Shown here: positions 1 through 64,000 of the stretch, piece by piece | Position numbering within the stretch: the first letter of the stretch is position 1 | How the letters are laid out: every line of letters begins with the position of its first letter | Assembly: GCA_964372025.1 (NCBI GenBank) | Contig: CAYJPF010000002.1 | Location: forward strand, 9,999-73,998 | DNA length: 64,000 nucleotides | Direction of reading: 5' to 3' | Source of the DNA: an uncultured Peptococcaceae bacterium | GTDB lineage: Bacteria; Bacillota; Dehalobacteriia; UBA4068 | Notes under the pieces: generated by a model | What the model was told of the DNA's origin: nothing | The model's database searches: none | Seen by the model: the letters and a program-made list of their open reading frames with translations, nothing else | Program-made: the position numbers and the translations under genes

Positions 1-431
1 AACTTTGCGAATCTAAGCTAGATTATAAGGATCGTACCTTTATTCTTGAGACTGGTTCACGTGGTGCGGCATTGTTTAGTAAAGCTGTTCTTGACGTAGT
101 ATCAGGATGGTCAGCGGTTAATTTCCTTGGTGGAAACGCAGCTAATCCAGCCGTGATTAGTAAGACATCTAGCGAACTTCATGACAACGCACTTAGCGCA
201 GGATTCCAGTTTACAGAGTTTAAAGCTCCTATGGGAGTAACTCTTAAAGTTGAGGTGAATCCAATGTATGATGACCCAGTACGTAATAAGATTCTTCATC
301 CAAGTGGTGGTGTAGCCGAGTCTTATCGCTTTGATATCATGAGCATTGGTTCTACAGAAGAGCCTAATATTCAACTTGCTAAAGTACGTGGCAAGGAAGA
401 GATTCGCGGTTATATGTGGGGATTAGCGGCG
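1..431 (+). CDS. late/structural gene, exon 1 (5' end lies outside the window); interrupted by a group I intron
   Basis: Frame 0 is open from the window start to TAA at 432-434 (...KEEIRGYMWGLAA*). Coding-like composition; it lies at the head of the late-gene strand. An intron core follows immediately downstream. Confidence 0.5.
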
Positions 432-1251
432 TAAGCCTTTACACATTTCTCAGTTCCCAGGCCCTGACCAATATCAGAAGAGAGGGCATAAAAAACAAGG
501 TTAATTGCTGGAAACTCTTTAGAGCTTTTAGTACCCAAAACTTCAAACATTTAAATATGGAAGAAACATGGAAAGATATTGAGGGATTTGAACATAAATA
601 TCAAATTAGTTCCCTCGGAAATATCAAATCAGTTGATAGAATTGATACATTAGGTAGATTTAAAAAATCTGCTTTACGTAAAAAATCTTTTGAGAAAGAT
701 GGATATGAGTATATTACTTTAATCGGAAGTAATAGCAAAACAAGATCTTTCTTCGTACATAGACTAGTAGCAAATGCTTTTGTTAAAAAGCCTGATATTG
801 ACACACTACAAGTAAATCATATCGATGGCAACAAATTAAATAATGCTAGCTCTAATCTAGAGTGGGTGACTCCACAACAAAATACTAAGCATGCGCTCAC
901 ATTAGGACTTCGCCCATCCGGAGAAGATCATCCGAATGCTAAACTAACTAATGCTCAAGTATTAGAGATTCCTACATTATTAAATTTAGGATATTCTCAG
1001 AAAAAGATTTCTATATTATATAATGTATCCTATTCAACTATTAAAAATATTTGCCAAAAACGTAAATGGCAATTTTTGGGTAACAATCTAAAAGATTAGA
1101 CAATCAGCAGCCAAGCTTCGCAAGAAGAAGGTTCAACGACTATCCCGTTCGGGAGTAGGACTCAAGTGAGTTCGAAACGCCTTGAATTAGTTATTTATTT
1201 AACTAATTAAGATATAGTCTGAACTCTCTAGAAATAGAGAGAGAATACATG
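432..1251 (+). mobile_element. group I intron (IA-like core) carrying an HNH homing endonuclease ORF
   Basis: The canonical group I conserved elements are all visible: P AATTGCTGGAAA (503-514), Q AATCAGCAGCC (1102-1112), R GTTCAACGACTAT (1131-1143) and S AAGATATAGTCT (1209-1220). A P9-like GNRA hairpin CTCTCTA-GAAA-TAGAGAG sits at 1224-1243. The endonuclease ORF lies between P and Q. Exact splice sites are not determined. Confidence 0.7.
557..1099 (+). CDS. HNH homing endonuclease (NUMOD4 + HNH_3-like) encoded inside the intron
   Basis: ATG at 557, TAG stop at 1097-1099. Motifs: EGFEHKYQISSLGNIKS (NUMOD4-like), HIDGNKLNNASSNLEWVTPQQN (HNH) and AKLTNAQVLEI. The track ORF start at 416 is an upstream intron-sequence extension. 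Confidence 0.85.
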   Translation: MEETWKDIEGFEHKYQISSLGNIKSVDRIDTLGRFKKSALRKKSFEKDGYEYITLIGSNSKTRSFFVHRLVANAFVKKPDIDTLQVNHIDGNKLNNASSNLEWVTPQQNTKHALTLGLRPSGEDHPNAKLTNAQVLEIPTLLNLGYSQKKISILYNVSYSTIKNICQKRKWQFLGNNLKD

Positions 1252-1427
1252 GAAACGATGTATTCGTAACGTATAATGTGAGAAATCCGTTTAATGGTAG
1301 TTCAAATAATCCATATATGTCGTATGCAGAGGACTCTGCACAAATCCACAAGATGGCTACTCTAGGTGTCTTTATCCTAGATCCAACTCGTACAATGAGT
1401 TTGATTCCAAATATTCTTGTAGAGTAA
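1252..1427 (+). CDS. putative exon 2 (C-terminal ~58 aa) of the intron-split late gene
   Basis: A frame 0 ORF, the same frame as exon 1, is open from 1218 to TAA at 1425-1427 (…NDVFVTYNVRNPFNGSSNNPYMSYAEDSAQIHKMATLGVFILDPTRTMSLIPNILVE*). A plausible terminal intron G sits at 1251. The junction codon could be T|GA (Trp). Boundaries are inferred, not proven. Confidence 0.35.
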
Positions 1428-1438
1428 TATATATATAA

Positions 1439-1464
1439 AGGGGAAGATTTCTTCCCCTATTTTA
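1439..1464 (+). terminator. rho-independent terminator-like hairpin
   Basis: GGGGAAG-ATTT-CTTCCCC stem-loop followed by a T run (aaaggggaagatttcttcccctatttt), immediately after the split gene. Confidence 0.5.
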
Positions 1465-1475
1465 AAAATAAAATT

Positions 1476-2468
1476 ATGGGAGAAAAAATAGATAACTTAG
1501 ATTTTAATCTTGATGCACTAGATCAAGGTGGGGTGGCAGTGGAATTATCTGCGACTCCTTCAAAAACTAAAGTAAGGGGACGAACTAAGGCTGCCCCAAT
1601 TGATATGGAGGTAGACAATTGTCTCCTAAATGAAAAGATCATTGTAAGAAAAATACTCAAGCCAAAAGGGGAGATTACAAATACGGGACATGTGTTATAT
1701 GGCGGTATGGCCGATAATGCTGTTCAGTACATAACTCTTCCCATGAAATCTACGGGAGGGTATAAAAATGCGCTTACCAAGTCTGAAAAAGCTTTCCTAG
1801 AGGAAGCTATGGGACTAGAGGATAACGCGTTGTCAGTTCATCTTAAAAATGATAATTACTGGGAATCAGAGCATGCGATTGTTCGCTTAACTAAATCTGA
1901 CACAATTTTAGATTTATCTGATCCTACTGATTATATCAAGTATAAGATTCTTACGGCTAATTCTGGAATTATCGCAGATAGTCTAGGGACTATGCAGTCT
2001 AGACCTAAAGAGACCTACCAGTATGTAATTATTCGTACAGGGGAGGAGACTAAGTCTCTTAATGAAGAAATGACTCTTTCTATGCAAGCTTCTTTGGAAT
2101 TAGGCAAAGTTATGGAGAATAAAGATATTTTAAAATATCTCATTGAGACACTTGAAGGAAAGGCAGTATCAGACAATAGTTCTCTACAATGATTACAAGC
2201 ACAAGCATTTAAAAATATGAAGAGTAATACTAAATTATTTATTACTATTCTTCAAGATCCAGCAATTACTACAAAGGTTTTGATTAGAGAGGCAGTCAAT
2301 CACGGTCTTCTTCGTAAAAGAGGAGATTGGTATTATACCTCTGACAACTTACCATTGTCTGTATCAAATCAAGATCCTACTATGGAAATTGCGGCTAAGT
2401 ATCTTAATTCTCCAAAGAATCAAGAGTTTAAATTAATGCTTGATACTAAAATTAAAGCATTAAAGTAA
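1476..2468 (+). CDS. hypothetical late protein (~330 aa; one in-frame TGA at 2190)
   Basis: Track ORFs 1476-2192 and 2217-2468 share frame 0 and are separated only by TGA. There are no TAA/TAG codons in between. Stop is TAA at 2466-2468. Confidence 0.7.
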
Positions 2469-2469
2469 T

Positions 2470-3213
2470 ATGAATTCTAGCGAAATAATTCAAAAGTTTA
2501 ATTTGCATTATGATAATATTTTGAGTGCAGCTGCTCCAGGAATAAATGAATATGAAATGTCATTATTTCTTACACAAGCTCATTTGGAAATAGTATCTAA
2601 CTTTTTTACAGGAACTTCCCAAGGAAGATCATTGGATGTTACAGAATTTGAGAAGTCCTTATTCTCTAGATATATTCTAAAGGCTACTTTGGATTCTTCT
2701 ATAACACAACCTTTAGATGTAATTTTAGCTAAAGAATATACGGTGCCTTTAATAGAAGAGTGTATATTTATACTTAATGAAAAATGTATCGCTAATAATT
2801 CCTTTGTATTAGTTAAACCTGTAAGCCTTGATACTGAATATATTTGATTAGACAATCCCTTTAGGAGGCCATCTACTAGAAAGTATTGACGAGTAGACAG
2901 GCAATCAAAGGACTCTGTATATCGTAATGTAACACTGGTTACTCCGGTAGATTCTGGGCAATTTCAATACCAATATACGTATGTAAAGATGCCCGAGCCT
3001 ATCATAATAACTAGCCTACAAGAAGAGCCGTATAACTCCTTAGGGCTAAGCATTCGAGGAATAATCTCTAATACAGTAGACGGTGCTTTGGGCGAAGCTA
3101 TTTCTCCCATGCTATGAGAACTTATTATTAATAGAGCTGTTGAATTAGCTACTAGGGACTATAAAGAAAACACCTTAGCTAACATAGCAGCTATGAATCA
3201 ACGTAACGAATAA
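2470..3213 (+). CDS. hypothetical late protein (~247 aa; in-frame TGA at 2845, 2887, 3115)
   Basis: Frame 1 read codon by codon from 2470: only TGA interrupts, until TAA at 3211-3213. The stop lies 11 nt before the next start. Confidence 0.7.
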
Positions 3214-3224
3214 ATTAAATAAAT

Positions 3225-4244
3225 ATGGCAACATATAGTGAAAATAGTGTAAAACACGTAATTGTGGCAAATGCCGCAGACGCAGTAACTGTCGTGGATG
3301 TAGCTACTGGCAAACCAGTCGTAGCATCTGGCGCAACAGCTGCGCAAGTTAATGCTGCAGATGTAAAATCTTTCTACTTTAACTACCTAAACGCAGAGGG
3401 CCAAAAAGTATTCTCTGATATTATAGAGAAAGATAAGCTTCGCAAGTATTCTAAAGCTACTTACAAAGCGCCTACTCAACGCGCAGTAACAATTGATTTT
3501 GTAGAGGATGTACTAACTCCTAATACAGAATATATGCTCCGTATCCTCATTCGTGAAGTAATGTCTGGATCTGTAGAAGATACTTTGAACGGCGTAGCAT
3601 CAGTTGTTACATCTTCTTCTGCGGATGCCGCAACTCTGCTTAAAGATCTTACTTCAGGCTTTAAGAAAGACATCGAGCGTATGTATGGTGTAGCAGGCAA
3701 AGCCTTTAATAAAATGGATTGGCCTGTCCTAGAAGTAACAGAAACTGCTACGGGCATTGTAATTAAGGAGGTAGCTCCTGAGTATAAACCGTGGATTCTA
3801 GGCAAAGTGCAGTTGACTTCTTATAATTTTGAAGTGCTGCCGTCTCCACAAGCTACTCTCACTGCTACAGGTAATACTGCAAATGAGAGTTTTGATTGGG
3901 TAGTAAAGAAAGGTAATCTCTACAGCTCTGTAGTCGGAGGCTCGTTGGGCAATGGCTATGGTAAAGTAGCAGCAGACCAAGAATTCTTCTACCATGGAGA
4001 AATTGGTGATGTGTATCGTGGTGTAAATTATCCTTATAACATTACTACTATGTACATGATTGACCCTGCGAAGAATTATGACACAATTGATTTGTCATTC
4101 TACTTCCGTGGTGTAGGTACATCTCCACAAGCTTCGGAGAAACAATTATTGCTTTTCTGTGCACACGCAACTAGTGAGGCATCAGGTACTGAAGGTGCTA
4201 TTTCTTTAGACATCACAGAGGTTCTTGACGCTATTACAGCATAA
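3225..4244 (+). CDS. abundant virion structural protein (339 aa; putative capsid or decoration protein)
   Basis: Clean ORF with a TAA stop. Strongly biased, Ala/Thr/Val-rich composition typical of a highly expressed structural protein. All Trp codons are TGG and none are TGA. A hairpin follows the gene. Confidence 0.7.
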   Translation: MATYSENSVKHVIVANAADAVTVVDVATGKPVVASGATAAQVNAADVKSFYFNYLNAEGQKVFSDIIEKDKLRKYSKATYKAPTQRAVTIDFVEDVLTPNTEYMLRILIREVMSGSVEDTLNGVASVVTSSSADAATLLKDLTSGFKKDIERMYGVAGKAFNKMDWPVLEVTETATGIVIKEVAPEYKPWILGKVQLTSYNFEVLPSPQATLTATGNTANESFDWVVKKGNLYSSVVGGSLGNGYGKVAADQEFFYHGEIGDVYRGVNYPYNITTMYMIDPAKNYDTIDLSFYFRGVGTSPQASEKQLLLFCAHATSEASGTEGAISLDITEVLDAITA

Positions 4245-4285
4245 TTATATTACTTTTAATAGTAATAAAATATTACAATACTTCC

Positions 4286-4340
4286 AAAATCCTTGTAAAT
4301 TTAAGTTTAATCACTTATATTTACGAGGATTTTATTGTAT
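4286..4340 (+). terminator. possible terminator hairpin after the abundant structural gene
   Basis: Imperfect inverted repeat AAAATCCTTGTAAAT (4286-4300) / ATTTACGAGGATTTT (4319-4333), followed by a T-rich stretch. The loop is long (~18 nt), so confidence is low. Confidence 0.3.
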
Positions 4341-4369
4341 ATATACAATACGTAATTAAAACATTTATT

Positions 4370-5290
4370 ATGACTATTGAAAATTTATTAAAAGTATTTA
4401 TAGAAAAACCATATTTAGTAAAAATGGGTAAAGGCTCTTTGAGCAAAAGATTGCGCGCTACTCCGAAAGAAATAATGGCCGCTAAAAAAGCATATTATGC
4501 ACAGTATAGAAAAACTGCTCCTATGCCTAAAATATTAATTCTTGATATAGAGACCGCTCCCCATAAAGCTTTTGTATGAAGACTTTGGAAAGAGAATGTA
4601 GGGCTATCACAAATAATTAGTGATTGGTATATGATCTGCTGGAGTGCTAAGTGGCTTATGGGAGAAACGGTTTTTGGAGAGACTCTTACTCCTAAAGAAG
4701 CAAGAGAACAAAATGATAAACGTATAGTAGAGTCTCTTCGAGAGCTATTAAATTCCGCTGATATTATTATTACTCACAATGGTAAGCGGTTTGATGTCCC
4801 TAAAATAAACACTCGTTTGCTTCTCCACAATTTATCCCCAGTTGCGGGATACCATCACATCGATACGTGTGAAATTGCTCGTAGACAATTTGGCTTCTCT
4901 TCTAATAAATTAGATTTTATAGCTACTTCTTTTGGAATCCCCAATAAATTACATACTACTTTTGAGTTATGGTCTGGCTGTGTTGAAGGAAATAGAGAGT
5001 CTTTAGAAAACATGCTTACTTATAATAAAAGAGATGTGGAAATTCTAGAATCTGTATATCTTAGATTACGACCTTGGATTAAGAATCATCCTAATGTAGC
5101 TTTATATTATGAGAGTGATGAGATGCGCTGTCCTAATTGCGGTGGACAAAATTTAACTGAAGGAAAAATTTACTATACCTCAGTTCAAAAATATATGACA
5201 TACACTTGTGAATGTGGAGCCACTGCTCGTGTTCGTCAATCTATTCCAATTGAAAATGCGGATATATTACTAACAAATAATTTACGTTAA
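4370..5290 (+). CDS. DnaQ-like DEDD 3'-5' exonuclease with a C-terminal Zn-ribbon (one TGA at 4577)
   Basis: Track ORFs 4370-4579 and 4631-5290 share frame 2 and are joined across TGA. Motifs: ILILDIETAP (Exo I), ITHNGKRFDVP (Exo II), YNKRDVEIL (Exo III), CPNCGG…CECG. Confidence 0.7.
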
Positions 5291-5967
5291 TGATAACTTA
5301 TAGAGAATTAGTTTATATGATTCTAGATGAATGTAAGCAGACTTACGATGACTCCAGAATAGAACCTGAACATATTATATTTCTTATAAATAAATATAGA
5401 GCTATATTTATTAAACAAAGGTATGGAGGGATTAAAAAGAATGTTCCTAAGCCTTATTATCAAACATTTACAGTGCCAAGTTCTGCGTATGATAATTTAA
5501 TTTTAGGTGATTTTAAAAGTATAAAAACTTCTATACAAATACCTAATATTCTAAATGTTCATGGTACATTATTAGAAACAATAGTTTCATTCAAAGACGA
5601 CTCAGAACTTGATGCAATTCCGATTGCTTTCATTAATCCTGAGAGATTTAAGTTCGTAGGAAATAACCCTTGGCTAAAAGATTTTATATACACTACTATT
5701 AGTCATGATAATTATTTTTGCATCAAAGGATACGTTCAGAAATATTTTGGCAAAGCCCTCTTGATTAAAGCCATTTTTGAAAATCCAATGGAATTATCTA
5801 CGGAAGAGCCATTAGATGTAATTTGTCCGATAGAGCATGCATTGATACAGCCTATAGTGGAATCTGTGTTAAAAGAGTTATTGCCTATATTATATATACC
5901 GACAGATGTAAAAAATGATTCTGCGGACGACCTTTTAATAAGTACAACTAATGGCGTTGGGAAATAG
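5290..5967 (+). CDS. hypothetical late protein (225 aa)
   Basis: Uninterrupted ORF with a TAG stop at 5965-5967. TAG acts as a terminator here; TAA follows two codons later. Confidence 0.65.
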   Translation: MITYRELVYMILDECKQTYDDSRIEPEHIIFLINKYRAIFIKQRYGGIKKNVPKPYYQTFTVPSSAYDNLILGDFKSIKTSIQIPNILNVHGTLLETIVSFKDDSELDAIPIAFINPERFKFVGNNPWLKDFIYTTISHDNYFCIKGYVQKYFGKALLIKAIFENPMELSTEEPLDVICPIEHALIQPIVESVLKELLPILYIPTDVKNDSADDLLISTTNGVGK

Positions 5968-6481
5968 ACCTAAGTACGGTAAGTGAATTACTAAATCAAT
6001 TACTATAAAGGGGGCACTAACATGATATAGAAATCATAGGGGATTAAATAAAGAAAGCGTTATTCCGGAAGCTAAATATTATAAACTCATTAGGTTTATT
6101 AATAACTCAATCAAAGATAATTTATGTGAGGGAAAGGAGTTTGTATTCCCCTATAGATTGGGGAAATTATACGTAGACCAATACACTCCAAAAAATTATA
6201 TCACACATGAGGGCAAATTTAAATCCACATTCCCTATAGATTGGCCTACTACTAGGCAATTATGAGAAGAGGATGAAGAAGCTAGGTTAAATAAACAATT
6301 GGTTAGATATGAGGAAGACGCTCTATGCTGCGTACGTTATTCTAGACTGAGAGTAGGATATAAAAATTCAAATTATATTTCATTTAAGCCCCACCGTGAA
6401 TTACGAAAGTCTGTATTCGCAGCATTTCGAGAAAATAAATTTACACCATTTAAAAAACAAAAATATTATGGGAAGTTATAA
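5951..6481 (+). CDS. hypothetical protein (frame 2; in-frame TGA at 5984, 6023, 6263)
   Basis: Frame 2 is open from ATG 5951 to TAA 6479-6481 if TGA is sense. It fills an otherwise ORF-free 500-bp gap. The start codon is uncertain. Confidence 0.4.
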
Positions 6482-7187
6482 ATATACATCAGTAAAAACA
6501 GTGTTTGACCAAGCATTGAGGAATCCGTTATTAAATGGGCTCTCCTTCGAAGCTATGGTGGATTACACTATATCTTTCTTACATATTGTAGGAGTTCCTG
6601 CAGAGTTTGTAGATAAACTGTATACGGTTGATTATGACAATTATAGAGCACCTATTCCAGAGGATTTCGTAGAATGTAATCAATTATTAATAGATAATAT
6701 AGTGGCTAGATGAGCGACTGACACAATGCATACTTTTTACGCAGACCTTCCCTCAGATAATAGTTATATTAATGCTACAAATTTCTATCGTCCGACGGAC
6801 CTAACTTTTTCTATAAATAATAGTTATATATTTACTTCTAAAAAGAAGGGCACTATTAATATGTCATATAAAGCAATTCCAGTGGGGGAAGAAGGGCTCC
6901 CAATGATACCGGACGATCATGTATTTTTTAAAGCGCTCCGCCTCTTCATTGAAAAAGAGCATTGTAGGATATTATATTTAAACGATAAATTAGCAGGAGA
7001 TAAATTTAATAAGATCGAGCAGGATTATTACTGGGCAGTAGGTCAATGAGAAACTTCTTCTAGACAATTAAATCTATCTAAGGCAGAGGCCCTATTTAAT
7101 TCTTTTCGCACTCTTATTGTTCGAGATTCTGAATTTAAGAATAGATTTAGGAATGACGGCGCAAAAGAAAAATTATTAAATCATTAA
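6468..7187 (+). CDS. hypothetical late protein (~239 aa; TGA at 6711 and 7047)
   Basis: Track ORFs 6396-6713 and 6726-7049 are in frame 0 and joined by TGA. The frame continues through TGA 7047 to TAA at 7185-7187. ATG at 6468; an alternative GTG start is at 6396. Confidence 0.5.
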
Positions 7188-7188
7188 T

Positions 7189-10100
7189 ATGGAAATTAAA
7201 TCATCAGCTCCTTATGTTATCCAAGGGATGAATCAAGATCTTGGAGAAGCAGTCTACAATCCACAATTTTCATTTGAGAATCGAAATATTAAGATTGTAG
7301 CAGATAAGGATAATACAGCCTTTACAATAACTAGTGAGCAGGGCAATGAACGCATTTATTTTGATAGGGACATAGAAGGCGTGTGTATAGGCTCTGCTAC
7401 ATTATCGAACTATATAATTATATTTACACATAGCGACCTATGAGGAGGAACCGATCGAATCTATAGAATAAAAGACTTAAAAGAGTTAAATCTATTATAT
7501 GAAGGAGATTTAAATTTTTCTTTTGATAATTTATTAGAAGTTTTGTCAGATTATGAATCTGAGTCCACTCAGAAATTATATTGAACAGATGGAGTGAATC
7601 CAGTGAGGATGCTTTCTATATTAGGCGACATCCCTAAAAGTGCTTGGGAAGATCCTACTTATTTCGACTTTGTCCCTAATGTACAATTATATGATATATG
7701 TAGTATTACTAAGAACAATTATGGAGGACAGTTTGCTCCAGGAGTTATTCAATATGCATACTCATATATACGAGAGTGGCAAGGAGTAGAAACTAATATA
7801 ATTAATACATCGGATCTTAATTATATTTCTTATACTAATTTAGCTGGTTCTCCCGAAGACATTTGTTCTAATAGTTTCTCATTAAGACTCTCCGGCTTAG
7901 ATACAGATTATAAGTACGTGAGGATTTATTCTATACACAGAACTTCTTTGGATGCAATTCCCACTATAAAAAGTGTAGCAGAATTGGAGATATTGCCCCC
8001 TAATAATACTTTAGAGGGATTGTCAGACATGTCTTTTGTACAATTTATAGAATCTTTCCAAAGTACTATAAGGAATAATGCCAGTTTACCACAACAATAC
8101 ACGGCTGCTACGTTAACTACTGAGTTAGTTAAACTAACTTCTGAATATGAACAACTTGTCGCTTTTATTATTCATAAATATCAAATAGATATCACCGAGC
8201 TGAATAACAGCTTATTTACTCTCAAGGAAGTAGCAGAATTAATTTGAAGTACCTACACACCATATGTAGTATGTACAGACACCGGCATTGAGGGATATCC
8301 AATTGATCCTACTTCTTTGCTATATAAAAATATTAATTCTATTGTAGCAGAAACAATCTCTAGTAAAGATTCTACGCTATTTTTAGGAAATTATTCCATT
8401 CCCTCTGATGATATTCCCCCCATTACGCATTTAGCAGTAGGCACTAAAATAACCGCATCTGAAGTATTTGTAGAATCTAAATATTATTCAGATACACAAA
8501 GAGCATATTATTTTTACATAACTAATACCAATAAGCCTCCTACTAAGAACATAGTAATGGAGTTGGTATATAGGGATCTATCTGGAGATACGGTGCATAC
8601 AGAAGTTATACAGGCAGGCAGTTTTAAGTCTAATGATATAATTATTCCCACTGCCGGAGCAATAGTGGATATACGATTAGCCAACGATTCTCCTGTAACA
8701 GATGATAATTATGTTTATTACTACGGTACAAAACCAATTTTACCAGAGTCTAATAATATAAGTGCGTTTGAATGAGGTTATAGAAATTATATAAAAGCCG
8801 AAGATTCTACTTCAATTGATACATATACATATACTCCGTATTCATTGGAAAATGGCTCGGGGTATAGTAAACATTTTAAAAAAGGTCAGCCGTACCAGTT
8901 TGCGTTACAAGGACAATTTAATAATGGAAAGTGGGGAGACCCTATTCCTATAGGCGAATATACGGATACGGGTAATATAAATTACTATCTTACTCCTAAT
9001 AAATCATTTTTGTTAGATCCTGTCAGGACATCCAAATATACAATTCCGCATACGCTAACTGATCTCACGAATAACAATGGAGTACCCTCTATTTATTCAA
9101 ATAGTGATAAACAATTAACCTTAGAATATCCACTGTCTGATAATATAGCCTATAAACCCTCGTATTCAAGAGCAGACGGCTCCACTTCAGTATGGCCATT
9201 TATATACAAAGACTTTAATATAGACAATGCTAATCAATATTTAGCATACTATACTAAATATAAAGTTAATAATACATTTAAAGACTGCATGTGATTGGGA
9301 GATCCATCACAACCAATGGCTTCTACACAGCTGCTCTATAAAACTAATGAATATAATCTATCTTCTATTCCTACTAACATTGAGAACGTTACGTGGGACA
9401 CTGATTTTACTAAATTATATTTAAATAAATTACGCATACAGCTATCTTCTGCGCAATCCGAAGCACTATATAATTTAGGGTATAGAAAAGTTAGGCTATT
9501 ATATATTCCGCCTAATAAATCACAACGGAAATATCCTGCACAAGGATTTTTAACTAATACTATATTCTCGCCTAAGTTTAGAGCAACTAATGCTCCCTGG
9601 GCTGCTACGGATTATAGGGCTCGTCCAAAGGAAGTATATAGAATGTATAATGAAAATACTGAGGCATTTAAATATTGGTCTAATAATTCTATTACCGTTG
9701 AGGCATTGGATGATTCTGGAAGCACTATTTCTACACAGCGATATCACAGATCTCCGTACTTTGTGCCATTTGTAAATAAATATTTTTATAAAGATGGGGA
9801 TTCTATAAGTATATTACGTCATAATTATGGGCACCTTATGCCTATAAATAAAGAATTTGCGGCCCCCTCAATCAAAGAACAAACTATAGTACCTTTTCTT
9901 GAGACACCTGGCGCAGATGACAATATCGATTATAATGCGAAGAATCATTCGTATCAACCTGCATTAGTGGATTTATCCGATCAGCACTTCTACATGGATG
10001 AGAATATTGTAGACTTTTGGAGCCCTGATATAGAATTCCAAGAAGCAGAGCAACAATTTTATGAAAATGCTACTGCAAGAATAAAAATTAGGGGCACAAG

Positions 10101-12846
10101 TCACGTAGTAAGTACTACCACGTCTTCTACTATTACTAAACAAACTAATGATTCTTATAGTATAACTGGGTATTCTAGAGGAGCAAATTACAACCCTTAC
10201 TCTGGACTATCTAAGAATCATCTCCAAGACAATGAGTACCTAAAGCCTTTATCCAAAGAATTTCCTTTTATACCAGATTATCAGTATATTCAGGGAGAAG
10301 CGGGCATATCAAGATACCTGTTATTTCGTACAGTTGATTCCGATATAGGTTCTGCGGAGGGAATTTCCTCATACATTTGAGGAGCCAAGGATATAATAAC
10401 TTCATCCGGAGAAGAGCTTACCCATATTTCCAATTTAGATTCGATTTGCTCCTCTCAAAAGTATTGTTTGAATACATTATTATTTAAAGATTCTCCTGAA
10501 TTAATTTTAAATATTAATAAACCTATTTATTCCCAACAAACGGATACTATTCGACCTCTACAATATTATTCTACTACTATAACTGGCCCTACAGTTTCAT
10601 ATTCGTCTGGGTTAAATGAATTAATTATTGATGGAGAGTATTCATTGCCTGTAGTATATACAGCTAATAAACATTTAACATTTTCATTTGCCCCAGGAAA
10701 AAGACTGGGATTTGATGAAGTACTACAAAATGATATAGAGAGTGTAGTATTACCAACTATTCCAGAATTATCCGCCTATTCAGAGGAACTATCAGCATTA
10801 CAAAGTTCACCAAATTCGGAAATCGTAATGATTAGATCTGAGGTGACGTATATTGATAAGAATTTAGTGATTGTTAAATTAACTACTTCACATAATTTAG
10901 ATGGTAATATTAAATGTTTGGTAAAAGTTAGACTAGGATTTAATAGTTCCTCTAAGTCAAAGGAAATATCTTATTATATTACTATTCCTAAAGGAGGAAA
11001 TTCTGCAGAATTAGCATATCATTATGGAAGTGATTGGGTTCGAAATTACACTACTGCAAAAGTAGTAAGTCTCATAATCAGTGATTATGACACACAAGTA
11101 TATACAGTATCTCCAGAATTTGTTGGGACGCAATATAATACAGTTCTTATTGGAATTGATCCCGTCTCGAATCAACAAGTATTTGCTACTTTAGATGATA
11201 CGTGAGTAATTCCAGAAGAAGAAATTTCTTCATCTATATTTTATTTGCCTTCCAATAGTGTTTATGGAAAGACGTGGTTGGACCCAACTCAAAAGAATTT
11301 ATTAGCTCCTGAATATAATAACGTAGCCGCCACTTCTATTATACAGCATAGAAATTTACCATATTTTCTATTAGTAGACTTGGAGCAGGATGTTATAGTA
11401 AATGAAATTTCTGATGTGAATTCTAATGAATATTCAAAGTTATGAATTCCTTGTGGTAAGGCTGAAGTATTATATTCTCCACAATTACAAATACCGACCG
11501 TGGTAGAAGCCACAGAAGGAGATGTTTACGTAGGACGGTATGATTGTCTTCGAGTAGCTTCTGGAGAAGATCAAGTTATTAGAACAAATGATATTGTGTC
11601 AATAATTTGTGAATCATATACTAATCCAGATGGTCGGTATGACGTAAATAGATTTAATGCAGATACTCGTAATGTAAATTTTAATAATTATAACTTACGA
11701 AATGAAGTATATGATCAGACTAATAATTATTTTAATTACAATAGGACTGATTATAGAGTGATTGAAGAAAAGTCTACCTTTCCAACGCAGTTTACGTGGT
11801 CTTTGGCAAAATTGCCAAATAGTCTAACTGATCAGTGGACGGATATTACAGGAGCATCTACATATGCTTTATTAGGAGAATGTGGTAGTTTAAGCAGAAT
11901 AGTTAACTTTAACAATCAATTGTATGCATTTCAAAAAAATGGAGTATCTAACATTCTATTTAATAATAGGGTTCAAATACCTACTTCAGATGGAATGCCT
12001 ATTGAAATTTCTAATAATTATGATGTTAATGGAGTAAGGTATTTAAGCACTTCCCAAGGATTACAAAATAAATTTGCATATACTTCTACTAATAGGGCGA
12101 TGTATTTTATAGATGACCATCTAAAAACTTTAAATATTTTTGATGGGCAAAGTATCACAGATTTAAGTATTTCTAAAGGAATGAGTTCGTGGATTAAACG
12201 TAATACGGGAGATCCTTCTAATGCTACTTACACTGGAATATTATCTAATTATAAATTGAGTACTGATTACATTAATTCTAATGTATATATACATAATGAT
12301 AAGGATTGCTTAGCATATTCTGAATTACTTGGAGCATTTACTAGTTTTTATGACTATCAAAATACTTTAACTAAATTTAATGTAGATACGGAATTACTTG
12401 CTATTAAAAGCACTAATAATACTACTCAATTGTATAAACAACATTCTGGAAATAAATACAACACATTCTTTGGAGAACCTGCTAAGGAATCTTACATTCA
12501 TTACCTAGTAAATCCTAATCCTACTATGGATAAGGTGTTTAATAACATCGAGTTTAGAGGAGATTTGTTTAATAGTATTAATAATAAATTATTACTAACA
12601 ACTCCTTGGAATAAAATCCAAGTATGGAATGAGTATCAAGATTCTGGTGCAGTAGACTTAGTTCAATATAAAAATCTTCAAAAGAAGTTTAGAGTATGAA
12701 GAGCAATTCTTCCTAGGGATGCTTCTGAGTATAAACTAAACAGAATTAGAAATACTTGGACTAATATTAAACTCACTCATGTTCCAAATGAATCGGGTGA
12801 TACTAAGTTATCAGTACATGACTTAATAATTAATTATACAATATAA
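7189..12846 (+). CDS. giant late protein, 1885 aa, Asn/Tyr/Ser/Thr-rich (putative tail fiber or tail-associated protein)
   Basis: Ten consecutive track ORFs (7189…12699) all lie in frame 1. The gaps contain only TGA, at 7441, 7582, 8245, 8773, 9292, 10378, 11203, 11443 and 12697; every gap was read codon by codon. The first TAA is at 12844-12846. Confidence 0.75.
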
Positions 12847-15038
12847 TGAGTTGAAATAGTTTATCTATACGAGACCGCCATTCCTATATTAGGGATGGGG
12901 TCTCCAAAGGAATACATGATCTAAATGAGATTCAGAATTTATACAAAGAAGGAGGCAACTTAAAGAAATCCTATTCTTTAGATAATCTACACGAATTAGC
13001 AGTAGATAATCCTTCTAAATATAAAGAATATATGGGTAAATTACCTAAAGAATACCAAGTCAAAGTAATTGAAAATGCTAGTAGGGAAAGATACGGCTAT
13101 GAAGGATTAAATAGTTATATGATGGCAGCTACAGGAGGACTGCCTTCTGTAGCGGGCCAAGCTGCCGCTGAATTAATAGATTACAATGTAAATAAGGCTA
13201 CTAAAGGTAATAAGCAGTCTTGAGGAGAATTGTTTTATACTGGTAATAATCCTGTATTGTCTACTGTAGCTAGTATGACTAATCCAGGCAATATAATTGG
13301 AGGAATGGGCAGTGCTAGAGATATTACTAGTAGGGCTTTACCTAATAGTTCTAAAGTAAATATTGATTTAGAGAGGTTAGCTACTTCTGGTAAAAAACAT
13401 AGATTCGATAAAGAACTAAATAAAATCAGAGAATATGCACAAAAGCAAAAAGATAACAGTCCTTTAGTAGACATCAGTGGGCGAAAAAAGGAATTGAAAG
13501 ATAGTCAGACTTTAAAATCAATTAGAAAATTTGCTGCAGATAGATGGAAGACTCAAAAAGAATATGGCAGACATTATGCAGATCCACAATATCCGGCTGA
13601 AGAATTAAATGCTAATAGAGAATTTATATACAATAAATTAAATAGTGAGGATATTAATGATCCATTTGGCTATTCTCCTACGTTTTCTGATTATTCGCCT
13701 GAATTATTAGATAAGGCATATGCTATATATAATTACAGAAACCAATTAATGCGAGGTAAAGGGAATTTAAATATGGATAGTATCAGTGCTTCTGAGGCAC
13801 TGCAAATGGCTAGAGAAAATAAATTTCCAGTAAGAAGTTTTGAAAATACCTTGATCATGTCTGGTAAACATCGCACTCAAGAAAATGCCAGAAAATATAT
13901 AAACACTAAATTAGTTCCACAATTAGAGAAAGACTTAACGCAAATAGGGGTATCTCCAAGAGTTGCAGAAAACATTGCAATTATGGCGGGTCAATCTGAC
14001 AAAGTTCCAAACGTTGTTAGGGACAGTAAATATTGGAGATATACTATGACTAGTGATTTTTCTAAAGATTTTTTTGATTTGGATAACGAAAATATGGATT
14101 TCTGGAATAATCCCCCTACCGGAAAGGAAATACTATCATATAAACAACCTTATACATCAACTATTAAAAGGCATGATTCCTACCCAAATTTAAAAAAATA
14201 TGTCCTTTCTCAATCTAAAGACACTAATGTGGATAAGTTTTCAGAGTATCCTAGCCTACAAAAAATTTTACAACAATCTCCTGCATATATAGAAGATGCA
14301 AACATGCTGCTCTCTAAGTACAAAGATTTAGGTAGCGAGGATATAGAAAAGGACGTTTTATTAGATTTAATGGAACAGAGGCTTACTTTTGCTAGAGGAG
14401 TTAATATTGAATCTGGAGACGAGTATTTAGCTAGAAAAGCATTGAGCACAGTGCCTGATGAAACATATGGAGGAAGATCTGATCTTCCCAGGAATCTTGA
14501 AAAGGGACAAGATGCATTATATACTAGTAACTCTTTGCCTACCGCACTTTCATATTCTTATCCTACTCGTAAGGGAATCTCTAGAATAGGAATTTTAAAG
14601 CCATCACGAGAAAGTTTTAATCTCAATGGTCCTAGAGAAAATTGGTTTAAGGACAATTGGCCGAATATTGTTACAGCTTCATCTACCTCCTCAGGAAAAA
14701 ATATTAATTGAGATCAACTTCTGCCAAAAGAAATTCAAACAGGAGCCATTAATGAAGATCCTAAGTATTTGAATAAAGTGCGGTTGACAAACAGACTTTA
14801 TGATGACGATAGTGTAGTATCTCGCTTATCTTCTGTCAATCCCTTCAATCATTTTTTACATATAGGAGAGAGGAACAGTGTCCCTAACAATTTACAATTG
14901 GTAGAGTACCTTTCGCCTGCTGAACTGCCTAGGTTTAAGGAAGGAGTCACTAGAGCTCATGAAGGAGTGTACACTCCAGGGTTTTCTAAAGGATATCAAA
15001 ATGGAGGTAAATTAAAATTAAAAGAATATGGCTATTAA
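12846..15038 (+). CDS. late virion protein, 730 aa (TGA at 12852, 13221, 14709)
   Basis: Frame 0 from ATG 12846, which overlaps the upstream TAA as TAATG, through track ORFs 13032, 13230 and 14769 to TAA at 15036-15038. Confidence 0.7.
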
Positions 15039-16770
15039 AAATAAAAATATAGTACCAGCAGCATTAGGTGTAGCTACTTCAGCTACATCTAATTTGCTAG
15101 ATACAGGAGCAGACCCTTATAATATAAACTCAATAGGGCAATTTAATTCTAGGGAAGCACTCATAGGAGCTATGCAGGGGTGAGATCCCCAACAAGAAGT
15201 TTCTGTAGGAGGAACTGCCCTAAAAGGAGCTGCAGCTGGAGCGAGCGCAGGATCAGTAGCGGGACCTTTGGGAACATTGATAGGTGGAGTAGTGGGCGGA
15301 GCAAGCGGGTTCTTTGGAGGACAAGCTAAGAATAATTCCATTCGTCACCAAAATACTCAAATTCAAGATGCCTTCGCAGATCAAAACGACTATCTACGTT
15401 TAAAGCAGATCAATCAAACCATGGCTAATATCGCTAAGCATGGTGGTAAATTAAATACCCACGGAGGAACTTTTACATCAGATTTTACATCATTTAATAA
15501 CGGTGGGAGGCATGAGCAAAACCCCAATAGAGGTATTCCACAAGGAGTAGATCCACAAGGAATTCCTAATTTAGTAGAAGAGGGGGAGACTAAATGAGAT
15601 GATTATATATTCTCAGATAGCCTAAAAACTTCTCCAAAACTAAATAAACAGTTACATTTAAAAAATATAGATAATATGACTTTTGCTAAAGCTTCTAAAA
15701 AGATTACTAAAGAATCTGAGGAAAGACCTTTTGATAATATCAGTAAACGAGGCAAAGAGCGTATGCTAAATAGGTTAAAGGATGAACAAGAAGTTTTCCG
15801 CAAGCCTGTTAATAATATGTATAATGATGGAGGTCCTTTGGAGTTCTTTAAAAAATATATGGATACGCCGGATTTCTCGGGAGAAAGTAATCCATTAATT
15901 AATAAGATTCCGAGGTATAGTACAATGTGGAAAGGAGAAGATTCTGCAGATTTTACTTCAGAATACGCATTTAATGTTCCAAAGTTAAATTTAGACGTTA
16001 CGCAGACTCCGGAAATTACTTCTAGTAATTTAGATCAATATGATTTTATGCGTGGCAGAGATAGACTTCCTATAGTAGACACAGAGAATGTAAATATTAA
16101 TACACCTATTTTTCCTGATACCTCTATACAAAGTCGCTCTACTGCAGTAGTCCCCAATGTCTCTAAGACTTCCAACATAGATTGAGGAGAAGCGGCTATG
16201 TTCGCTCCCGCAATTACTAATTTAGGAAATGTTATAGCTGATATGACCAGTACTCCGGAAGTAGCAAGCTTTGGTAGAATGAATATTAGTGATTCTATTA
16301 AACGTAGGTATTTACCATATACTCCGGTTGATAGAGAATATTTAGCTAATAGATATAGAGCGCAGGCTGGGGCAGCTACGAGAGGAATTATAGATTCTTC
16401 TGGAGGAAATTCAGCAGCAGCTAGAGCATCACTAATTGCACAAAACTTCAATAGTCAAAATGCTTTGGGAGATATGTATAAACAATTAGATGACACTAAT
16501 AGAAATAGACTAATCCAATCTCTTACTTTCGATACTCAGCAAGATGCACAACGTGCACAACTCCTCGCACAAGAACAAGGATTTAACGCACAAATGGGTA
16601 TGCAAGAGTACGATATTAATGCTAGGAATAGAGCAGCTAAGCGCAATGCAGTTAGAGCGGGCATTAATACTGTAGGCAGAGATATTGGAGAAGTAGGAAA
16701 ATATATGAATAATACGGACATAGTAAATCTATTATATTCATATGATAAAAAAGGTAATTATAAAAAGTAA
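15028..16770 (+). CDS. late virion protein, 580 aa, with a Gly/Ala-rich N-terminal segment (TGA at 15181, 15595, 16183)
   Basis: Frame 1 from ATG 15028 through track ORFs 15268, 15676 and 16198 to TAA at 16768-16770. The gaps contain only TGA. Confidence 0.65.
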
Positions 16771-18437
16771 TGGCTGGTATAAGTGCTTATGATAAGATAG
16801 AGTATGGGGAGTTCAAGCTCCCCTCTCTTCAAGAAATGATGATTGTTCCTGAGTACCTTACTCAGCAGCATGAAATGACTAATGCTGAATTGATTAACAC
16901 TCAATTAGAAGCAGTTAATGTAGGATCATCATTGATACCAGGTATTGATGATGACCTTCTACAACAAACTAATGCTTTTCAACAAAACGTTGATAGCACA
17001 ATAGAAGAATTAGGAAGAACAGGTATTAATTCTACTATAAAAAGTAAGTTAATTGCTGCTAAAAAACAGTATAATACTAACATAGCTCCTATAGGGGTAG
17101 CTGCGCAATCCAGAGAAGCAGCTGCTGCAGAGATAGATGAAGCTCGTATTAAAAATCCAAATTTAATTGCTAAGGATCTTAGATCTATTAGATTATCAGA
17201 TTGAATTTCTAATCCATCTCTCCGTAATCCGGATATGATTGATCTTATGCAGGTGGAAGATAGTGCATATAAAGCTATGGAGCCTTTACAAAATTATGTT
17301 GCCTCCACTGCGCCCGAATTACTTTCAACAGGTCTTTTAGGTAAATATTTTACTAAGGTTCAACAAGGGGCTTCTGTTAATGATATTGCACAATCTATGA
17401 TTATGGATGGCGGGATGGCTCCAGAAAATGCTTCGGAGTTAAGTAAATTAATGCATCTAACTGCACAAAATTTATATGATCTTACTGGAGTAGCTTCTAA
17501 TTATGGTGCACAATCAGAGGCTTCTAACAGAGTATTAGGAATTATTCAAAATGCCTATAATTCAACTATAGGTTCTCCTACTTTTGGAACATTAACTGAC
17601 GAGTGGGCATTAGCAAAAGCGAGGAAAGGTCTAGAAGACTCTGGACAAGATACGCAACAAGGGTATCAATTTTTGACTACTTTGTCTGAACAACGTGATC
17701 CTAATGCTGCGCAAACTTACTCTGAATTATTAGCTCTTCATGCTGACCCAATGGGCACATTCACTACTACTCCCAATAATTCCCCCTCTACCTTTATAGC
17801 AACCGGCATGGGAGGAACTACTATTAAGAATCATGATGAATTAACAGCAAGGTTACGTAAATTAGGATGAGAGGTTACATCAGAGGACGTGCTTAATAAC
17901 ACTCCGTTAGTTCAGCAAGCGATGCAGCATGCACAAACTCAGCTTGCTCAGGCCTCCGAACAACAAGTAGAACTTAATCTTAATTATCCTGATTTTAAGA
18001 GTAATTTTAAAAATATGATAATGCCCAAGGCTTCTACAGGAATGATTAATATTTATAGTTCTACCGAAGATGCTAAAAACGGGACCTCTAAAATTAAGAA
18101 AAAGACCATTGAGGACTTGGCTAAATTAGAGTGATCCAATGATGTCACGGTAGATTTTCAAACTCACGACGGATTATTAGTAATTCGCACACCCGACTCT
18201 GATGATAAATTCTATATTAAACCTGAGGATATTAATACTACTTTAGTTAATACTATGCAAGAGTACAGAGCTCTGCGAGATATGTCGCAAAAAGATTTTT
18301 ACACACATTTAATAAGATTATCTCCTCAACAGGCTGCTTATCAAACAGCACTAAGAAATGATCCACAAGTTATAGGTAATATCATTTTTAATAACCTATC
18401 ATCGGAGAATCAAGGTACTCATTATAAATTAGAATAA
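16770..18437 (+). CDS. late virion protein, 555 aa (TGA at 17202, 17868, 18132)
   Basis: Frame 0 from ATG 16770 (TAATG overlap) through track ORFs 17235, 17889 and 18255 to TAA at 18435-18437. Confidence 0.7.
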
Positions 18438-21400
18438 TGGCAGAATACGATATAACAAAAATCAATGCTGCTCAGAATGAAGCAGATAAGCTTAATAGGG
18501 ATTCTGGATCTATCCAAGGCCTGAAAGGAATAAATACTGTTTCATCTAACGCATTAGATTACATTAGACAAGGACAAAAGGCTGCTCTCTTAGAGCAGTC
18601 TAGTCCGAACACAAGATTTACAGGTGAGAGATATGCGGAAGCTGTAGATTATAACTTTTCAAGATACGATGATTCTTCTGAGAATGTGGCAGATTTAACT
18701 GATATGAATGCAGTTAGGGCGGATGCTCAACCAGGTGTTCTAAAGGCAGGGTCCGCTATTATTGGAGGAGCATTGTCTGGATTAGCTACTGCAGTGGAAA
18801 CTACTGCATACACAACGGACTGGCTAACAGAATTTGCTAGAGCAGATGAAATAGACGAAAGTGTATTTTTACAACTAGCAGAAGCTATGCGCGAAAGTAA
18901 AGCTGCTATATCAAGAGAGATGCCAATATATGAGCGTCCTGGAGATAATGTAGCTGAACAAGTATTTAAATGGAATTCATTAAAAAGTATTATAGATTCA
19001 GCTATAGGATTTGCTATTCCCGGTGGAGCTATTAGTAAAGGCGCAGAAGCAGCCGCTTCTATGTTGGGGGCAGGCGCTAAGGCAGCCATTGCTTCTCAAA
19101 GAACCGCTTACATAATAGATAAGTTCATTACTCCATCCATAGGAGTAGGAGCATCTGCTCTTGCTACTAATTATGGCGAAGGAATGTCTATGGCTATGGC
19201 AGCTAGTGACGAAGTTTCTGAGGAGTATATTAATAATTATGCTGCTCAATATATACAAGCAGCTAAAGAAATGGGGCAACCTATTTCTTTACAAGATGCG
19301 AAAAAATTAGGTGCAGAAGTATTAGCCAATGATGAGAATGCTCAAATGCAATTGGAGTTACTTCAAGAAGACATTGTTAATAGAAATAAAATTATGGCAG
19401 TGTCTAACCTATTTGCTCTTAGAGGAATTATTAAAAATTCTAATTTTAGAAATTCATTATTAAAAAGCCCTACTGCTAAAAAAGCTTGGTTAGAGCAGTT
19501 TAATAAACTTAGCTCGGCTAATCCTATTCTTCAAGCTGCTACAGAAGGTCTTGAAGAAGGCACTCAGGCAGTCATGACTGAAGATGCTACTTTTGAGACT
19601 CGTAAGAAATTAGGATTTACATCTAATCTAGAGGAAGAGATTCCAGTAGATCTATGGGATAGGGTAGTAAAATATGCTGCTAGTAAAGATGTTTTGACAG
19701 AAGCTATCATAGGATTTGCATCAGGTCCTTTACAAAGTGCTGGCGCAAAATTAACCAGTAACGTTCTTTCAGGAGATCCTCTATCTAAGAAGTACGGAGA
19801 ACAATATGCGCAAGAGTATTCTACACAACAAGCTTGGGAAAGTCCTGTAGAAGAGGATGTGCGCAAGATAGCGCAAGGCATTATGTTGAAAGATTTGGCG
19901 GATGCTACTAATGATACTATAGCTTCTAATAAAATGCAGCGAGAGATGTTTGTGAATACTTACAAAAAAGCTGCTACCGAAGGACGTGCTCCATTATTCG
20001 TATCTCTAATGGAAGACGTTGAGCAAGCTACATCAGATCCCACCGAAAGAAATAGAATTAGTGATCTTCGTAAGTTAGCGGAAGCTGCTGAAAATAAGTT
20101 ATTATTTTCGATAGGAGACAAAGAAACAGGCGGACTACGGTTCGATAATGAGTTAGATAAACTTATTCATAGAGCAACTTTAGATGATATTCAAACTGCT
20201 CTCCAAGAAGTACCTTCTGAAATTAATGAGGAAATTAAAGACTCCGGAGAAACTGCATCATTAACTATTAATAAGGGCGAGGCTTTTTATGAAATTAAAC
20301 AGGGGGATAACACAAAGTCTCCAGATGTATCACCGGAGCTAAAAGCAAAGATAGTCGATTATACACAACGTTATGCTGATACTTATAGCGAGTTACAGGA
20401 AGCTAAGCAGGTAAGTAAAGACTTAAATAGTCCCACAAAGAGAAAGGCTATCAAAGAAGCTAAAAGACAAGCAGCCGCTAAAAAAGCTTATGAGGATTTT
20501 AAAAAATCTGCAGAACCTATGGTGGATGCAGACGTAACGTATTCAGACGCACCTGATAAAAAGGTTAAAGTTGTTAATGATGGGGGAGTCCTATATCTAA
20601 GAGAGTTTGACGAAGATTCTCAAGCATATATTACCCCACTGGTAACTAACTCTAAGGACGAAGAGTTACCCATGACCCAAGCCCAATTAGATAAGCTAAC
20701 CTTGACTCTTACTGCACCCCCTAGTTCTACTATACCTGTAGAAGAAGCAGCGGTATCAGAGGCAGTTACCCCTCCAATAGAACCTATTGCAGAACCTGTG
20801 ACTCCTTCTGCAGAGGCCTCTACACAAATTTTAGAGACCCCTTTGGAAAATCTCTATAGTGCTGTAGAGCAGGAACTAGGCAATACTCCGGTGGAGAGAA
20901 TAATTTCACAATTATCGGATAGAATAATCTTTGAATATAATTCATTATTAGAAACTAATCCTACTGAAGAGCAAATTAAGAATTTCTTTAACGCTATTGG
21001 AGGACAGTTGAATAATTTCCCAATGCTTCAGCAAGTACTCTCCCAATCAGACGATTTTCTTAATGTTTGGACTATTCTAAATACGAGTGCGGCAGAATTT
21101 AAGTCTTCAGGCACGTTACCTACAGTAAGTTTGCCTACAATTGCTAATGCTGCCCTTAGAGATAAATTAGAATCTATTAAAGAGGCATCTGCCACTACTA
21201 TAGCTGAGGAGGTCTCTAAGATTGATAGAGAGGAGTTAACTCCTGTAGAGGAGCAAGCTGTAGATGAAGCCATTCAACAAGCTGTTGAAACCATAGTGGA
21301 AGAAGCTGGGGATACTACTAATGAGACTGAGGAAACTGTAGATACTTTAACAGAGGCTATTTCTGAAGTAGATAGTACTACAGCAAAACAACTTATAGAC

Positions 21401-24400
21401 GGAGTTAATGATATAATAACTAAAGTTCCTTATACATTTACTACTCCGAAAGAAGTTAGGAATGAGTGGCAATTAATTTGGGATGCGGCTAATCAACTTC
21501 CCGTAATTCCTGAGAAGTCTATACAAGCATTATTAAACCAATTCGCTGATTTTTATAAAGGAATTATCGCTATGAATGAAGCTGATAGTTCTAAGGAAAA
21601 ATTAGTTACAGAGATTCGCGATTCTATATATGCATTAGTGGAAACTAAGAAAGGTAATTCTGCCCAACATATATCAGCAATAATGACGGAAGAGAATTAC
21701 CCGATGGAAATTGTATCAGCATTTTATAAAGAAACTTACGGCGAAAATACTTATAGAGGCACTAAAGGCAAGGCTCGAACAAATCCTACTATTGCATGGT
21801 ATGGCTCAAGAGGAGTAGAATATGATAGAAACGAGGTACGCATCACTGTCCCTAATTTAATAAGATGGTATGATTTCTTAAATTCCGGAGAGGCCCTTAA
21901 TTACAAAGGGGAGTTAAGTCCTATGATCTTTGAAGGAAAAACTGCCGTACGCATAGCTATCGTGGATGGAAATGGAAAATACCTTACTTCTGACGGTATT
22001 GTAGATACATTCTCTGAAGACACTTGTATTTGGTCTACTATGCCCGATATCACTAGTAATTCAGCTATAAAAGAAGATACTCAGGAGGTAGGTAAGGATT
22101 ATAAAGATAAAATCTGAGATCCTATAGCAGGCAAAGGAAATATTTTAACTGTGGAATTCTCAATGTTGACTGGAGGAGTACTTGATCTTAATAATAAATT
22201 TATTAATAACTCTGAGGTTCGTCCCCTAGGGGAAGCGTTCGCAGAAGGATCTACCATAATTGTTCCTCCCAATACGTCTTCTCCCAAAGAGTTTGATTTA
22301 AAGGTAGCCACACAAGATAATTTTGCGGCTGGAGAAGAAATACTAGCGGTGAAAAGGGGTCAATACATTCTATCTACTAAAGATAGACACTTTGTGGCAA
22401 ATACTGTTTTACCTAATGAGGATGACATTGACTTATTAGCACTAGCTTTGACTGACTTTTTAACAGGACGAGACACATTTAGAGACGCTGGTAATAAACT
22501 CACTTCTGCAGACGTACTAAAACATTTTATGCGTATTTTACCTATTGAATATACTACAGTAAAAGACGCTAAAAGAATAGCTGCTGTTAAAATATACATC
22601 AATGATGCTAGAAATCCAGTAGATAGATTTATTTCGATTAATAACGTAGATTATAGGGGAGACGCAGGAATAGAAGCTATTAAAGCCGCTTTGCCCACTA
22701 TGTATTATAATATACAAAGCCGATCTCTTAAAAGTACTAGTAAAATTGTTGTTCCAGAATTACACATAGATGGAGGGTTGGGTAACAAAACTTACAATAA
22801 TTTTAAAGAATTTGCTATAGATAAATTAGTAGGATTTAAAAATGCTAGCTTTGATGGAACTATTTCTAAAAATAAAAGATTAGTAGTAGATCCCAAATCA
22901 ATCCAATCCACGATAGTAAGCGAAGAAGCTGCAGAAGAAGTAGTAGAAACCGTTGATGAGTTAAACACTATGTTTTTTAAACGTAAATTAAACATTATTA
23001 ACGGCGTAGAAGATTTTGATAAAGCTAAAAAATGGTTTGAGAGTAAATTCCCAGGAATAGAGTATAGAGTTATCGCATCAGCAATGTCTTCTGGAGAATT
23101 CGGATCATTTGTGGATAATATAGTTACTGTATATGATAATGCAGAACGTGGTACAACGTATCACGAGGCGTTTCACGTAGTAATGAAGCATTATTTATCT
23201 CCCTCAGAAAGATTTAATCTACTTAATAAAGTTGCGGAATCTAAGGAATTCAAGGAAGTTAAAAAAGAATTATCTGCTATATATCCAGAATTAAAAGAAC
23301 AAGCACTTGTTGAGGAATATATTGCAAATCGATTCCAAGACTACATGCTTGAGCAAGAAGAATTGCCTAAGAAATCTTTATTTAAAAAGTTCTTTGACGG
23401 ATTAAAGAAATTCATAGAGAGTCTTAGAAATATATTATCTAAAAAATCTGGTAAACAAGATTTAGATAAATTATTTAAGCATATTAATTCAAATTCTTTT
23501 AAATTTATAAAATCAGCTTATCAGAATTATGATTATGTAGTATATAATAAAATAAAAAATCTTAATGCTGTTCAAACAAAAGACGCTTTAAATAGTATTC
23601 ATTTGTTTTTTATGAGTAATTTTAAACAGAATAGTAAAAGTTTCTTAGAGATATTGACAGCGGATAACGCGAAGCTAGTTGATGAAAGCTATGCTCACGC
23701 TAAAAACTTATTTATACGATACTCAAAGGCTTTTGAGAAGCAATTTAATGATTTAGCTGCCCAGTATCAACAAAATCCTTCCGAAGAAAATGATTTACGT
23801 ATGGGGGAGGCAGGAGATAAATGGTCTGTAATTGAATATGTTTTAGACACCTGGGATTCTCCCGATGGAATTGTGCAAAAACATAAGCAATATATTTTAC
23901 CTAGATATTCTTTATCCTCAGATACTATTCTTTTAGAGGAAGAGGTTGATGATGTAGATTCTGAAGACTCTCCAGGAGGAAAAGTAGTGGGAGATTATTT
24001 CCACGACTCACTTACTTATAGTGCTAAATTAAATGCAAATCGTTCGATCAAATTACTTCTTAGTGGACTACCTAAAAGAGTTGTAGGGCCGGGTAAACAA
24101 GTTCAGTTAGAGTTGAACTCACTCGGGCTGCCTCAACTAGAATCTTTTGGAACTATTTTTAATGCACTAGTCAATAAACTGGCTAATCTAACTGGAGATA
24201 TCAGTGCACAAGAATTATATGATAAACTAAATTCTATTGCTAAAGATTTTCCTACTATTATACCACTTATTCAAGATAGTGGAGATGGAGGAAGAGCGTG
24301 GTTAAATCTAAAAGAAGGAGAAAGTTGGTCTAAAGATGATACATTGTTGTTCACGCAATTTATGCAGTCTTTCACTAAGAATAGAAATGATTTCTATATT

Positions 24401-27400
24401 GCTAAGATGGGTAAAGGAAATGCTTCAACACAATTTAGTGCATCGAGGCATAGTAGTTATGGTAAACTTAGAACTAAGTGGGCACAAGCATTATCAGGCA
24501 AAATACTTAATGGAAATGCTACTATAAGTAAGTATTACATTAATAATGGAGGCAAAATTTCTTACAATAAAGAAGCATTTATTGCAAACTTTGCAACTGT
24601 GGCTAACGGGCGAATTGTATCTAACTTAGACTACGATAATCTATGAAGTGCTATGCGAGCGTTAGGAGTAGAAGAGGCGTATTTCCGAGAGAACCAAGAG
24701 GCACTGCATCGTAAAACTAATGCGATACTTGGACAAATTATGTCATCCTCATACTTTCCACCAATTCTAAGTGGGGACACAGAGACTCTAAATGTTTATT
24801 TTGATTCAGTCATAGATAATAAAATAGATTTTACTGAGAATAGTCATATTAATTTGGAGGACAAGATGATCTATGATGCAACATTACATAGTCATTTAAC
24901 AAAAACTATCTCGCAATTAATGCGGGTAACTACTCCTAATAGTGTAGAAGAGATATATGAAGTGATGCCCTGGCTTAATCCAGAGCACTGTGCTTACGTA
25001 ACTAATTCAAAGTGGTTAAAAGGTCTTCAAGAAGGCACTGTGACCAAGTTACATATGACTATATTGGAAGGTTCTAAAGAGACAGCTTCTGGAGTAGGCG
25101 TGCCATTTGATAAACTAAAGCCTGTTGATAAAGTAATCACTGTGCTTAATAGTATTCAATCTGGAATGTATCAATTAATGCGTCCTGCAGACAATGCTTC
25201 AGAAAGATTTATCAAAGTAGAAGGAGAGTTATTAGTACCTATTACTGCAGATAAGTCGGTGACTATATCTTTATTTAAGAATTATTTAATTGACGAATTA
25301 AATCGTACTCAAGAGGATAATACTGGGTATATTAATTTAGATAAAAATTCTAAAGAAGGATTTATTCTATCGGAATTATTAACCAAAGATCAACTATCAT
25401 ATTACGAAAATGAGTGGAAAAACTCGGGATCTCCACAAAATTTTGGGGAATGGGTAACATCTATGTACTCTGACGTTATTAGCAATAATATCTTGACATA
25501 TCTCAATAAACGAGTTAAAAGATTATTAAACTATCTTTCTGATAATAAAGTAATTTTTATATCAGGAGACCAAGTAGCTATTCGCGGATTACGTACTCCT
25601 AAAGCTACAATGGCTATGGGAGATTTTACTAGATGGTTGTTTAATACTGAGGCAAATTGAATGGCTGGGTTTATAGAGCAATCTAAATTATTCTTTGGTG
25701 ATCCAGCATATTATAAATCTCTTGCAGACGAGTTTAAACGACACTCTGGTGCAGTTGGTCCTAAAAAATATGCTAATACTTCTATTGAAGCTAATGTTGC
25801 TATACAAAAGCATTATAAGCGATTATTAGATGGAGCAGGCAATCTCATGGATAAAATCACGGGAACTAAACCTATTTATCGAACTGCTATATTTAACGAT
25901 GTTATGACTTACTCACAACAAATTGTATATATAGCGGATACTCTAGATAAAGATAATGCAGCCTACCAAAAAGCTAAAGCAAATAAAACTGACGACGCTT
26001 TGATAGAATGGATTATTTCTAATGCTAAGAAAGAAGGTTTAAAAAGTGCTGCGTACTTAGACATGACTGAAGGAGACGGATTCGGATATATATCCCTAGA
26101 TGCATATCGTGATTTAAAAGTTCGAGTAGGAGATTGGTCTGATGACGCTGAGAAACTATATCAATGGGAAGTATATGAATATAATAATACTCCTAAAAAG
26201 GACCGTACATACACAAATTCTTCGGGAGTAACAACATCGTTAAGATACGGAGATTGGGGAAAACAGGTATTTCATTCACTAAAGCCTCAATACTTTGGCC
26301 CTATGGCAGAGGTAGGATTTAGAACTACCATGTATAAAACTTCTTTGATGCCCTTATTGCCAAGTGTTATAAAGGGGAGAAACTTAGAGGCATTACATAA
26401 ACACATGGTGGATAATCAAGTAAGTATACTTACTCACTACTCTGCTAATAAAGGCGTTACTACTAAAACTAAGAATATAGACGGAGTTAATACTACTAAC
26501 TCATTCTATGATGTGCAAGGAAACTTTGGTATTCAAAATGGGTATTACTTGGGGGATCCTGGAGAATTCTTAACGCAGGATACTTATGTAGAAAACTGGG
26601 GTATTCAGGTAGACACAGGTGAGAAATCACACACTGATGTTATTACTGGTACTCAGATGATGGTGCATATTCTTAATGGCTTATTTGATGGAGGATCTAT
26701 TGCAGACGATGTTACTAAATCTCCTGAGGAAAAAGCATATATTCAAGATAGAGTAGATGAATATTTTGCTCTAAATAATGAACGCATTTCTTTAGGAGTA
26801 GAGAGGCTGAAGGATATATTAGGAGTAGATATAACAGGTTCTGAATATTCGTTCTCAAGAGAGGGAGTGGAGAAATTATTGGATATGCTCACTAATGACG
26901 CTATTACTCAAGACATGCCTGATAATTATTTTGAGGCGATTAATATTTTGAAAAAGCAGTCTCCAGAGAATGTTAAGTTAGACTTGCTTCCTAATAAAGA
27001 GGCTTTTGAAAGTACTTTATTGAGCATTGCTTCTAAGAATACTATCAAACAAAAGCGTAAAGGATTTGCAGCGCTTCAAGTAGCTGCTACTATGTGGGAA
27101 TCCGGTAGTCGTAAGAAGATAGGTGGGATGTTAGCAGGATCAGATCTTAAATTTGTAGTATCAACTTCTAAAGAGGGAGTTAGAACTTCTTCTATGGAAG
27201 TATATATACCAGATATTTATAAAGGCAAAATTAAGATAGGTGATGCAATAGACTCAAGATTACTCCAACTGATAGGATTTCGTATTCCTACACAGGGTTT
27301 ATCTTCTATTGATTCTATTATTGTTAAAGACTTCCTTCCTAAAGAAGCCGGTGATATTATAGTTCTTCCGACAGAAATTGTGGCAAAAGCAGGTTCTGAC

Positions 27401-29680
27401 TTCGATGCGGATAAAATGTATTTATATACTCCAAATTGGTTCTTCGATAAAGATGGTAATGTGGCTTATGTAGATTATGCTAATTGAGAAACACAATTTG
27501 AACAATTGTTATCTACAGATAGTAAAATTACTAGGGAAGAGTTTAAACAAATGGCTATTGAGAATAGGCTAGCTGAGATTCAGCAAGATTTAATTACTTT
27601 ACCGGGCAATACTTCAAATCTTATTGCTCCAGTGTCTTCAGATGTACTTGAGGACGCTGCTACAAAAGCAATGATAGCAGTGCATGGCGAAGATAATTAT
27701 GAGTCTTCTGCTGAATATTACAAGTCCAAATCACCGTTCTCAGCTATGACTGATCTTATTTATACTTCGGAAGTATCTGAAAATTATATGGCAGGTAAAG
27801 CTGAAGTAGGTATTACAGCATCTCAAGGTAAAATGGGAGTATACTGCTCTATCTTTGATTTAGGAGTAGTGTTATCGGAGAATGTCCCATCAAGAATAGC
27901 AGGAGTTCCCCAGGAGTCTTTGCCATTTAAAATAAATTTAGATGGAACTACTATTAAATTGGGTAATAAGTGAGATAATAGGGATAAGTATCCTATTGCT
28001 GAGATTATGAATCAGCTGATTACTATGGCGGTAGACGCTGCTAAGAGTCCTTTTGGTACTAACTTAGGAGCAGATCCTTCTACAGTAGGCATTCATACTA
28101 TGATGGCAATGGCAGGCGGAGATATGGAGCAACTAGCGTTATTTATGAATCAACCTATTATTAGGGAGTATCGTAAATTACAACAATTGCACGAGTCTCA
28201 AATGGCTCAAGAAAATTTTAGTTCCCCATTTGATCAACAGGCTGCTAATAAAGAGACTCGTTTGACTAAAGAGGGAATCGTTAAAAAATTAATGATTAAA
28301 TATGGTGCCAGCGAGAGTGGAGGTAAATTATCTGCGCCTATCACATTAAATCTAACTAATGAAAAACTATTAGACGGATTTAGCAAAGACGCTAAAGAGG
28401 CAATTAAGTATCAACCATTTATTCTGGATACATTCCTCAGATTATTAGACTACTCTAAAATTTTAGGAAAAGCTACTCAAGGAGCTACTTGGGATACGAA
28501 AGGAGGTGGCAAAACTTTATCAGAGACGCAAATTAAGCTACTTACTACTCAAGAGATTCTTGATAGTGGCGTGGTGACTAATTATGGTAAATTAGTAAAT
28601 TCTGGATACATTGCTCCATATAAAGAGGCTGCTGCAACTACGTTTAATATTTATAAAAATTTATTTGTAACATCTTCAGATGAATTACTTTCTGACTATA
28701 TTCTTAAATACGTTATGAGAAGACCTGGATCTACAGGAGACACTGTTAAACGTATGAATAAGTTAAAGAATGCAATATTAACTGCATTAGCATTAAACAC
28801 AGCTAATTCTAACGAAGTATATTTACGAGATAGACAAGAAGAATTGATGTTCGGGATCAATAATATCCCTACTTGGATTATGTCATTGAGGAATGATCCT
28901 AAATATTCAGGGAATGCATTGCTGTCACAATTAGTTCCAATACTATCTACAGGAGGAGAGTCTGATTTTAATTCTTTGAAGTTATTTGCAGACAAGGATA
29001 CTTTATCACAAAATGCTATTACGGAAGCATGGAGAGAACTACAAGTTATTTTTGGTAATAATAAAATGGATGATTTAATGGCGTTTGCCTTACTTCAATC
29101 GGGATTATCTCCTTCCCCACTAAATTTCTCAAAAATAATTCCTGCGGATAGATATTATAATATGCTTATGCCACTTATTCAGGGTGGTATAAATTCTGGT
29201 GTACATGCGGATATCCTTTATAATAATTTCGAGGTGGCAGTAGAATTAGCTTATTATAATGACCCTTTGTTTACGTCTAATCGTAAGTCTCCTATTACTA
29301 GCCTAAAGAAAGTATTTAATAAGGAGACGGGCCTCAATAATATTGTATATATGCCTCCTAAGGCGGATAATAAGCAGCCTGCTAATATATTTATTGATGC
29401 GGTGACTCATATAGATTATGCAAGAAATAAATCTTATGCATACTTTAATTATGCTCCTGGTAGTAAATTAATTGCTGCTCTAAATAAGTATAAGGAAGCC
29501 TTTGTTGAGGAAGTAAAAAGTACTCCTACGCAGGATGGCTCTACAAACAGTTCTTCTGTAGACCAAACTTCTTCTGAATTAACAGCAATTATTCAGGCGG
29601 ATCAAGTTACTTCTGAGGAGAAGGTGGAAAATAACGCACTAAATCCAGATAGCTCTATAGCTGAACAAAAATGTAAATAA
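18437..29680 (+). CDS. giant virion protein, 3747 aa; candidate virion-packaged RNA polymerase (two-barrel type)
   Basis: Six track ORFs (18437, 22151, 24653, 25661, 27506, 28007) are all in frame 2 and separated only by TGA, at 22115, 24644, 25658, 27485 and 27971. The stop is TAA at 29678-29680. It contains SDFDADKM (27398-27418), which resembles the universal beta-prime NADFDGDQM catalytic motif. There is an HEAFH zincin-like motif, and a Pro/Glu/Thr-rich linker near 20.7-20.8 kb. Confidence 0.65.
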
Positions 29681-29681
29681 T

Positions 29682-32600
29682 ATGAAATGTCCAAATGTAA
29701 AATCTACAGAGTGGAAAACTTTAGTAGATAGATTTGGAGAAAGCATTGCATGGTCGTTGTACGACGTGGTTGGGGATGTCCCCAACCTCCGTACAGCGTT
29801 ATCCATAGTAAAAGACAATGGTATCTCCTACTCTACATTATCTACAGAAAAATTACAATCATTGGGCGTGATTGATTCTTTAGGTAATATTAAAGTATTC
29901 ACTAATAAAACAAGTGTAGATAATAAAGTTGAAGAATTACGCAACTCAAATCGTAGACTACGGGTAGTGGCTAAGAAATTATCTTCTAAGGATAATTCAT
30001 ATACTATTGATGTAGCAGAGATTAAAACATCTCAAGAGATATTTAAAGCTACTCCCAAAATTAAAACTCCTACTAAATCTTCTACTATTTTAAATAGTGA
30101 AGATGCTGTAAAAGAGTTAGAAAAAACTATTGTAAAATGGTTAGATAATGTTGGAGTTAGTTATGAGAAAGTCTCTGAAATTAAAGATGCTTCTGGAAAT
30201 CCTATAAATGCCCTGGGAATAGCAGATATGCTTCAGAAAGTTATCAGGGTAGTGGAAGGTAAGGCTACAGTAGAGACGCTGTCAGAAGAGGCTGCACACA
30301 TGTTTGTGAGGATGCTGCCTAAGAATCACCCATTATATCAAAGAATGGCTAATTTAGCTGTTAATAGTGCTACTTATCAGTCTGTAAAGGATGAGTACTC
30401 TTCTATGTACGATTCTGAAGAAGCATTTGTTGAGGAGACTATAGGTAAGCTTATTGCCCAAGAGATTAGTAATGTTTGAGATAGTAACTCATCTAAATAT
30501 ATAGAGGAAACTTCTGAAGTCAAAGGGGGGGTAGCCAACCTATTTAATAGATTAGCTACTTGGTTTAATAATCTCTTGAATAAATTAGGATTATCTTCTG
30601 AGAAATTGCAAGAGCAAACTTCTCCATTTATAATGGCTGCAGATCAAATCTTATCCACTCAGACTACTGGATTAGATACTCTTAGGCAAGATGGGCAAAC
30701 TGTATTTTATAGTATGCCTCAAGATGCATTTGCCAACCGAGAGGAAATATTGGATTATCTAAATACTGTTCCTATCACATATGACTCTACTGGACAAGTA
30801 TATAGACATAATAATGGCAATGTAGTATCTAGGCGTGTCTCAGATATTCTTGATAGATTTTATAAAATTAAATTTAAATTCTTTAAAGAACGCCCTACTT
30901 CTCAGAAGAACACTTTATCTCTACATAAAGGATCTGCGATACATAAATACGCAGAGCTTATTATGAATGAGCTATTAGATGGAAATGATTCTCCGTCATA
31001 TAGTGCGATTACTTCTAAAGTATTAGTAGCATTTGATGATATAGAAGCAGGTGCAGAATCAGTGTTTAGATTAGATCCCCAACATTTTGAAATAATTGCT
31101 AACGGAGTTAAAAATATCTTTGCCGCTATTCAAAAGAATCAAGATCTTATTAATGAACAAACAGGCAATGTAGATGGAACTGTGTCTATAATGACTGAGC
31201 ACATGATTTATGATGAAAAGAGGGATTTGGCAGGAACAGTAGATGTATTGTGTGTATACTCCAATGGAACCATTGGTATATATGATTATAAGACTCATAA
31301 TTTTGTAACCAATGAGCAGGGAGAAGTACTAAGTACTATCTCACAGTCAAAAAGAGATATGTGGGGGGCACAAATTACTCAATATAAGAATATTATTACA
31401 GATTCCATTGTTAGAAATTCTAAAGCTAAAGGTAAAGTTGTTAAAGTTAGATTTGCAGAAACGCGTATGTTGCCTGTAAACATTCAATTTAACCCGTCTT
31501 TATTGAGGATAAAAGGTATGCCCTATAGTCCTGTAGGATTGGCATCATTAGAATTCCAAGATTACTCTAAAAGCTATCTTATGGATGTACCTGTAGCTGA
31601 AGAGCTTTCACACGTAGATTCTCTTAATAATAGTTTAATTAAACTATATAGTCTATTAAAAGCTCAGAAGAAAAAGTACTCACAAGAAAAAACTATAGCT
31701 AATAAAAATAAGCTTCTCCAAACTCAAAAACTCATTGATACTTATTTAGTACAAAAGGATTACTATTATTCTATAATGGAAATTAAGAATATCGACACTG
31801 AATTTCGAAAGAATGTACTTATTCATAGGGATAGTGGGGTAGGACTAACTGCGGAGAAATTAAATGATTATCGCACTCGCGTAGAAACATTGCTAGACTT
31901 TATGACTGCAATTGATACTACCATTCCTGAGGATTCTCCTGTACGCAAAGATATCCATGAAGCCGTAGGTTTGGGAGCTAGTCTTATAAACTCTATAAGT
32001 GAGAGCGCTGTGGATTTACTCAGAGAAATTACTGGCGTTGACATATCAGTAAGTGGAGAAAAGATGGGCTTTGTAGATAATGAGCTTACTGCTTTATTTG
32101 AGCAAAAAGGCCAATCTTTTAGAGCATTAAATAATTTAATCTCCGGAGTGATTAATAATACCCAAGCTGACTATAAAGAGTTTGGGGAGCAATTAACTAA
32201 ATATCACAATGAGTTATTAGAATGAGCCAAATCTAAAAATATTAATCTTCAAGATGCTTTTAATAAAATTATAGACACTTCTAGAGGATCGCTAATCAAT
32301 AGATTTAATAAAGATTTTTACGATCATCTTGCTACCATTCGAGGTAAGAAAAACTACGAGGCTGATCCGCAATTATTAAAATTATTCCAATTGACTATTA
32401 ATGCTGACACAGGATTTTATGAATATACAGATGACGCTTTAATAGACTACAATGATGCTGTTGCTAAATGGGAGAAGCAGCTAACTGATTCTACAGGAAC
32501 CCGTTTGGAGGAAGAGACTCGCACCGCTTATAAGTTATGGGATCTAGAGAATAATCCTAAATGGGCTTCAGCTCGTCTTTCTCCTAAGAATAAGTTTATG

Positions 32601-34763
32601 AGAGACAAGTATATTAGGGACGATGCTGTGATAGAGGCAGGATGAATGAATCCTGTGTATAAAGAGATTATTTCTGAGAAACCACTATTAAATTATTACA
32701 ATTTTTATGTGCGTTTTAACAGAATGGCAGAGTTACTAACGGGTTCTTCCATCTCATATAAATTTATTCCTAATATGCGCAAGACTCTTGTGGAAGGATT
32801 GCTCAACAATGGTGTGTCTGCATTTGGCAAAATGAGGTCTTTCACATTAGAAGCACTAGAGACTACTGCACAAGATGATGTGGTTTATAAGTTGAGTGAT
32901 GAGGAACAAGCACTAGATGCCCAAAATAAGCCTATTAAGAAGATTCCTGTGCATTTCGTAGACCCATTGAAAGATAGGCTCACTAAGGCAGAAGAAGAGG
33001 AAATTAAGGCCTCTATTACGGCAGAGCCTGGCAGTGCTGAATATAACGCAATATTTAATGCTAAAAAATTAGACTTAGCTAAACGTAAATTTAATGAGGA
33101 CTCTAAGTCGTACGATCTTAGTTATTTGTTAATGAAGATGGCAGAATCTGTGTACTCTTATAAACATACTAAGCAAGTAGAAGCTGCAGCACAGTTATTA
33201 TTAGCCACTGCTAAGACTGATAAAGTTAGTACTACCTTGGAGAAGAATAAAAATCCTTATATTGATGAATGGCGAGGAAGATTAAAATTCCATCTTGGAA
33301 TATCTTCAGAAGAGATTAGTGCTTTAGAAAGATCTATCAATCTCTATATCTATAAACAGCGCATTCAGAACGATACTACTTTTACAATAGGCGGCAAAGA
33401 ATATTCTACTGCTAAAGCAGTCACATCATTTATTAATTCTGCTACTATTGCTACATTAGGATTTTCCCCAATAACTGCGGCGGCAGCAGGTATTCAAAAT
33501 GCTATAAATGCTAGATTATTGGCTGTAGAGGGAAGGTACTATGATAAACAAGCTTGGAAGAAGGGCAATAAACTAAAGAAGCAAAATCCTAAAGTTTATC
33601 ATGCTTTACAAGAGTTATTAGGAGTGTCTAACATTGGATATTATCACGAAACTAGTATGCAATTTGCTGCCAATAAGATGAAAAAAATTATTTCAGGTGA
33701 TACCACTATGACTATGGTTAAAGGAGCGGATGATAGTGCGGATAGAGCCACTTTAGCAGCATTGGTACATTCTTGGGGATGAGATTCTTCAACAAATAAA
33801 ATAGTTAGTTTGCAAAAAAATCCTTCTGCTACTCCAATAGTAGACTTAATCTCTATAGATTCTAATGGAAAGCCCGTGTTAGAGGGCGTTACTCAGAAGG
33901 AGTTAAGTAGATTTAAACAGATTGTAGCCAAAGTAGGAATGGCGGTTAAAGGTACTATTCCTTCGGAATATGCTTATTTAGGAACTACTACTATAGCTGG
34001 TAGAGGATTAGCCCATTATAAATCGTGGATTCCAGGAGCTGTTAAAACTAGGTATAAAAAATTAGCGTATGACGCAGTTACAGAAGAATTTGATGACGGT
34101 AGATTACGAGTAATGTTCTCAGACTTAGTAGGAAGCACTGAGTATATGATTAAAGGATTCAGAAACGCAATTATACGGTCTTTGCCTATAATTGGTTATG
34201 TGTTCAGTGATAAACTAGGCACTAATGAAAAATACGCTCGTAAATTATATGAAGAGTATTTTGCAATGCGCCCTGATTTAAATGAAGCAGATTTTACTTT
34301 TGAGCAATTTATTGACATGCGTCTTAAAAAGTTAAAAGCTGCGGGTACTGAGATTCAATCTACTATATTATTCTTTCTAATAGCCCTAATGCTTAAAGCA
34401 ATGGCACCAGACGAAGATGAAGATGCTGTAGCAATTTTAGCTCATCAAAATCTATATAGATTACTGTATAAGAGCTATGTGGAGTTATCTTTCTTCACTA
34501 ATCCTCTTAGTATTAGTGAAATCTTAGAATCTCCCTTTCCCGCTATTAGTACTCTCAATAATATAATTCGAGCTATGAATAATACTTTAGATGAAAGTAG
34601 GGACATAGTGTTTGGAGAAGATTACAAAGGTAGTTTAATATGGGAGGAAGACAAAGACGATACCTCTCCTATAGGTAAATATTCTACAAAACTTATTCCT
34701 GGAGTAAACGCTGCTCTCGGTGTATTGGATGTATATGATACATTCTCTTATAATAATAGATAG
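29682..34763 (+). CDS. giant late protein, 1693 aa, with an internal RecB/Cas4-like PD-(D/E)XK nuclease domain
   Basis: Track ORFs 29682, 30576, 32391, 32646 and 33810 are all in frame 0 and joined across TGA at 30477, 32223, 32643 and 33780. The stop is TAG at 34761-34763. Nuclease motifs: GSAIHKYAE, MIYDEKRDLAGTVDVLCVY, IYDYKTH and GAQITQYKNI (QxxxY). Confidence 0.65.
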
Positions 34764-34773
34764 ACTGAAGTCT

Positions 34774-34816
34774 AAAAAAAAGTCCCCAATAGGTATTTAC
34801 CTACTGGGGATTTTTT
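34774..34816. terminator. bidirectional rho-independent terminator at the convergence of the two arms
   Basis: A-run, then GTCCCCAATAGGTA-TTT-ACCTACTGGGGAT (13-bp stem, 1 mismatch), then a T-run. It lies between the last + gene (ends 34763) and the last - gene (ends 34815). Confidence 0.6.
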
Positions 34817-35129
34817 AGTTTATAGGTATATCAATAACAATAGTATTGTGCCCGTATTTTGCGGGCTCTTTTGTTATGTAATATCCTACAACAGAGTTGA
34901 ACGTATGTACTCCTGAAGAAGCTTTTCTATATATATCAAATACATCAGGGCATTTGGTAGGAATTTGTTCATCATACACTGTCCAAATTCTACTATTATT
35001 TATCCCTAATGCGAGAAGCTTTGGTAAGTCTCCTCTGTGATATAATATGCCGTTATTGGGAGCATTTAAGAAGAATTGATTTATAATAGGTTCATATTCT
35101 TCTCTCCACTCGTTATACTTAATCTCCAT
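34815..35129 (-). CDS. hypothetical protein (104 aa)
   Basis: Clean ORF with a TAA stop. Confidence 0.55.
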   Translation of the reverse strand: MEIKYNEWREEYEPIINQFFLNAPNNGILYHRGDLPKLLALGINNSRIWTVYDEQIPTKCPDVFDIYRKASSGVHTFNSVVGYYITKEPAKYGHNTIVIDIPIN

Positions 35130-35691
35130 CTACACTCCGGTATTTAATTAAATCCTGCTGAAATGCTTCTGTTGAAGCGTATCCACAGGTATTGTCTACT
35201 TCTGGACAAAAACCACGATATATGCATTCCGGTTGACACTTACTAACAAGTATTGGATCAACTACATTAACCGCCTCTAATACCTTATTCCAAGCTGATC
35301 TAGTCTCCGAAGAAGCTAGTCTACAACATCTCTTTCTAGAGATGTTAATCATGGCTTGGGCATTAGCAGTCATGTCCATATTATTTAAAGTGCCTTGGGG
35401 CAAAGTATTTCTGTTAAACACTTCCTCATTACGATCTACCCGTTGAGTACGAACAAACTTCTCCGTTCCAACATGATGCCTTACGAAGTGGGCCGTCACC
35501 CATTGCGGGATGTTCTCCCAAGTTCAATCATATTCAACTAATCTAATAGGACTGTGTTCCGCAAGAAGCATTTTCCTCTTGAACCTATCAGAAGGTTCTT
35601 TCTCTAAAGGCTCTTTACCGACCGTTCTGCGGGCAGCATTAAGAGCACGTGTTCACGAAGTAACTTGGTTAAAGAATTTAATCTTGGTCAT
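35119..35691 (-). CDS. thyX: flavin-dependent thymidylate synthase family (ThyX-like), divergent, with a C-terminal Cys cluster (TGA at 35524 and 35653)
   Basis: The track ORF 35119-35499 extends upstream through two TGA codons to ATG 35689-35691. It shows ThyX-like patterns: AEHSP…W.W…P.WV…FVRHHVGTEKFVRTQRV against the ThyX motif RHRxxSxxxxSxRY. It also has TANAQAMINISRKR…AW, plus C-x2-C-x6-C-x6-C at the C-terminus. Confidence 0.5.
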
Positions 35692-35878
35692 TTACATCTA
35701 AATTACGTAGTTTATGCTTAGAAAAACGTCGTTCGCGACGTTTACCTTGCTCCATCCAAGTATCTACGGATGTAAATTTTCTCTTTCTTCGCTCCGTACG
35801 ATTACGTGCACGTTGTTCTTGCAGATCTTCTTCAGCAAATCCATCTGCGTATCTCAAAATCAATCGTTTACCTCTCAT
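35678..35878 (-). CDS. small basic (Arg/Lys-rich) hypothetical protein
   Basis: 66-aa ORF with a TAA stop. It overlaps the ThyX start by 14 nt. Confidence 0.4.
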   Translation of the reverse strand: MRGKRLILRYADGFAEEDLQEQRARNRTERRKRKFTSVDTWMEQGKRRERRFSKHKLRNLDVNDQD

Positions 35879-36122
35879 TATTCCAAATTAAAGTATCATC
35901 GTCTGTAAATAGCTCCACAGTTGCTTGGCAACCATTCTCCTCTACAGTAATATTTTCAGAAGATTCTATAATATAACCATTCTCTTCTTGCTCTTTAACA
36001 AAATCAAAATGAAGAAGAGCATATTCCAGCTCTTCTTTAGGTTTATTTAGAAAATCTTCTGGGAGAAGATCTTCGTCAATATGGTACCTATACCATATAG
36101 TTTGTTTAATATCTACATACAT
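35868..36122 (-). CDS. small acidic hypothetical protein
   Basis: 84-aa ORF with ATG 36120-36122 and TAA 35868-35870. Confidence 0.45.
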   Translation of the reverse strand: MYVDIKQTIWYRYHIDEDLLPEDFLNKPKEELEYALLHFDFVKEQEENGYIIESSENITVEENGCQATVELFTDDDTLIWNNER

Positions 36123-36712
36123 TTTATTATACCTTGTTTAATCATAATTTCTGTCACAGAATGAGCTAGCTCTCCTATAGACCCATTATTATTAATCACA
36201 TAATCCCAGTCTGAATAATCGTCTAATTCAATCTCGGAATCATGTGTATCAGTGGAAGTAGAGTTTCTATTGAGTCGAATCAAGATGCCGCCCCTTTGTT
36301 TAATTGCATCAGCTTCATTCTTATACCTAACATCTGTAATTATCCAATTTTGATGCTTATAATCATGAAATAATTTATTGATCCAATAACTTTCTCCAAA
36401 TGTTTTCCTTCCAAAAGTTCCTACTTTTTGCAACACTTCTCGAATTGTTATTTTTTCCTCAGCATACTTCACTTTCATAGCTTTTGTTGCCTCAAATTCA
36501 AATAATTCTATGGGAATCCCTGTGTATAGAGACGCAATTTCCTTAACTCCTTGGGCAAATGATTTGGGAGTAAAGGAGCCATTCGGAGAACTCGATCCTC
36601 GACCTTCTAATAAGGCTTCTAAACCATAATTTCGTTCCGCATCAATGGTGTTCCATATAGTTGCAACTGTGTTTTTACCAGACTGCTTTTTACCTGATAT
36701 TCCTACTAACAT
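36113..36712 (-). CDS. deoxynucleoside monophosphate kinase-like P-loop kinase
   Basis: Walker A GISGKKQSGKNT. Architecture resembles T4 gp1 dNMP kinase (…FGESYWINKLF…ITDVRYKNE…). Confidence 0.55.
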   Translation of the reverse strand: MLVGISGKKQSGKNTVATIWNTIDAERNYGLEALLEGRGSSSPNGSFTPKSFAQGVKEIASLYTGIPIELFEFEATKAMKVKYAEEKITIREVLQKVGTFGRKTFGESYWINKLFHDYKHQNWIITDVRYKNEADAIKQRGGILIRLNRNSTSTDTHDSEIELDDYSDWDYVINNNGSIGELAHSVTEIMIKQGIIKCM

Positions 36713-36724
36713 AATAAATTTATT

Positions 36725-38755
36725 TTAATGTACCCAATGGTCACTAATATTAGCCGACGCATCAAGGGGCACATGTCTGCAAAAAACCTTTCCTGAATTT
36801 CTCATACACTCGATTATTTTGTCTGCTACAACTTGCGCTAAGTGTTCGGGACATTCAACGTTTATTTCATCGTGCACCGGTACAGTATACTTAACAATAA
36901 ATTGTAGAGAATTATCTAATATTCATTTATAGAATGCAATTGAAGCCCTTTTAAAACATACTGCACCTCTCCCTTGTATCCTATAATTAATAGATTGCTT
37001 TTCTAATTCGGAGCGACGTTTAAAATACTGTTTGGCTACTTGTATTTCGTAAGTATATTCCTCGGCTGCTTTAGCTGCCTTATACTTATCCCAAAATCCA
37101 GGGGTATTCATTGTTCGTTTATAATTTTGTAATTCCTCAAAATCATACACAAAGGTTTTATGTCCATATTCTGGGCTATGCTCAATATAACCAAGTTCCA
37201 TTACTTCTTTTCTGCACTGTTTTTGGTAATTAGCCACCCCTTTAAATTTATTTAAATAACTATTGTAAGTCTCTTTAGCTTTGATAGGGTCATAGCCATA
37301 GGTTGTGACCAAAGTCATATCATTGCCGCCATAATTAAATAAAAATTCTGGACCCTTAGCCGCATTACGAAGATGTGGATAAAGTTTTTTAATATCCTTG
37401 ACCTCCACTGATTCTAATTCATCTGGATAAATAGCTTTTGCTACTAGGGAGTGCATATCCCCTGATCCATGTAAAAATTCCTCAATCATTTCGGAGTCAT
37501 TTGCCACATTTGCTATCAAAACAGACTCTTGTCCACAATAATCTACTGATACCCAAGAATTCCCTCCTTCGGAAATGAAGCAGCTCCTAGTTGCGGCATC
37601 GCTTGGGATATTCTGAAGATTGGGAATGGAATATCCCGTATCTTTATCTTTGCCTCCACCACTAGATAGTCTGCTTGTATCCATTAGCTGTGTAAAATTA
37701 GTGTGAATACGTCTAGACACAGGATTGATCGCATCTATAAAGTTTTGGCCATAAGTATTACAAACTTTTTCCCACTTTTTGTAAGTAAGGTACAAAGGAG
37801 CTACTGGAGATAACTCTTTTTGTGGCTTAATAACCTTAGCATCAACAGACTTTTTAAGTTGCTTAGTCTTTTTATCTAGAACGGATAAATTAAAACCAAG
37901 ATATTCAAATAAAGGTATAACTTGTTTAGAGCTTCCCCAATTAATTAAACATTCTGCTTCTTTAATATGAGTATCAAATAAAGACTGTTGAACGCACTTA
38001 TTTACAAACTTACTCTCACTTGAAAGCTCCGAAATAACCCAATTATTCAAGGCTTTCTCTGCATTAGTAAATTCTAAATAGTCCTCGAACATCTTAGCCT
38101 TTCACTTATTTACATCGAGTTTTACTCCACAATATTCAATATATGCCAACACTGCTACAAACTTATTCTCTAAACACACCGCATTAAAAAGCCGTTTCTT
38201 CATTACTTCTTTATGCTGTGCATGCATAATAGGAACCAAGTATTTAACATCTTCACAAGCATACACTAAGCCTTGAGTAGTTATTCCGCCAGTTTTAAAT
38301 TGTTCTCGAATACTCTTATTCAATTTAATTTTTAGATATTGCATACATATAGCATCTAAACTCAGCTTTTTAAGTCCTGGAGGGTATCCCAAATACAGCA
38401 GTTTTTCAACTAAATAGGTATCCCATACATACTTAACTGTAATTTTATGATGTAATAACCATTTCAAATCAAATTTAGCATTTTGCAATACCCATGTATA
38501 TCTGTCGTCTTCTAAGAATGGTTTAAGAAGATTAATATCTATGGTAGAGTCTAATACATATTGATTATATTCATCCCCAAATTGAATTAATAATAATCTT
38601 TTTGTGTATGGATCCAATCCACTTGTCTCAGTGTCTAAGCCAATATACTCATGATTAGCAAAATAAGTAAACATGTCTTGTAATGTACATCTAGTGGAAA
38701 TAGTATTATCTTCTTCAATAAGTAATTGCGGACAATTGGATATATAGTATCTCAT
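36725..38755 (-). CDS. polA: family A DNA polymerase (3'-5' exo + polymerase domains), ~676 aa, read through two in-frame TGA codons
   Basis: Exo I IGLDTETSGL, Exo II QNAKFDLKWL and Exo III YACEDVKYL, then TGA (38102-38104). Next come motif A VSVDYCGQESVL, motif B LRNAAKGPEFLFNYGG and IQGRGAV, then TGA (36923-36925). Motif C VPVHDEINVE follows, and the C-terminus …NLVDHWVH ends at TAA 36725-36727. The second TGA aligns with the Trp of E. coli Pol I …AVDAWLQ. Confidence 0.85.
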
Positions 38756-39033
38756 TATATCACTAAATAATACTGGCCATTATCAATATCTGATATGATT
38801 TTTTGCACCATAAAAGTACATAATCTCCCTTCTTCATCTTTGCATTTTATTCCTTCTCCCTCAAAAAAATAAGGAGCAGAATCTATAGAAAGGCCTAGTG
38901 CCCCATCAAACCTAATGTGGGAAGAAACTTTTTTAGTTACAGTTGCTTTTAAGACTTTTATAGTACTGGGATGTGTTAATGGAAGCAGTTCTTTTAATAT
39001 AATTTTAAATTTTTTACCATAATTATACTTCAT
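38755..39033 (-). CDS. hypothetical protein (92 aa)
   Basis: ORF with a TAA stop. Its start overlaps the upstream stop. Confidence 0.45.
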   Translation of the reverse strand: MKYNYGKKFKIILKELLPLTHPSTIKVLKATVTKKVSSHIRFDGALGLSIDSAPYFFEGEGIKCKDEEGRLCTFMVQKIISDIDNGQYYLVI

Positions 39034-39481
39034 GATAAATCTTTTTAGTTTTAAAATCCAATACCATTGAATTTTTTTCTAGGAATGGTGCTCCTAGAAT
39101 TCCTTGGACGATAAATCCATATTTATTAGTATACTGTTGGACATTAGACATACTTGATACTTTAAAAGTTTCTCTAAAAGATTTCCCAAATAATCTAATA
39201 GAAGCCCTAATTTGTGTAGCCACCACAGCGCCTTCTCCACATGTTACCAATGTGTCTGCTGCAGAATCTTCTATATAACTACCGTTAGACAAAGACTCTT
39301 TAAAAGTTTCATCTATAACATTTATAGTGGCGCCAGTATCAACTAAGAAATATACTCATTTATGATCTATCTTTATTTTGATAAAGGGCGCCCCTGATTT
39401 GAGGCGCTCTTTAAACGATATTGATCGTTTTTTAATAAGTTTTTCGCATAATTTATTTTTTAGGTTTATAAAATAATTCAT
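39023..39481 (-). CDS. retropepsin-like aspartic protease (~152 aa; one in-frame TGA at 39356)
   Basis: Extending the track ORF 39023-39292 upstream in frame gives MNYFIN…HK[TGA]VYFLVDTGATINVIDE…GFIVQGILGAPFLEKNSMVLDF. The DTGA active-site motif and the ILG…FL flap/dimer motif resemble HIV PR and Ddi1-like proteases. Start is ATG 39479-39481. Confidence 0.55.
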
Positions 39482-39490
39482 TACATTTAA

Positions 39491-42400
39491 TTATTGCAAC
39501 AATAATGTTGCACATAAAGAAGTTCCACAAGATTTACAAATCTTACAGCCTCCTTCCGAATGTAGTTTTTCACCACATTCTGGACAAGTAGCATGAGTTT
39601 CTTTCTCATACTTAGATAGTATTCTACAAATAGCGGAGGTAAAAGAAGTTACTAATGGATTAATTTTCTCATTAGTTTTAATAATTTCTTTTACGGGTGC
39701 GCCATGGCGTAATAGCATAGAAGTTAGTATAGAACTCATTCGCTCCTCATTCAATTCATTTGCCAATTGCAAATTAGGGATGACTAAGCCTGATTCTCCA
39801 ATAAATTTATAATGTCCTTTCTTTAACTTAATTACTTTCCCCGGACCCTCTGCAATAGGGTCTTCTCCTAATTTAAACGCAAATGTTTCGTATGGACGCC
39901 CTGCGTACAATCCCACAACTAATGCATAAGGGACTTTTTTAATAGACACTAAATGCAAATTGGCTTGTAATTCTTTAGGACGTTTTGGCGGCAATGACTC
40001 TTTAAAATCAGCGGGCTTATCTTCTTTAGTGACTAAGATTCCTGACCGCGACCCTTCTCTGTACACAGTAACCCCCTTTAGATTATGCTCCCAAGCCTTC
40101 ATATAAATAGTACTAATCTCCTCTACAGTAGTGCTTTCCGGTAAATTTATAGTACTGGAGATACTATGTGTTGTTCCCGATTGAACCGCTGATTGGGAGA
40201 TAATTCTATCAATAGGACGTATCTCTGGAGCAGTATTACCATAATAAACACTTTCTTTTACTATTTCATCTAATTCTTTAGTGGCCATCGAAGATAATTG
40301 AGCATACGCCTCTGCAATTGATAATTGTCGCTTAACTGCGTACTCTTTAATAACTCCCGGATGGATGACATTAAATTCTACAAAGGGTTCTCCATTAGGA
40401 TCTATATATGTAGGAATATCATCTGAACTAGCACGCTTTCGTCTAGTGTAATATAAGGAAAATACGGGTTCTATACCCGAAGAACATTGGGCGAGCAAAC
40501 TAATTGTTCCTGTTGGAGCTACTGTAGAAAAACTAATATTACGACGGGCTGAATCTACTGACCCCGGGCTTGTCCCAGTTATTAGACTGATGTGTCCTCG
40601 ATTTTCGTAATCAGGGTTGAACGCGGGAAATACTCCTCGCTCTTTACCTAATTTTTTAGATTCTTCGTACTCTGCCTTAAACTTATTTGTAGAAATTTCG
40701 TCCATTAGCATAACAGCTACTTCTGAACCATATTTTATACCTAATTGAGCAAACATATCTGCCCATCCTGTAGTACCTATACCACATCTACGCCCTTGTT
40801 GCGCAGTTTTCCGTACCTTTATCCATAGTTCGTGCTCTTTAGTCTTCTCCTCCACATTGGCGATAATAGTATCAATCGCTTCTATCTCAAGATCTATAAA
40901 ATTATCAGCTAATCGCATAGCTTTTGCACACAGAGCCATAAACTTCGTCATATTAAAAGATGCTTCCGAAGTATATGGAGCACTTACGCAATTACTTAGA
41001 TTAATATGTAATAATCTACATGCATCGTAAGGAGATAAGGGAATTTCTCCGCAATTATGCGCCACCATATTATTTACAATTAAACAATTGGTTCCCGGTA
41101 CTTGAATATCATATACATCGGTTTGTTCACCTTCCTCGATAGCAACTATTGCATTTTCAAATCTATTTTTAAATTTAGTAGCTAGATGCTCTGGAAGAGA
41201 ACTTGTATTTTTCCATGCAGGGGGATTGCCATTCGGAATAAATTTACCCTGCTCATCTCTACATTGATGTGTTTGAGGATTTTGAGTAGTAGCCGTAACA
41301 TAAGAATGTTCAGAGTGAGAAATACTTGAAAGGTTATTTATATTATTATTAAAAGTATCTCCATCTAAATGGTGTATATCCATATTAATAATATTTCCAT
41401 GAACTGCTTCGTACACTAACCTATGCTCCATCACATACTCTCTGTTCCCCTCAGTAGTTAATTTCACTCCTGCATAACGTCTTCCTCTACGACTGCGTAA
41501 AATATGAGCAATCCTATCACCTAATACTAAATTTCTAGCTTCGATAAATCCTTTGTTATGCACATACATTTTATGATCAGGAGTAACAGTAATACTCTCT
41601 CCTGTTCGTAATGTGATTTTTAAAGTTTTAGCATTCTTTTTAGTTAAAAATGCAGCGGAGGATTTTACTACGCATAATTTATTATTAGCATCCATGCTAT
41701 ACACATACGTAGGTTTTGTAATGTCAGCTATTCTTATCCTGCCCTCCACTGTCTCTACCAATGAGTCCGGGTGAAAGCAGGGATTAGTCGAGATCGGCCT
41801 AAATTCGGGATAGTTCCCATCCAAAGAATTTTCTAAAATAGTGTTCCAAAATAAAATCCCGGGCTCTGCGGAAGCATGTGCTGCTTGCATCATCTTATTC
41901 CAGATTTCTTGGGGATTTACTTTTTTAATATAAAAATGAGTAGAGGTGTTCGGTTGAATTAGCTCTACCCCCTCTTTATAATACTCATCGTACAATTTTT
42001 TTAGTTGTTCTTGGTCATACGTAGACGTAGTAGGAAATTTGAGATAATACTCAGTATTACCGTATTTAACAGCTTCCATAAATTCGTCAGACACCTTTAC
42101 TGAAATATTTGCACCAGTTATCTTAGATAAATCTTGTTTACTTAGGATAAACTCTAATATATCAGGATGATTGCCGTCCATAGTAATCATCAATGCTCCT
42201 CTACGTCCGTCTTGCGCAACTTCTTTTGTGCATGCAGAATCTACTTCCATGAATGAAGTAGCTCCAGAAGAAGTTTTTGCCACATTATTAACTTTTGAGC
42301 CCCTTGGGCGAAGGTGAGAAATATCTTTTCCAACGCCACCGCGTCGCTTCATAAGCTGTATTTGCTCTTCTCTACTACGCATGATTGCCTCGTAAGAATC

Positions 42401-42694
42401 CTTATTATCGCCAATTACAAAGCAGTTGCTCAACGATCCTATATGCTCAGTATTTCCTATTCCGGCTAATCCAGATCCTCCCGGAATAATATATTTAAAA
42501 TCTTTTAAAAGATTATAGATATCTTCCTCTGATAACTCGGGAGATGGATAAGATTGCTCAATTCTAGCGAATTCTTTTGCAATCCTTTTGTGCATATCAT
42601 CTGGAGTAATATCCGTAGATAATGCGTATTTTTCTGACCACACCTTAGCAGCCATTTCGTCGCCATGAAAATAAGACAATAATTTAGAATTCAT
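39491..42694 (-). CDS. nrdJ: class II (B12-dependent) ribonucleotide reductase NrdJ, interrupted by an intein
   Basis: MNSKLLSYFHGDEMAAKVW start. The extein motif STNPC|GEIPLSPYDACRLLHINL is split by the intein. There is a C-terminal Cys-rich Zn-ribbon. No TGA occurs in ~1067 codons. The track start at 42793 adds a spurious 33 aa. Confidence 0.85.
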   Translation of the reverse strand: MNSKLLSYFHGDEMAAKVWSEKYALSTDITPDDMHKRIAKEFARIEQSYPSPELSEEDIYNLLKDFKYIIPGGSGLAGIGNTEHIGSLSNCFVIGDNKDSYEAIMRSREEQIQLMKRRGGVGKDISHLRPRGSKVNNVAKTSSGATSFMEVDSACTKEVAQDGRRGALMITMDGNHPDILEFILSKQDLSKITGANISVKVSDEFMEAVKYGNTEYYLKFPTTSTYDQEQLKKLYDEYYKEGVELIQPNTSTHFYIKKVNPQEIWNKMMQAAHASAEPGILFWNTILENSLDGNYPEFRPISTNPCFHPDSLVETVEGRIRIADITKPTYVYSMDANNKLCVVKSSAAFLTKKNAKTLKITLRTGESITVTPDHKMYVHNKGFIEARNLVLGDRIAHILRSRRGRRYAGVKLTTEGNREYVMEHRLVYEAVHGNIINMDIHHLDGDTFNNNINNLSSISHSEHSYVTATTQNPQTHQCRDEQGKFIPNGNPPAWKNTSSLPEHLATKFKNRFENAIVAIEEGEQTDVYDIQVPGTNCLIVNNMVAHNCGEIPLSPYDACRLLHINLSNCVSAPYTSEASFNMTKFMALCAKAMRLADNFIDLEIEAIDTIIANVEEKTKEHELWIKVRKTAQQGRRCGIGTTGWADMFAQLGIKYGSEVAVMLMDEISTNKFKAEYEESKKLGKERGVFPAFNPDYENRGHISLITGTSPGSVDSARRNISFSTVAPTGTISLLAQCSSGIEPVFSLYYTRRKRASSDDIPTYIDPNGEPFVEFNVIHPGVIKEYAVKRQLSIAEAYAQLSSMATKELDEIVKESVYYGNTAPEIRPIDRIISQSAVQSGTTHSISSTINLPESTTVEEISTIYMKAWEHNLKGVTVYREGSRSGILVTKEDKPADFKESLPPKRPKELQANLHLVSIKKVPYALVVGLYAGRPYETFAFKLGEDPIAEGPGKVIKLKKGHYKFIGESGLVIPNLQLANELNEERMSSILTSMLLRHGAPVKEIIKTNEKINPLVTSFTSAICRILSKYEKETHATCPECGEKLHSEGGCKICKSCGTSLCATLLLQ
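41054..41779 (-). mobile_element. intein (242 aa) with an HNH endonuclease domain, inserted at the RNR catalytic NPC|GEI site
   Basis: Begins with Cys (CFHPDSLVETVEG…) and ends …NNMVAHN, followed by the +1 Cys. The internal HNH motif is HHLDGDTFNNNINNL…SHSEH. Confidence 0.8.
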
Positions 42695-43739
42695 GTAGTA
42701 ACTTTTTAATGTCGATCTCTCGCTCCCCTTTACAAGTAAACGTAGTTCGAGAGTAGGTAAATATGTCATTATCAAAATGCCATTTAGCATCATCTAATAA
42801 CATCTTTCAGTCTTTAAATCCGTGCTCTAAAAGCATTTGTTCGTTAGGATCAGTTATATTAAGCCCGTCTATTTGTAATGGATATTTCCATATAATAGGA
42901 GTTCTTGTAAATTTATTAATTACAATAAATTTAAATGGCAAAATAGTAAAATCTTTGTAATACTCATCACTAGAAAGTATATGTGCTAATATATATGTAT
43001 ACATATTCGCCTGAATATAATAATTCCAATGTAACACAGAGTCTTCAAATTTTTCCTCGGCCTTTCCAGTAGTCTTTAGATCAATAGGCTGAACAGTTTT
43101 GTTGTAATGATCCACAATAATTCTATCGAACATACATCTAATTAATGTCCCGTTATAATCTAGACTAAATTTTAACTGATTTAATCCTTCGGAATCATCG
43201 TCCAACTCGGTGAAATATTTTTTAGTAAACTCCGAATTAAATAATGTTTCAACGCAGGCTTTTGCTACGTCAAACTCTTCTTTAGAAATTAGCGTCTTAT
43301 CTTTAGTTTGTTGAAGTAGGTGGAAATAATGACTATGCTCAGCTAATTTTGATAACTTAGTAGCGTCTCTTCATGTAGGGCCATAATTAAATTCTACGCA
43401 TGCTTCCAGCTTAATTTCGTCTGGTAAAAATGTAAAAGATTTTACATCTGAGTACAAGGTAAATAAGTATTGTATGATTTTAGAAATTGCTGGAGGAGGC
43501 ATTACAAAAGATTGTATAAAAAATCTTTCGTCCAATAGCTCTGGCTCTGTCACTAGGCAATCTACTAAGGACCCAAATCTAAGTGCGTCCGACTCTTCTA
43601 TTTTAGAAGAAATAAGGCATTTTGGAGTGCCCTCCCTTAGAAAAGAGGACAACGTAGAATAAGAAAATCCTCCTAACTGCCTATATTCTGATTCCGTAAT
43701 AGGTAGACTAATCTTCTGTAGTGACTTCTTCATAACCAT
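42684..43739 (-). CDS. PD-(D/E)XK family nuclease (RecB/YqaJ-like exonuclease), ~351 aa, TGA at 43371 and 42807
   Basis: Track ORFs 43371-43739 and 42807-43205 are in one frame and joined across TGA. The motifs are …GSLVDC… and PIDLKTTGK, the D…(D/E)xK pattern. Ends at TAA 42684-42686, overlapping the RNR start. Confidence 0.55.
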
Positions 43740-44409
43740 TCAATTGTAAATAATCCAAAAGGGTTGTTTTTGCTATAGTTAGGAGTCTAAATTCTTCTAA
43801 CATATTATTCTTAATACCTTCTTCTACATCAGCTTGTATCGCTTGCTCCAATTTAAGTAGAGCAGCAGTATATATCTCTAAAATTTTTTCTAATTCCCTG
43901 TTATCCCACCATTCTAAAAACTTTTTATAGTCTTTTTCTGAAAATAATGAGCGAATAGAATCTAATATTTGGATTTTATACTTCATATTATTTAAAATAA
44001 TAACAGATTGTTGCACCTGTTTAACAGTATGGGGCTCGAAAAATAAATACTTAATCCCCATAGATTCTAGATGATGTAAAAATAACTTCCTTTTTACGGG
44101 ATATACATCATTAGCTTTTCCCTTAACTTCAAAAATAATTAATCATTCCCCTAAGTAAAAAGTAAAATCAGGAGTATAGGTCATACTTCTAATATTTACT
44201 ATAGGGGAAATTATTTTAGTTTTATTGTTGGGAATAAATGCATACCCTCTACCTAAAAAAAATTTAGGTAAGAGGGTAGCCTTATACTGTTCATAAAGAG
44301 GGGTGAATCCCGCTTCTAATAATAATCTATAGCACGTAGCTTCTAGCTTACTTTTGAAAATTATATTATTATACTGGGTGCTCGTGGCATTTTTTACTTT
44401 TTTATTCAT
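43708..44409 (-). CDS. DUF1064/VRR-NUC-like PD-(D/E)XK endonuclease (putative resolvase-type), TGA at 44143
   Basis: Track ORFs 44143-44409 and 43708-44061 share a frame and are joined by TGA. Motifs: FKSKLEATCYRLLLEAGF…YTPDFTFY…IFEVKG. TAG stop. Confidence 0.5.
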
Positions 44410-45874
44410 TAATTAATAAATTGTGTAGAAAAGTGATTTTACTATCCTCTTCTTGATCGATTCTTCCCCAAGTATCATTGTATTCGCATTCAGAATACCT
44501 ACGCATAAATTTACGCAAAATACAGTAAGAAATCATTTTTTCGGCTAAATCTTTTGAATACACTTTATTAAAAATGTATTCTAATATTCCGCCAGAAGAT
44601 GCTTTTGAGACAAGTGTGGCGATAGAATCTGTAGTAGTGCTAGCATATTTTAAAATAGCGTTACACAAGAACATCCAATACACGATCTTCTGATAATTAG
44701 TAGATGGTCCGTGAATTCTAAATTCTACTGTCTTGCCCGCGGGCTTAAACATTAGGTTTAATAGGTTTGCCCACATATACCGATACTCCATATTCCATTT
44801 CTGGCGGTCATTAGGATCGCCTGGATGAGCTTTTGTTAAGTCATCCTCGAAATTTAATGCTCCTCCTGAATAGTTTTTATACAGTTGTTCAAAGGAGGAG
44901 AATTTAGGCAATGGATTTGTGTAATTTTTTCTCTTAGCCTTATATTCAGCAGTTCTTGTAGCGAGTCGCGGCAAAATATCGAAAACACTAGATTGTATAT
45001 TATATAAAATATTATATAATTTAAAAATCTTAGTTTTGTCAATAGGAAATCCTCCCAAATGAACGTGAACAGAGCATTCTTTGTTGAATCGAGTTTTTTC
45101 GGATAATACTCGAAGTTGTTCATGGAGAAGTTTAAAGCCTTCTTCTCCAGCCATGGGTACAGTTGCATACTCAATTCCTTCTATAGACCCATCTCGTAAA
45201 GGAATCAGTCCTAATTCAAAACATTGTTGTTCTGGGATCACTCCCGCACAAGTCTCAAATTCAAGGCCAAAAGTAAATTCCCCAAATTCTGCTACTTCAG
45301 AACTATTAAGGGCTAGGTCTGGATAAACTTTGGGAAAATCCATAAACGCCTTTAGATGAGGGCCGCTAGAATACATTTGCTCTATTGAATAATTGTATTT
45401 TCCCGGCTTGATGAAGGACTCTTGAAGAGCCATAAAATGGGCATCCTCTTTAGGAATATTAGCACATTGTCTCCAAATGCGCTCATCTGGAAATTCTACC
45501 AAGTCTGGAATCATTTCTAAGACTTTTGCATTTGGAACGAATGTATTAATTTCGTATGTTCCTAGATAATAATTTAGATGCACTCTGATGGGGGAGTGGT
45601 CCTGTACCGCAAATCTTCCGTAGACATAAGAGCCTTCCTTCATTCCTATAATTCCGAAAACCAATTGTTTACTACCACGGAGTTTATAACTAGAATCAAC
45701 GTCGTCGAAAAAAATTCGTCTATCCCCCTTAACATACCAGTCTTTTTCTACAAGTACTGCGTCTACTTCTTTTAGGAAATAGGCTCCATTAATGAGTACA
45801 CAATCAATGGCTGGAGCAATGACTCCTGTATTTGTAATAATTGTTTTAATTTTTTGCATCATGTTCACTCTCAT
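44402..45874 (-). CDS. glutamine-synthetase-fold carboxylate-amine ligase (Amidoligase_2-like), 490 aa
   Basis: Motifs FGLEFE…(E-rich)…SVHVHLGG, typical of the amidoligase/GCS2 family. No TGA. Confidence 0.5.
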   Translation of the reverse strand: MRVNMMQKIKTIITNTGVIAPAIDCVLINGAYFLKEVDAVLVEKDWYVKGDRRIFFDDVDSSYKLRGSKQLVFGIIGMKEGSYVYGRFAVQDHSPIRVHLNYYLGTYEINTFVPNAKVLEMIPDLVEFPDERIWRQCANIPKEDAHFMALQESFIKPGKYNYSIEQMYSSGPHLKAFMDFPKVYPDLALNSSEVAEFGEFTFGLEFETCAGVIPEQQCFELGLIPLRDGSIEGIEYATVPMAGEEGFKLLHEQLRVLSEKTRFNKECSVHVHLGGFPIDKTKIFKLYNILYNIQSSVFDILPRLATRTAEYKAKRKNYTNPLPKFSSFEQLYKNYSGGALNFEDDLTKAHPGDPNDRQKWNMEYRYMWANLLNLMFKPAGKTVEFRIHGPSTNYQKIVYWMFLCNAILKYASTTTDSIATLVSKASSGGILEYIFNKVYSKDLAEKMISYCILRKFMRRYSECEYNDTWGRIDQEEDSKITFLHNLLINE

Positions 45875-47321
45875 TTGATATTAACCATTCAATAATACCC
45901 TTAGCAGTCAATTCTAATTCTTCCTTTGTTACCGCTACCGACTCTGACGCAACTGCCTGCTGGGTTTTTTCACATCTTGAGCATACAGAATCTTCTGTGT
46001 AAGTAGTAGGTTTTCCGTCTCTAATTTTGTAATATCTATTTTTAGTGTAAAAATAAACGTGTAGTACACCAGATCCTGGCTCTCCCTCCCCATTTTCCCA
46101 CAATTTAGTAAGTTCATTATAATATAAATCTTCACTTAGGCAGCGGATAGCTTTCCATAATGGGAATGTGGGATATGAAGATTCAATTACTTGCTCTATT
46201 GCACAAAGTAAGTTATAAGAATATTCATCAGTCAGTCGATGCCCCTTAAAGAAGAAGAAGGGCTTTGCCTCACTAGTTTTAGTTTGCGGAGAGTATCCAT
46301 AAGGAGTAATGAAATGTCTTCCAGACAGCCATTCTCCCATCATTTTATACTTACCGCCCTCCATCACAACTTTTCGAGAGGTAGCTCCATGAGATTGATC
46401 CGAGAGGGGAGTTAATACTGTAATGGCTCCATAAGTAACAGTTGATTTGTAGGAAGACTGTTTAGAATAGTTAGAAGTAGGATAATCATCATAATCAGAA
46501 TATCCATAATTGCCACCATAATTTGATCTATAGGGCGTTACTGCAGCACTTTTATGTTGATGGTTTTCAGAACGATCGTATACCACTGTCTTAGGATTTT
46601 CCCAAGTTTTACAATAGGAAAATAAAGTATTATGCTCTATATCAATTAGATCTTTAGAACTAAGTTGAATGAGTCCTAAGGACTCCTTAATAGAAGAAAA
46701 CCAAAATCCATTAGGAGTATTCACCATATAAAGAGGGCGTTCTTCCGTAGTCACTGTGGATGATTGATAAGATTTAGATTTTCCCTTAAATATAGAAATT
46801 ATTGGGGAAACTTGTCTATAATCTACAAAAACAAATGCTCCGGCTCCTTGATACTCTGTGAGCACATCAAAGCCTTGATAATATACAACATGTGCAAAAA
46901 TCTGAGAGTCTGTAAAGTCTGCAGGAACATTACGTAGGTACTTTTCACTCAATTCCGTGTAATTTACCAACGTACCGTTATGAATCATTACAAACTCTAC
47001 TTTGCCCTCTGCGTTAGTGATTACCACTGGCTGAGCTTGGTCCACAGTTAATTTCCCTACAGAAGCTTTTCTACAATGCCCTAATGCGACTTGCACTGTA
47101 GAGTCGTTAATATTTCTTACAAAAGAAGACGTCTCTGTGGTAACAAAATCTGCAAAAAGTTTAGTTGCCCCAATACCGTATTCATAATTTCCGTCGATGA
47201 ATGCTCCCGCACTGTCTCCACCACGTTTGTCATTGATAGATCCTAGTACTGCGTACTTTACTTTAGAAAAATCACTTTTTCTTGAAGGCGAGGTTTGGAT
47301 GTATCCAAAAATTCCACACAT
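45846..47321 (-). CDS. class II glutamine amidotransferase (Ntn hydrolase, N-terminal Cys) fused to an unknown C-terminal domain
   Basis: Starts MCGIFGY with the catalytic Cys2, which is the classic GATase type 2 pattern. The remaining ~240 aa are unassigned and carry a CSRCEK Cys pair. Confidence 0.7.
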   Translation of the reverse strand: MCGIFGYIQTSPSRKSDFSKVKYAVLGSINDKRGGDSAGAFIDGNYEYGIGATKLFADFVTTETSSFVRNINDSTVQVALGHCRKASVGKLTVDQAQPVVITNAEGKVEFVMIHNGTLVNYTELSEKYLRNVPADFTDSQIFAHVVYYQGFDVLTEYQGAGAFVFVDYRQVSPIISIFKGKSKSYQSSTVTTEERPLYMVNTPNGFWFSSIKESLGLIQLSSKDLIDIEHNTLFSYCKTWENPKTVVYDRSENHQHKSAAVTPYRSNYGGNYGYSDYDDYPTSNYSKQSSYKSTVTYGAITVLTPLSDQSHGATSRKVVMEGGKYKMMGEWLSGRHFITPYGYSPQTKTSEAKPFFFFKGHRLTDEYSYNLLCAIEQVIESSYPTFPLWKAIRCLSEDLYYNELTKLWENGEGEPGSGVLHVYFYTKNRYYKIRDGKPTTYTEDSVCSRCEKTQQAVASESVAVTKEELELTAKGIIEWLISNESEHDAKN

Positions 47322-47322
47322 A

Positions 47323-48120
47323 TTAAAGAATATTATATTTGTTAATTAATTTTTTAGCCAAGTCTGTATTATTAGTATTAATACATTCCATAATTGCATC
47401 CATATCTGCTTGAGGAGTCTTACCCTCATTTATGAAAGCTATTGCCTTCATTGTTTGTCGGTATACCCAACGTAGTGTTTCCTCACTGGTGATGAAATAT
47501 CCAGACAAAGTGCGATATTCGCATCCATAGGCAGTCATTCTAAAACAACCCGCTTTTCCATATAGTTTCCTACGTTCATTATCGTTGTCCATCAATATTG
47601 ATGGGACTCCTAGAAATAGGTCTAGAGTTTTAATAATGAGCAACGAAGTGGTTAGGTTATGATCGTCGTACCCCACGTGAATATGGCATCCTGTTGTTCG
47701 GAGATTAGTTGCTGCTCCTTCTGGAGTAGGATTTTCTGCCTCTAGCCAAGCGTTGAAATCTGGTTCGCAGCCAAACATCTTAGCTTCATCGGATTGAAGC
47801 TGATCTTCGTCAATAAAAGCACTTCCTTGACATAGTATATCTAATTTAGAGTCTTTAGATTTCACAAAATCTCTGATCCATTCTTTCATCGTCAACATGT
47901 TATTAACGAAATCGTCCTCGTTGTCTACAGGGGGAATATTGTACTCTGCAAGAATATTATCAATTTGCAATCCAAATCCACTGGGCATATTTTCAGGATG
48001 ATATGCATCCCCTTTTTGTCCCGGGATTAGTCCTATAGAAGAAACTACCTTATCAGTAGTTGTATTAACGATAAAAAGTTCTGGATCAGAACCAATTGTG
48101 ATGTTTTTTAATTTGCTCAT
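47323..48120 (-). CDS. second glutamine-synthetase-fold carboxylate-amine ligase (Amidoligase_2/GCS2-like), 265 aa
   Basis: IGSDPELFI near the N-terminus and GCHIHVGY in the middle, the GxExE / HxH pattern of this family. Confidence 0.5.
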   Translation of the reverse strand: MSKLKNITIGSDPELFIVNTTTDKVVSSIGLIPGQKGDAYHPENMPSGFGLQIDNILAEYNIPPVDNEDDFVNNMLTMKEWIRDFVKSKDSKLDILCQGSAFIDEDQLQSDEAKMFGCEPDFNAWLEAENPTPEGAATNLRTTGCHIHVGYDDHNLTTSLLIIKTLDLFLGVPSILMDNDNERRKLYGKAGCFRMTAYGCEYRTLSGYFITSEETLRWVYRQTMKAIAFINEGKTPQADMDAIMECINTNNTDLAKKLINKYNIL

Positions 48121-48129
48121 TTTGTGAGT

Positions 48130-48753
48130 TTATTTTAAATATGATAAAATAAGTTGATTAGTGTATTCTATATTGGCCTCATCTGAAGACCATTCTGGAT
48201 GTCCCTGAATACAAAGGGAATTTGTTTTTGGAAAGAAAGCATTTTCTACCTCTACGAACGCATTTGGAACCTCAATAGGACCATTTCCCATACAATATCT
48301 ATCAGAACGTGCTTCTTCGCTCCACGCCAATAGTTCCCAATTTTCTTTGGGCATATTCCATGGATACATCATCTGGTGATGTACAGAAGTAACATTGTAG
48401 ATCTCTCCCGTATTTGTTTGAATAGTGTGTCCCCCTCCTCCAGCATGTCTTCGAACATCTTGGATAAGCTTTCCGCCAGATAGTGCACAAAGAAGTTGAG
48501 CTCCCCTACAAATACCTAATTTTAGAGTACCTGCAGGAATCTTATTATATTCAGCTAACTCAAATGCATCTCTACGCCTATCAAAATACGTAGAAGGATG
48601 CTCTGTGTCCCCATATATTTCAGGATTAATGTCTGCCCCTCCTGTAAAAATAGCGATATCCGCTTCGTTTACATTATCAGTTAATGTAAATGGGAAATTA
48701 ATAAAACAAGTAATATTGTTCCAATCATTTCCTACAATATAAATTTTTTTCAT
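48130..48753 (-). CDS. class I glutamine amidotransferase-like / peptidase C26 (gamma-glutamyl hydrolase-like)
   Basis: GICRGAQLL (nucleophile elbow with Cys) and IQGHPEW (His-Glu). Resembles PuuD/gamma-glutamyl-GABA hydrolase-type enzymes. Confidence 0.6.
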   Translation of the reverse strand: MKKIYIVGNDWNNITCFINFPFTLTDNVNEADIAIFTGGADINPEIYGDTEHPSTYFDRRRDAFELAEYNKIPAGTLKLGICRGAQLLCALSGGKLIQDVRRHAGGGGHTIQTNTGEIYNVTSVHHQMMYPWNMPKENWELLAWSEEARSDRYCMGNGPIEVPNAFVEVENAFFPKTNSLCIQGHPEWSSDEANIEYTNQLILSYLK

Positions 48754-49520
48754 TATAGACTTTTTAAATAATTATGTGTTTTTTCAATAAAATCAGGTTC
48801 GCGTGTCCTACTGACCTCGTGGTAGGTAAATCCTAGATAATCTTCTGGCGAACTAGTTACTTTTAAAGATCGTGGAAAAGTTTTTATGAGCCATTGAGAG
48901 TTCTCATACATCTTACTCCAATCAGTTTCTTTAAAAGACTTTATTAATTGTTCAAAAGTTAATGGTACCCTAGGCAACGTATCTGTTGACCAACAATGAT
49001 TAATTCTTCGCAGCAAGCATAGTATCAATGAACAAATAGGATACTTTTGATATTCCTTATAATGCGCTCTTAATGCATATGCGGTTACTGCTAAATAATT
49101 ACCAGGAGCCTCGTTAGGTAATCGCATTAATCCCGCTAATAAAAATACACAATATTGGGGAATATTATTAAACGTGGCTGTAAGTTTGTATTTACAAAAA
49201 GCTATAGAAGAATTCTTTTCTACGTTTATATTAAAGGTAGGATCTAAAGATTGAAATAATGCAGTTAGTTCTTGGTAATAAGCAAGAGTTTCTTTCTTAT
49301 TAAGAAAAGAATGCGAAAGTACGTCTGAATATGCTTTTTTATCTGCTAAATAATAAACCAAAGCACCCGTAGCAGTATTTATTGTTTGGGTACGCATTCT
49401 ACCACTTCATCCCCCAAAACAAGCAGTTTCGGTTGCCTGTTTATTTATCCGGTCTACAATAGTTCCTTTATTAGAAACAATTGTTACATCTAAATGATAA
49501 TTACAATATAATCGTTTCAT
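48753..49520 (-). CDS. hypothetical protein (~255 aa; TGA at 49407)
   Basis: The track ORF 48753-49397 extends upstream through TGA to ATG 49518-49520. Confidence 0.45.
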
Positions 49521-49551
49521 ACTATAATTAACATTTTTTGGGATTCTTCTT

Positions 49552-50424
49552 TTAATTTGGAACATACTTCAATAGTGCTTTAATAAATGGTTTATAATAA
49601 GGGTGACTTCGTAAAGTTTTTTGTGGAGAGCCCAAAAGTAAGTCTAAATCTTCTCGGCCTGGATTTCTGCGAGAAGGTACAGAGGTAATTCCTTGATTAC
49701 GTAAATAGGTTTTGTATTGAGCTGAATACTCAAATAAATTATTTACTCGATTGTTAGTAGGAATTTTTGCAATTACCTTCGAAATATCACAAGGAACTAG
49801 GTTTCCTGAACTAAATCCAAAAGAATGGCTTCCTCCAGAATAAGACATACTCTCAATAAAAGTTACCAGCCAAAATAAACTCTTTCGACGATAATATAGC
49901 TGTTCTTTTAATTTAAAGGCATGTGCTAAATAATAATGATACGGCCACTCATAAAGGTATCGAATAGCAGTCGTTATAAATCTAAAGCTCATCTTAGATA
50001 ATTTGTCTGCTGCAAACTTTACCTCATAAATAGGAGTGTTTTGGAAACATTCTGGAATGATGTGCTCATCGTCGTCCTCATCTATAGGCATCGCATCAAT
50101 TTCTTGTACTGTTAGTCGCACATTTGTGTTTCCCAAGGAAGGGTGATTAGCAGCCTCCGCAATGATGTCTAGCCAAGCCTGAATCTGCTCTAATGAGCAC
50201 CATGTGTAATTACTCCAACGCTCTCCCGTAAGCAATACGTCCACATTTTTGTTAATGTAGATAGAGCTTTTCATATCCTTCATCACACAGGTTTCCTCAT
50301 TAAGGAGGCCCAGCCATGCTCCATAACATGCATATCTATCTAACTCTACAGTATTGGCGATACTATGACCATTGTATTCTTTTGTGAACTCTGCTGTATA
50401 AATTGAACAAATGTTTGTAATCAT
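49552..50424 (-). CDS. hypothetical protein (290 aa)
   Basis: Clean ORF with a TAA stop. It overlaps the ATP-grasp gene's stop. Confidence 0.5.
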   Translation of the reverse strand: MITNICSIYTAEFTKEYNGHSIANTVELDRYACYGAWLGLLNEETCVMKDMKSSIYINKNVDVLLTGERWSNYTWCSLEQIQAWLDIIAEAANHPSLGNTNVRLTVQEIDAMPIDEDDDEHIIPECFQNTPIYEVKFAADKLSKMSFRFITTAIRYLYEWPYHYYLAHAFKLKEQLYYRRKSLFWLVTFIESMSYSGGSHSFGFSSGNLVPCDISKVIAKIPTNNRVNNLFEYSAQYKTYLRNQGITSVPSRRNPGREDLDLLLGSPQKTLRSHPYYKPFIKALLKYVPN

Positions 50425-51206
50425 TATAGTCCTAATGTATTTAGTTTGTTGATATATTTAGTAATGGTGTAATCTCCCAATGATGGGGCTGAATTTGTTT
50501 CAAGAATAATAAATTTTGGATCCACCATATTGTCTTTTCCCTGAACTTTGATATCTACTGCGCCCACATCTATTCCTACAGCATTCATAGCTGCTACAGC
50601 CATATTGCAAATTTCTTCCCAATTGCCTGGTTTTGCAAATAATGGATTTGGTTGACCTGTTTCGGGATTATGTTCGCATATCCAAACACTATTATCGTCA
50701 TGACGATGCCATCTTTCTACAGCGTCCCTTTGCAACATTTTTCGATAGGAAATAACAGGTTCTCCCGCTATAATGTGGATTCTATACTCTTTACTATACG
50801 TATAGTATTTTTCAATAATATGTGTCTCGGGACTCTTGTCCTCCATACATTCCCTAAGTTCTTGGGCATTTTGAATAAGGTAAATTCCATTTCCCTTAGA
50901 CGAAGCTCTATGTTTTACAATGGCGGGAAAGGTATCCCAATCGTCCAATACCTCTCTAACTACTCCCCATTCCGCAGTAATTATCTCCGCAGAGTCAAAC
51001 GCACGCTTCATTAATACTTTGTTTCCAGAAATTTTACACGCTTCTACACTGTTGAGGATTGTGCAATTATTAGGAATACCGTTTGGGAAAATTTCTTCCA
51101 TAGGAGTAGTAGACCCTAATCTAAGTAACGCATGGCCGTTAGTACGAATTTTTCGTCTGAGGCCGTGAGCAGAATGGTTTCTACTCCTTATTTTCATATA
51201 TCTCAT
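50424..51206 (-). CDS. ATP-grasp ligase (RimK/glutathione-synthetase-like)
   Basis: FPAIVKHRASSKGNGIYLIQNAQEL (K…G.G loop), IIEKYYTYSKEYRIHII and IDVGAVDIKV…FIILETNSAPSLG (catalytic E/N), all in ATP-grasp order. Confidence 0.6.
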   Translation of the reverse strand: MRYMKIRSRNHSAHGLRRKIRTNGHALLRLGSTTPMEEIFPNGIPNNCTILNSVEACKISGNKVLMKRAFDSAEIITAEWGVVREVLDDWDTFPAIVKHRASSKGNGIYLIQNAQELRECMEDKSPETHIIEKYYTYSKEYRIHIIAGEPVISYRKMLQRDAVERWHRHDDNSVWICEHNPETGQPNPLFAKPGNWEEICNMAVAAMNAVGIDVGAVDIKVQGKDNMVDPKFIILETNSAPSLGDYTITKYINKLNTLGL

Positions 51207-51216
51207 ATATACAATT

Positions 51217-52227
51217 TTAAAATGGACAATCTATATAATTAATTGTCTTGGTTAATAATGAGTTAATAATAGTAATAAATTTTGTCTTGCCAACTTTTTG
51301 AAATAAATCGGAACTATCTTTAGCTCCAAATTCTTCTGGTAGAATTAATTGGGTTAATTCAAATGTTTTAGAAAATAGTTTTCCATACTTTGTTCCCCAA
51401 TTTTCTTTCTTTGTAAAATCATTATCATATAAAATATAGATGTTAGCAAATCTACTTTTTAATTCGTTGATAACAGATTCTTTGGGTAAATAGGATTCTG
51501 CCTGTAGACTTGTGGCCGGAATACCTGTGGAATTCCATATGCACATAGCATCCTTACGAGAAGAAGTAATAATTAATGTGTCTCCCTTTTGGGGGAGTTG
51601 TTCCCACATATCCCAAGTATCCCCACTATGTTTATTTAACCATTTAAATTTAGTGCTAAACGGCTGGTAAATTTTATATGTAGGAACACCATCTTTAAAC
51701 TCTATGTATGCATACGCATATTTTTCTGCGGGGATAATATGTTCTCCTAATTCAGTATATAAGAATGTATGACTGATAGGAACTACCTTACAAAATTCTA
51801 AAAACTTTTTAGATAATCCGTAGCTTCTCCAATATTCTTTATCCCATTCTGCCCACGCTCTTTGCCTAATTTTGATCTCAGAAACTCTAGGTTTAGGAGA
51901 ATATTTAGTCTTCGGCTGTGCAGAAGGAATGGAGGCTGTCTTAGTAATATCTGCGGAATCAATAGTATTTAGCACTTCTTGCCAAGGCTTATTTAGATAG
52001 CGCTGCAATAAGGTGAATAAGTCGCCTTTATCACCGGTAGCAAAATCAGTAAAATATACTTTTCCTTCTGCACTACATGTAAGCCCTAACGAAGGATTTG
52101 TATCAGAGCGGAGAGGACTACATATTACAGTAGGTAAATTGCATACTCCAAAATAATGATGGAGTATTTGCAATTCACTTACTTTTTCTAAGAGATCCTC
52201 TTTATAGGAGTTCCCCTTAGCAAACAT
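51217..52227 (-). CDS. DnaG-like DNA primase with a degenerate (ligand-less) CHC2 zinc-finger region and a TOPRIM-like core
   Basis: ICSPLRSDTNPSLGL…GKVYFTDFATGDKGDLFTLL parallels the DnaG CHC2 region, but lacks the His and two Cys ligands. The TOPRIM-like region is IITSSRKD…IYILYDND. Confidence 0.5.
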   Translation of the reverse strand: MFAKGNSYKEDLLEKVSELQILHHYFGVCNLPTVICSPLRSDTNPSLGLTCSAEGKVYFTDFATGDKGDLFTLLQRYLNKPWQEVLNTIDSADITKTASIPSAQPKTKYSPKPRVSEIKIRQRAWAEWDKEYWRSYGLSKKFLEFCKVVPISHTFLYTELGEHIIPAEKYAYAYIEFKDGVPTYKIYQPFSTKFKWLNKHSGDTWDMWEQLPQKGDTLIITSSRKDAMCIWNSTGIPATSLQAESYLPKESVINELKSRFANIYILYDNDFTKKENWGTKYGKLFSKTFELTQLILPEEFGAKDSSDLFQKVGKTKFITIINSLLTKTINYIDCPF

Positions 52228-52228
52228 T

Positions 52229-53092
52229 TTACCAATCGTCTTCTACATCTGTTGCCGCGGTAACTTCCGAAGGATTCGTTGGAGTTAAGGTAAAATCCCT
52301 AAGCTCAAAGTCTGATGGGCCAAAATTAGTATTTTTATACCCACCAAATTCTTGCACATTCGCAAGACGTTTAGCTACAAAATCTACATTTCGCGCCCCT
52401 CCTCGAATTGGAACATCAACAAACCAATCTTGAAATACTCGATTATCCTCTGTTATACGTGCTCCCGCTAGCATCTTAAAGATTTTCATAGAAGCCATAT
52501 AAGACTTTAGCTCTTTGATATTACCAGTTGTAGCCATCGCCTTAATATCATCCATACGAGATAGTGCGTCTTGCTTATTAGCAATAACATTTCCCTCAAA
52601 ATTAATTACTCTGGGGATGTTGATGGCTGTCTGGAGAAGCATCGTAAGTCTTTCTTCTCCCACAAAAGCAGGGCGAACGTCCTCCATTAAGAAGTTGGGA
52701 AAGTTTTCAGGAGGAGTATTAGTTTCCATCTGCTCCTTAGTAACCCAAGCAAATTGCCCATACGGGTTCACGACCTGTACCTTGGATTTATCTGCATTAA
52801 ATCTTTTCTCTGGAGTAACCCAGATAGCAAATTTACTAAGAACATCTACATCACTTTCTTTAGTAGATTGTACGTAGAAATCCAGCCTTAGACGAGCAGT
52901 ACCTGTATTAGGATCTTTGTCCAAATACACAAGATCTTTTTCAATGACCCTATTCTGTAACTTACCCAATTCTTCTTTTGTAGGATTAATGGCTACAATT
53001 TGAATTGGCATAATTCCCGTATACACAGGTTGTGGAGTGAAAGTAGCAGCTTCTGAGCCAGCTGCAAAGGCCATCATCAATAATTCTGACAT
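52229..53092 (-). CDS. putative ssDNA-binding protein with an acidic C-terminal tail
   Basis: ATG at 53090-53092 (MSELL…). The C-terminus is …TAATDVEDDW. It lies between the primase and a RecA-fold ATPase, the usual SSB position. The assignment is by context and composition only. Confidence 0.4.
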   Translation of the reverse strand: MSELLMMAFAAGSEAATFTPQPVYTGIMPIQIVAINPTKEELGKLQNRVIEKDLVYLDKDPNTGTARLRLDFYVQSTKESDVDVLSKFAIWVTPEKRFNADKSKVQVVNPYGQFAWVTKEQMETNTPPENFPNFLMEDVRPAFVGEERLTMLLQTAINIPRVINFEGNVIANKQDALSRMDDIKAMATTGNIKELKSYMASMKIFKMLAGARITEDNRVFQDWFVDVPIRGGARNVDFVAKRLANVQEFGGYKNTNFGPSDFELRDFTLTPTNPSEVTAATDVEDDW

Positions 53093-53108
53093 AATATAGT
53101 TATTTAAA

Positions 53109-53483
53109 TTAAATACCGTAATATTCACGGATAGAATTGTCTACTAAAGACAATGAATTTGGGATCAGCATGTCGTTAAACATACCAATAGGAGATTTTC
53201 CAGAACTTGCATTACATTGTGTCTCAAAGTAATACTTATTTCTTCCATCTCCTGATGCTTCTACCTTAGTAAATAACACTACAGGTAAGAGAGATTCTGG
53301 GAATACTTTTTTGAGTTTTCTACCAGAAGTGGCTAATACTTTACGCTCTTGTCCAGAAGCATCTGTAACAAGTTCAGGATGCCCGAATATGTAGCATATT
53401 TGGTCTTCCCTAAGAATAGTATTAGCAGTCTTAATAATATCTACTACATCAATAGCTAAATCCTTCCATTGCGTTTGTTTTCA
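53109..53483 (-). CDS. exon 2 of an intron-split RecA-fold P-loop ATPase (Sak4/AAA_24-like)
   Basis: The frame is open from just after TAA(53484-53486)/TGA(53481-53483) to TAA 53109-53111. It has no start codon of its own. It reads …DLAIDVVDIIK…ICYIFGHPELV…MFNDMLIPNSLSLVDNSIREYYGI. Confidence 0.5.
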
Positions 53484-54254
53484 TTAGGTTTTTTATCCTA
53501 ATCTCTACGCATTTCTGCGTAGTCCAGCATACATCATCGCTTCACAGCGTTGGGCACTCGTGGGGTAATTATTAGTGACTTCTTCATACCCTATGCGTTG
53601 AACCTTCTCCATACTAATTAGTCTTCAGGAGCTTGGCTGCTTTTAAGTGATTTTCCCTATAATAAGGTTTTTACCATCTAATAGGCGTTATCCTATCTGC
53701 TTCTAAATACTTTTCAGTAAGTAAGCGGTACTTATTATTTTACAGGACGTTCCAGCAATTCACCCAATTTTAATTCGACCATTATTTAAATTGCCACCTA
53801 AATCCATAGGCTGTGTTGTACTTAGGTAGATTGTTACAACACTTTTGAATAGGACTATATGCACTTTTGTTAATAGATCTCGCAGCTTCTCTAATCGCAG
53901 GGAATTCTGCTAATACTTTCCCAGTATAACGATCTATTTTTAATACTGTTTTACCACGACTATAGTGACTATTATATTTAGTACTGCACCACTCTAAATT
54001 ATCCACATTATTATTAATTTTATTTTCATCTTTATGATTTACTTCTGGATAATTTTGTGGATTGGGTAAGAAGGTAAGCGCTACAGCTCTATGCATAGAT
54101 AGGTGATATTGTTTGTAATTATTATTCAGGGTTACAAACTTATATCCACGGGAATCAGTTGCTTGTTTTAAAGGTACTCCCTTCAAACCAAGTATGACTC
54201 CTGTTCTAGATACTTTGTATCTTGGATCTATAGGCAATTCTTTAAATTCCATAA
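53484..54254 (-). mobile_element. group I intron (same family as the 432-1251 intron) carrying an HNH homing endonuclease
   Basis: On the - strand: P GAATTGCTGGAA (53750-53761), Q AAGCAGCCAAGC (53631-53644), R GGTTCAACGCATAG (53591-53607) and a GNRA hairpin CTACGCAG-AAA-TGCGTAG near 53500. The ORF lies 5' of P. Boundaries are approximate. Confidence 0.6.
53782..54252 (-). CDS. HNH homing endonuclease (NUMOD4 + HNH_3-like) inside the intron
   Basis: MEFKELPIDPRYKVSRTGVILG (NUMOD4-like) and HKDENKINNNVDNLEWCSTKYN (HNH). TAA stop. Confidence 0.8.
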   Translation of the reverse strand: MEFKELPIDPRYKVSRTGVILGLKGVPLKQATDSRGYKFVTLNNNYKQYHLSMHRAVALTFLPNPQNYPEVNHKDENKINNNVDNLEWCSTKYNSHYSRGKTVLKIDRYTGKVLAEFPAIREAARSINKSAYSPIQKCCNNLPKYNTAYGFRWQFK

Positions 54255-54601
54255 TCGAATGACATTTTCTTGCGATCTCCCAACTCTTTAAAAGTTAGGT
54301 AACTATTAATTGTATCAATAGCACAAGATTTGATGTTCTCATCTTTAGACCAAGCTTCTAGAGTTTTAATAATAGTTGCAATATTATCAGTCTCTCTATA
54401 ATTGCGATTCTCTGCATTCCATTGTTTAGTTAATGCCGCAGGGAAAGGCAATTTCTTTTGATCAATATTGATTATTCCATGATGTTTGGGATTGATTCCC
54501 AAATAGTTTTCTACAAAGTCAATTGATCCATCAGGATTAATAACTGTAGAAGTAGATTTTCCGTCCCCGGAGAACCCAACGATTCCGACAACCACGCCCA
54601 T
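54255..54601 (-). CDS. exon 1 of the split P-loop ATPase (Walker A/B part)
   Basis: MGVVVGIVGFSGDGKST (Walker A) and …SCAIDTINSYLTF (Walker B-like). Its frame terminates at TAA 54242-54244, just past the HNH start, so the 3' boundary is approximate. Confidence 0.5.
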
Positions 54602-55785
54602 ATTCGTATAAATTTAAATTTCATAGTAGTCTTTTGTTTAGGATCTACTAATAAAGTAGCCACAATAACTTTATTATTTTGCCTTATAGCATTAATTTTA
54701 TTGTAAACTACTTCTAACTTCGCCTCCTCAGTAGGAGGAGGTAATTCTTTAAAGAAATTAACGGCTCCGTCAAAGTATAGAGGACAAATAAATTTGCCTC
54801 CTCCTTCTCGGCCTCCAATTAACTCTAGAAAGCGTATATTATCACCAAATTTGGCAATATTATACTTTAGAAAGGTAGGAATATTGTATCTATGGGGAGC
54901 ATATAAGCCCATAAATATATCCACGTCTCTCCATGTTGTTTTGCACTCACCTAGTCCGTCAGCAGAGGGCTTCAGCTTATCAAGTTTGAAATTCTCCGTG
55001 CCTTCTTGGGAAGCAGCCTGTTGTTGTACAACTACAAATGTAAATTTATATCTATTTCGTAATTGCACTAAATATTTCGAAGATAACAATTCTATAGTAG
55101 ACCGTAGATCTAGTCCCTTTTCTTGGGTAAGTAAGGATATGTGGTCTATGATTACTATGTTATACAACTCAGGGTCATTAGGTTCATAATAATCAAAAAC
55201 TGATCTAGAGTACTCCTCATGGGTCTCATTATCTTTAAATATTTTAGATGTAAAATGCGTAGTTCCAACAGATGAAGCATATTTCTGTAAAAACTCCTTA
55301 ATACCTGTTGGGTGCCGCACATCGTCGATGAAAGTCACGTGCTCCTCAAAATACGTAATATATTTTTGATATTCCGGAGTTTGTAGTAACTCTATTGCTT
55401 CCTGAGGAAGTAACTTTTCCAAGTTAATAGAGCGCAGTTGTTGACTATCCAATCTAATCTTTTGGCCGGATAATTTAAATAATAAATAGCAGAGAAATTG
55501 TATATATTTTTGTTCTACACTCATCTCAAATGTAAAATAAAACCATCGCACATGAAGACCTTTATCAATAGCTTCAAATATAGGCTCATATACTGCCATA
55601 AAGTCTGTAATTTGGGTCTTACCTACTTTAGAATTAGCTGTAACTAATATATATTTACCCTTCTCAAATCCTGGAAATACTGCTCTAAATCTAGGAAACG
55701 GTGAGGGAATACAATTAGTTAAACCTTTTACGATTCTCTCTCTATAACTTATTAAATTATGGAATACGCGTTCAAATATAGCCAT
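54511..55785 (-). CDS. DnaB/gp4-like replicative helicase
   Basis: ILVTANSKVGKTQITDFMA (H1), FTFEMSVEQ (H1a), IVIIDHISLL (H2). TAG stop at 54511-54513. The 3' end overlaps the next gene by 91 nt. Confidence 0.75.
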   Translation of the reverse strand: MAIFERVFHNLISYRERIVKGLTNCIPSPFPRFRAVFPGFEKGKYILVTANSKVGKTQITDFMAVYEPIFEAIDKGLHVRWFYFTFEMSVEQKYIQFLCYLLFKLSGQKIRLDSQQLRSINLEKLLPQEAIELLQTPEYQKYITYFEEHVTFIDDVRHPTGIKEFLQKYASSVGTTHFTSKIFKDNETHEEYSRSVFDYYEPNDPELYNIVIIDHISLLTQEKGLDLRSTIELLSSKYLVQLRNRYKFTFVVVQQQAASQEGTENFKLDKLKPSADGLGECKTTWRDVDIFMGLYAPHRYNIPTFLKYNIAKFGDNIRFLELIGGREGGGKFICPLYFDGAVNFFKELPPPTEEAKLEVVYNKINAIRQNNKVIVATLLVDPKQKTTMKFKFIRIWAWLSESLGSPGTENLLLQLLILMDQLTL

Positions 55786-56342
55786 TATAGTAATCCTCCC
55801 TCCAATTCCATAGGAATAGTTTCTTCAATATTAGTATTCTCCAGTATACTAAGTAAATCAGATTCTTCGTTCTTTTCTATGAAGTAAGGGAGTGTTCGCA
55901 TAATTTGTAAATTATGTCTAAATGTATGAATATATTCCTCAGTGGCTGCAATAATTTGCTCATTAGTGTACTTAGGGTATTTAAATAAAAACCCATTGAG
56001 TTTTTTAACTAGGCTTGCAGTACTACCTCTTCAATACATCGCTGTTCCGGGCTTTCTTCCTGTAGGAAATAACTCCTTCATCTTCTCCATCAGCTCATGT
56101 ATTCTTTCTATATCAGTTTGCACATCAGTTGCTTTGAACATTATTGCACTGGCCACAGAATGGCCCATTCCTGATAATACTATTTTACCGTCTTTAGAAG
56201 TAATAAGTCCTTTATCCAAAAGATCATTAAATTCTTCCAAAGATACGCAAAAAGCCAGTGAAAATAAGTATGCAAATTGATTAAACGTTAATCCTTGCTT
56301 TAATACGGCATTATGTTTTATGTTTATATTCATATAAAACAT
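55785..56342 (-). CDS. hypothetical protein (~185 aa; TGA at 56031), positioned like a helicase loader/accessory factor
   Basis: The track ORF 56031-56342 continues through TGA to TAA 55785-55787, which overlaps the helicase ATG. Confidence 0.5.
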
Positions 56343-57471
56343 TATTTAAATTAAATTCATCCTTAGTATCCCGATAATAAAATATATATACTTCTGGATC
56401 ATCTGGATTTCTTAGGGCCCTACCCACTTTTTGGATAAAATCTAGCTCTGCTCTATCTAATTGAGTAATTACACAAGCCTCAATTCCTGGAATATTTACA
56501 CCCTCTTTTAGCATATTAACTACAAAAAGATTATTAATCTCTCCTTGTTTAAATGCTTCGAGAACCTGCTTTTTATTAGAGATCTTAGAGTGTAATATAT
56601 TAGGACTCAACTGATTGGCTTGATCAATGCTACCACAAAAACAAATGTATTTTTTAGCATTGACAGCGGCATCTTCAAAGAATTTCTTTATATGCCTTGT
56701 TTTCAAGGCAGACAAATATTTTTTCCGATCTAATCCCGTCTTTTTAATACTAAAATCCACTCTCTTTGTAAAACATTTCTCCGCTTGTTTTTTATAATAC
56801 TCTAAAGTATTACAAATCATATTATACTTCTCATACTCAGTGCACCAAATATTTAAATTAATATCTGGTTCCTTCATATAATCAAATCTATCTGGGTACA
56901 TACAATCTATAATAGGAAAAGTTCTATTCCTACGAAATTCGTACACCTGATTCCTTTTAGACTGATCGAGTACTAGCGGAATTAAATGTATATTTGGGGC
57001 GGTTAGTCATTTTTCTCTCACAGCATCTCGTAAAGATATAACGCTTTCCTTAAATTCCCCAAAAGTGCGAGTGAGTGCTTTTTTAATGTCATTCGATAAA
57101 GTAGCAGACATAGCGATTATTTTAGGCACTTTCACAGTAGCTAAATATTGTAATCGTAATGTAGAGCAATGATGGGCCTCATCTAAGCCAATTAGGTCGG
57201 CAGACGTGTGTTGTATATTTCGTAATGAAGCATAACACATAATTATAGTATTCTTCAGTAAATATTCTTTACCAAATTTCCTATACTCTGCTTCCCAATT
57301 CTCAATATGGGCCTGTTCACTAACGATTAGATAAGTAAGTTTGGGACCTAGATGTTCTTGAATTTTAATAAACCCAAGCGATTTGCCCACAGAAGTAGGC
57401 CACCCTAAATAAATTCTTTCGTACTTAGTGCTTCAAGAAACCACTTGATCTTGTAACTCGTCCCTAGTCAT
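56311..57471 (-). CDS. superfamily 2 (DEAH-type) helicase, ~386 aa (TGA at 57433 and 57007)
   Basis: Track ORFs 57007-57390 and 56311-56946 are in one frame, and the frame extends upstream to ATG 57469-57471. Motif I LGWPTSVGKS, motif II LIGLDEAHHC, motif III IIAMSATL, motif V/VI VVNMLKEGVNIPGIEACVI…QKVGRALR. Confidence 0.7.
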
Positions 57472-57883
57472 TAGTAAGTTCCTTGAGACTTTTAAAATCC
57501 TTTTTAGCGATTAGTACTTTTTTAATAAAGGCTTTAGGATTAATTTTCTTCGATGTTATATCAGGTTGTGGCAACCATTCTGAATTATACCCTACCCGAG
57601 CTCGTATACATTTTTTATATACCGCAGTATTTTTAGTAATGAGTTTTCCCAAAAATAATGCAAGAGCAGTAGAAGATTTATGGCTGAGTGCCAGTAATTC
57701 TTCACGAGTCCATTGAAGATCTGAGTTTAATACTTTACAAAGATCTTCTTCAAAAGATACTTTAATATACATGTACCCTTCCCTTGGGACGAATCCTACA
57801 TTAGGGCGAAAGAGATTAACATAGTTAATAGGCACAAGCATAGTACCTTGATAGGTTTTAATTGAATTATGTAAGTTGTTCAT
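57464..57883 (-). CDS. hypothetical protein (139 aa)
   Basis: Clean ORF with a TAG stop. Confidence 0.45.
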   Translation of the reverse strand: MNNLHNSIKTYQGTMLVPINYVNLFRPNVGFVPREGYMYIKVSFEEDLCKVLNSDLQWTREELLALSHKSSTALALFLGKLITKNTAVYKKCIRARVGYNSEWLPQPDITSKKINPKAFIKKVLIAKKDFKSLKELTND

Positions 57884-57891
57884 AGTAATAA

Positions 57892-58296
57892 TTATAAAGA
57901 TTTGACAATTTGTTTTAATTTATTGATATACTCAGGGTCTTCTGCGTAAGGCAGATTTTCCAAAAATATATAATAGTCTTCAATCGTATGATTTTCTTTA
58001 GTAAATTTATATTCAACTAATTGTTGATATTTCACTATTGAATACGACCAAGATTGTCCAGATCAATTATAATATTCCTTCTTGGAACTATTATATAATC
58101 CAAATAAATTATTTTTAGACTTAAAAACATTTGATGTAAAATGTCCTGTCTCTAAAATGGCTTGTGCTGTAACTACTTTAGGATATAGAATATTAAAATC
58201 AATACAAGCATTGTATACATCTCACTTAGTGAGAGGAGGATTTCCTAATACGGCTATAGCATAAGCGCATGTGATAAATTTAATCATATAAGTCAT
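57892..58296 (-). CDS. peptidoglycan hydrolase, glucosaminidase (FlgJ-C/GH73-like) domain; candidate endolysin (TGA x2)
   Basis: No ORF is listed in the track because of two in-frame TGA codons. The - strand translation is MTYMIKF…K[W]DVYNACIDFNILYPKVVTAQAILETGHFTSNVFKSKNNLFGL…, which carries the diagnostic AQAILE(T/S)G…NNLFG(I/L) motif. TAA at 57892-57894. Confidence 0.65.
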
Positions 58297-58615
58297 ATTT
58301 TTCTGTACAAAAAGAACAGTATAAATGATTGTGTAAAGCAATTCTTCCACAAATCTCACAAGTATTTTCCTCTTTAAAAGGCAATGTGGGTTGGTGCCCT
58401 TCCTTAGGTAATTTTCTTTCGATTTGGTGGATATCCGTCCATTCTTCTAAAAAATCTATTATTGCATAATAAGTTATTGTTAGATCCGGCGAAGAAAATT
58501 TACAATGTAGGCCGCCTTCACCCTCAATAACTGCAAATTCATAATAGTGTCCACGAATTAATCCTTGATAATCTGTGCTTATGTACGTTCCTGCTAAATA
58601 AATAGGTGCGTCCAT
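58280..58615 (-). CDS. hypothetical protein with a C-terminal CxxC…CxxC pair
   Basis: 111-aa ORF with a TAA stop. Confidence 0.45.
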   Translation of the reverse strand: MDAPIYLAGTYISTDYQGLIRGHYYEFAVIEGEGGLHCKFSSPDLTITYYAIIDFLEEWTDIHQIERKLPKEGHQPTLPFKEENTCEICGRIALHNHLYCSFCTEKYDLYD

Positions 58616-58616
58616 G

Positions 58617-58970
58617 TTACCACTGCTCTGGAGTTCGAAGTCTTCCTAAAATATCATTAGGAATTGTTGGAATTGGGGCAAATACGTTTGGAGCGCTCTT
58701 CAATAGCATATAAAGAGCTTCTTCTATGGTACTTGCTTCTCCTACTATAAGATCGCTATATCCTACTTGCCACTTTTTAGTGGCAGGATCTAAATCAACA
58801 TGGATTCCGATTGCATAGCAATTTTCTTGTTGTGGAGCCCTAACTAAATAGCTCTGTTTTTTACTCTCAACGTCCGCATACTCGTCTATATATAAAATAG
58901 GCATTTGTATTAGGGCGTCCATAATAGAAGTTGCTTCTATCTGTAAAATTTTATTAATTTTTTTTAACAT
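58617..58970 (-). CDS. hypothetical protein (117 aa)
   Basis: Clean ORF with a TAA stop. Confidence 0.45.
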   Translation of the reverse strand: MLKKINKILQIEATSIMDALIQMPILYIDEYADVESKKQSYLVRAPQQENCYAIGIHVDLDPATKKWQVGYSDLIVGEASTIEEALYMLLKSAPNVFAPIPTIPNDILGRLRTPEQW

Positions 58971-59494
58971 GTCATTCTATTAACAGTTTTAAAATAATTG
59001 TCTATTACCTCCATAGAAATTGGAGTAAAGTCGTGAAACTCTGTATTTACATTGAAATATTCTGGACCTAATTGAACTAGATTACCCAGCTCATCTATCG
59101 CACTGCCGTGCTTATGTATATGCCCATGTATATTTCCCTTAAAAAATTTCACTTCTTGAGGATGAATAGGTATGTGCGAAAGAATGTAGCCGTTATATTG
59201 CATACATCCTACAACAGGTATACCTAAGTAGTTTGCTATTTTTAAAGTCCTTTTTGTATCGTGGTTGCCTCCTATGATATATTTACTACCATTCAATTCT
59301 TGGAGCTTATACATCCAAGTAGGAGAATTCATTGTAATATCTCCTAGAATAAATACTGTATCATACTTAGTAACTACGTTATTCCAATTTTCTTTAATAA
59401 TAAGCCAATCTTCCGGAGCTTCTCTGCCCCTAATTCAATTTATTAAATTATTGTGACCTATATGAAGATCACTGGTAAAATAAACTTTACTCAT
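58964..59494 (-). CDS. calcineurin-like metallophosphoesterase (~176 aa; TGA at 59435)
   Basis: The track ORF 58964-59332 extends upstream through TGA to ATG 59492-59494. Motifs: SDLHIGH, ILGD, GGNHD, GNIHGHIH. Confidence 0.65.
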
Positions 59495-59542
59495 TAAAAA
59501 AAGAATTTAATAATTCACGCTTTGAGGAGAATACATCGATAA

Positions 59543-59902
59543 TTATTTAGATCTTAAATCTCCATCCCCCTCAATTACTCCTTCTACTTTACGCTTTCGG
59601 AGTTTTTCCAGGATTTGGAGAAGAATATGTTCCATATCTAGCCCTAGACACGAGCCTAATGAGAAATATTGCCAACCGATGTCACCTAATTCATATTCTA
59701 ATAAAAGTCGTTCTTCATCCGAGAGAACGCTAATATCAATATGGTTATCAGTAACTTTGATTTTATCCTTACGGATTCATTTAGCAATCTTACCACAAAA
59801 TTCTCCTACCTCAGATACTAGTCCTAGTGTCATGTATGAGAAATTAAAACTTGTGGGAAGGCAAGTGTCTAGAGCTTTTTTTTGGAATTCATTAATGTTC
59901 AT
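59543..59902 (-). CDS. MazG-like nucleoside triphosphate pyrophosphohydrolase (119 aa; TGA at mid-gene)
   Basis: There is no track ORF because of an internal TGA. Translation MNINEF…TLGLVSEVGEFCGKIAK[W]IRKD…ELGDIGWQYFSL shows the EExGE and ELGD MazG motifs. Confidence 0.6.
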
Positions 59903-59913
59903 TTAATTTAGTT

Positions 59914-60135
59914 TTACCATTTGGCTATGGATTTATCATAGCCTCTCTTTTGCAGAGTAATAGAGAGCCAAGTAATTAGGTACATCAAAGTTGCCCCCAA
60001 TGACCCGGCTAATAGCCCTACATATAATAAGCAATTCAATCGTGTAATTACTCTCATACAAATAATGTCAATTATAATTAGTATTAAATTAATAATAATA
60101 CCAATCACGTACAATGTTGTTAGCAAGTCAAACAT
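59914..60135 (-). CDS. small membrane protein (2 predicted TM helices)
   Basis: 73-aa ORF, highly hydrophobic (LYVIGIIINLILIIIDIICM…LAGSLGATLMYLITWL). Confidence 0.45.
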   Translation of the reverse strand: MFDLLTTLYVIGIIINLILIIIDIICMRVITRLNCLLYVGLLAGSLGATLMYLITWLSITLQKRGYDKSIAKW

Positions 60136-60497
60136 GATGATTTAAAAATTAAGTTTTTACCTTTTACTTCTTGACAGTGTTGTGTGGCTATATTCCTAAT
60201 CAAATATTTATACCGAGGCTCATTCTTCTTGTTAAAGTAAATAGATTCAGAGAGAACCTCCCATAGTATTTTAGGGTCTTTTCTAATCGCCACTATATCC
60301 CCAATTATAATGGCACTGTTCTCGGAGTTGTACCAATTATAAAAATCTTCCCAAGTATTTTTACCAGGAATTATTTTAGGGTCTTCTGCCATTGTAAATA
60401 GCCCTGCTCCTTTACAAAACATAGTTATTGCTAAATGAGCATTTTTGTAATATCCAATTTCGGATAAATGTTGATTAACTTTCTCTCTAGTAATCAT
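60120..60497 (-). CDS. hypothetical protein (125 aa)
   Basis: Clean ORF with a TAA stop. Confidence 0.45.
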   Translation of the reverse strand: MITREKVNQHLSEIGYYKNAHLAITMFCKGAGLFTMAEDPKIIPGKNTWEDFYNWYNSENSAIIIGDIVAIRKDPKILWEVLSESIYFNKKNEPRYKYLIRNIATQHCQEVKGKNLIFKSSCLTC

Positions 60498-60515
60498 AGT
60501 TACGTACGTTTAGAA

Positions 60516-60740
60516 TTATACAATAAATATTTTATTAGGCGACCATATACTTCGATAAACAAGTATTTGTCCCCAGATTGGAATAGCGGAAGAAACTACA
60601 AGAAATATTATTTTTTCATAGATCTTCATTAACGGAGTATCATTCCAGCTTTTGATGTTTTTTGTGAAAGCTATAGCTTGTCCTAATAATAGGATTATGG
60701 CAGTAATTACAGATACTACACAATACAGGATTAAAATCAT
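60516..60740 (-). CDS. small membrane protein (2 predicted TM helices)
   Basis: 74-aa hydrophobic ORF. Confidence 0.4.
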   Translation of the reverse strand: MILILYCVVSVITAIILLLGQAIAFTKNIKSWNDTPLMKIYEKIIFLVVSSAIPIWGQILVYRSIWSPNKIFIV

Positions 60741-60973
60741 TTTTTTAATAAATTAGTAATTTTTTTAAAATGTACCTCACTGAAATCGTCTCGATCCCGT
60801 TGATCACATTTTACATACTCAAAACACGCTCCCATAGGACTAAATTCGCAAATTTGACATGCGCAAGCAACGGCAGTACTGTCTAAAGTAACATAAAGGA
60901 TTCCCCCTATTGCAAAACACTCTCCTATAGCAGGTTGTGCTCTATAGTCTTCGTAAAAGTGCGAATCTCTCAT
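60737..60973 (-). CDS. small Cys-rich protein
   Basis: 78 aa with CACQICEF…GACFEYVKC. Confidence 0.4.
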   Translation of the reverse strand: MRDSHFYEDYRAQPAIGECFAIGGILYVTLDSTAVACACQICEFSPMGACFEYVKCDQRDRDDFSEVHFKKITNLLKK

Positions 60974-60974
60974 A

Positions 60975-61190
60975 TTAGTATAATTTTGTATAAATTATAC
61001 TAATGCCGTCGGTCCGTTCTCTTGCTAAACATCGTACATCAGTACACGATCGCCCCAAAGATCTTGCAGAACACCCATTACAGGCTCCTGCAGCCAATAT
61101 AGGCTTACGTATAACTTTGAATAATCCTAGCTTATGGGGAATTAATTTTCCCACTTTATCTTGGAATTTATTGTTGTTCTCCATAACCAT
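60975..61190 (-). CDS. small Cys-rich protein
   Basis: 71 aa with AAGACNGCSARSLGRSCTDVRC. Confidence 0.4.
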   Translation of the reverse strand: MVMENNNKFQDKVGKLIPHKLGLFKVIRKPILAAGACNGCSARSLGRSCTDVRCLARERTDGISIIYTKLY

Positions 61191-61647
61191 AGGTAAATAA
61201 ATGTTTATATGCCAAAGCTTTGCTAGTAAAAGTCATGCTTTGATTGTTTATTGAGAAATAGCCCTTTTCTCCAAGAGTTTTATTTGCAAGTAATAGTCGG
61301 TACTGAGTTGAACATAGTTTCCTATCAACGAAAGGATTCCCTTCGGACTCTGTCCTAACATAATGACTTCGTATTGTTACTACACGAGCCTTAGTTATTG
61401 TTTTGTTTATTACTACGTAAAATTCTTGCCCTAAAGAGTATTTAAATGTAGGCTTAAATGCGGGAGGAGTGCGAGGAAATAACATTCGCAATCCTATCAA
61501 AGACACTACAAGGTACGCAAGGGCTAACATAATTTTATCGATTAGTCCCATAAGCTGTAAATCCCATTCTACAATGTTGAAGCTTCCTAAACAAATGCTA
61601 GTGAGAATATATAGTCCCACATTAGTGCTAATAATATAGTATTTCAT
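61168..61647 (-). CDS. hypothetical protein with an N-terminal membrane segment
   Basis: 159-aa ORF with a TAA stop. Confidence 0.45.
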   Translation of the reverse strand: MKYYIISTNVGLYILTSICLGSFNIVEWDLQLMGLIDKIMLALAYLVVSLIGLRMLFPRTPPAFKPTFKYSLGQEFYVVINKTITKARVVTIRSHYVRTESEGNPFVDRKLCSTQYRLLLANKTLGEKGYFSINNQSMTFTSKALAYKHLFTYGYGEQQ

Positions 61648-62084
61648 TAAAAGTATTTATTTAGATTAGTGGTATTATCAATCTGAATGTAGTCTGAAAT
61701 AAATCCTGGTGCTAGTGAGAGAGCATTGTTGGTGTTTACGTAGTAAAACATAGTACAATCTTTTCCAGAGAGCCGTAGTGGATTCAGAACTCCCATATCG
61801 CCTAATTTTTTAATTAATTTAGGGCCTTTTATTACTCCTCCCCAGAATCCAATTTTCGGAGAAATACATTTAGAAGGAATTCTAGGATAGATAACCTTTT
61901 TTAAAAAGTCTTCTCCAGAAGAACGAGGATTATCTTCTAAAAATACTGACAAATCATCTATTAACTCGTCGAGGGGCACGATTTTAAACCATTCTTCTAA
62001 AGATTTTGGAGAAGGAGTAGGGGGAATAACAATTGGTTTTTGTAGAAGTTGTTTTGCCCAAAACTGGAAATTTATATTTTTCAT
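61647..62084 (-). CDS. hypothetical protein (145 aa)
   Basis: ORF whose ATG overlaps the downstream TAA. Confidence 0.45.
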   Translation of the reverse strand: MKNINFQFWAKQLLQKPIVIPPTPSPKSLEEWFKIVPLDELIDDLSVFLEDNPRSSGEDFLKKVIYPRIPSKCISPKIGFWGGVIKGPKLIKKLGDMGVLNPLRLSGKDCTMFYYVNTNNALSLAPGFISDYIQIDNTTNLNKYF

Positions 62085-62116
62085 AATATATATTTCTTAA
62101 TATTGTTAATTATACA

Positions 62117-62341
62117 TTACAAAATCCGCAAAGGAATACCTATTGTAAACTCATGTTCTGCGTAAACAAATTCTTTAGGTAAATCTGTTGTCAAAACTTC
62201 ATTCATAATTCTGCTACGAATAATTTGTTTAGCAGTAATAGGAGATGTTATTCCAAAATCTTGAATAGTTTCATCTATATGCATGTGCTTATAAAAATCA
62301 TCTTTTCTTCGTGCTACTATATGCGCTATAAATGTTCCCAT
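62117..62341 (-). CDS. hypothetical protein (74 aa)
   Basis: ORF with a TAA stop. Confidence 0.4.
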   Translation of the reverse strand: MGTFIAHIVARRKDDFYKHMHIDETIQDFGITSPITAKQIIRSRIMNEVLTTDLPKEFVYAEHEFTIGIPLRIL

Positions 62342-62342
62342 G

Positions 62343-62798
62343 TTAAAATTGAATTAAATTATTTACAGCCGCTTCGAAAAAATCTTTAGCTGGACAAATG
62401 GGATTTTGCTTATTAATATATAAGCGTATGAGAGGGTGTAATTTTGCCACTTCTCTATGAGAGACTATCTGAACGTCTACAGGCATGCCATATACATTCT
62501 GAGGAAGTTTATAATACAAAGTAGTAGGTTTATCTAAATTAAATCTACTTAGTATTAAAAAGATTTTTACTAGGATTTTCTCAGGAACACCTACTTTATT
62601 ACACTCAAATAGTTCCATATTTTTGAGAGTATTTGCGGGATTCATCCATATCTTCGACGATTCTCTTGACATAGTTACAACAAGAAATTCATTTTTAGGA
62701 AGATCCGGTCCAAATTTTTTTATACCATATCTCGATAATTTTCTCTTAGTTTTATTCCTAAGATTAATGCTCTTAATTTGAATAATAATTGTTTCCAT
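62343..62798 (-). CDS. hypothetical protein (151 aa)
   Basis: ORF with a TAA stop. Confidence 0.45.
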   Translation of the reverse strand: METIIIQIKSINLRNKTKRKLSRYGIKKFGPDLPKNEFLVVTMSRESSKIWMNPANTLKNMELFECNKVGVPEKILVKIFLILSRFNLDKPTTLYYKLPQNVYGMPVDVQIVSHREVAKLHPLIRLYINKQNPICPAKDFFEAAVNNLIQF

Positions 62799-63158
62799 AG
62801 TATTACTTAGTTAAAGACATATTACGAAATGATCGATACAAAAGAATAGGTAAACAAAGTGCTTTTATGCCTTCTAATATAGAAGAAGGTTTTTTAGATT
62901 CATTTCCTATATGCACAATTATGCATAAATATGCTTGTGCAAGCAGCCCCCATACTATTGCCAATAGTAACATTATAGGTATGGATTTTGGGAAATGTCA
63001 ACTATTTTTCCAAATACTGTACAAAGGATTGCTCCTTTTGCCACAGGCTTTACTGCCGGAGGTTTGGTTAAATAAATAACTTTGTCCTCTTTTTTAGAAG
63101 TGTAACATACTAAGATGTTATTAATACGTGGTCTCATGTCATGAATGATTTAAATGTT

Positions 63159-64000
63159 TTACTTAATTTTAACTAGTTTTTGATTAACTTCATCATAATC
63201 AAATCCTTTTCTTCTCAATGCGTCCAACAAAAGTTTTTCTTGCTCCTCTGTAGCAGGAATAGCGTCGTCCATATATCCCTTACTACATATTATTCCTAAA
63301 GTGCAATACCAATTATTGCGGTAAAAGCATACAGTAATTAAATTAGTTGCTCCTGTCCTCTTCTCAAGCTTCTTGAAGATAACTATCTCATTACGTTTGG
63401 GTAGATAATAAATTTCTCCTGGAATAAATTCAGACTTGGGAGAGTCCTTAACAGATTCAACGAGTGGTTCAAGAGCATTTAACTCTTTATTCCATTGCAA
63501 ACCTTCTTCTGCTAATTTTTTATGAAAATAATTAACAGCTGATTTAGGGGCTATCGTGAATCTTTGGCAAGCGTGTCCTCGATGCATTTCTGTACTTTTA
63601 GTCAGTGTGTTAGTACCATTGATTCCCGCCAGTACATATGCTCCGTCTTTAATTGGCGCCTTAATCACGAATGGCCACTTATCATTATCGCCACAATTAG
63701 TAGGAATATATACAACGCCTTTCTGCAATTCGTGTGATAGATATTTTCTAGTATATACTAACTCTTTATTAGTAGGATCATATCCCATATCTTTCTTTTT
63801 CAGAGCAGTGATAAGAGCCATTCTCTCTATAGGGGAAGCCCTCCTACAAACAGGAGGCTTTAAAAAGTAATTATTTTCTGTAATAATTACCTCAGAATAA
63901 TGAAAGGACCAGTTTGTACCAAGTATTGCTAAAATTCCTACATTACCCTTTGGAGTAGTCCCACTGTATATAAATACAGCTTGAGAATCTTTACAAGTAT
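63159..64000 (-). CDS. hypothetical protein, 5' end beyond the window
   Basis: The frame of track ORF 63159-63821 stays open upstream all the way to position 64000, with no stop and no TGA. The gene therefore starts outside the window. Confidence 0.5.
   Translation of the reverse strand, partial: TCKDSQAVFIYSGTTPKGNVGILAILGTNWSFHYSEVIITENNYFLKPPVCRRASPIERMALITALKKKDMGYDPTNKELVYTRKYLSHELQKGVVYIPTNCGDNDKWPFVIKAPIKDGAYVLAGINGTNTLTKSTEMHRGHACQRFTIAPKSAVNYFHKKLAEEGLQWNKELNALEPLVESVKDSPKSEFIPGEIYYLPKRNEIVIFKKLEKRTGATNLITVCFYRNNWYCTLGIICSKGYMDDAIPATEEQEKLLLDALRRKGFDYDEVNQKLVKIK

Follow-up and report, generated by a model that had tools for sequence, protein, structure and literature searches.

The window analysed here, a stretch of 64,000 nucleotides, is by its best hits a piece of a crAss-like gut phage (Crassvirales, Steigviridae-like), and in its virion and replication genes alike TGA is, to judge from alignments, a codon for tryptophan. 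With a probability of roughly 0.85, the genome is that of a Steigviridae (beta group) crAss-like phage with UGA as Trp, whose code would be switched by a phage factor in a standard-code Bacteroidota host. TGA→Trp recoding in crAss-like phages has already been published (Yutin 2021, PMC7886860; Borges preprint 2021, 10.1101/2021.08.26.457843). Here it is seen in Steigviridae, a branch for which the surveys consulted carry no such entry.

Identity of the Genome

The placement in Crassvirales relies on hallmark crAss proteins in conserved order, and that in the family Steigviridae (beta group) on best hits. Pfam matches include crAss_AuxCP, CrAss_Ring_1, Ring_2, Ring_3_4, crAss_CARG1 and crAss_CARGO2. 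The closest relative found is the uncultured phage cr108_1 (Pipoluvirus rarus, Steigviridae; MT774385), which shares the gene order across all of the window; from the major capsid protein (MCP) through the SNF2 helicase, this order is also that of crAss001. Identity to cr108_1 proteins ranges between 23 and 82%, with 58% for PolA. In contrast to the window, cr108_1 uses the standard code: its long ORFs are whole under table 11, TGA terminates seven of the 68 syntenic genes, and TGG is found at columns where the window has TGA. The whole genome amounts to ~104 kb (103.7 kb), of which ~39.7 kb lies outside the window. The GC content was measured at 34.8%, where the sequence-only reading had given ~33%.

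1..64000, strand not assigned: Crassvirales (Steigviridae-like) genome segment with TGA as a sense codon
1..34763, plus: late/structural block with MCP, auxiliary capsid protein, tail ring proteins, cargo proteins and giant virion proteins (Pfam crAss families, cr108_1 synteny)
7189..12846, plus: tail protein of 1885 aa, homolog of crAss001 gp44; 9 TGA, 6 of them aligned to Trp in cr108_1
18437..29680, plus: giant virion protein of 3747 aa, homolog of crAss001 gp50/gp47, annotated as a putative RNA polymerase; 5 TGA (two separate CDS are annotated in this region of cr108_1)
29682..34763, plus: virion protein of 1693 aa; 4 in-frame TGA, TAG end

TGA as a Sense Codon

The sequence-only reading had claimed that TGA is a sense codon throughout the window on the ground of long frames broken solely by TGA, and this claim stands. 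In the 57 genes or exons of the window (20,960 codons), 55 in-frame TGA and 207 TGG were counted, and internal TAA or TAG did not occur. The three long frames quoted were recovered exactly as described, with 1885, 3747 and 1693 sense codons, no internal TAA or TAG, and a TAG stop in the last. Such frames are not a matter of chance, since the opposite strand at the same coordinates holds 96–202 TAA/TAG. The random expectation from composition is ~0.053 TAA/TAG per codon, by which the probability of finding none in 3747 codons is ~e^-204.

Re-calling the genes with TGA as sense, a check proposed with the original claim, fused the 88 ORFs of the window into 54, raised the mean length from 219 to 372 aa and extended the longest from 1226 to 3747 aa. 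The same calling left the ORF sets of the standard-code phages cr108_1 and crAss001 unchanged, and table 15 had no effect on the window. At the 55 gene ends that could be scored, the terminator was TAA in 48 cases and TAG in seven; the TAG stops previously read at 5965–5967, 34761–34763 and 43708–43710 were confirmed. TGA was found at none of these ends, whereas it stops 14% of the ORFs in cr108_1 and 24% in crAss001.

The Amino Acid Assigned to TGA

The identity of the amino acid was approached through homologs, as had also been proposed. Homology runs past the TGA at 42 of the 55 sites when the window is compared with standard-code cr108_1 (tblastn). In these 42 columns, cr108_1 has Trp 24 times, Tyr five, Leu three and Phe twice, and never Gly or Cys; against a Trp background of 1.15%, the binomial probability of 24 is 9e-36. 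With crAss001, 24 columns were aligned, two of them gapped, and Trp occupies eight of the 22 residue columns. At TGA columns in 14 cr108-like IMG/VR loci, 219 of 310 cells are Trp. The residues other than Trp are mostly aromatic or hydrophobic, and TGG columns show the same pattern.

Individual sites in minus-strand genes are as follows.

35119..35691, minus: Thy1/ThyX-like protein; 2 TGA, codons 13 and 56
36725..38755, minus: DNA polymerase A; TGA at 38104–38102 (residue 218) and 36925–36923 (residue 611)
39023..39481, minus: aspartyl protease; TGA at 39358–39356
42684..43739, minus: PD-(D/E)XK exonuclease; 2 TGA, both Trp in cr108_1
56311..57471, minus: SNF2-type helicase; TGA at 57435–57433 (codon 13) and 57009–57007 (codon 155), both Trp in cr108_1
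57892..58359, minus: glucosaminidase-domain peptidoglycan hydrolase; 2 TGA
59543..59902, minus: MazG-domain protein; 1 TGA, codon 42, within the domain match (residues 23–105)

In PolA, the residue at TGA-218 is Trp in 42 of 42 homologs. TGA-611 falls on a column of Trp or Tyr and, as had been noted from the letters, on the Trp of E. coli Pol I (the W of IAVDAWL); the motifs VHDE and ...DHWVH follow it in frame. The motifs reported downstream of two other TGA codons were likewise found in place: LVDTGAT of the retropepsin lies just after 39358–39356, and the helicase Walker A, GWPTSVGKS, follows 57435–57433. Pfam domains run across the TGA codons in PolA and MazG, and the glucosaminidase and MazG genes, said to have been missed by standard ORF calling, do exist with their TGA codons. 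For the Thy1/ThyX-like protein, neither cr108_1 nor crAss001 offers a homolog that can be aligned.

Uneven Use of TGA

The use of TGA had been described as gene-stratified, which is borne out by a permutation test of heterogeneity among genes (p = 2e-4). TGA makes up 30% of Trp codons in the late/structural block (37 TGA, 88 TGG) and 20–30% everywhere outside one 11-kb block, in which it is nearly absent (scan statistic p = 3e-4).

44402..55785, minus: TGA-poor block with amidoligase, two glutamine amidotransferases, COOH-NH2 ligase, ATP-grasp, primase, split ATPase and DnaB; 1 TGA vs 56 TGG

This block, with a lone in-frame TGA at 49409, could still be read almost throughout in the standard code. 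The genes that had been singled out as free of TGA, namely the RNR, the 339-aa auxiliary capsid protein, the amidoligases and DnaB, are indeed so; the RNR is, however, 1100 codons long rather than ~1067, because the gene holds an HNH intein. When the TGA-poor block is set aside, the TGA share is no different between the late and the middle block (30% vs 21%, p = 0.20). Recoding is not confined to a structural/lysis unit: 18 TGA codons lie in the minus-strand replication and metabolism block, and their presence in PolA, the SNF2 helicase, the PDDEXK nuclease and MazG means that it is not restricted to late genes. Recoded phages are usually seen to keep such codons to "late genes only", and the TGA codons in replication genes, which do not fit that pattern, speak in this respect against the preferred explanation. 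The A-ending codon takes a share of just 21% for Trp (TGA), against 62–78% for the Lys, Glu, Gln, Leu and Arg pairs.

It is conceivable, though we consider it doubtful, that the genome is read in two codes, with 44402–55785 translated in the standard code early, when TGA would act as a stop, and the rest dependent on a switch. In its favour are the contrast between the block and its flanks (20–30% TGA) and the block-wise code use known in crAss-like phages from the literature. The block nevertheless keeps its one in-frame TGA, and none of its genes ends in TGA, whereas the primase ortholog of cr108_1 does. PolA, which is needed alongside primase and DnaB, carries two TGA codons. Two codes would be a refinement of the preferred explanation more than a competitor to it.

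Decoding and the Host

TGA has been removed from the gene ends and has replaced TGG at about one fifth of Trp codons, in virion and replication/nucleotide-metabolism genes alike, the TGA-poor block excepted. In the preferred explanation, a phage-driven switch, the host is presumed to be a standard-code Bacteroidota, by analogy with the hosts of all characterised Crassvirales. The phage would turn the infected cell to UGA = Trp by means of a factor encoded outside the window; the likeliest candidate is a UCA-anticodon suppressor tRNA, which the host TrpRS would charge. The switch would have to be in force no later than the middle phase, since the DNA polymerase requires two read-throughs. The reassignment may be evolutionarily young or still costly, as is suggested by the low share of TGA among Trp codons relative to comparable pairs.

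Neither a UCA suppressor nor any other tRNA was found by ARAGORN or Rfam in the 64-kb window of the ~104-kb genome. This is no bar to membership among code-4 phages, as the feature is absent from most of those published: the published surveys, in their tRNA counts, report a UCA suppressor in only 15–35% of code-4 phages, and among crAss-like genomes Yutin et al. describe one UCA suppressor tRNA (PMC7886860).

Alternatively, the phage might simply copy its host, an undescribed gut bacterium with UGA = Trp as its own native code, which to judge from other Crassvirales would belong to Bacteroidota; no phage-driven code switch would then be needed. TGA in middle genes including the DNA polymerase, gene ends free of TGA and the lack of a suppressor tRNA in 64 kb are all compatible with this, and code-4 phages in GenBank are mostly those of Mycoplasma and Spiroplasma, with a code that matches the host. 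We regard it as improbable, since known Crassvirales hosts are all standard-code Bacteroidota and the closest relatives are standard-code phages with TGA stops. Free native decoding would also leave unexpected both the avoidance of TGA in the 11-kb block and its minority share among Trp codons. In Mycoplasma and Spiroplasma genomes, TGA is the dominant Trp codon. These bacteria and their phages (table 4) resemble the window in reading UGA as Trp and in stopping only at TAA and TAG, but their code is that of the host, whereas the expected host here is standard-code.

Comparison with Recoded Phages

The nearest published parallel is the zeta group of crAss-like phages (Yutin et al. 2021, PMC7886860), which belongs to the same order, reads TGA as Trp, has introns and inteins in conserved genes, and usually lacks a detectable UCA suppressor tRNA. 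Zeta genomes are larger, at 158–177 kb. As far as they list recoding in crAss-like phages, the published surveys give TGA→Trp for the zeta group only; among the entries considered in Supplementary Data 1 of PMC7886860, beta genomes appear as "c11" (standard code) and TGA|w is given for zeta genomes only. The other Steigviridae loci examined (~160) included none that was TGA-recoded. Chances are about even that code 4 arose independently and recently inside Steigviridae, in a lineage represented by one contig, with recoding already beyond the late genes. Such an origin was rated much likelier than a host that natively reads UGA as Trp.

The TAG→Gln phages (delta group/Suoliviridae), confirmed by metaproteomics (PMC9523058), also turn a stop into a sense codon in standard-code Bacteroidota hosts and use the recoded codon unevenly among genes. 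They differ in codon and amino acid, commonly carry a CTA suppressor tRNA, and are recoded mostly in the late structural/lysis unit, whereas in the window recoding extends to replication genes. Agate and Jade phages (Borges et al., 10.1101/2021.08.26.457843) share TGA = Trp and predicted hosts among standard-code gut bacteria, but these clades are unrelated to the phage of the window. In the model proposed for them, standard-code genes are expressed first, followed by the code switch and then the recoded genes. Jade has a "code-change module" of suppressor tRNA, TrpRS and RF1, of which no counterpart was seen in the 64-kb window.

Other Readings of TGA

Code 25 phages, which read TGA as Gly, do exist and infect Absconditabacteria, but the chance that TGA stands here for Gly, Cys or selenocysteine is negligible. 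In the likelihoods computed from the cr108_1 alignments, Trp comes first, with Tyr 62, Cys 102 and Gly 181 ln units behind; the order is the same with crAss001, again with the maximum at Trp. Gly, with none of the 42 columns, is thus ruled out, and the earlier preference for Trp over table 25 is upheld. Cys is equally missing from the 42 columns, 55 sites across unrelated proteins are unlike selenocysteine, and Rfam scans of the window returned no SECIS family.

Isolated TGA codons do occur, as in the related IMG/VR contig L028, an otherwise standard-code genome with a single TGA in frame, yet the reading of TGA as a true stop in a degraded, mis-assembled or split genome, or as an occasional read-through site, is ruled out by the asymmetry of 55 TGA to no TAA/TAG in frame, along with unbroken homology, essential motifs downstream and the absence of TGA from gene ends. 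The statement that TGA never terminates a gene holds for all 55 scored ends and is ambiguous in one gene.

60737..60740, minus: ATGA start/stop overlap; TGA is codon 79 of 80 in gene 60731–60973

The overlap is shared with the ATG of gene 60516–60740 and is followed by TTT TAA, so that TGA lies two codons ahead of the TAA. The TGA at 60739–60737 is the sole site at which TGA could still terminate, or it could be the relic of a terminator.

The Phage and Its Modules

The window is DNA of a crAss-like phage. Its proteins include members of the crAss-specific Pfam families (auxiliary capsid protein; tail ring proteins 1, 2 and 3/4; cargo proteins 1 and 2). Pfam also identified proteins of replication and DNA processing (DNA polymerase A, DnaB, an SNF2-type helicase C-terminal domain and a PD-(D/E)XK nuclease) and of metabolism (ribonucleotide reductase, dNMP kinase and MazG), as well as an aspartyl protease, a glucosaminidase and a cluster of amidoligase, amidotransferase and ATP-grasp genes. 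The best match among GenBank phages is cr108_1 (Pipoluvirus rarus, Steigviridae, MT774385), with 58% identity in DNA polymerase A (PolA), followed by other Steigviridae including crAss001. No nucleotide-level match was found by megablast against the INPHARED GenBank phages. Between the capsid gene and the helicase, the genes follow the order of cr108_1, and the GC skew reverses where the plus- and minus-strand modules meet. The main regions are as follows:

1-34763, plus strand: structural, late module
Minus-strand half: replication and nucleotide-metabolism module
36725-38755, minus strand: PolA, with in-frame TGA at residues 218 and 611
44402-51206, minus strand: seven genes, namely Amidoligase_2, a class II glutamine amidotransferase, a phiEco32-like COOH-NH2 ligase, a Peptidase_C26/GATase, two unknowns and a RimK-like ATP-grasp; most of this cluster is kept in cr108_1
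44402-55785, minus strand: TGA-poor block, made up of the amidoligase cluster with the primase, ATPase and DnaB genes

The Amino Acid at TGA

The use of TGA as Trp is real and was correctly recognized in the sequence-only reading. To identify the residue, 57 genes or exons were translated with TGA as X and compared by tblastn with the standard-code phages cr108_1 and crAss001. In the comparison with cr108_1, 42 of the 55 TGA columns were aligned; the residue opposite was W in 24, Y in five, L in three, F, I and N in two each, and D, H, S and E in one each. Since Trp makes up 1.15% of the subject residues, the binomial probability of such a count is 9e-36. At the TGG control columns, W was found in 101 of 147. 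The likelihood of X, calculated from a substitution table over the same 15,964 aligned columns, was maximal for Trp, with margins of 62 ln units over Tyr, 102 over Cys and 181 over Gly, and the alignment with crAss001 gave an identical ranking. Opposite the TGAs of the window, 14 cr108-like IMG/VR contigs carry W in 219 of 310 cells. The alternative of table 25, in which TGA encodes Gly, is excluded: neither G nor C stands opposite TGA in any of the 42 cr108_1 columns, and the preference for Trp over Gly expressed from the sequence alone was thus justified.

Both TGA residues of PolA were also compared with its homologs. Residue 218 is W in 42 of 42 aligned homologs; residue 611 is Y in 21 of the 42 and W in 18. 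It had been claimed that the polymerase TGA aligns with a Trp of E. coli Pol I, and BLASTP indeed places TGA-611 opposite the W of IAVDAWL. A PDB search with PolA put apicoplast polymerases on top, which have Asn at residue 611.

Open Reading Frames and Gene Calling

Three long stretches had been described as broken solely by TGA. The codon and TGA counts were reproduced, and each stretch has zero internal TAA or TAG:

7189-12846: 1885 codons, 9 TGA
18437-29680: 3747 codons, 5 TGA
29682-34763: 1693 codons, 4 TGA

The complementary strand of these stretches contains between 96 and 202 TAA or TAG codons. At the composition of the window (GC = 34.8%), TAA and TAG together make up about 5.3% of random codons, and an open frame of 3747 codons would arise by chance with a probability of about e^-204 (both by our own arithmetic). 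The 3747-aa ORF at 18437-29680 (+) corresponds to two CDS in cr108_1 (49505-58408 and 58699-61095, with a gap of 290 nt). Either the genes would be fused here or the cr108_1 counterpart would itself be interrupted.

When TGA was changed from stop to sense in a simple ORF caller, the 88 non-overlapping ORFs of the window became 54, the mean length rose from 219 to 372 aa and the longest ORF from 1226 to 3747 aa. No comparable gain was obtained with TAG or TAA as sense, and ORF calling with table 4 (TGA as Trp) left the standard-code controls cr108_1 and crAss001 unaltered. Two plus-strand ORFs from the first greedy selection, 47585-48400 with 10 TGA and 48425-48742 with one, were rejected as antisense artefacts lying over two minus-strand genes that lack TGA.

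Coverage under table 4 (greedy selection of ORFs of at least 50 aa) increased from 90.4% to 94.1%, and the density of TGA is low, with 55 in frame in 64 kb. The first filter in the preprint by Borges et al. (bioRxiv 10.1101/2021.08.26.457843) is a coverage gain of 5-10%. The gain here lies below this filter, so similar genomes may escape notice. In annotation, the standard table cuts the polymerase, the helicase, the nucleases and all giant virion proteins of the phage into fragments.

TGA as a Stop Codon

As a stop codon, TGA has disappeared from the window. Genes end in TAA (48 of 55) or TAG (7 of 55) and none in TGA, which is expected with a probability of about 0.003 if 10% of genes ended in TGA (own arithmetic). 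In cr108_1, TGA ends 7 of 68 syntenic genes, and the share of ORFs ending in TGA is 14% in cr108_1 and 24% in crAss001. The claim that TGA never terminates a gene therefore holds for the gene ends, with one ambiguous case. In the gene at 60731-60973 (-), the penultimate codon (79 of 80) is a TGA. It is part of an ATGA (60737-60740) whose ATG starts the next gene, and TTT TAA comes directly behind it. The choice of stop makes a difference of two residues to the product. This TGA looks like a former stop with a TAA backup that would predate the code change.

Distribution of TGA among Genes

TGA accounts for 21% of the Trp codons overall (55 of 262). Its share is 30% in the late block, 20% in 34815-44409, 2% in 44402-55785 (one TGA versus 56 TGG) and 23% in 55785-64000. 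The heterogeneity between genes is significant (permutation p=2e-4). Because the TGA-poor block had been chosen post hoc, a scan statistic was used as a correction: the longest series of successive Trp codons that includes no more than one TGA has 57 members (p=3e-4). Taken together, these two tests show that the earlier claim of gene-stratified TGA usage is right.

The stratification is not the usual pattern in which late genes are recoded and replication genes are standard. The DNA polymerase, the SNF2 helicase, the PD-(D/E)XK nuclease, a ThyX-like protein and the glucosaminidase each contain two TGAs and MazG contains one, whereas the primase, the ATPase, DnaB and the amidoligase cluster are nearly TGA-free. 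Outside the TGA-poor block, the TGA share did not differ between the late and middle modules (p=0.20). The location of TGA along genes was not significantly different from uniform (KS p=0.31), and no clear difference was found between the base after TGA and that after TGG (p=0.09). The TGA-poor block may consist of genes translated before the code switch; alternatively, it may have been imported recently. A recoded DNA polymerase beside a TGA-poor replisome block provides a test case for whether code switching times gene expression.

In the other A/G-ending codon pairs, the A-ending share is 62-78%, compared with 21% for Trp. TGA is thus far below compositional equilibrium, which suggests that the reassignment is recent or that TGA still carries a cost.

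Decoding of UGA

A search for a tRNA with the UCA anticodon had been proposed; no tRNA of any kind was found in the 64-kb window (of a 103,710-bp contig) by ARAGORN or by Rfam at gathering and permissive thresholds. Likewise, neither a release factor nor an aminoacyl-tRNA synthetase was detected by Pfam in the window proteins, the three giant virion proteins excepted from the scan. According to Yutin et al. (PMC7886860), the Borges preprint and a review, recoded crAss-like phages infect standard-code Bacteroidetes, the code switch is believed to be made by suppressor tRNAs, and a UCA suppressor is believed to be a possible substrate of the host TrpRS. Such a suppressor was found in just 15-35% of code-4 phages in published surveys, and in one crAss-like genome by Yutin et al. 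By extension from this work, the phage would impose UGA as Trp on a standard-code host via a suppressor tRNA. A recent reassignment and a continuing cost of TGA would both agree better with such imposed suppression than with native reading of UGA by the host. As PolA requires two read-throughs, the UGA decoder would have to be active by the middle phase.

Recoding in Related Phages

The recoding of TGA to Trp and of TAG to Gln in crAss-like phages is established (PMC7886860, the Borges preprint and reviews), with proteomic confirmation for TAG to Gln (PMC9523058). Among the rows examined of Supplementary Data 1 of Yutin et al., all TGA|w genomes belong to the zeta group. About 40 circular metagenome assemblies of the beta group have the standard code there, with 'some reassignment' noted for one of them, which has a CTA suppressor. 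In a 2025 survey of the pig gut, the beta cluster showed code 15 (TAG as Gln) but not code 4. In an incomplete literature search that left the Borges supplementary tables aside, code 4 was not reported for any member of the Steigviridae. The novelty is therefore modest: it lies in the beta/Steigviridae lineage and in recoding that reaches replication genes, not in a new kind of system. TGA-to-Trp recoding now stands in this branch beside standard-code and TAG-recoded relatives, in keeping with the idea that the code of crAss-like phages can differ even between fairly close lineages. The finding is mainly of value to annotation and as a case on which to test the timing hypothesis.

The source contig is present in a large public protein collection only as two proteins. 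PolA appears there only as a 389-aa fragment (P0005; window 36926-38092, minus strand) lying exactly between the two TGAs, which indicates that the collection relied on the standard code to call the genes of this phage. Among its 5.8 billion clusters, the PolA that ranks next is 59% identical, so a single genome represents the lineage there. Exact-protein look-ups were empty. Exact 34-mers gave no match in IMG/VR, JGI metagenomes or GTDB genomes, and single-protein scans of IMG/VR gave no match or proteins of merely 32-42% identity. Alignment-based scans of IMG/VR yielded 78 Steigviridae loci at the helicase (replication module) and 80 at tail ring protein 1 (late module), of which none was TGA-recoded, carried a UCA tRNA or was closer than cr108_1; recoded relatives could be under-sampled among these loci, because one back-translated search pattern includes a W for which the window has TGA.

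One standard-code Steigviridae contig, IMGVR_UViG_3300045988_067645 (locus L028), was considered as recoded and rejected. It has a lone in-frame TGA (10037-10039), at codon 13 of SNF2, the same codon that is TGA in the window, and its late region (L111) has none. This TGA is regarded here as an isolated mutation or a sequencing error; it could also be a polymorphism or an incipient step towards recoding.

Standard-code relatives are cr108_1, crAss001 and MT835470. MT835492.1 (loci L015-L017), an unannotated 121.6-kb GenBank 'Bacteriophage sp.' with a PolA related to that of the window, is TAG-recoded: table 15 raises its coverage from 0.60 to 0.93 and its mean ORF from 139 to 280 aa. None of its five tRNAs found by ARAGORN is a suppressor.

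Interrupted Genes

The major capsid protein gene (3-1427, plus strand) is interrupted and has exon 1 up to about 425, an intron at about 426-1274 and exon 2 at about 1275-1427. Both exons align to the cr108_1 capsid protein, which is uninterrupted. The insert contains a NUMOD4/HNH homing-endonuclease ORF (416-1099) and an Rfam group I intron core (1030-1241) that scores 53.9 bits, above the gathering score.

An insert of 785 nt divides the ATPase gene (53109-54601, minus strand), whose homolog in cr108_1 is gp_22637:

54601-54254, minus strand: exon 1
54253-53469, minus strand: insert
53468-53112, minus strand: exon 2
53111-53109, minus strand: stop codon

The insert carries an HNH endonuclease ORF (53782-54252) and a sub-threshold group I intron match (53505-53829; 22.6 bits, E=0.003 in a 1.1-kb search), and is probably a second self-splicing intron.

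In the ribonucleotide reductase (39491-42793, minus strand), residues ~340-582 form an in-frame Hint/intein domain with an HNH endonuclease. The annotation of cr108_1 divides this gene into two CDS that flank an unrelated ORF; the same gene has thus been invaded differently in the two phages.

Follow-up and report, generated by a model that had tools for sequence, protein, structure and literature searches.

In group I chemistry, the 5' splice site must follow a U and the intron must end in a G. The T4 td, nrdB and sunY introns, of subgroup IA2, self-splice with a terminal G and a U-G wobble, and their ORFs, of the GIY-YIG or other types, lie in P6a or P9.1. The presence of P7.1 and P7.2 between P7 and the 3' strand of P3 is the mark of subgroup IA, the usual phage type. 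Endonucleases of the I-HmuI family nick one strand near the insertion site of the intron, which starts homing. I-HmuI and I-HmuII (1U3E) belong to the DNA-polymerase intron of Bacillus phages SPO1 and SP82, a phage group I intron with a NUMOD4-HNH-HTH protein. In crAss-like phages, group I introns have been described in core genes, including the gene for the major capsid protein (MCP), and TGA is reassigned to Trp in the late genes of the same genomes (Yutin et al. 2021, Nat Commun 12:1044, PMC7886860). The MCP introns reported there occur in the Delta and Zeta groups and were recognised and mapped by intron-type endonuclease domains (PMC7886860).

The locus described here lies at the start of a 64,000-nucleotide stretch of DNA (the window) from a crAss-like phage (Crassvirales). 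Positions 424-1278 very probably constitute a mobile self-splicing group I intron, inserted where the MCP gene is highly conserved, towards its 3' end. Like the introns of Yutin et al. 2021, it is found in this phage order, in the MCP gene and alongside late genes in which TGA means Trp; those were mapped by protein domains (PMC7886860), whereas here the exact site, the helices and the guide pairing are given, and the nearest GenBank relatives are Steigviridae. It resembles the T4 introns in its early stop after the 5' splice site, in its P7.1 and P7.2 and in an ORF looped out from a peripheral helix, but this ORF is of the HNH type and sits in the loop of a P5 extension. The resemblance to the SPO1/SP82 intron lies in the NUMOD4-HNH-HTH type of protein, whereas the host gene and host phylum are different and the counterpart of I-HmuI Asp74 is Asn.

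Homologous introns are found in crAssphage cr128_1 (NC_055885.1) and bajarodcaudo virus 1 (PQ006092.1), which share the identical insertion site, TGGGGRT/TA...G/TGAGAAA (slashes mark the intron ends), and an alignable ribozyme core. In cr128_1 the P5 loop likewise houses an HNH ORF; the bajarodcaudo virus 1 copy is without an ORF. In both records the MCP pieces, and in cr128_1 the HNH, are given as separate CDSs and an intron feature is absent. Both phages have at least one more intron upstream in the MCP gene, unlike the visible part of the gene in the window and unlike L069, one of the loci with a homologous intron. MCP introns and TGA recoding have already been reported (Yutin et al. 2021). 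The intron is, on good support, a conventional one, and ideas on group I introns or on stop-codon recoding are unchanged by it.

The interrupted capsid gene

The window begins within the MCP gene, whose frame runs open from base 3 until it meets a TAA at 432-434, and again from 1218 up to a TAA at 1425-1427. The parts of the locus are as follows.

3-423, + strand: exon 1 of the MCP gene, ending ...YMWG plus U (position 1 of a Leu codon); Crass_capsid positions 313-449
424-1278, + strand: predicted group I intron of 855 nt, IA-like, last base G1278 (RF00028, homology, P1/P10, covariation)
557-1099, + strand: predicted HNH homing endonuclease ORF, 180 aa, ATG to TAG, with NUMOD4 and HNH_3 domains, in another frame than the exons
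1279-1427, + strand: exon 2 of the MCP gene; UG finishes the Leu codon, followed by RNPFNG...NILVE and the stop TAA 1425-1427 (profile positions 450-495 and cr108_1 alignment)
1439-1465, + strand: terminator-like GC-rich hairpin, then a T run, just 3' of the MCP stop

A profile search with the exon translations identifies the host gene as a crAss-like MCP (Pfam Crass_capsid, PF23898, E 3e-51). A preliminary description of this DNA had supposed a late structural gene, perhaps for a capsid or portal protein, to be identified by homology; it is the capsid that homology bears out. The translation of exon 1 corresponds to profile positions 313-449 and that of 1281-1427 to positions 450-495, so that positions 449 and 450 are adjacent across a join of 423 to 1279. 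Over 189 aa, the spliced MCP shares 83% identity with its intronless cr108_1 counterpart.

The nearest GenBank phages are the Steigviridae cr108_1 and cr128_1, with a DNA identity of only about 70%. A megablast search with positions 1-1500 detected no close relative among GenBank phages, the best match being 73% identical at 23% query coverage. Terminator-like sites number three against 0.9 expected, and all three overlap the one hairpin.

Ribozyme core and covariation

The preliminary description had proposed an Rfam group I intron scan, and this matched RF00028 at 1030-1241 with 53.9 bits (cut-off 50; E 6.6e-11). At a threshold relaxed to E<=0.1, RF00028 detected no second group I intron anywhere in the 64-kb window. 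The score lies barely over the cut-off because the core is split by the ORF. An ORF-less homologue (L003) reaches 77 bits, while the homologous intron of cr128_1 stays under the cut-off.

In the Rfam alignment, P2-P5 fall at 1030-1105, within the last part of the ORF, but the posterior probability there is low and non-canonical pairs occur. On these grounds the placement was rejected, and the 5' strands of P3 and P4 are assigned to 496-511, about 560 nt upstream. The proposed secondary structure has the following elements.

417-459, + strand: P1, exon UGGGGAU (417-423) with guide GUUCCCA (453-459), wobble pair U423-G453
428-437, + strand: small hairpin in the P1 loop, its GUAA loop holding the in-frame stop TAA 432-434
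445-452, + strand: P10 strand of the internal guide sequence, AUUUCUCA, pairing over 8 bp with exon 2 at 1279-1286, UGAGAAAU
461-487, + strand: P2 hairpin, GCCCU (461-465) with AGGGC (483-487), read from the sequence
496-518, + strand: 5' strands of P3 (496-501), J3/4, P4 (506-511) and P5 (516-518), with the P element
501-515, + strand: P element (J3/4 and P4 5' strand), UUAAUUGCUGGAAAC
525-540, + strand: 5' strands of the P5 extension, P5a (525-531) and P5b (532-540), with the ORF in the terminal loop
1101-1112, + strand: Q element, CAAUCAGCAGCC
1101-1132, + strand: Q and P4 3' strand (1104-1109); P6, 1110-1112 with 1130-1132; P6a, 1116-1119 with 1124-1127, GCAA loop
1130-1143, + strand: R element, GGUUCAACGACUAU
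1130-1184, + strand: R with P7 5' strand (1136, 1138-1142; C1137 bulged), P7.1 (1144-1153), P7.2 (1158-1173) and P3 3' strand (1179-1184)
1185-1221, + strand: P8 hairpin (1185-1208); S and P7 3' strand (1215-1220), from the Rfam alignment
1208-1221, + strand: S element, UAAGAUAUAGUCUG
1224-1265, + strand: P9 (1224-1241, GAAA loop) and P9.1 (1243-1265)

P, Q, R and S thus occur all four and in the correct order, as had been read before, and S is indeed followed by a GNRA-capped P9-like hairpin (1224-1241, a 7-bp stem with a GAAA cap). The core contains the helices P3 to P9 and the P3/P7 pseudoknot in addition to these four elements. P7.1 and P7.2 sit between the 5' strand of P7 and the 3' strand of P3, an architecture that makes the putative intron IA-like. 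In the 5' domain, P3 pairs with 1179-1184, P4 with 1104-1109 and P5 with 1098-1100. Farther out, P5a pairs with 1088-1094 and P5b with 1074-1082. The ORF is enclosed by the stems CUUUUAG/CUAAAAG and UACCCAAAA/UUUUGGGUA, and its 3' end shares sequence with P5b, P5a and P5, on their 3' strands.

A search for exact matches to a 22-nt pattern, taken from the P1 loop and the guide (P10 strand), yielded homologues at 22 IMG/VR loci. At these 22 loci, in L069-L071 and in cr128_1 and bajarodcaudo virus 1 alike, the homologous intron has the same insertion site. The distinct IMG/VR loci, together with cr128_1 and bajarodcaudo virus 1, represent 17 distinct introns, all at the identical MCP site. Eleven of the 17 have an HNH ORF and measure 834-855 nt, one of them (L019) with an ORF of only 132 aa; the other six are ORF-less and measure 306-377 nt. 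The cores were aligned with MAFFT after removal of the ORFs (alignment A1), and the P1-P10 structure was drawn by hand from the window sequence. The helices counted were P1, P2, P3, P4, P5, P5a, P5b, P6, P6a, P7, P7.1, P7.2, P8, P9, P9.1 and P10.

Over the 17 sequences, 90% of the cells are paired, versus 35-46% when the partners are slid by 1-3 columns. Compensatory changes, affecting both sides, are seen in 39 pairs, and none of 500 shuffles matches the observed values. P3, P4, P5, P6, P7, P7.1, P7.2, P9 and P9.1 are paired in 100% of cases. Compensatory pairs number one each in P3 and P5, five of seven in P9, six of eight in P9.1 and six of six in P7.2; P5a is 98% paired, with such changes in five of its seven pairs. 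The outer pair of P7, 1136-1220, changes from A-U to G-C in five sequences. All seven P1 pairs form in 17/17 sequences, and five of these have replaced A-U by G-C at position -2 (A to G in the exon, U to C in the guide). Seven pairs of P10 are invariant, which is in part a product of the 22-nt pattern used for collecting the sequences.

P2, P6a and P8 are 43-72% paired, in columns that MAFFT aligned imperfectly on account of indels, so their support comes from reading individual sequences. The P2 stems of the homologues differ from each other and yet are complementary (AGCUCU/AGAGCU, AUCCAC/GUGGAU, AAGCCU/AGGCUU), and the P8 sequences, unrelated to each other, are each self-complementary. At the tip of P5b the MAFFT columns are likewise unreliable because of indels.

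These data bear on the possibility that the element is a dead relic and stays unspliced, the capsid being made as two polypeptides, one ending ...WGLAA at TAA 432-434 and the other, of 49 aa, starting from a GTG at 1278. An in-frame GTG is indeed present at 1278-1280, the homologous pieces are separate CDSs in the GenBank records of cr128_1 and bajarodcaudo virus 1, and splicing is deduced here from DNA rather than read directly from RNA. We nevertheless regard such a relic as very unlikely. The catalytic-core elements, terminal G, U-G wobble and P10 are all intact, the ribozyme is retained in ORF-less copies, and compensatory changes across 17 diverged copies imply selection on the RNA fold. 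Moreover, the insertion splits a codon, and the conserved capsid segment that it interrupts midway runs on unbroken in over 30 relatives. For 424-1278, the analysis establishes the RNA family, the covarying helices, the junction fixed by homology and the domains of the ORF, as well as the occurrence of intronless and of ORF-less alleles.

Splice sites and the junction codon

Candidate 5' sites were all the U residues in 400-440, and candidate last bases of the intron all the G residues in 1215-1290; the score of a combination came from the P1 and P10 helices that one common guide sequence could form. The clear best combination is 423/G453/1278, with a P1 of 7 bp, a P10 of 8 bp, a guide at 445-459 and an in-frame join. 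U423 and G1278 are the bases that group I chemistry calls for, and G1278 is invariant among the homologues. U423 would accordingly be joined to U1279, after removal of 424-1278, in a predicted UUG (Leu) codon.

Homology leads to the same junction. Upstream of the intron the window encodes ...EEIRGYMWGL(AA, stop), and downstream (..YNV)RNPFNGSS...; the intronless cr108_1 MCP has ...EEYRGYMWGLRNPFTGG..., i.e. YMWGLRNPF. At the DNA level, the cr108_1 sequence TATATGTGGGGATTGAGAAACCC corresponds to the joined TGGGGAT/TGAGAAAT of the window. The join of base 423 to 1279 reads TATATGTGGGGAT/TGAGAAATCC, and the ligated exons are predicted to be ...ATGTGGGGAT/TGAGAAATCCG. The predicted spliced MCP, ...YMWGL/RNPFNG..., contains GYMWGLRNPFNGSSNNPYMSYAEDSAQIHK across the junction, next after EEIR. 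Removal of the intron gives an intact MCP frame, equal to the cr108_1 allele. Splicing of L069 at the same sites would produce a complete MCP of 504 aa with no other intron; the L069 intron is 855 nt long and 75% identical in nucleotides to that of the window. The junction is contiguous, TGGGGATTGAGAAAYCC, in 32 further crAss-like MCP genes of IMG/VR. For some of their products, identity to that of the window is only about 24% when the 190 C-terminal residues are compared ungapped and in fixed register. The sequence at the insertion site is conserved across very divergent crAss-like MCP genes.

The preliminary description had placed the intron at 433-1251, joining T432 to G1252 in a TGA (Trp) codon, which would have set it exactly at a recoded codon. 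T432 and G1251 do satisfy the bare U/G rule, the frame from this join stays open, and TGA truly means Trp in the late genes of the phage. Even so, we give this version hardly any credence. With this join (GCGGCGT/GAAACGATG), 12 extra residues, AAWNDVFVTYNV, would come to stand between two neighbouring Pfam profile positions, and the intronless cr108_1 has no counterpart to them. In the enumeration of candidates, no P1 of at least 5 bp could be drawn for a 5' site at 432. A 3' site at 1251/1252 falls in the loop of the P9.1 hairpin (1243-1265), the stem of which is kept by compensatory changes and hence covaries as RNA. The length of 1252-1278 varies among homologues by non-multiples of three (by 1 nt, e.g. 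L002 vs L006), so that this segment cannot be coding. Finally, the perfect P1/P10 guide pairing for 423/1279 would be left unexplained.

In place of a TGA, ligation of the predicted exons gives U/UG (Leu), as in cr108_1 and in 32/32 intronless alleles. The frames at 1-431 and 1218-1427 that had been taken as exons are open, but their ends have to be moved to 423 and 1279. Similarly, the in-frame TAA noted two codons after the supposed 5' site is close by, at 432-434, but the order after 423 is Leu, Ala, Ala, stop.

The reading of TGA as Trp in the late genes, for its part, holds. A TGA at 2190-2192, in frame within the gene at 1476-2468, aligns with a Trp of the cr108_1 homologue. With TGA counted as sense, the longest open frame, otherwise of 1229 codons, reaches 3750. 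The late block on the plus strand frequently has TGA in frame; many of the long minus-strand frames lack it. No tRNA genes, and so no suppressor tRNA, were found within the 64-kb window. With an ordinary Leu codon predicted at the junction, TGA recoding is without bearing on the intron.

Knowledge of the exact splice sites (U423/U1279, guide 445-459) is of value mainly for annotation. In database records of crAss-like phages the MCP routinely appears as two or three CDSs, each labelled 'major capsid protein' and separated by an endonuclease, and full MCPs can be reconstructed with such sites.

The predicted HNH endonuclease and the proposed mobility of the intron

The ORF at 557-1099, which the preliminary description had assigned to an HNH endonuclease lying between P and Q, does contain NUMOD4 (54.2 bits, E 1.7e-14) and HNH_3 (39.1 bits, E 5.8e-10) domains there, both over their cut-offs. 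A C-terminal match with HTH_7 is weak (17 bits vs a cut-off of 23.8). The closest solved structure is that of I-HmuI (1u3e, E 3.6e-16), with which the general-base His and conserved Asn residues align. Where I-HmuI has the metal-binding Asp74, the aligned residue is Asn (VNH vs VDH), and the same holds for the cr128_1 ORF. On these domain and structure matches, the product is predicted to be an I-HmuI-type HNH homing endonuclease. It has 5143 homologues, among which P0001 is identical (100%) and P0003, 73% identical, is encoded in the same intron in L069. Because the ORF is in another frame than the exons, its translation must start from its own ATG.

That this ORF is instead a free-standing endonuclease or defence gene between two genes, next to a chance group I match, is scarcely credible: phage HNH_3/NUMOD4 genes are often free-standing and the RF00028 score is near the cut-off, but the match has an E of 6.6e-11 for the window and 77 bits in the ORF-less homologue, the fold is backed by covariation, and the flanking frames are the two halves of one capsid protein.

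As a mobile intron, the element could work as follows, a scheme in which we infer that the RNA is catalytic, when it is spliced, where and how the endonuclease acts, and that homing takes place. In the late transcript, the guide at 445-459 would pair with the end of exon 1 (P1, with the U423-G453 wobble) and with the first bases of exon 2 (P10). The first attack, after U423, would be that of an external guanosine; the freed exon 1 would then attack after the terminal G1278. The ligated exons, ...UGGGGAU/UGAGAAAU..., would encode Leu (UUG) at the junction and the uninterrupted C-terminus ...YMWGL-RNPFNG...NILVE. In unspliced RNA, translation would stop at TAA 432-434, and the last 48 residues would be missing. 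The ORF, in the terminal loop of the P5 extension, would be translated independently. Its product presumably nicks or cuts intronless MCP alleles in the region of TGGGGAT^TGAGAAA during co-infection, and repair after the cut would copy the intron in. The conserved target, the intronless alleles and the introns with and without an ORF together give the picture of a classical homing endonuclease cycle. The relatives with ORF, without ORF and without intron are a clean natural example of such gain and loss, in abundant human gut phages.

In-frame TGA codons are absent from the HNH ORF and the visible MCP exons, while the neighbouring late genes have them. This led to the idea that the endonuclease could precede or bypass TGA suppression. 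If the intron and the code switch of the late genes did interact, splicing of the MCP transcript could be an additional timing gate on virion production. The HNH of the cr128_1 type is only 37% identical to that of the window. Two lineages in one P5 loop could, quite separately, reflect a cassette-like exchange of the ORF in one scaffold and not simple divergence. Judged jointly, the interaction with the code switch and the cassette-like exchange appear improbable. A 16-nt leader upstream of the ATG, CTTCAAACATTTAAAT, is common to both HNH lineages.

TGA codons in the late genes

TGA is a tryptophan codon in the late genes. When TGA is taken as sense, each long frame of the plus-strand block, which extends to about position 34763, contains 3 to 9 in-frame TGAs; many long frames on the minus strand (36113-63998) contain none. 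In the gene at 1476-2468, the TGA at 2190-2192 aligns opposite a tryptophan in the 'double-stranded DNA binding domain protein' of the related crAss-like phage cr108_1. The longest frame obtained under this reading is the following:

18428-29680, plus strand: single open frame of 3750 codons with TGA as sense, containing 5 in-frame TGAs

Under the standard code, the longest frame anywhere in the window is 1229 codons. ARAGORN detects no tRNA gene in the window (1-64000), so that any TGA suppressor tRNA would have to be encoded elsewhere in the genome or be supplied by the host.

A leader associated with the endonuclease ORF

The HNH homing endonuclease ORF within the capsid gene intron is preceded by a short conserved element:

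541-556: 16-nt leader CTTCAAACATTTAAAT, immediately 5' of the HNH start codon

The leader occurs at the same position in cr128_1 (L002) and, among the IMG/VR loci with homologous introns, in L006-L008, L011, L013, L014, L019, L020, L022 and L023, and is thus kept between ORF lineages whose proteins are only 37% identical. The ORF-less introns lack it, so the leader may serve as a signal for translation or transcription that moves together with the ORF.

Two of the IMG/VR introns may represent stages of endonuclease loss. The longest ORF of the L019 intron is only 132 amino acids, versus 184-194 in the nearest related copies, and may be decaying. In L017, the place of the ORF is taken by some 80 nt of unrelated inserted sequence.

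Intron copies and other interruptions in related capsid genes

The intron copy of cr128_1 (L002, 2727-3570) scores below the gathering score of the Rfam group I intron model RF00028, despite being clearly homologous and structurally intact. The sensitivity of the model is reduced because the core is split by the ORF inside P5.

The capsid genes of cr128_1 (1351-2246) and of bajarodcaudo virus 1 (L003, 391-2414) carry one or two more endonuclease-containing interruptions further upstream, with the annotations 'homing endonuclease' and 'intron associated endonuclease'. The capsid gene of L069, a relative with the same intron, has no further interruption; the matching region of the capsid gene studied here lies outside the window.

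One further element, terminator-like when read on either strand, follows directly 3' of the capsid gene stop:

1439-1465: GC-rich hairpin AGGGGAAGATTTCTTCCCCT, followed by ATTTT

Follow-up and report, generated by a model that had tools for sequence, protein, structure and literature searches.

A giant TGA-recoded gene in a crassvirus genome that very probably encodes a virion RNA polymerase polyprotein

The locus and its genome context

The stretch of DNA analysed here (the window, 64 kb in length) is, judging by its sequence, a crassvirus genome (Crassvirales), nearest to Steigviridae/Pipoluvirus. The Pfam models crAss_AuxCP, CrAss_Ring_1, Ring_2, Ring_3_4, crAss_MUZ with MUZ_C, crAss_CARG1 and crAss_CARGO2 all match within it well above their cut-offs, and these crassvirus virion genes stand in the canonical order upstream of a giant gene (18437..29680) which, like every feature described below, lies on the + strand. 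The gene comprises 3747 codons followed by a TAA (29678-29680) that terminates its frame, and it fuses a gp47-like module to a gp66/gp50-like polymerase. Its start codon, the ATG at 18437, overlaps the TAA of the preceding gene (TAATG) and is backed by alignments that begin at residue 1 (with L002_2113) and at residue 6 (with cr108_1 gp054). The initial annotation had described an 11.2-kb gene of 3747 aa that is read through five TGA codons, and this description is exact, as the in-frame stops number precisely five and all are TGA.

Crassvirus cargo protein 1 (15028..16770; 580 aa, 3 TGA; Pfam crAss_CARG1, E=2.6e-47) and cargo protein 2 (16770..18437; 555 aa, 3 TGA; Pfam crAss_CARGO2, E=8.3e-36) lie directly upstream of the giant gene, as they do in crAss001 (PMC10172136). 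The gene is followed by that of a third polymerase-associated protein (29682..34763; 1693 aa, 4 TGA), a homologue of crAss001 gp49; jackhmmer matches the 1693-aa ORF to Kehishuvirus WEU69769 at 4.6e-101 and 3.3e-96, and a gp49-like module is joined to the C-terminus of the polymerase itself in P0011, P0028, P0052 and P0062. The flanking proteins had been taken, at sizes of 555, 580, 730 and 1693 aa, for cargo proteins; the sizes hold when TGA is read as sense, and for the 580-, 555- and 1693-aa ORFs, though not for that of 730 aa, the assignments just given bear out the cargo context.

The N-terminal module and its zincin-like domain

The greater part of the gp47-like module (18437..22996; aa 1 to ~1520) is a fast-evolving region, successive sub-regions of which recur, among 151 representatives, in just 17, 5, 2 and 0. 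The region matches nothing in Pfam or the PDB; when the first 1226 aa of the protein, an 842-aa piece and its last 568 aa were compared with PDB sequences, none gave a significant hit, and neither phmmer nor a three-sequence profile detected homology of the module to phi14:2 gp67. An N-terminal profile matches the 2310-aa gp47-like Kehishuvirus protein (E=5e-15) over residues 63-213 and at the sequence TTYHEAFH, which stands near the C-terminus of that protein. The Pro/Glu/Thr-rich linker that had been noted in this part of the chain is found at about residues 755-800 (nt 20699-20836), where P, E, T, S and A make up 65-67% of the residues.

The end of the module is formed by what its sequence indicates to be an HExxH...E metallopeptidase domain of the zincin-like (gluzincin) type (22997..23368), a putative peptidase in which the HEAFH motif (23162-23176) starts at residue 1576 and is followed by the conserved Glu1627 (23315-23317). 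The identification of this motif as zincin-like, proposed originally from the letters near 23.16 kb, is strengthened by conservation and, more tentatively, by the predicted fold. In alignment A4, H1576, E1577 and E1627 do not vary and 15 of the 18 sequences have H1580; the HExxH motif is found in most of 111 homologues. The predicted, possibly zincin-like fold resembles those of the PPEP-2, PPEP-3 and lethal factor endopeptidases and of ArdC, a protein co-transferred with DNA. A homologue search with the 189-aa HExxH segment gave no match.

The position of this domain bears on the question of whether the chain is a precursor which the zincin-like domain cleaves, during assembly or after ejection and in cis or in trans, so as to free a polymerase of ~2000 aa, the size of gp66. 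The HExxH...E signature is kept in most fused homologues, always at the module boundary and ~1400 aa upstream of the DFDxD catalytic motif, which itself lies ~3000 aa into the chain; the predicted fold resembles that of endopeptidases; and phi14:2 and crAss001 encode the modules individually. Cleavage of the polyprotein was suggested by Drobysheva et al., who saw in the zincin domain a possible activator of the polymerase or a possible peptidoglycan-digesting enzyme (10.1101/2020.03.07.982082). Processing of this kind is a serious but tentative possibility, to be rated somewhat below an even chance. It refines the reading of the gene favoured below, that of a virion RNA polymerase polyprotein made as one chain, and is compatible with it.

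The polymerase module

The polymerase module (23840..29677; aa 1802-3747) is colinear with phi14:2 gp66, whose structure (PDB 6VR4) is the sole PDB sequence match of the giant protein (phmmer, E=3.8e-22), with colinearity extending over ~1500 residues. The stretches aligned by phmmer are query residues 1802-1988, 2305-2438, 2720-3003 and 3180-3266, which correspond to gp66 184-357, 763-911, 1110-1390 and 1606-1694, and for the block that holds the DFDAD motif the match to this polymerase structure has E-values of 1e-18 to 1e-22. Matches were detected by tblastn in 131 phage records, mostly of uncultured or crAss-type phages and of Bacteroides, Flavobacterium and Cellulophaga phages.

The initial annotation had singled out the sequence SDFDADKM near residue 2990 and had interpreted DFDADKM as the beta-prime-like motif of a two-barrel RNA polymerase, an idea that depends on the presence of a double-psi beta-barrel fold around it. 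The sequence spans 27395-27418, and its DFDAD is the one D.D.D match in the protein. The interpretation is upheld by the match to 6VR4, the crystal structure of gp66, in which the Asp triad is in register; the lack of a barrel fold around the motif, which would have spoken against the idea, was not what the analysis found. Two double-psi beta-barrels linked by a Connector are found in one chain: the catalytic core (25661..27484) consists of a first barrel, the Connector (26576-27073) and a second barrel. In the AlphaFold model of the core, which is of medium confidence, the core segment has weakly formed strands near its residues 529-549.

The metal-binding motif DFDAD (27398..27412) contributes D2988, D2990 and D2992, the equivalents of the triad in gp66 1361-DFDID-1365. 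The K/R residues expected of the other barrel are also present, in the form of the invariant lysines K2616, K2634 and K2672 (26282..26452) in the first, beta-like barrel region; these correspond to gp66 K1012, K1027 and K1065, which lie just N-terminal of the gp66 Connector (1095-1238). Alignment further indicates that the module has the bridge-helix and trigger-loop elements, with a bridge-helix equivalent at 27752..27823 (aa 3106-3129, mapped from gp66 1529-1559 by alignment A1) and a trigger-loop equivalent at 27992..28108 (aa 3186-3224, from gp66 1598-1636) that carries an invariant VDxxKxP block.

If the protein were mainly structural or ejection cargo, of an ejectosome or tape-measure-like kind, then the polymerase core could be an inactive relic and DFDAD non-catalytic. 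Such a reading might appeal to the Ala at the fourth position of DFDAD, which is shared by none of the 104 representative homologues whose motif is intact, to the nearly 1600 residues of gp66 that have no known fold or function (10.1101/2020.03.07.982082), to the label of PHROG 16227, which is merely ‘virion structural protein’, and to the fusion of the P23-45 two-barrel polymerase to a tape-measure protein. The fourth position, however, does not bind the metal and differs naturally among members of the family (I, V, F, D, N), the ORF remains whole over its 11.2 kb, and every residue that is invariant across 77 homologues has been kept, including the Asp triad, the Lys that follows it (K2993), R2949/P2951, the three lysines and the VDxxKxP block. 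An inactive core is thus very improbable.

The reading frame and UGA recoding

The five TGA codons can be evaluated by the residues that occupy the aligned positions in relatives. TGA no. 1 (22115..22117; codon 1227) and TGA no. 4 (27485..27487; codon 3017) are read as Trp; cr108_1 and L002 have W at both sites, and P0009 and P0014 have it at the latter. TGA no. 3 (25658..25660; codon 2408), which is spanned by the phmmer alignment of query 2305-2438 with gp66 763-911, and TGA no. 5 (27971..27973; codon 3179), just upstream of the trigger-loop equivalent, are aligned with Y in close relatives, while TGA no. 2 (24644..24646; codon 2070) falls at a variable site within an unbroken alignment to uninterrupted homologues. 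Close relatives accordingly have W or Y at four of the five sites, and a single BLASTP segment to uninterrupted standard-code homologues of 3700-4300 aa covers four of the five. Over four late genes, 24 residues of relatives are aligned with TGA, among which W is counted 11 times and Y 8 times; W and Y together are also given as 20 of the 24. The same pattern extends to other genes of the phage: the PolA gene has 2 TGA, both aligned to W in cr108_1, and the fragments of the muzzle protein, whose gene has 9 TGA, match consecutive stretches of one Pfam model, the protein being restored by reading across the TGA codons.

On the evidence of these alignments TGA is a tryptophan codon in the phage genome (code 4-like), a recoding that is known in crAss-like phages (PMC7886860). 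Selenocysteine and Gly (code 25) are ruled out as its meaning by the aligned residues, which are W or Y. ARAGORN found no tRNA, and hence no UGA suppressor tRNA, within the 64-kb window; a suppressor tRNA may be located in the ~40 kb of the ~104-kb source contig that lie beyond it.

When the gene is divided at its TGA codons, the six standard-code pieces have no Pfam match above threshold, and their only PHROGs match is phrog_16227, over the motif region. No transmembrane segment is predicted in the undivided protein (Kyte-Doolittle >1.4 over 19 residues). Read-through would be required for activity because the bridge-helix and trigger-loop equivalents are downstream of TGA codons. That the pieces are instead six separate genes (1226, 831, 335, 608, 155 and 557 aa) of a split multi-subunit polymerase, with TGA as stop, is highly unlikely: table 11 does give six ORFs, each with a possible start (ATG, GTG or TTG) at most 40 nt from the preceding TGA (an ATG directly follows the TGA at 25658), the 608-aa piece is treated as a protein in a public gene call (P0001) and crAss001-type phages divide the function among three proteins, but the six pieces all lie in one frame (the chance of five consecutive standard-code ORFs doing so is ~(1/3)^5, or ~0.004), the alignment to uninterrupted homologues runs across four TGA sites, W or Y stands at four of the five in close relatives, the breaks would put metal site, bridge helix and trigger loop on different pieces, and the muzzle and PolA genes would likewise be broken, at positions that are not domain boundaries.

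Family and closest relatives

An exhaustive HMMER search reveals a family of 3339 representative homologues of the giant protein, with a median length among the top hits of ~4050 aa. The protein had been described as far larger than ordinary structural proteins; within its own family neither the size nor the fusion stands out, the fused giant form being the commonest. Identity to any sequence in the searched collections is at most ~55%, and there is no close DNA relative among GenBank phages, since Megablast of 18000-30000 against them gave no match.

The metagenomic fused crAss-like polyproteins (PHROG 16227; 3400-6100 aa) have the same module order and spacing as the window protein. They are mostly standard-code, and some add a gp49-like protein, reaching 5200-6100 aa, whereas the window protein ends after the polymerase. 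The nearest annotated genome is that of cr108_1 (Pipoluvirus rarus, Steigviridae), in which gp054 and gp053 show the same gene order and fusion at ~39-52% identity. The giant gene of cr108_1 has no in-frame TGA, in contrast to the five of the window gene, and it is split by a ~300-nt group I intron (Rfam RF00028, 80 bits), which in the catalytic motif separates the first Asp codon from that for Phe/Tyr. The closest relatives carry such an intron within the codons for DFDxD, and L002/L003 have a LAGLIDADG enzyme; the window gene is free of the intron, its uninterrupted site spanning 27380-27420.

The separate modules of crAss001/Kehishuvirus (gp47, gp50 and gp49) are all represented in the window phage. 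The 2412-aa ‘putative RNA polymerase’ of Kehishuvirus matches the core and its 1349-aa subunit matches the 1693-aa neighbour, but Kehishuvirus encodes the three individually, with the gp47 homologue on the strand opposite to the other two, while in the window the gp47-like module and the polymerase form one ORF and all are co-directional. The relation to phi14:2 is more distant, with ~21-25% identity between gp66 and the polymerase module. In that phage, which uses the standard code and not the TGA recoding seen here, gp66 is a stand-alone protein of 2180 aa, whereas the window polymerase is fused behind a ~1700-aa module; and the lone HExxH of gp65-gp67 is in the downstream gene, gp65 (HEIMH, residue 245), whereas that of the window protein is upstream in the same chain. 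P23-45 gp96 (tape-measure-fused), N4 vRNAP and QDE-1/RDR2 have no detectable sequence similarity to the window protein, and N4 vRNAP is a T7-like single-subunit polymerase of unrelated fold.

Proposed function

The gene very probably encodes a crAss-like virion RNA polymerase polyprotein, as one 3747-residue chain (~420 kDa) that owes its continuity to the decoding of UGA as tryptophan by this phage. Behind this reading stand the continuity of the gene, its recoding, its homology, its fold and the conservation of its catalytic residues. The N-terminal module (aa 1 to ~1700) would be the counterpart of crAss001 gp47, mostly helical or linker-like with a zincin-like end, and the C-terminal module (~aa 1800-3747) would be, like phi14:2 gp66 and crAss001 gp50, a DNA-dependent RNA polymerase with both barrels in a single chain. 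At its active site the invariant lysines of the first barrel would be combined with the Mg2+ triad of DFDAD in the second, alongside bridge helix and trigger loop.

Packaging in the virion, ejection, early-gene specificity and activity are attributed to the polymerase by analogy; for packaging, the window itself offers the place of the gene in the cargo block. Record annotations give mass spectrometry as the evidence for the homologue in phi14:2 virions. In phi14:2, gp66 is virion-packaged, transcribes early genes and carries out rifampicin-resistant DNA-dependent RNA synthesis (10.1101/2020.03.07.982082), and in crAss001 gp45, gp46, gp47, gp49 and gp50 were detected in virions by mass spectrometry (PMC10172136). 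If these phages are a guide, then the giant protein would be made late and packed in the cargo zone of the capsid, where it would lie beside both cargo proteins and the 1693-aa partner. Extrusion by way of the tail would follow, before the DNA or together with it, and once refolded in the host the polymerase would transcribe early genes without relying on the enzyme of the host.

A further reading, which is doubtful and clearly less probable than cleavage as such, joins the processing and the recoding. The fused form would in this case be an obligate self-processing precursor, in which the zincin-like domain cuts the chain or removes a cleft-blocking segment (in gp66, residues 196-233) after ejection, so that transcription is switched on only in the host, and the UGA codons, lying between metal site, bridge helix and trigger loop, would bar full-length active enzyme until a UGA-decoding tRNA is available. 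The presence of recoded UGA in the DNA polymerase implies that decoding capacity is needed earlier than a ‘late genes only’ model assumes.

Significance

Much of what is described here has precedent. The polyprotein fusions and the zincin-like domain were reported previously (10.1101/2020.03.07.982082), and the literature likewise covers the enzyme family, its cargo context and the recoding, so that the gene adds a divergent member to an enzyme type already well described and current understanding is unchanged. What it adds is a divergent sequence with an unusual DFDAD motif and an intron-free allele of a site which in close relatives holds a homing group I intron. For the phage itself, a function is now assigned to its largest gene, which standard-code annotation would render as six ‘hypothetical proteins’, masking a complete virion RNA polymerase. 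The giant gene is a clear instance in which UGA-to-Trp read-through must join the catalytic elements of the enzyme.

Reading frame and recoding of UGA

The region 18437-29680(+) is one continuous gene in which TGA is read as tryptophan, and several independent lines of evidence agree on this. Its 3747 codons run from an ATG at 18437, which overlaps the TAA of the preceding ORF as TAATG, to a TAA at 29678-29680, and the frame contains exactly five stops, all of them TGA (22115, 24644, 25658, 27485 and 27971). Under translation table 11 the region becomes six successive ORFs in a common frame (1226, 831, 335, 608, 155 and 557 aa). This is the gene that the initial annotation had described, with five TGA codons read through, and checks of the frame, motifs, linker and neighbouring ORFs bear out all of its sequence facts. 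DFDADKM had been placed near residue 2990, and DFDAD occupies residues 2988-2992 (nt 27398-27412); the translation has no other D.D.D match. HEAFH, expected at about 23.16 kb, is found at residue 1576 (nt 23162), and the Pro/Glu/Thr-rich linker, expected at about 20.70-20.83 kb, corresponds to a stretch at aa 755-800 (nt 20699-20836) with 65-67% P/E/T/S/A. The forward-strand neighbours grow to 1885, 730, 580, 555 and 1693 aa when TGA is treated as sense, which reproduces the flanking proteins of 555, 580, 730 and 1693 aa that had been listed.

In phmmer, the alignment with the solved polymerase continues unbroken over the TGA at 25658. Six uninterrupted standard-code homologues of 3700-4300 aa (P0004, P0009, P0014, P0015, P0016 and P0019) each align by BLASTP in one piece, from about residue 1525 to 3580, and so across four of the five TGA sites. 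When the cargo 1, cargo 2, polymerase and 1693-aa genes are aligned to their orthologues in the uncultured phage cr108_1 and the ENA contig L002, the 24 residues opposite TGA in these four late genes are 11 W, 8 Y, 1 F and 4 others. In the 1885-aa muzzle ORF, three fragments of the standard-code reading match successive parts of one Pfam model, crAss_MUZ (profile positions 134-275, 489-685 and 911-1223). The muzzle gene (7189-12846(+)) has nine in-frame TGA codons, more than any other ORF in the window, and standard-code annotation breaks it into at least four ORFs.

UGA-to-Trp recoding is known from crAss-like phages, where it mostly affects late genes and is often accompanied by suppressor tRNAs of the phage (PMC7886860). 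No tRNA gene was found in the 64-kb window. Two TGA codons also stand in frame in the gene for DNA polymerase I (36725-38755(-)), and since both lie opposite W in the PolA of cr108_1, recoding reaches beyond the late virion strand and takes in the replication module, in contrast to the "late genes only" pattern usually reported for these phages. Among Trp-type codons, in-frame TGA accounts for 37 of 122 in the forward-strand block and 16 of 127 in the reverse-strand block. Several more reverse-strand ORFs join up with TGA as sense.

The C-terminal polymerase module

The sole match in a PDB search with the whole protein is 6VR4_A, the "DNA-dependent RNA polymerase" gp66 of phage phi14:2 (E=3.8e-22), in four colinear stretches (query 1802-1988, 2305-2438, 2720-3003 and 3180-3266, corresponding to gp66 184-357, 763-911, 1110-1390 and 1606-1694). 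GSDFDADKMY is aligned with GSDFDIDKMY of gp66, whose catalytic motif is 1361-DFDID-1365 (10.1101/2020.03.07.982082). Landmarks transferred from gp66 through a five-sequence alignment place the Connector at aa 2714-2879 (gp66 1095-1238). Two further elements, the bridge helix and the trigger loop, map to aa 3106-3129 (gp66 1529-1559) and aa 3186-3224 (gp66 1598-1636), respectively. Under the standard code a different ORF would carry each of these two elements and the metal site, so an active enzyme requires read-through of the TGA codons at 27485 and 27971.

In a core alignment of 77 sequences from IMG/VR and phage records (numbered as segment position + 2408), D2547, K2616, K2634, K2672, Q2740, G2876, R2949, P2951, G2986, S2987, D2988, D2990, D2992 and K2993 are invariant. 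The K/R motifs of the second barrel, which had been proposed as a check, have their equivalents in K2616, K2634 and K2672; these map to gp66 K1012, K1027 and K1065, directly upstream of the Connector, and are therefore placed in the first, beta-like barrel region. Judged by its sequence, the C-terminal part of the protein is a two-barrel RNA polymerase of the gp66 type that keeps all conserved catalytic elements of the gp66 family, which upholds the earlier reading of a candidate DPBB-type enzyme. The fourth motif residue (nt 27407-27409) is Ala in the window; it is I in 76, V in 24, F in 3 and D in 1 of 104 representatives and I, V or N in about 75 IMG/VR loci, with no Ala in either set.

The N-terminal module and the zincin-like domain

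A profile built from three sequences over aa 1-1800 finds a 2310-aa "RNA-polymerase subunit" in Kehishuvirus, which agrees in size with crAss001 gp47, and matches it at its N-terminus (63-213) and its C-terminal HExxH region (2069-2229, E=5e-15); TTYHEAFH is identical in the two proteins. Of the 151 top representative homologues, 111 have the HExxH domain, in every case some 1370-1470 residues upstream of DFDxD. Among 18 aligned sequences H1576, E1577 and, further downstream, E1627 (block "EExLAEEF") are invariant; in three of the 18 the second His of HExxH is Glu. These patterns point to a conserved zincin-like domain in the polymerase protein. The roughly 1500 residues upstream of it are fast-evolving, with successive sub-regions common to 17, 5, 2 and 0 of 151 representatives, and have no Pfam or PDB match.

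The 1693-aa ORF contains a weak paralogue of this domain at aa 201-206 (30282-30299), with SEEAAH for HExxH and the first His replaced; this copy may be degenerate and inactive. Its phi14:2 counterpart, gp65, has HEIMH at residue 245, and the domain-profile match is not significant.

Group I introns at the catalytic motif

The motif codons are split in the closest relatives: cr108_1, the ENA contigs L002 and L003, and the IMG/VR loci L007, L009 and L013 (L006 being the same contig as L013). Group I introns (Rfam RF00028) are detected in cr108_1 (80 bits; L001 15791-16087) and L002 (51.5 bits; 12421-12679), and in L002 (12599-13315) and L003 (6377-7093) the interruption is followed by an ORF for a LAGLIDADG homing endonuclease; what is seen in L007, L009 and L013 is the loss of an intact motif. 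LAGLIDADG introns have been depicted in the crAss transcription block by Yutin et al. (PMC7886860). The cr108_1 junction, gat/taatatc...attattg/tat, places the intron between the first Asp codon and the Phe/Tyr codon. The window codons gac ttc gat gcg gat are uninterrupted, as are those of two IMG/VR loci (L008 and L010), and these three are intron-less alleles of the site. Another group I intron (RF00028, 53.9 bits) lies at 1030-1241(+), where the virion gene block begins, directly preceded by an HNH/NUMOD4 homing-endonuclease ORF (383-1099(+)).

Gene neighbourhood and proposed mechanism

The polymerase gene sits in a crassvirus cargo block. Pfam matches on the forward strand identify tail ring 3/4 (2470-3213), an auxiliary capsid protein (3225-4244), ring 2 (5290-5967), ring 1 (6468-7187), the muzzle protein (7189-12846), cargo protein 1 (15028-16770) and cargo protein 2 (16770-18437), in this order; together they form the crassvirus virion and cargo block known from crAss001 (PMC10172136). 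Between the muzzle and cargo protein 1 lies the 730-aa ORF (12846-15038(+)), which has three TGA codons, no Pfam match and no counterpart among the compared cr108_1 or phi14:2 proteins. An RNase_H_2/PolB-exonuclease-like gene with a Cys-rich C-terminal region (4370-5290(+)) stands within the tail-ring block, after the auxiliary capsid gene and before the gene for ring 2. Among annotated genomes cr108_1 (Crassvirales; Steigviridae; Asinivirinae; Pipoluvirus rarus) is the nearest, with the same gene order and a polymerase gene identity of about 39-52%; at the DNA level no GenBank phage record matches the 18000-30000 stretch.

On the reverse strand, the ribonucleotide reductase large subunit (39491-42793(-), 1100 aa) is split by an intein with an HNH endonuclease (Pfam Intein_splicing, Hint and HNH_3 at about aa 335-579). 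At 44402-47321(-) an Amidoligase_2-domain protein (490 aa) adjoins a class-II glutamine amidotransferase-like protein (491 aa), and the pair could have a role in nucleotide or DNA modification.

By analogy with phi14:2 and crAss001, the polyprotein would be synthesised late, join C1, C2 and the 1693-aa partner in the cargo zone of the capsid, and then be partly unfolded and extruded via the tail; inside the host it would refold and carry out rifampicin-resistant transcription of the early genes. More speculatively, and somewhat less likely than not, the zincin domain may cleave the polyprotein or remove a cleft-blocking segment.

The fused architecture in the family

When 1.84 billion cluster representatives were searched exhaustively by HMMER for the 608-aa core, 3339 proteins reached E≤1e-3, of which 273 reached E≤1e-30. 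The best 150 of the 3339 have a median length of 4056 aa with the catalytic motif at median position 3107, and most of 80 IMG/VR loci have one standard-code ORF of 3900-5000 codons in which GSD[FY]DxDK lies some 3000-3700 codons from the start. The polymerases of phi14:2 and crAss001-like phages are of the unfused form, in which the motif stands at about 1370-1490. The downstream 1693-aa protein is homologous to a 1349-aa Kehishuvirus subunit of crAss001 gp49 size, and some representatives, 5200-6100 aa long, carry a protein of this type as a fusion at the C-terminus of the polymerase. The fused architecture is the norm in the family; given these lengths, motif positions and fusions among homologues, the window protein is a double fusion of a well-known kind, and it adds a new and divergent member to a family that had been characterised before.

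Follow-up and report, generated by a model that had tools for sequence, protein, structure and literature searches.

A predicted RecB-family nuclease domain in the putative RNA polymerase-associated cargo protein of a Crassvirales phage

Crassvirales are the most abundant human gut phages. To our knowledge, phi14:2 is the only crassvirus with a characterised virion RNA polymerase (vRNAP). In vitro, this enzyme transcribes single-stranded and denatured DNA efficiently and double-stranded DNA weakly (bioRxiv 10.1101/2020.03.07.982082), and no common upstream motif was found for the phi14:2 early transcripts. A large protein encoded in the transcription block carries a PDDEXK domain in some crAss-like phages (Yutin et al. 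2021, PMC7886860), a feature that a 2023 review likewise mentions (PMC10136315). The nuclease domain described here is a divergent further case of this previously reported feature and not a new one. The wider context is provided by the polyvalent proteins (Iyer et al. 2017, PMC5512222), which are packed into virions and combine in one multidomain chain zincin-like peptidases and enzymes that target nucleic acids; some are fused to N4-like vRNAPs. The protein analysed here has two recognisable modules, one only tentatively zincin-like, and is presumably packaged. The architecture in phage N4 is analogous: its ejected RNA polymerase, which requires a single-stranded template in vitro, is accompanied by a zincin-like module and a very large helical one. 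No homology to the C-terminal domain of N4 gp50 was found (hmmsearch E > 0.04, hhalign probability 0.3%), and the N4 paper examined makes no mention of 'nuclease'.

The source of the window, the whole 64,000-nt stretch of DNA that was analysed, is a Crassvirales (crAss-like gut) phage. Its vRNAP gene (18437-29680) encodes 3747 aa and carries the catalytic motif GSDFDADK at aa 2985-2992, with DFDAD at nt 27398-27412. The gene for a 1693-aa RNA polymerase-associated cargo protein (29682-34763) begins 1 nt after the vRNAP gene ends and terminates at a TAG codon (34761-34763). Both genes, and all their features given below, are on the + strand. As the earlier note had claimed, the giant gene is read through four TGA codons: the frame contains exactly four internal stops, all of them TGA and here read as Trp. 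The first (30477-30479, aa 266) falls in a column that is variable among homologs. The second (32223-32225, aa 848) is read as Trp at a position where 32 of 40 homologs have W, and at the third (32643-32645, aa 988) the 40 homologs include 14 with W, 12 with Y and 3 with F; the background Trp frequency is 1%. At the fourth (33780-33782, aa 1367), homologs have I, V or L. Translation of TGA as Gly (code 25) was ruled out, as no homolog has Gly in the aligned columns, which hold Trp or aromatic residues. No suppressor tRNA was found in the 64,000-nt window. The stretch 29682-34763 is a single gene: its homolog in the phage cr108_1 runs without interruption for 1714 aa and can be aligned in one piece over aa 3-1693 (36% identity). 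Standard gene callers split the gene at the TGA codons, so public databases list the nuclease-bearing piece as a fragment of 549 aa that has no annotation.

The N-terminal part of the protein contains a helical domain (aa ~140-330, nt 30099-30671) that is common to crAss001 gp49 and a 1372-aa protein of Kolpuevirus and bears an invariant EEAAH (aa 202-206). It is possibly a degenerate zincin-like domain of the lethal-factor-like kind; its structure was predicted on a stand-in homolog that is 31% identical (P0001). The protein family has EExxH at this site, whereas phi14:2 gp65 has the canonical HExxH (HEIMH). Searches of this domain against Pfam returned only noise, and the best PDB match of its profile, a sialyltransferase (E 0.023), was at chance level. 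The RecB-family PD-(D/E)XK nuclease domain follows at aa ~345-650 (nt 30714-31631), with its core at aa 408-600 (nt 30903-31481). It appears to have been inserted, in this lineage, between the N-terminal helical domain and a C-terminal region of ~1000 residues. The latter (aa 651-1693, nt 31632-34760) is kept in crAss001 gp49 and phi14:2 gp65, judging by phmmer coverage across relatives and by the family profile. A Kyte-Doolittle scan located the sole strongly hydrophobic segment of the protein at aa 1553-1577 (nt 34338-34412), followed by an acidic cluster, PDEDED. The same pattern occurs in all seven aligned homologs, and the segment may be a membrane-interacting helix.

A full PD-(D/E)XK signature had been claimed for ~30.9-31.4 kb, and all of the quoted motifs are indeed found there: GSAIHKYAE starts at aa 417 (nt 30930), MIYDEKRD at aa 508, VDVLCVY at aa 520, IYDYKTH at aa 533 and AQITQYKNI at aa 563. 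The signature needs one correction: the catalytic Asp is D521, in GTVDVL, and not the Asp of MIYDEKRD, which is not invariant. Conservation was assessed on 155 representatives, each <50% identical. On the first core helix, motif I contributes H421 (30942-30944), which 152 of 153 representatives share; it is predicted to be a metal ligand and is presumably equivalent to RecB H956. E425 is less conserved (E in 96, Q in 31). The motif II Asp, D521 (31242-31244, GTVD), occurs in 154 of 154 representatives, and both the Asp and the Lys of the motif III D-x-K (D535-Y-K537, 31284-31292) occur in 155 of 155. The RecB-family motif IV, Q564-x-x-x-Y568 (31371-31385), has its Gln in 151 and its Tyr in 153 of about 155.

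The earlier note had tied its reading to the conservation of the catalytic residues in related phages and to the modelled fold, and both bear it out. All six catalytic positions are near-invariant, and the AF2 model gives an alpha-beta-beta-beta-alpha-beta core. In the model, the motif II Asp and the motif III D-x-K are on adjacent strands and motif IV is on the helix after the strands. The closest folds, with a strong structural match, are RecB-like end-dependent processing nucleases and not restriction-type endonucleases. Sequence profiles for the 1693-aa protein by itself agree weakly with the nuclease reading. The full-length protein had no match in Pfam, the nuclease domain matched Pfam PDDEXK_1 under the 22-bit cut-off (E 0.006, 17 bits), and PHROG 298 'exonuclease' matched at E 2e-5. 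PDDEXK_1 matches four of eight family members, at best with E 3.8e-6. Searching the PDB at the sequence level with the protein and three family profiles gave no meaningful match; a chance-level one was to the PBCV-1 capping enzyme (E 0.3-0.8 over ~30 residues).

The sub-threshold Pfam score of the domain and the lack of a PDB match at the sequence level are what one would cite in favor of a module without catalytic activity, whether structural or DNA-binding, or of a chance motif match. We consider this extremely improbable given the strong fold match and the near-invariance of the six catalytic positions across 155 diverged representatives. Furthermore, across the 38,711 aa of six-frame ORFs in the window, the domain holds the single match to the composite pattern H...E / G..D / [DE].K / Q...Y, against a mean of 0.01 in 200 residue shuffles. 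Structure model and conservation settle the identity of the predicted nuclease domain, which is very probably an active member of the RecB family.

The Cas4 part of the description 'RecB/Cas4-like' in the earlier note holds only at the superfamily level, and the domain is not a Cas4, as it lacks an Fe-S motif. Cas4 requires four conserved cysteines that bind an Fe-S cluster; aa 335-650 contain a single Cys and the whole protein two, and no Cys column is conserved. The context is likewise not that of Cas4, since the gene is located in the late/transcription block beside the vRNAP gene and not in a CRISPR-cas adaptation module. The nuclease domains of RecB, AddA, AdnA, Exo5, Dna2, MGME1 and RecE belong to the RecB-like branch of the PD-(D/E)XK superfamily, and identity to them is 10-14%. 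Compared to these nucleases, the phage domain lacks a helicase partner in the polypeptide and an Fe-S cluster, and is embedded in a probable phage virion protein.

The window encodes another PD-(D/E)XK exonuclease in its replication block (42684-43739). It has no detectable similarity to the cargo-protein domain, and a recent internal duplication of it was rejected as the origin of the domain (hhalign probability 0.2%). Several PD-(D/E)XK nucleases, presumably with different roles, are encoded by crAss-like phages (PMC7886860), and the gene studied here lies in the late block. The domain could thus act late inside the producing cell, in recombination, concatemer processing or cargo maturation, with its presence in a packaged protein being incidental. 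We find this improbable, as recombination is already served by the replication-block nuclease, which is unrelated in sequence. Moreover, among the best 150 relatives the domain is always part of cargo proteins or vRNAP fusions and never free, gene fragments excepted.

Profile comparisons identify the 1693-aa protein as the counterpart of phi14:2 gp65 and crAss001 gp49. The family profile matches crAss001 gp49 in its N and C parts (E 1.2e-71), the Kolpuevirus 1372-aa protein (E 3.5e-39) and the C part of phi14:2 gp65 (E 2.7e-22). The C-terminal ~1000 residues are homologous to both gp49 and gp65, and the N-terminal domain to gp49. Virions of crAss001 contain gp47, gp49 and gp50, with gp49 detected by mass spectrometry (PMC10172136), and gp65-67 were detected in virions of phi14:2 (NC_021806 annotation; bioRxiv 10.1101/2020.03.07.982082). 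The suggestion that the gene encodes a probable virion or ejected protein is therefore supported by orthology to gp49 and gp65, both of which were found in virions by mass spectrometry. The protein is probably packaged in the capsid and ejected with the vRNAP. Ejection of the orthologs is itself an inference in the literature.

Unlike the protein described here, crAss001 gp49 and phi14:2 gp65 have no nuclease domain, and the profile match to gp49 skips positions ~335-645. Instead, the family profile finds the same domain in crAss001 gp47 (aa ~1693-1876, E 6e-10) and in a 2241-aa 'RNA-polymerase subunit' of Kolpuevirus 'frurule' (aa ~1878-2127, E 1e-15 to 3e-16), and both copies keep G-T-x-D, D-x-K and Q-x-x-x-Y. 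The gene block and the tie to virion cargo proteins are thus the same in crAss001 and Kolpuevirus as here, but the position differs: the domain is at the C-terminal end of a gp47-type protein in these two phages and in the middle of a gp49/gp65-type protein in ours. A tblastn search with the family consensus in 50,697 GenBank phage records identified cr108_1 alone as sharing the mid-protein arrangement. Cultured phages with the domain include crAss001 (gp47), Kolpuevirus, DAC15 and DAC17. In phi14:2, it was not detected in gp65-gp67 nor elsewhere in 40.9-90 kb.

This switching between two cargo proteins, combined with absence in some lineages, would be equally compatible with a core component and with an accessory effector. 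As an injected effector, the nuclease would attack nucleic acid of the host or of competitors (the chromosome, plasmids, prophages or defence-system DNA) as soon as infection begins, leading to host shut-off or serving an anti-defence function. The patchy distribution and the shuffling between gp47-like and gp49-like proteins are as expected for an accessory weapon, and the idea follows the logic of polyvalent proteins, including those fused to N4-like vRNAPs (PMC5512222). However, the nearest structural matches are nucleases that depend on DNA ends, which a circular host chromosome does not offer, each particle is assumed to hold few copies, Pfam reveals no helicase or targeting domains in the 1693-aa protein, and the crAss001 literature examined contains no report of host DNA degradation by virion proteins. 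We therefore rate an effector role as somewhat unlikely.

The link to the vRNAP extends beyond this genome. The order of the vRNAP gene followed by the nuclease-bearing gene recurs in two distant relatives (L003 and L004), and in phi14:2, too, the gp65 gene is found downstream of the vRNAP gene. In six of the 155 representatives a single chain carries both the nuclease module and the polymerase motif, and in each locus examined the domain occurs once per transcription block. A nuclease placed next to a polymerase could have an RNA substrate, contributing to transcript processing or decay by trimming 5' ends, releasing RNA from RNA-DNA hybrids or attacking host mRNA. The argument is one of analogy to PD-(D/E)XK nucleases attached to RNA-handling machinery, and we hold such a role to be quite unlikely.

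Our best explanation, which we favor tentatively, is a co-ejected nuclease domain in a vRNAP-associated cargo protein that works at the termini of the phage genome as it enters. Going by the nuclease family, the chemistry would be metal-dependent phosphodiester hydrolysis, in which H421, D521 and D535 hold the metal, K537 activates water, and Q564 and Y568 position the substrate. The cargo protein would be packed in the capsid and exit the particle with the DNA and the vRNAP, whereupon the nuclease in the ejected complex would resect one strand at the entering genome end. That the target is the phage's own incoming DNA end is possible, if rather doubtful. Resection could yield a single-stranded template for a polymerase that works well on single-stranded and poorly on double-stranded DNA in vitro; it could also produce recombinogenic ends.

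On the crAss001 genome map, the early genes are located at the right end (PMC8375218), and all of them point inward. We infer that this is the orientation in which 5'-to-3' resection from the right end exposes the template strand. Because the record is annotated as circular, this 'right end' is possibly not a physical terminus. Since no copy of the domain was detected in gp65-gp67 or the 40.9-90 kb stretch of phi14:2, the polymerase cannot universally depend on resection by it.

In its most specific and unlikely form, the proposal is that the nuclease is the missing factor that lets the two-barrel vRNAP start on double-stranded DNA, by resecting the 5'-ended strand so that the exposed 3'-ended strand can be transcribed without a sequence-specific promoter. 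If true, this would be end-resection-coupled early transcription, a mode not described for any phage. A conserved and intact RecB-type nuclease that is tied to the vRNAP as an adjacent gene, a fusion or a co-packaged partner is thus a candidate for the step that starts transcription on double-stranded DNA.

The window derives from a Crassvirales phage; in GenBank its nearest relative is cr108_1 (Steigviridae, Asinivirinae, Pipoluvirus). The 1693-aa cargo protein (29682-34763, +) follows a 3747-aa ORF (18437-29680, +) that ends 1 nt ahead of its start and carries GSDFDADK, the catalytic DFDxD motif found in the two-barrel virion RNA polymerase (vRNAP) of crassviruses. The same order occurs on long contigs of two distant relatives, where a giant gene encoding PSEI..KAGSDFDIDK terminates shortly upstream of the nuclease-bearing gene. 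A cargo-family profile of 41 full-length sequences matches the N-terminal domain and C-terminal ~1000 residues of crAss001 gp49 (E 1.2e-71), the N-terminal domain and C-terminal ~550 residues of a Kolpuevirus 1372-aa 'RNA-polymerase subunit' (E 3.5e-39), and just the C-terminal region of phi14:2 gp65 (E 2.7e-22). The alignments to gp49 and to the protein from Kolpuevirus jump over the nuclease positions. Together with the phi14:2 gene order g067, g066 (polymerase), g065, these matches identify the protein as the counterpart of gp65 and gp49, both detected in virions by mass spectrometry (PMC10172136; NC_021806 annotation; bioRxiv 10.1101/2020.03.07.982082). By this orthology it is probably a virion or ejected protein, as the earlier note had proposed, and we infer that it is packed and ejected together with the polymerase.

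The 3747-aa ORF is apparently a fusion of a gp47/gp67-like N-terminal part and a gp50/gp66-like polymerase part; the match to crAss001 gp47 falls at aa 1555-1638 and that to Kolpuevirus gp50 at aa 2861-3244. In cr108_1 its content is spread over two ORFs. A group I intron of cr108_1 (17265-17583 of that locus; Rfam RF00028, 80 bits, E 1e-20) splits the vRNAP gene exactly at the DFDxD catalytic motif. The window gene is uninterrupted at that site (DFDAD, 27398-27412).

In agreement with the earlier note, the frame of the cargo gene is open but for exactly four codons, all TGA (30477, 32223, 32643 and 33780); it terminates in TAG. Read-through is justified because the cr108_1 homolog, 1714 aa long and without interruption, gives one continuous alignment to aa 3-1693 (36% identity), and because two of the TGA columns in a 41-sequence alignment are mostly Trp or aromatic in homologs. 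Of 40 homologs, 32 have Trp in the TGA-848 column; at TGA-988, 14 have Trp, 12 have Tyr and 3 have Phe, compared with a background Trp frequency of 1%. A reading as Gly was rejected, none of the TGA-aligned columns being Gly. Across the whole window TGA is a sense (Trp) codon on both strands, with 37 in-frame TGA versus 85 TGG in + strand late ORFs and 16 versus 109 in - strand ORFs; no ORF terminates in TGA in a listing for which TGA was set as sense beforehand. The 64 kb contain no detected tRNA gene and hence no suppressor tRNA. A public 549-aa metagenome protein (P0009) shares 99.8% identity with aa 299-847 (30576-32222), so standard gene calling breaks the giant gene at TGA codons and a near-identical phage is already in databases. 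There, the gene lies in fragments and the nuclease piece carries no annotation.

The region at aa ~345-650 models as a PD-(D/E)XK fold, and the five motifs quoted in the earlier note are found at aa 417, 508, 520, 533 and 563 (nt 30930-31394). Sequence profiles for the window protein taken alone are weak: Pfam PDDEXK_1 gives E 0.006, under the cut-off, PHROG 298 'exonuclease' gives E 2e-5, and PDB sequence searches return no match above chance level. The composite motif occurs once among all six-frame ORFs of the window, where shuffles expect 0.01. The domain profile recovers 1983 proteins at E<=1e-3 (288 at E<=1e-30) from 1.84 billion cluster representatives, and the best 150 listed are nearly all 1300-6100 aa long. 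Among the best 155 relatives, each of the six active-site positions is kept in at least 151 (His 152, Asp 154, Asp 155, Lys 155, Gln 151, Tyr 153), and six of the 155 combine the polymerase motif and the nuclease module in one polypeptide. The domain is thus very unlikely to be an inactive module, given this conservation, and would function as an active metal-dependent nuclease. The earlier note's reading of a PD-(D/E)XK domain thus withstands both checks that it proposed as refuting, on the fold model and on catalytic conservation in relatives, but two of its details change. The motif II Asp is present, but it is D521 (GTVD) and not the Asp of MIYDEKRD; the domain is RecB-like but not strictly Cas4, because it contains a single Cys. 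A strand hairpin around GT(I/V)D...G..GI(Y/F)D (31200-31290, aa ~507-535) weakly matches the PBCV-1 mRNA capping enzyme (1ckm, E 0.3-0.8), a likeness we judge to be chance.

The replication block encodes a second PD-(D/E)XK nuclease (42684-43739, -; Pfam DUF3799, E 7e-12). This one has two in-frame TGA codons and 54% identity to a cr108_1 'PD-(D/E)XK superfamily exonuclease', and shows no sequence relationship to the cargo-protein domain. The ribonucleotide reductase (39491-42793, -, 1100 aa) harbors an intein that contains an HNH endonuclease (Pfam Intein_splicing at aa 353-580 and HNH_3 at aa 457-497); the cr108_1 gene is annotated as two pieces flanking a separate ORF. The structural gene block includes an HNH endonuclease (557-1099, +; PHROG 59, E 7e-54) and a DnaQ-like 'DNA polymerase exonuclease subunit' (4370-5290, +; PHROG 403, E 1e-89).

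Elsewhere in the cargo protein, EExxH is shared with crAss001 gp49 and Kolpuevirus and reads HEIMH in phi14:2 gp65, which has been called zincin-like (bioRxiv 10.1101/2020.03.07.982082). The N-terminal domain is tentatively zincin-like as well. In layout the protein as a whole is reminiscent of the C-terminal domain of the N4 vRNAP, which combines a zincin-motif subdomain with a large helical one (PMC13434306); no sequence similarity between the two is detectable. A single strongly hydrophobic stretch (aa 1553-1577) lies in the C-terminal region, and an acidic cluster comes after it. The extreme N-terminus (29682-29740, aa 1-20) reads M-x-C-x-N-x-x-x-P-x-[WF]-K, common to four of seven aligned homologs (20-22% identity overall), and may be a packaging or processing signal.

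The domain changes place among crassviruses. It resides in another cargo protein in crAss001 (gp47, aa ~1693-1876) and in a 2241-aa cargo protein in Kolpuevirus (aa ~1878-2127), both keeping AG(T/E)xD, D-x-K and Q-x-x-x-Y. A tblastn search with the Kolpuevirus domain matched 45 GenBank crassvirus records, including DAC15, DAC17, IAS virus and crAss001-like isolates, and most annotated matches fall under 'RNA-polymerase subunit' genes. Each locus examined has exactly one copy. Among GenBank phages, only cr108_1 shares the gp49-type placement, and in phi14:2 the domain is absent from gp65-67 and from 40.9-90 kb.

We hypothesize, on circumstantial grounds, that the nuclease acts on the incoming end of the phage DNA, where 5'-to-3' resection from the end with inward-pointing early genes would uncover the template strand. 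Its fold comes closest to those of end-processing enzymes. The phi14:2 vRNAP works well on ssDNA and denatured DNA and poorly on dsDNA (bioRxiv 10.1101/2020.03.07.982082), and its early transcripts share no upstream motif. In crAss001 the early genes sit together at one end of the map (PMC8375218), all directed inward. Against this role count the absence of the domain from phi14:2 (gp65-67 and 40.9-90 kb) and its mobility and patchy distribution, the latter two fitting an accessory effector equally well. The main rival is that the domain is injected to attack host or competitor DNA, in the manner of polyvalent proteins (PMC5512222); an RNA-directed role and a purely intracellular late role are lesser alternatives to end processing.

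A PDDEXK domain in a large transcription-block protein of some crAss-like phages was reported by Yutin et al. 2021 (PMC7886860) and restated in a 2023 review (PMC10136315), and several such proteins are already labelled in UniProt. The domain is thus genuine, yet of a kind already described, and the window protein is a divergent member of this group. Relative to the passages on this domain in those accounts, what is new is the alternation between gp47-type and gp49/gp65-type cargo proteins, the single copy per transcription block, the occasional fusion to the polymerase and the near-invariant active site. Of greater weight than the observation itself is the testable link to how the virion polymerase obtains its template.

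Follow-up and report, generated by a model that had tools for sequence, protein, structure and literature searches.

Genomic context of a recoded protease gene

The 64-kb stretch of DNA analyzed here, referred to throughout as the window, carries on its minus strand a replication block that includes a short gene for a putative retropepsin-like aspartic protease. The structural genes lie on the opposite strand, and the plus strand contains giant open reading frames (ORFs) of 1885, 3747 and 1693 aa. As in the phages crAss001 and cr108_1, the replication genes follow the order ribonucleotide reductase (RNR), protease, family A DNA polymerase (PolA), ThyX, dNMP kinase, PD-(D/E)XK exonuclease and DUF1064 endonuclease. 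The protease gene, its neighbors and the segments of its product that are relevant to the following analysis are located at these window positions:

39491-42793, minus strand: class II (B12-type) RNR with an HNH-intein insertion, the upstream neighbor; in relatives, a dUTPase gene intervenes
39023-39481, minus strand: retropepsin-like aspartic protease gene (predicted), 152 codons plus TAA stop when translated with TGA as Trp
39422-39481, minus strand: basic, hydrophilic N-terminus (residues 1-20) in place of the transmembrane (TM)-like segment of homologues
39413-39421, minus strand: I21-S22-F23 (ISF) β-strand; S22 is invariant and the strand is present in the model of a homologue
39356-39358, minus strand: in-frame TGA, codon 42, read as Trp (mostly Lys in homologues), at the start of the strand leading into DTG
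39329-39340, minus strand: catalytic motif D48-T49-G50-A51 (DTGA); D, T and G are invariant among 121 aligned family members
39197-39265, minus strand: long β-hairpin (putative flap), residues ~73-95, with a conserved Gly (G84)
39092-39103, minus strand: G127-I128-L129-G130 (GILG), followed by the C-terminal helix; invariant at G127 and almost invariant at L129 and G130
38755-39033, minus strand: ORF of 92 aa overlapping the protease stop by 11 nt, in the slot of the small crAss001 gp65-like ORF
36725-38755, minus strand: PolA, 676 aa, with two TGA=Trp codons, the conserved downstream neighbor

With TGA translated as a sense codon, the protease gene runs from an ATG at 39479-39481 through 41 codons, the single TGA and a further 110 codons to a TAA at 39023-39025, giving 152 sense codons with no frameshift or additional stop. 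The translation reads MNYFINLK...IDHK[TGA]VYFLVDTGATINVIDE...GFIVQGILGAPFLEKN...IYHEV[TAA] or, in parts, MNYFINLKNKLCEKLIKKRSISFKERLKSGAPFIKIKIDHK-[TGA]-VYFLVDTGATINVIDE...GFIVQGILGAPFLEKNSMVLDFKTKKIYHEV. The original prediction of a 152-aa protein that emerges after read-through of one TGA, situated between the RNR and DNA polymerase genes, is thus borne out, with the addition that the 92-aa ORF intervenes on the PolA side. On the other side, the RNR gene ends with a stop codon 10 nt ahead of the protease ATG. The 92-aa ORF has no Pfam or NCBIfam matches, and hhalign detected no relationship to the gp65-like (‘muconolactone isomerase’) family whose position it occupies (probability 0.6%).

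A distant blastn search with positions 36000-43000 matched crAss-like phages only, the best match being the uncultured phage cr108_1 (Steigviridae, Pipoluvirus) with ~66% nucleotide identity over 31% of the query. The window derives from a crAss-like gut phage close to Steigviridae.

TGA is a tryptophan codon across the window

The whole window tiles back-to-back into ORFs only if TGA is treated as sense, and 50 of the 50 tiled ORFs then end at TAA or TAG. In-frame TGAs occur twice in PolA and nine, five and four times in the giant ORFs of 1885, 3747 and 1693 aa, respectively. Where such codons were aligned to standard-code relatives, they mostly coincided with conserved Trp residues: PolA position 218 is W in 80 of 82 homologues, exonuclease position 311 in 28 of 32 and both ThyX sites in four of four, while aromatic residues predominate in two further TGA columns and Leu in a third (DUF1064 position 89). 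The tiling and the conserved Trp columns together indicate that the phage uses a TGA=Trp code, a recoding documented in beta-, delta- and zeta-group crAss-like phages (PMC7886860). No tRNA gene, and hence no suppressor tRNA, was found within the 64-kb window, so a suppressor, if phage-encoded, would be located outside these 64 kb.

The protease is therefore intact because the phage decodes TGA as Trp, and its TGA represents ordinary genome-wide recoding, neither a defect nor a special read-through event. Codon 42 itself falls at a position that is variable by alignment, with Lys in 73 of 87 homologues, and Trp at this site is uninformative either way. The sole identical database entry is an 89-aa fragment (P0001) produced by standard-code gene calling, which illustrates how TGA=Trp recoding can hide such genes.

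Sequence motifs and profile matches of the protease

Residues 45-51 of the window protein, FLVDTGA, fit the retropepsin pattern hydrophobic-hydrophobic-D-T/S-G-A/S. The second motif, GILG, follows DTGA at a distance of 79 residues (counted between residues 48-51 and 127-130); the original prediction had named both motifs correctly but placed them about 75 residues apart. Its reading of ILG as a flap signature did not hold, as this segment is the hydrophobic-hydrophobic-Gly motif found just ahead of the C-terminal helix and corresponds to I84-I85-G86 of HIV protease (PR). The flap would instead be formed by the predicted long hairpin upstream of GILG. By its position, the ISF strand near the N-terminus may match the N-terminal strand of retroviral proteases (residues 1-4 in HIV PR) that contributes to the dimer interface.

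To assess conservation, we started a profile search from the window protein and seven of its phage homologues. This search retrieved 431 proteins of ~165 aa, many of them on contigs of ~100 kb, and 120 of these were aligned with the window protein. Across the resulting 121 sequences, S22, P32, D48, T49, G50, G127, F133 and F143 are invariant. Conservation of DTG in orthologues, on which the original prediction depended, is thus complete in this set. Position 126, just before GILG, is Gln in the window protein versus a nearly invariant His in the family.

Searched as a single sequence against Pfam, the window protein scored 24.6 bits for RVP (PF00077; cut-off 20.7), 24.5 bits for Asp_protease_2 (PF13650), marginally above the cut-off of 24.3, and 25.3 bits for gag-asp_proteas, below the cut-off of 28.2, with E values of about 2-5e-5. 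It consequently passes both of the Pfam models, RVP and Asp_protease_2, proposed earlier as a check. The margin of these single-sequence scores over the cut-offs is small. At the family level, 120 of the 121 members individually matched Asp_protease_2, and the family profile retrieved FIV, EIAV and HIV proteases from the PDB sequences (E 5e-7 to 1e-3, the best value being that for FIV PR), in addition to ASPRV1 and ApRick. These sequence data go beyond a chance resemblance and support assignment of the window protein to the single-domain, clan AA retropepsin-like aspartic proteases.

We also considered whether the invariant Pro32, within ‘L-P-V-I-T’, might mark an autoprocessing site analogous to the HIV ‘F/PQIT’ site. 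This reading was rejected on the alignment because, by HMM alignment, Pro32 corresponds to a Pro inside the crystallized FIV protease chain (chain residue 11) and, by its spacing from the catalytic Asp, to HIV Pro9 and not Pro1.

Predicted fold

AlphaFold2 was applied to residues 43-152 of the window protein and to the full-length homologue P0095. The fragment model reached a pLDDT of 81.8, with the lowest values (about 60) at the start of the flap, residues about 73-82. Foldseek returned as best matches to this model the RVP domains of Ddi1 proteins (Leishmania, Toxoplasma, human DDI2 and yeast) and EIAV PR, with a probability of 1.00, and the AlphaFold models resemble the Ddi1, EIAV, HIV and Rickettsia APRc proteases. 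They exhibit the elements that characterize a retropepsin, namely a β-barrel half-domain, a flap hairpin and a C-terminal helix after the Gly motif, and all conserved fold elements, including the ISF strand, are present in the window protein. An aspartic-protease fold, the absence of which would have spoken against the original prediction, is accordingly what the models predict.

A Steigviridae protease family with conserved synteny

Using tblastn with the window protein against 50,697 phage records, we obtained 22 matches (E 8e-10 to 9e-3, 25-31% identity), all of them from Steigviridae-type crAss-like phages and Dulem virus 41. Repeating the search with crAss001 gp66 (AXQ62709.1) as query yielded 49 records, adding DAC15, DAC17, cr106_1, cr126_1, cr128_1 and bajarodcaudo virus 1, and none of the 49 came from other crAss families. 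Most records carry the label ‘aspartyl protease’, and that of Dulem virus 41 reads ‘retropepsin-like protein’. Annotated homologues in syntenic positions occur in crAss001 (gp66), IAS virus, cr85_1, cr116_1 and Kolpuevirus. The gene is no peculiarity of this one phage: an ‘aspartyl protease’ family is annotated across Steigviridae, and the window gene is best described, on its sequence, as a divergent member of this already annotated family and not as a new kind of system.

The gp66 family, comprising crAss001 gp66 and its counterparts in IAS virus, cr85_1, cr106_1, cr112_1, cr116_1, cr126_1, cr128_1, DAC15/17, Kolpuevirus and Dulem virus 41, is homologous to the window protein over ~85% of its length (tblastn E 8e-10 to 2e-3, 25-31% identity), and the alignment spans the entire catalytic domain. 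Shared features are the motifs D-T/S-G-A/S and G-I/L-L-G, a catalytic domain of equal length and a location within the replication block, ahead of the DNA polymerase. The window protein is about equally distant (26-31% identity) from each relative compared. It differs from the family by its recoded TGA, by Gln in place of the His before GILG and, as detailed below, by the lack of an N-terminal TM-like helix (present in 116 of 120) and of a preceding dUTPase (present in 79 of 80).

In annotated genomes, the gene order is dUTPase, protease, an optional small ‘muconolactone isomerase’ ORF and DNA polymerase I. This arrangement recurs in 80 IMG/VR loci, of which 79 have a dUTPase as direct upstream neighbor, 75 have PolA as direct downstream neighbor and 55 carry the small ORF between protease and PolA. 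Loci lacking PolA (L034 type) contain a different ORF of 591 aa without Pfam match after the protease, and the ORFs occupying the PolA place in Dulem virus 41 are annotated ‘polymerase/primase’. These loci were found with the profile; an IMG/VR search with the single window protein gave no close relatives, and PHROGs holds no family for the window protein or for four relatives. A literature search for crAss001 gp66 or its aspartyl protease returned nothing, and no protease is mentioned in the crAss001 genome paper, the structural atlas (PMC10172136) or the Yutin 2021 comparative paper. The gp66 family is thus annotated but experimentally unstudied.

The window copy lacks a membrane anchor and a dUTPase neighbor

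A hydrophobic, TM-like segment of ~20 residues is present at the N-terminus of 116 of the 120 aligned homologues. The maximum 19-residue Kyte-Doolittle mean exceeds 1.6 in these 116 versus 0.08 in the window protein. On average, 0.09 Lys and Arg residues precede the TM segment and 3.66 fall within the 15 residues that follow, a pattern shared by 115 of the 116, and by the positive-inside rule this distribution suggests an N-out/C-in anchor with a cytoplasmic protease domain. In about 94% of relatives, a single TM helix is accordingly predicted to hold the catalytic domain on the cytoplasmic face of the inner membrane.

The N-terminus of the window protein, with a net charge of +7 in its first 30 residues, aligns with the juxtamembrane linker of these relatives, and without an anchor the window protease should be soluble. 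Natural anchor-less relatives, of 146-147 aa, exist at loci L020, L056, L083 and L084. An amphipathic helix replacing the anchor was considered and rejected: the hydrophobic moment of residues 2-19 is 0.253, compared with 0.266 for shuffled sequences. The conserved upstream gene is likewise missing, as no dUTPase was detected between RNR and protease or anywhere else in the 64-kb window. With both anchor and dUTPase neighbor lost, the role of the window copy might differ from the family norm.

Relationship to retropepsins outside phages

Retroviral proteases (MEROPS A2; HIV-1, FIV and EIAV PR) share the DTGA and hydrophobic-hydrophobic-Gly motifs with the phage protein. Unlike these enzymes, the phage protease is encoded by a double-stranded DNA tailed phage and lies outside any Gag-Pol polyprotein, and flanking cleavage sites are therefore not expected. 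It also has additional helices, located behind DTG and ahead of the GILG strand, as well as one more strand at the C-terminus. Compared with Ddi1/DDI2, to which it shows 14-20% identity, the window protein lacks the UBL, HDD and UBA domains, and a search for a second Pfam domain in its 152 aa found none.

Bacterial retropepsins, which comprise Rickettsia APRc/ApRick (5c9b/5c9f), TIGR02281/TIGR03698, Lpg0085/PA0462 (DUF785) and SpoIIGA, are single domains that are either stand-alone or tethered. APRc and SpoIIGA combine a membrane tether with a soluble catalytic domain, and the phage family resembles them in this architecture. It has one TM helix versus several in the bacterial retropepsins, and the window copy has none. 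NCBIfam scores of the window protein were 14-20 bits overall, with 20.4 bits for TIGR02281 and 19.1 bits for TIGR03698 against cut-offs of 57.95 and 57.35, respectively, which places it, by profile score, outside these subfamilies. The closest cellular relatives found were exported Asp_protease_2-PDZ proteins of Bacteroidota (a 440-aa protein of Flavobacterium antarcticum and B. fragilis 9iy9). In these exported proteins, a signal peptide, a second domain and a PDZ domain at the C-terminus accompany the protease domain, whereas the phage protein consists of the protease domain alone and is predicted to stay in the cytoplasm.

Proposed function and alternatives

We propose that the gene probably encodes a functional, homodimeric, site-specific endopeptidase that acts on a protein of the host or phage in the replication phase of infection. 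Dimerization is expected by analogy with all single-domain retropepsins and from the conserved N-terminal ISF strand and the C-terminal strands, which would join the two subunits. Both subunits would supply an Asp (D48 of DTGA) to a common active site beneath the β-hairpin flap. In crAss001, the replication and nucleotide-metabolism block consists of middle genes, expressed at 10-30 min and ahead of the late structural genes (PMC8375218). Because the window gene is situated just ahead of the DNA polymerase gene and overlaps its nearest downstream neighbor, co-expression with the replication genes is probable, and the protease would be made as a middle gene together with enzymes of replication and nucleotide metabolism. 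It would then act in the cytoplasm, close to the membrane in most relatives and as a soluble enzyme in the case of the window copy, and such limited proteolysis at specific sites, directed at one or a few proteins of the host or phage, would serve regulation or takeover.

A more specific version of this proposal, which we consider doubtful, is that the Steigviridae retropepsin, as a dedicated and normally membrane-tethered enzyme, is functionally coupled to phage DNA replication and clears or processes proteins at a membrane-associated replisome, or else cleaves a protein of the host or of an incoming phage at the inner membrane for takeover or superinfection exclusion. In either case, it would be the first aspartic protease from a tailed phage with a defined function, and the window copy, TGA-recoded and anchor-less, would be a natural soluble variant. 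The occurrence of a predicted retropepsin beside the DNA polymerase across one whole crAss family offers a clear catalytic hypothesis. Pepstatin and HIV-protease drugs are available as candidate inhibitors, and crAss001 gp66 provides a cultured model. Beyond the existing GenBank label, our data add the near-universal dUTPase-protease-polymerase order, the anchor of most members, predicted to keep the domain in the cytoplasm, and the exported Bacteroidota protease-PDZ proteins as the closest cellular relatives found.

Among functions that differ from this replication-phase endopeptidase, counter-defense, superinfection exclusion or another envelope-directed activity, with the protease acting on a membrane-associated or defense protein of the host, is unlikely. 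It would be in keeping with an anchor conserved in about 94% of relatives and with exported Bacteroidota Asp_protease_2-PDZ proteins (PDB 9iy9) as the closest cellular relatives found, and both the window protein (E 8e-6) and P0095 (E 1e-7) match the PADLOC candidate defense component PDC-M08B over their full length. This match may, however, reflect the shared fold alone; moreover, the predicted topology points to the cytoplasm and not the periplasm, the window copy and a few others have no anchor, and adjoining defense or anti-defense genes were not identified.

We regard as quite unlikely a Ddi1-like, replication-coupled protease that removes DNA-stuck proteins or stalled replisome components. 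Such a role would account for the constant position beside the DNA polymerase (75 of 80 loci have PolA downstream of the protease), but adjacency within a tightly packed operon is weak functional evidence, and the structural similarity to retroviral proteases and APRc is as strong as that to Ddi1. Most relatives are predicted to be membrane-anchored, and the Ddi1-like shuttling raised in the original prediction conflicts with the nature of the 152-aa window protein as a bare protease domain devoid of UBL, HDD and UBA domains.

Processing of giant virion proteins, also raised there, or of the capsid would make the enzyme a virion maturation protease, with RNA polymerase subunits and cargo as possible substrates. 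The giant ORFs in the window would provide candidate targets, and no other protease was seen in the examined part of the window. Known tailed-phage prohead proteases are serine or herpesvirus-assemblin-type enzymes encoded beside portal and capsid genes, and the window protein, which has a predicted aspartic fold and lies outside the head-morphogenesis module, differs from this class in both fold and location. Its gene belongs to the replication block on the strand opposite to the structural genes, and transcription of this block in crAss001 precedes that of the late structural genes (PMC8375218). In addition, giant virion proteins are common to all crAss-like phages (PMC8375218) but the protease family was found only in Steigviridae-type records of the phage collection (49 records), and the crAss001 structural atlas (PMC10172136) mentions neither a protease nor cleavage or proteolysis. 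Module, timing, family range and the lack of processing reported for the crAss001 virion thus render a maturation role very unlikely.

Most improbable of all is a pseudogene or non-catalytic remnant, with TGA acting as a true stop and splitting the product into pieces of 41 and 89 aa, or with the fold retained for some purpose other than proteolysis: the 89-aa fragment as sole database entry (P0001) under standard-code calling, the lost anchor and dUTPase neighbor and the lack of a suppressor tRNA within the 64-kb window would fit this scenario, but TGA is also sense in the essential PolA, ThyX and exonuclease genes and in the giant virion ORFs, aligning with conserved Trp, the family-invariant catalytic and structural motifs are intact on both sides of the protease TGA, and the reading frame is otherwise uninterrupted. 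Use of the recoded codon varies along the window: in the plus-strand (late) block 30% of Trp codons are TGA, compared with 12-15% in the minus-strand blocks.

Gene neighbourhood of the protease

The surroundings of the protease gene (window 39023-39481, minus strand) depart from those of its relatives. Of 80 related loci, 79 have a dUTPase gene ahead of the protease; here it is absent at window 39482-39490, and tblastn found no dUTPase anywhere in the window. Instead, the class II ribonucleotide reductase (RNR) directly adjoins the protease. Downstream, a 92-aa ORF (window 38755-39033, minus strand), overlapping the protease stop by 11 nt, occupies the slot of the gp65-like small ORF of the relatives; no similarity to the gp65-like family or to Pfam or NCBIfam models was detectable for this ORF.

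In a subset of relatives, the ORF following the protease is not the family A DNA polymerase PolA but a 591-aa ORF without a Pfam match, as in locus L034 and also in L059, L064 and L068. The stretches concerned include:

L034 5441-7216, 591-aa ORF following the protease
L003 4389-7274, likewise at the place after the protease

In Dulem virus 41, ORFs in the same place after the protease are annotated ‘polymerase/primase’. Because other ORFs replace PolA after the protease in some relatives, the protease keeps its position despite a differing polymerase gene.

Intein in the RNR and nearby ligase genes

The adjoining RNR (window 39491-42793, minus strand) contains an intein with an HNH endonuclease and measures 1,100 aa, compared to 858 aa in crAss001. 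A Hint match was also present, in addition to two Pfam matches:

RNR residues 353-580, Intein_splicing
RNR residues 457-497, HNH_3

A few kilobases from the protease, three adjoining genes (window 44402-48120, minus strand) encode an Amidoligase_2 protein, a class II glutamine amidotransferase and a phiEco32-like COOH-NH2 ligase, a combination suggestive of a set for joining peptides or metabolites. One account from Pseudomonas (PMC11957791) describes ribosome modification regulated by a retropepsin-like protease together with the ligase RimK.

TGA recoding across the window

Reading of TGA as Trp extends across the window, and late genes are not its sole carriers. In-frame TGA codons include the following:

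7189-12846, plus strand, nine
18437-29680, plus strand, five
29682-34763, plus strand, four
36725-38755, minus strand, two, in PolA

Per 1,000 codons, TGA occurs 3.3 times in the plus-strand structural block versus 1.8-2.0 times in the minus-strand blocks. No tRNA gene was detected in the 64-kb window; a suppressor, if phage encoded, would therefore lie outside it. All 50 tiled ORFs in the window terminate in TAA or TAG.

Cellular relative, defence-profile match and contig provenance

Flavobacterium antarcticum DSM 19726 encodes a 440-aa cellular protein (locus L093, 2307-3629) comprising a signal peptide, an Asp_protease_2 domain and a PDZ domain. The ‘LNFLLDTG’ core is common to this protein and the phage protease family. 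A host lineage is a possible source of the phage domain, through a protein of this type. The PADLOC candidate-defence profile PDC-M08B (~127 positions) gives a full-length match to the protease; the window protein reaches E = 8e-6 and the full-length homologue P0095 E = 1e-7.

Six contigs (L089-L092, L094 and L095), three of them 88-111 kb long, carry the dUTPase-protease-PolA order typical of crAss-like phages and were deposited within metagenome-assembled genomes labelled Acholeplasmatales, Bacilli and Clostridium. These placements probably reflect misbinning, not the identity of the host.
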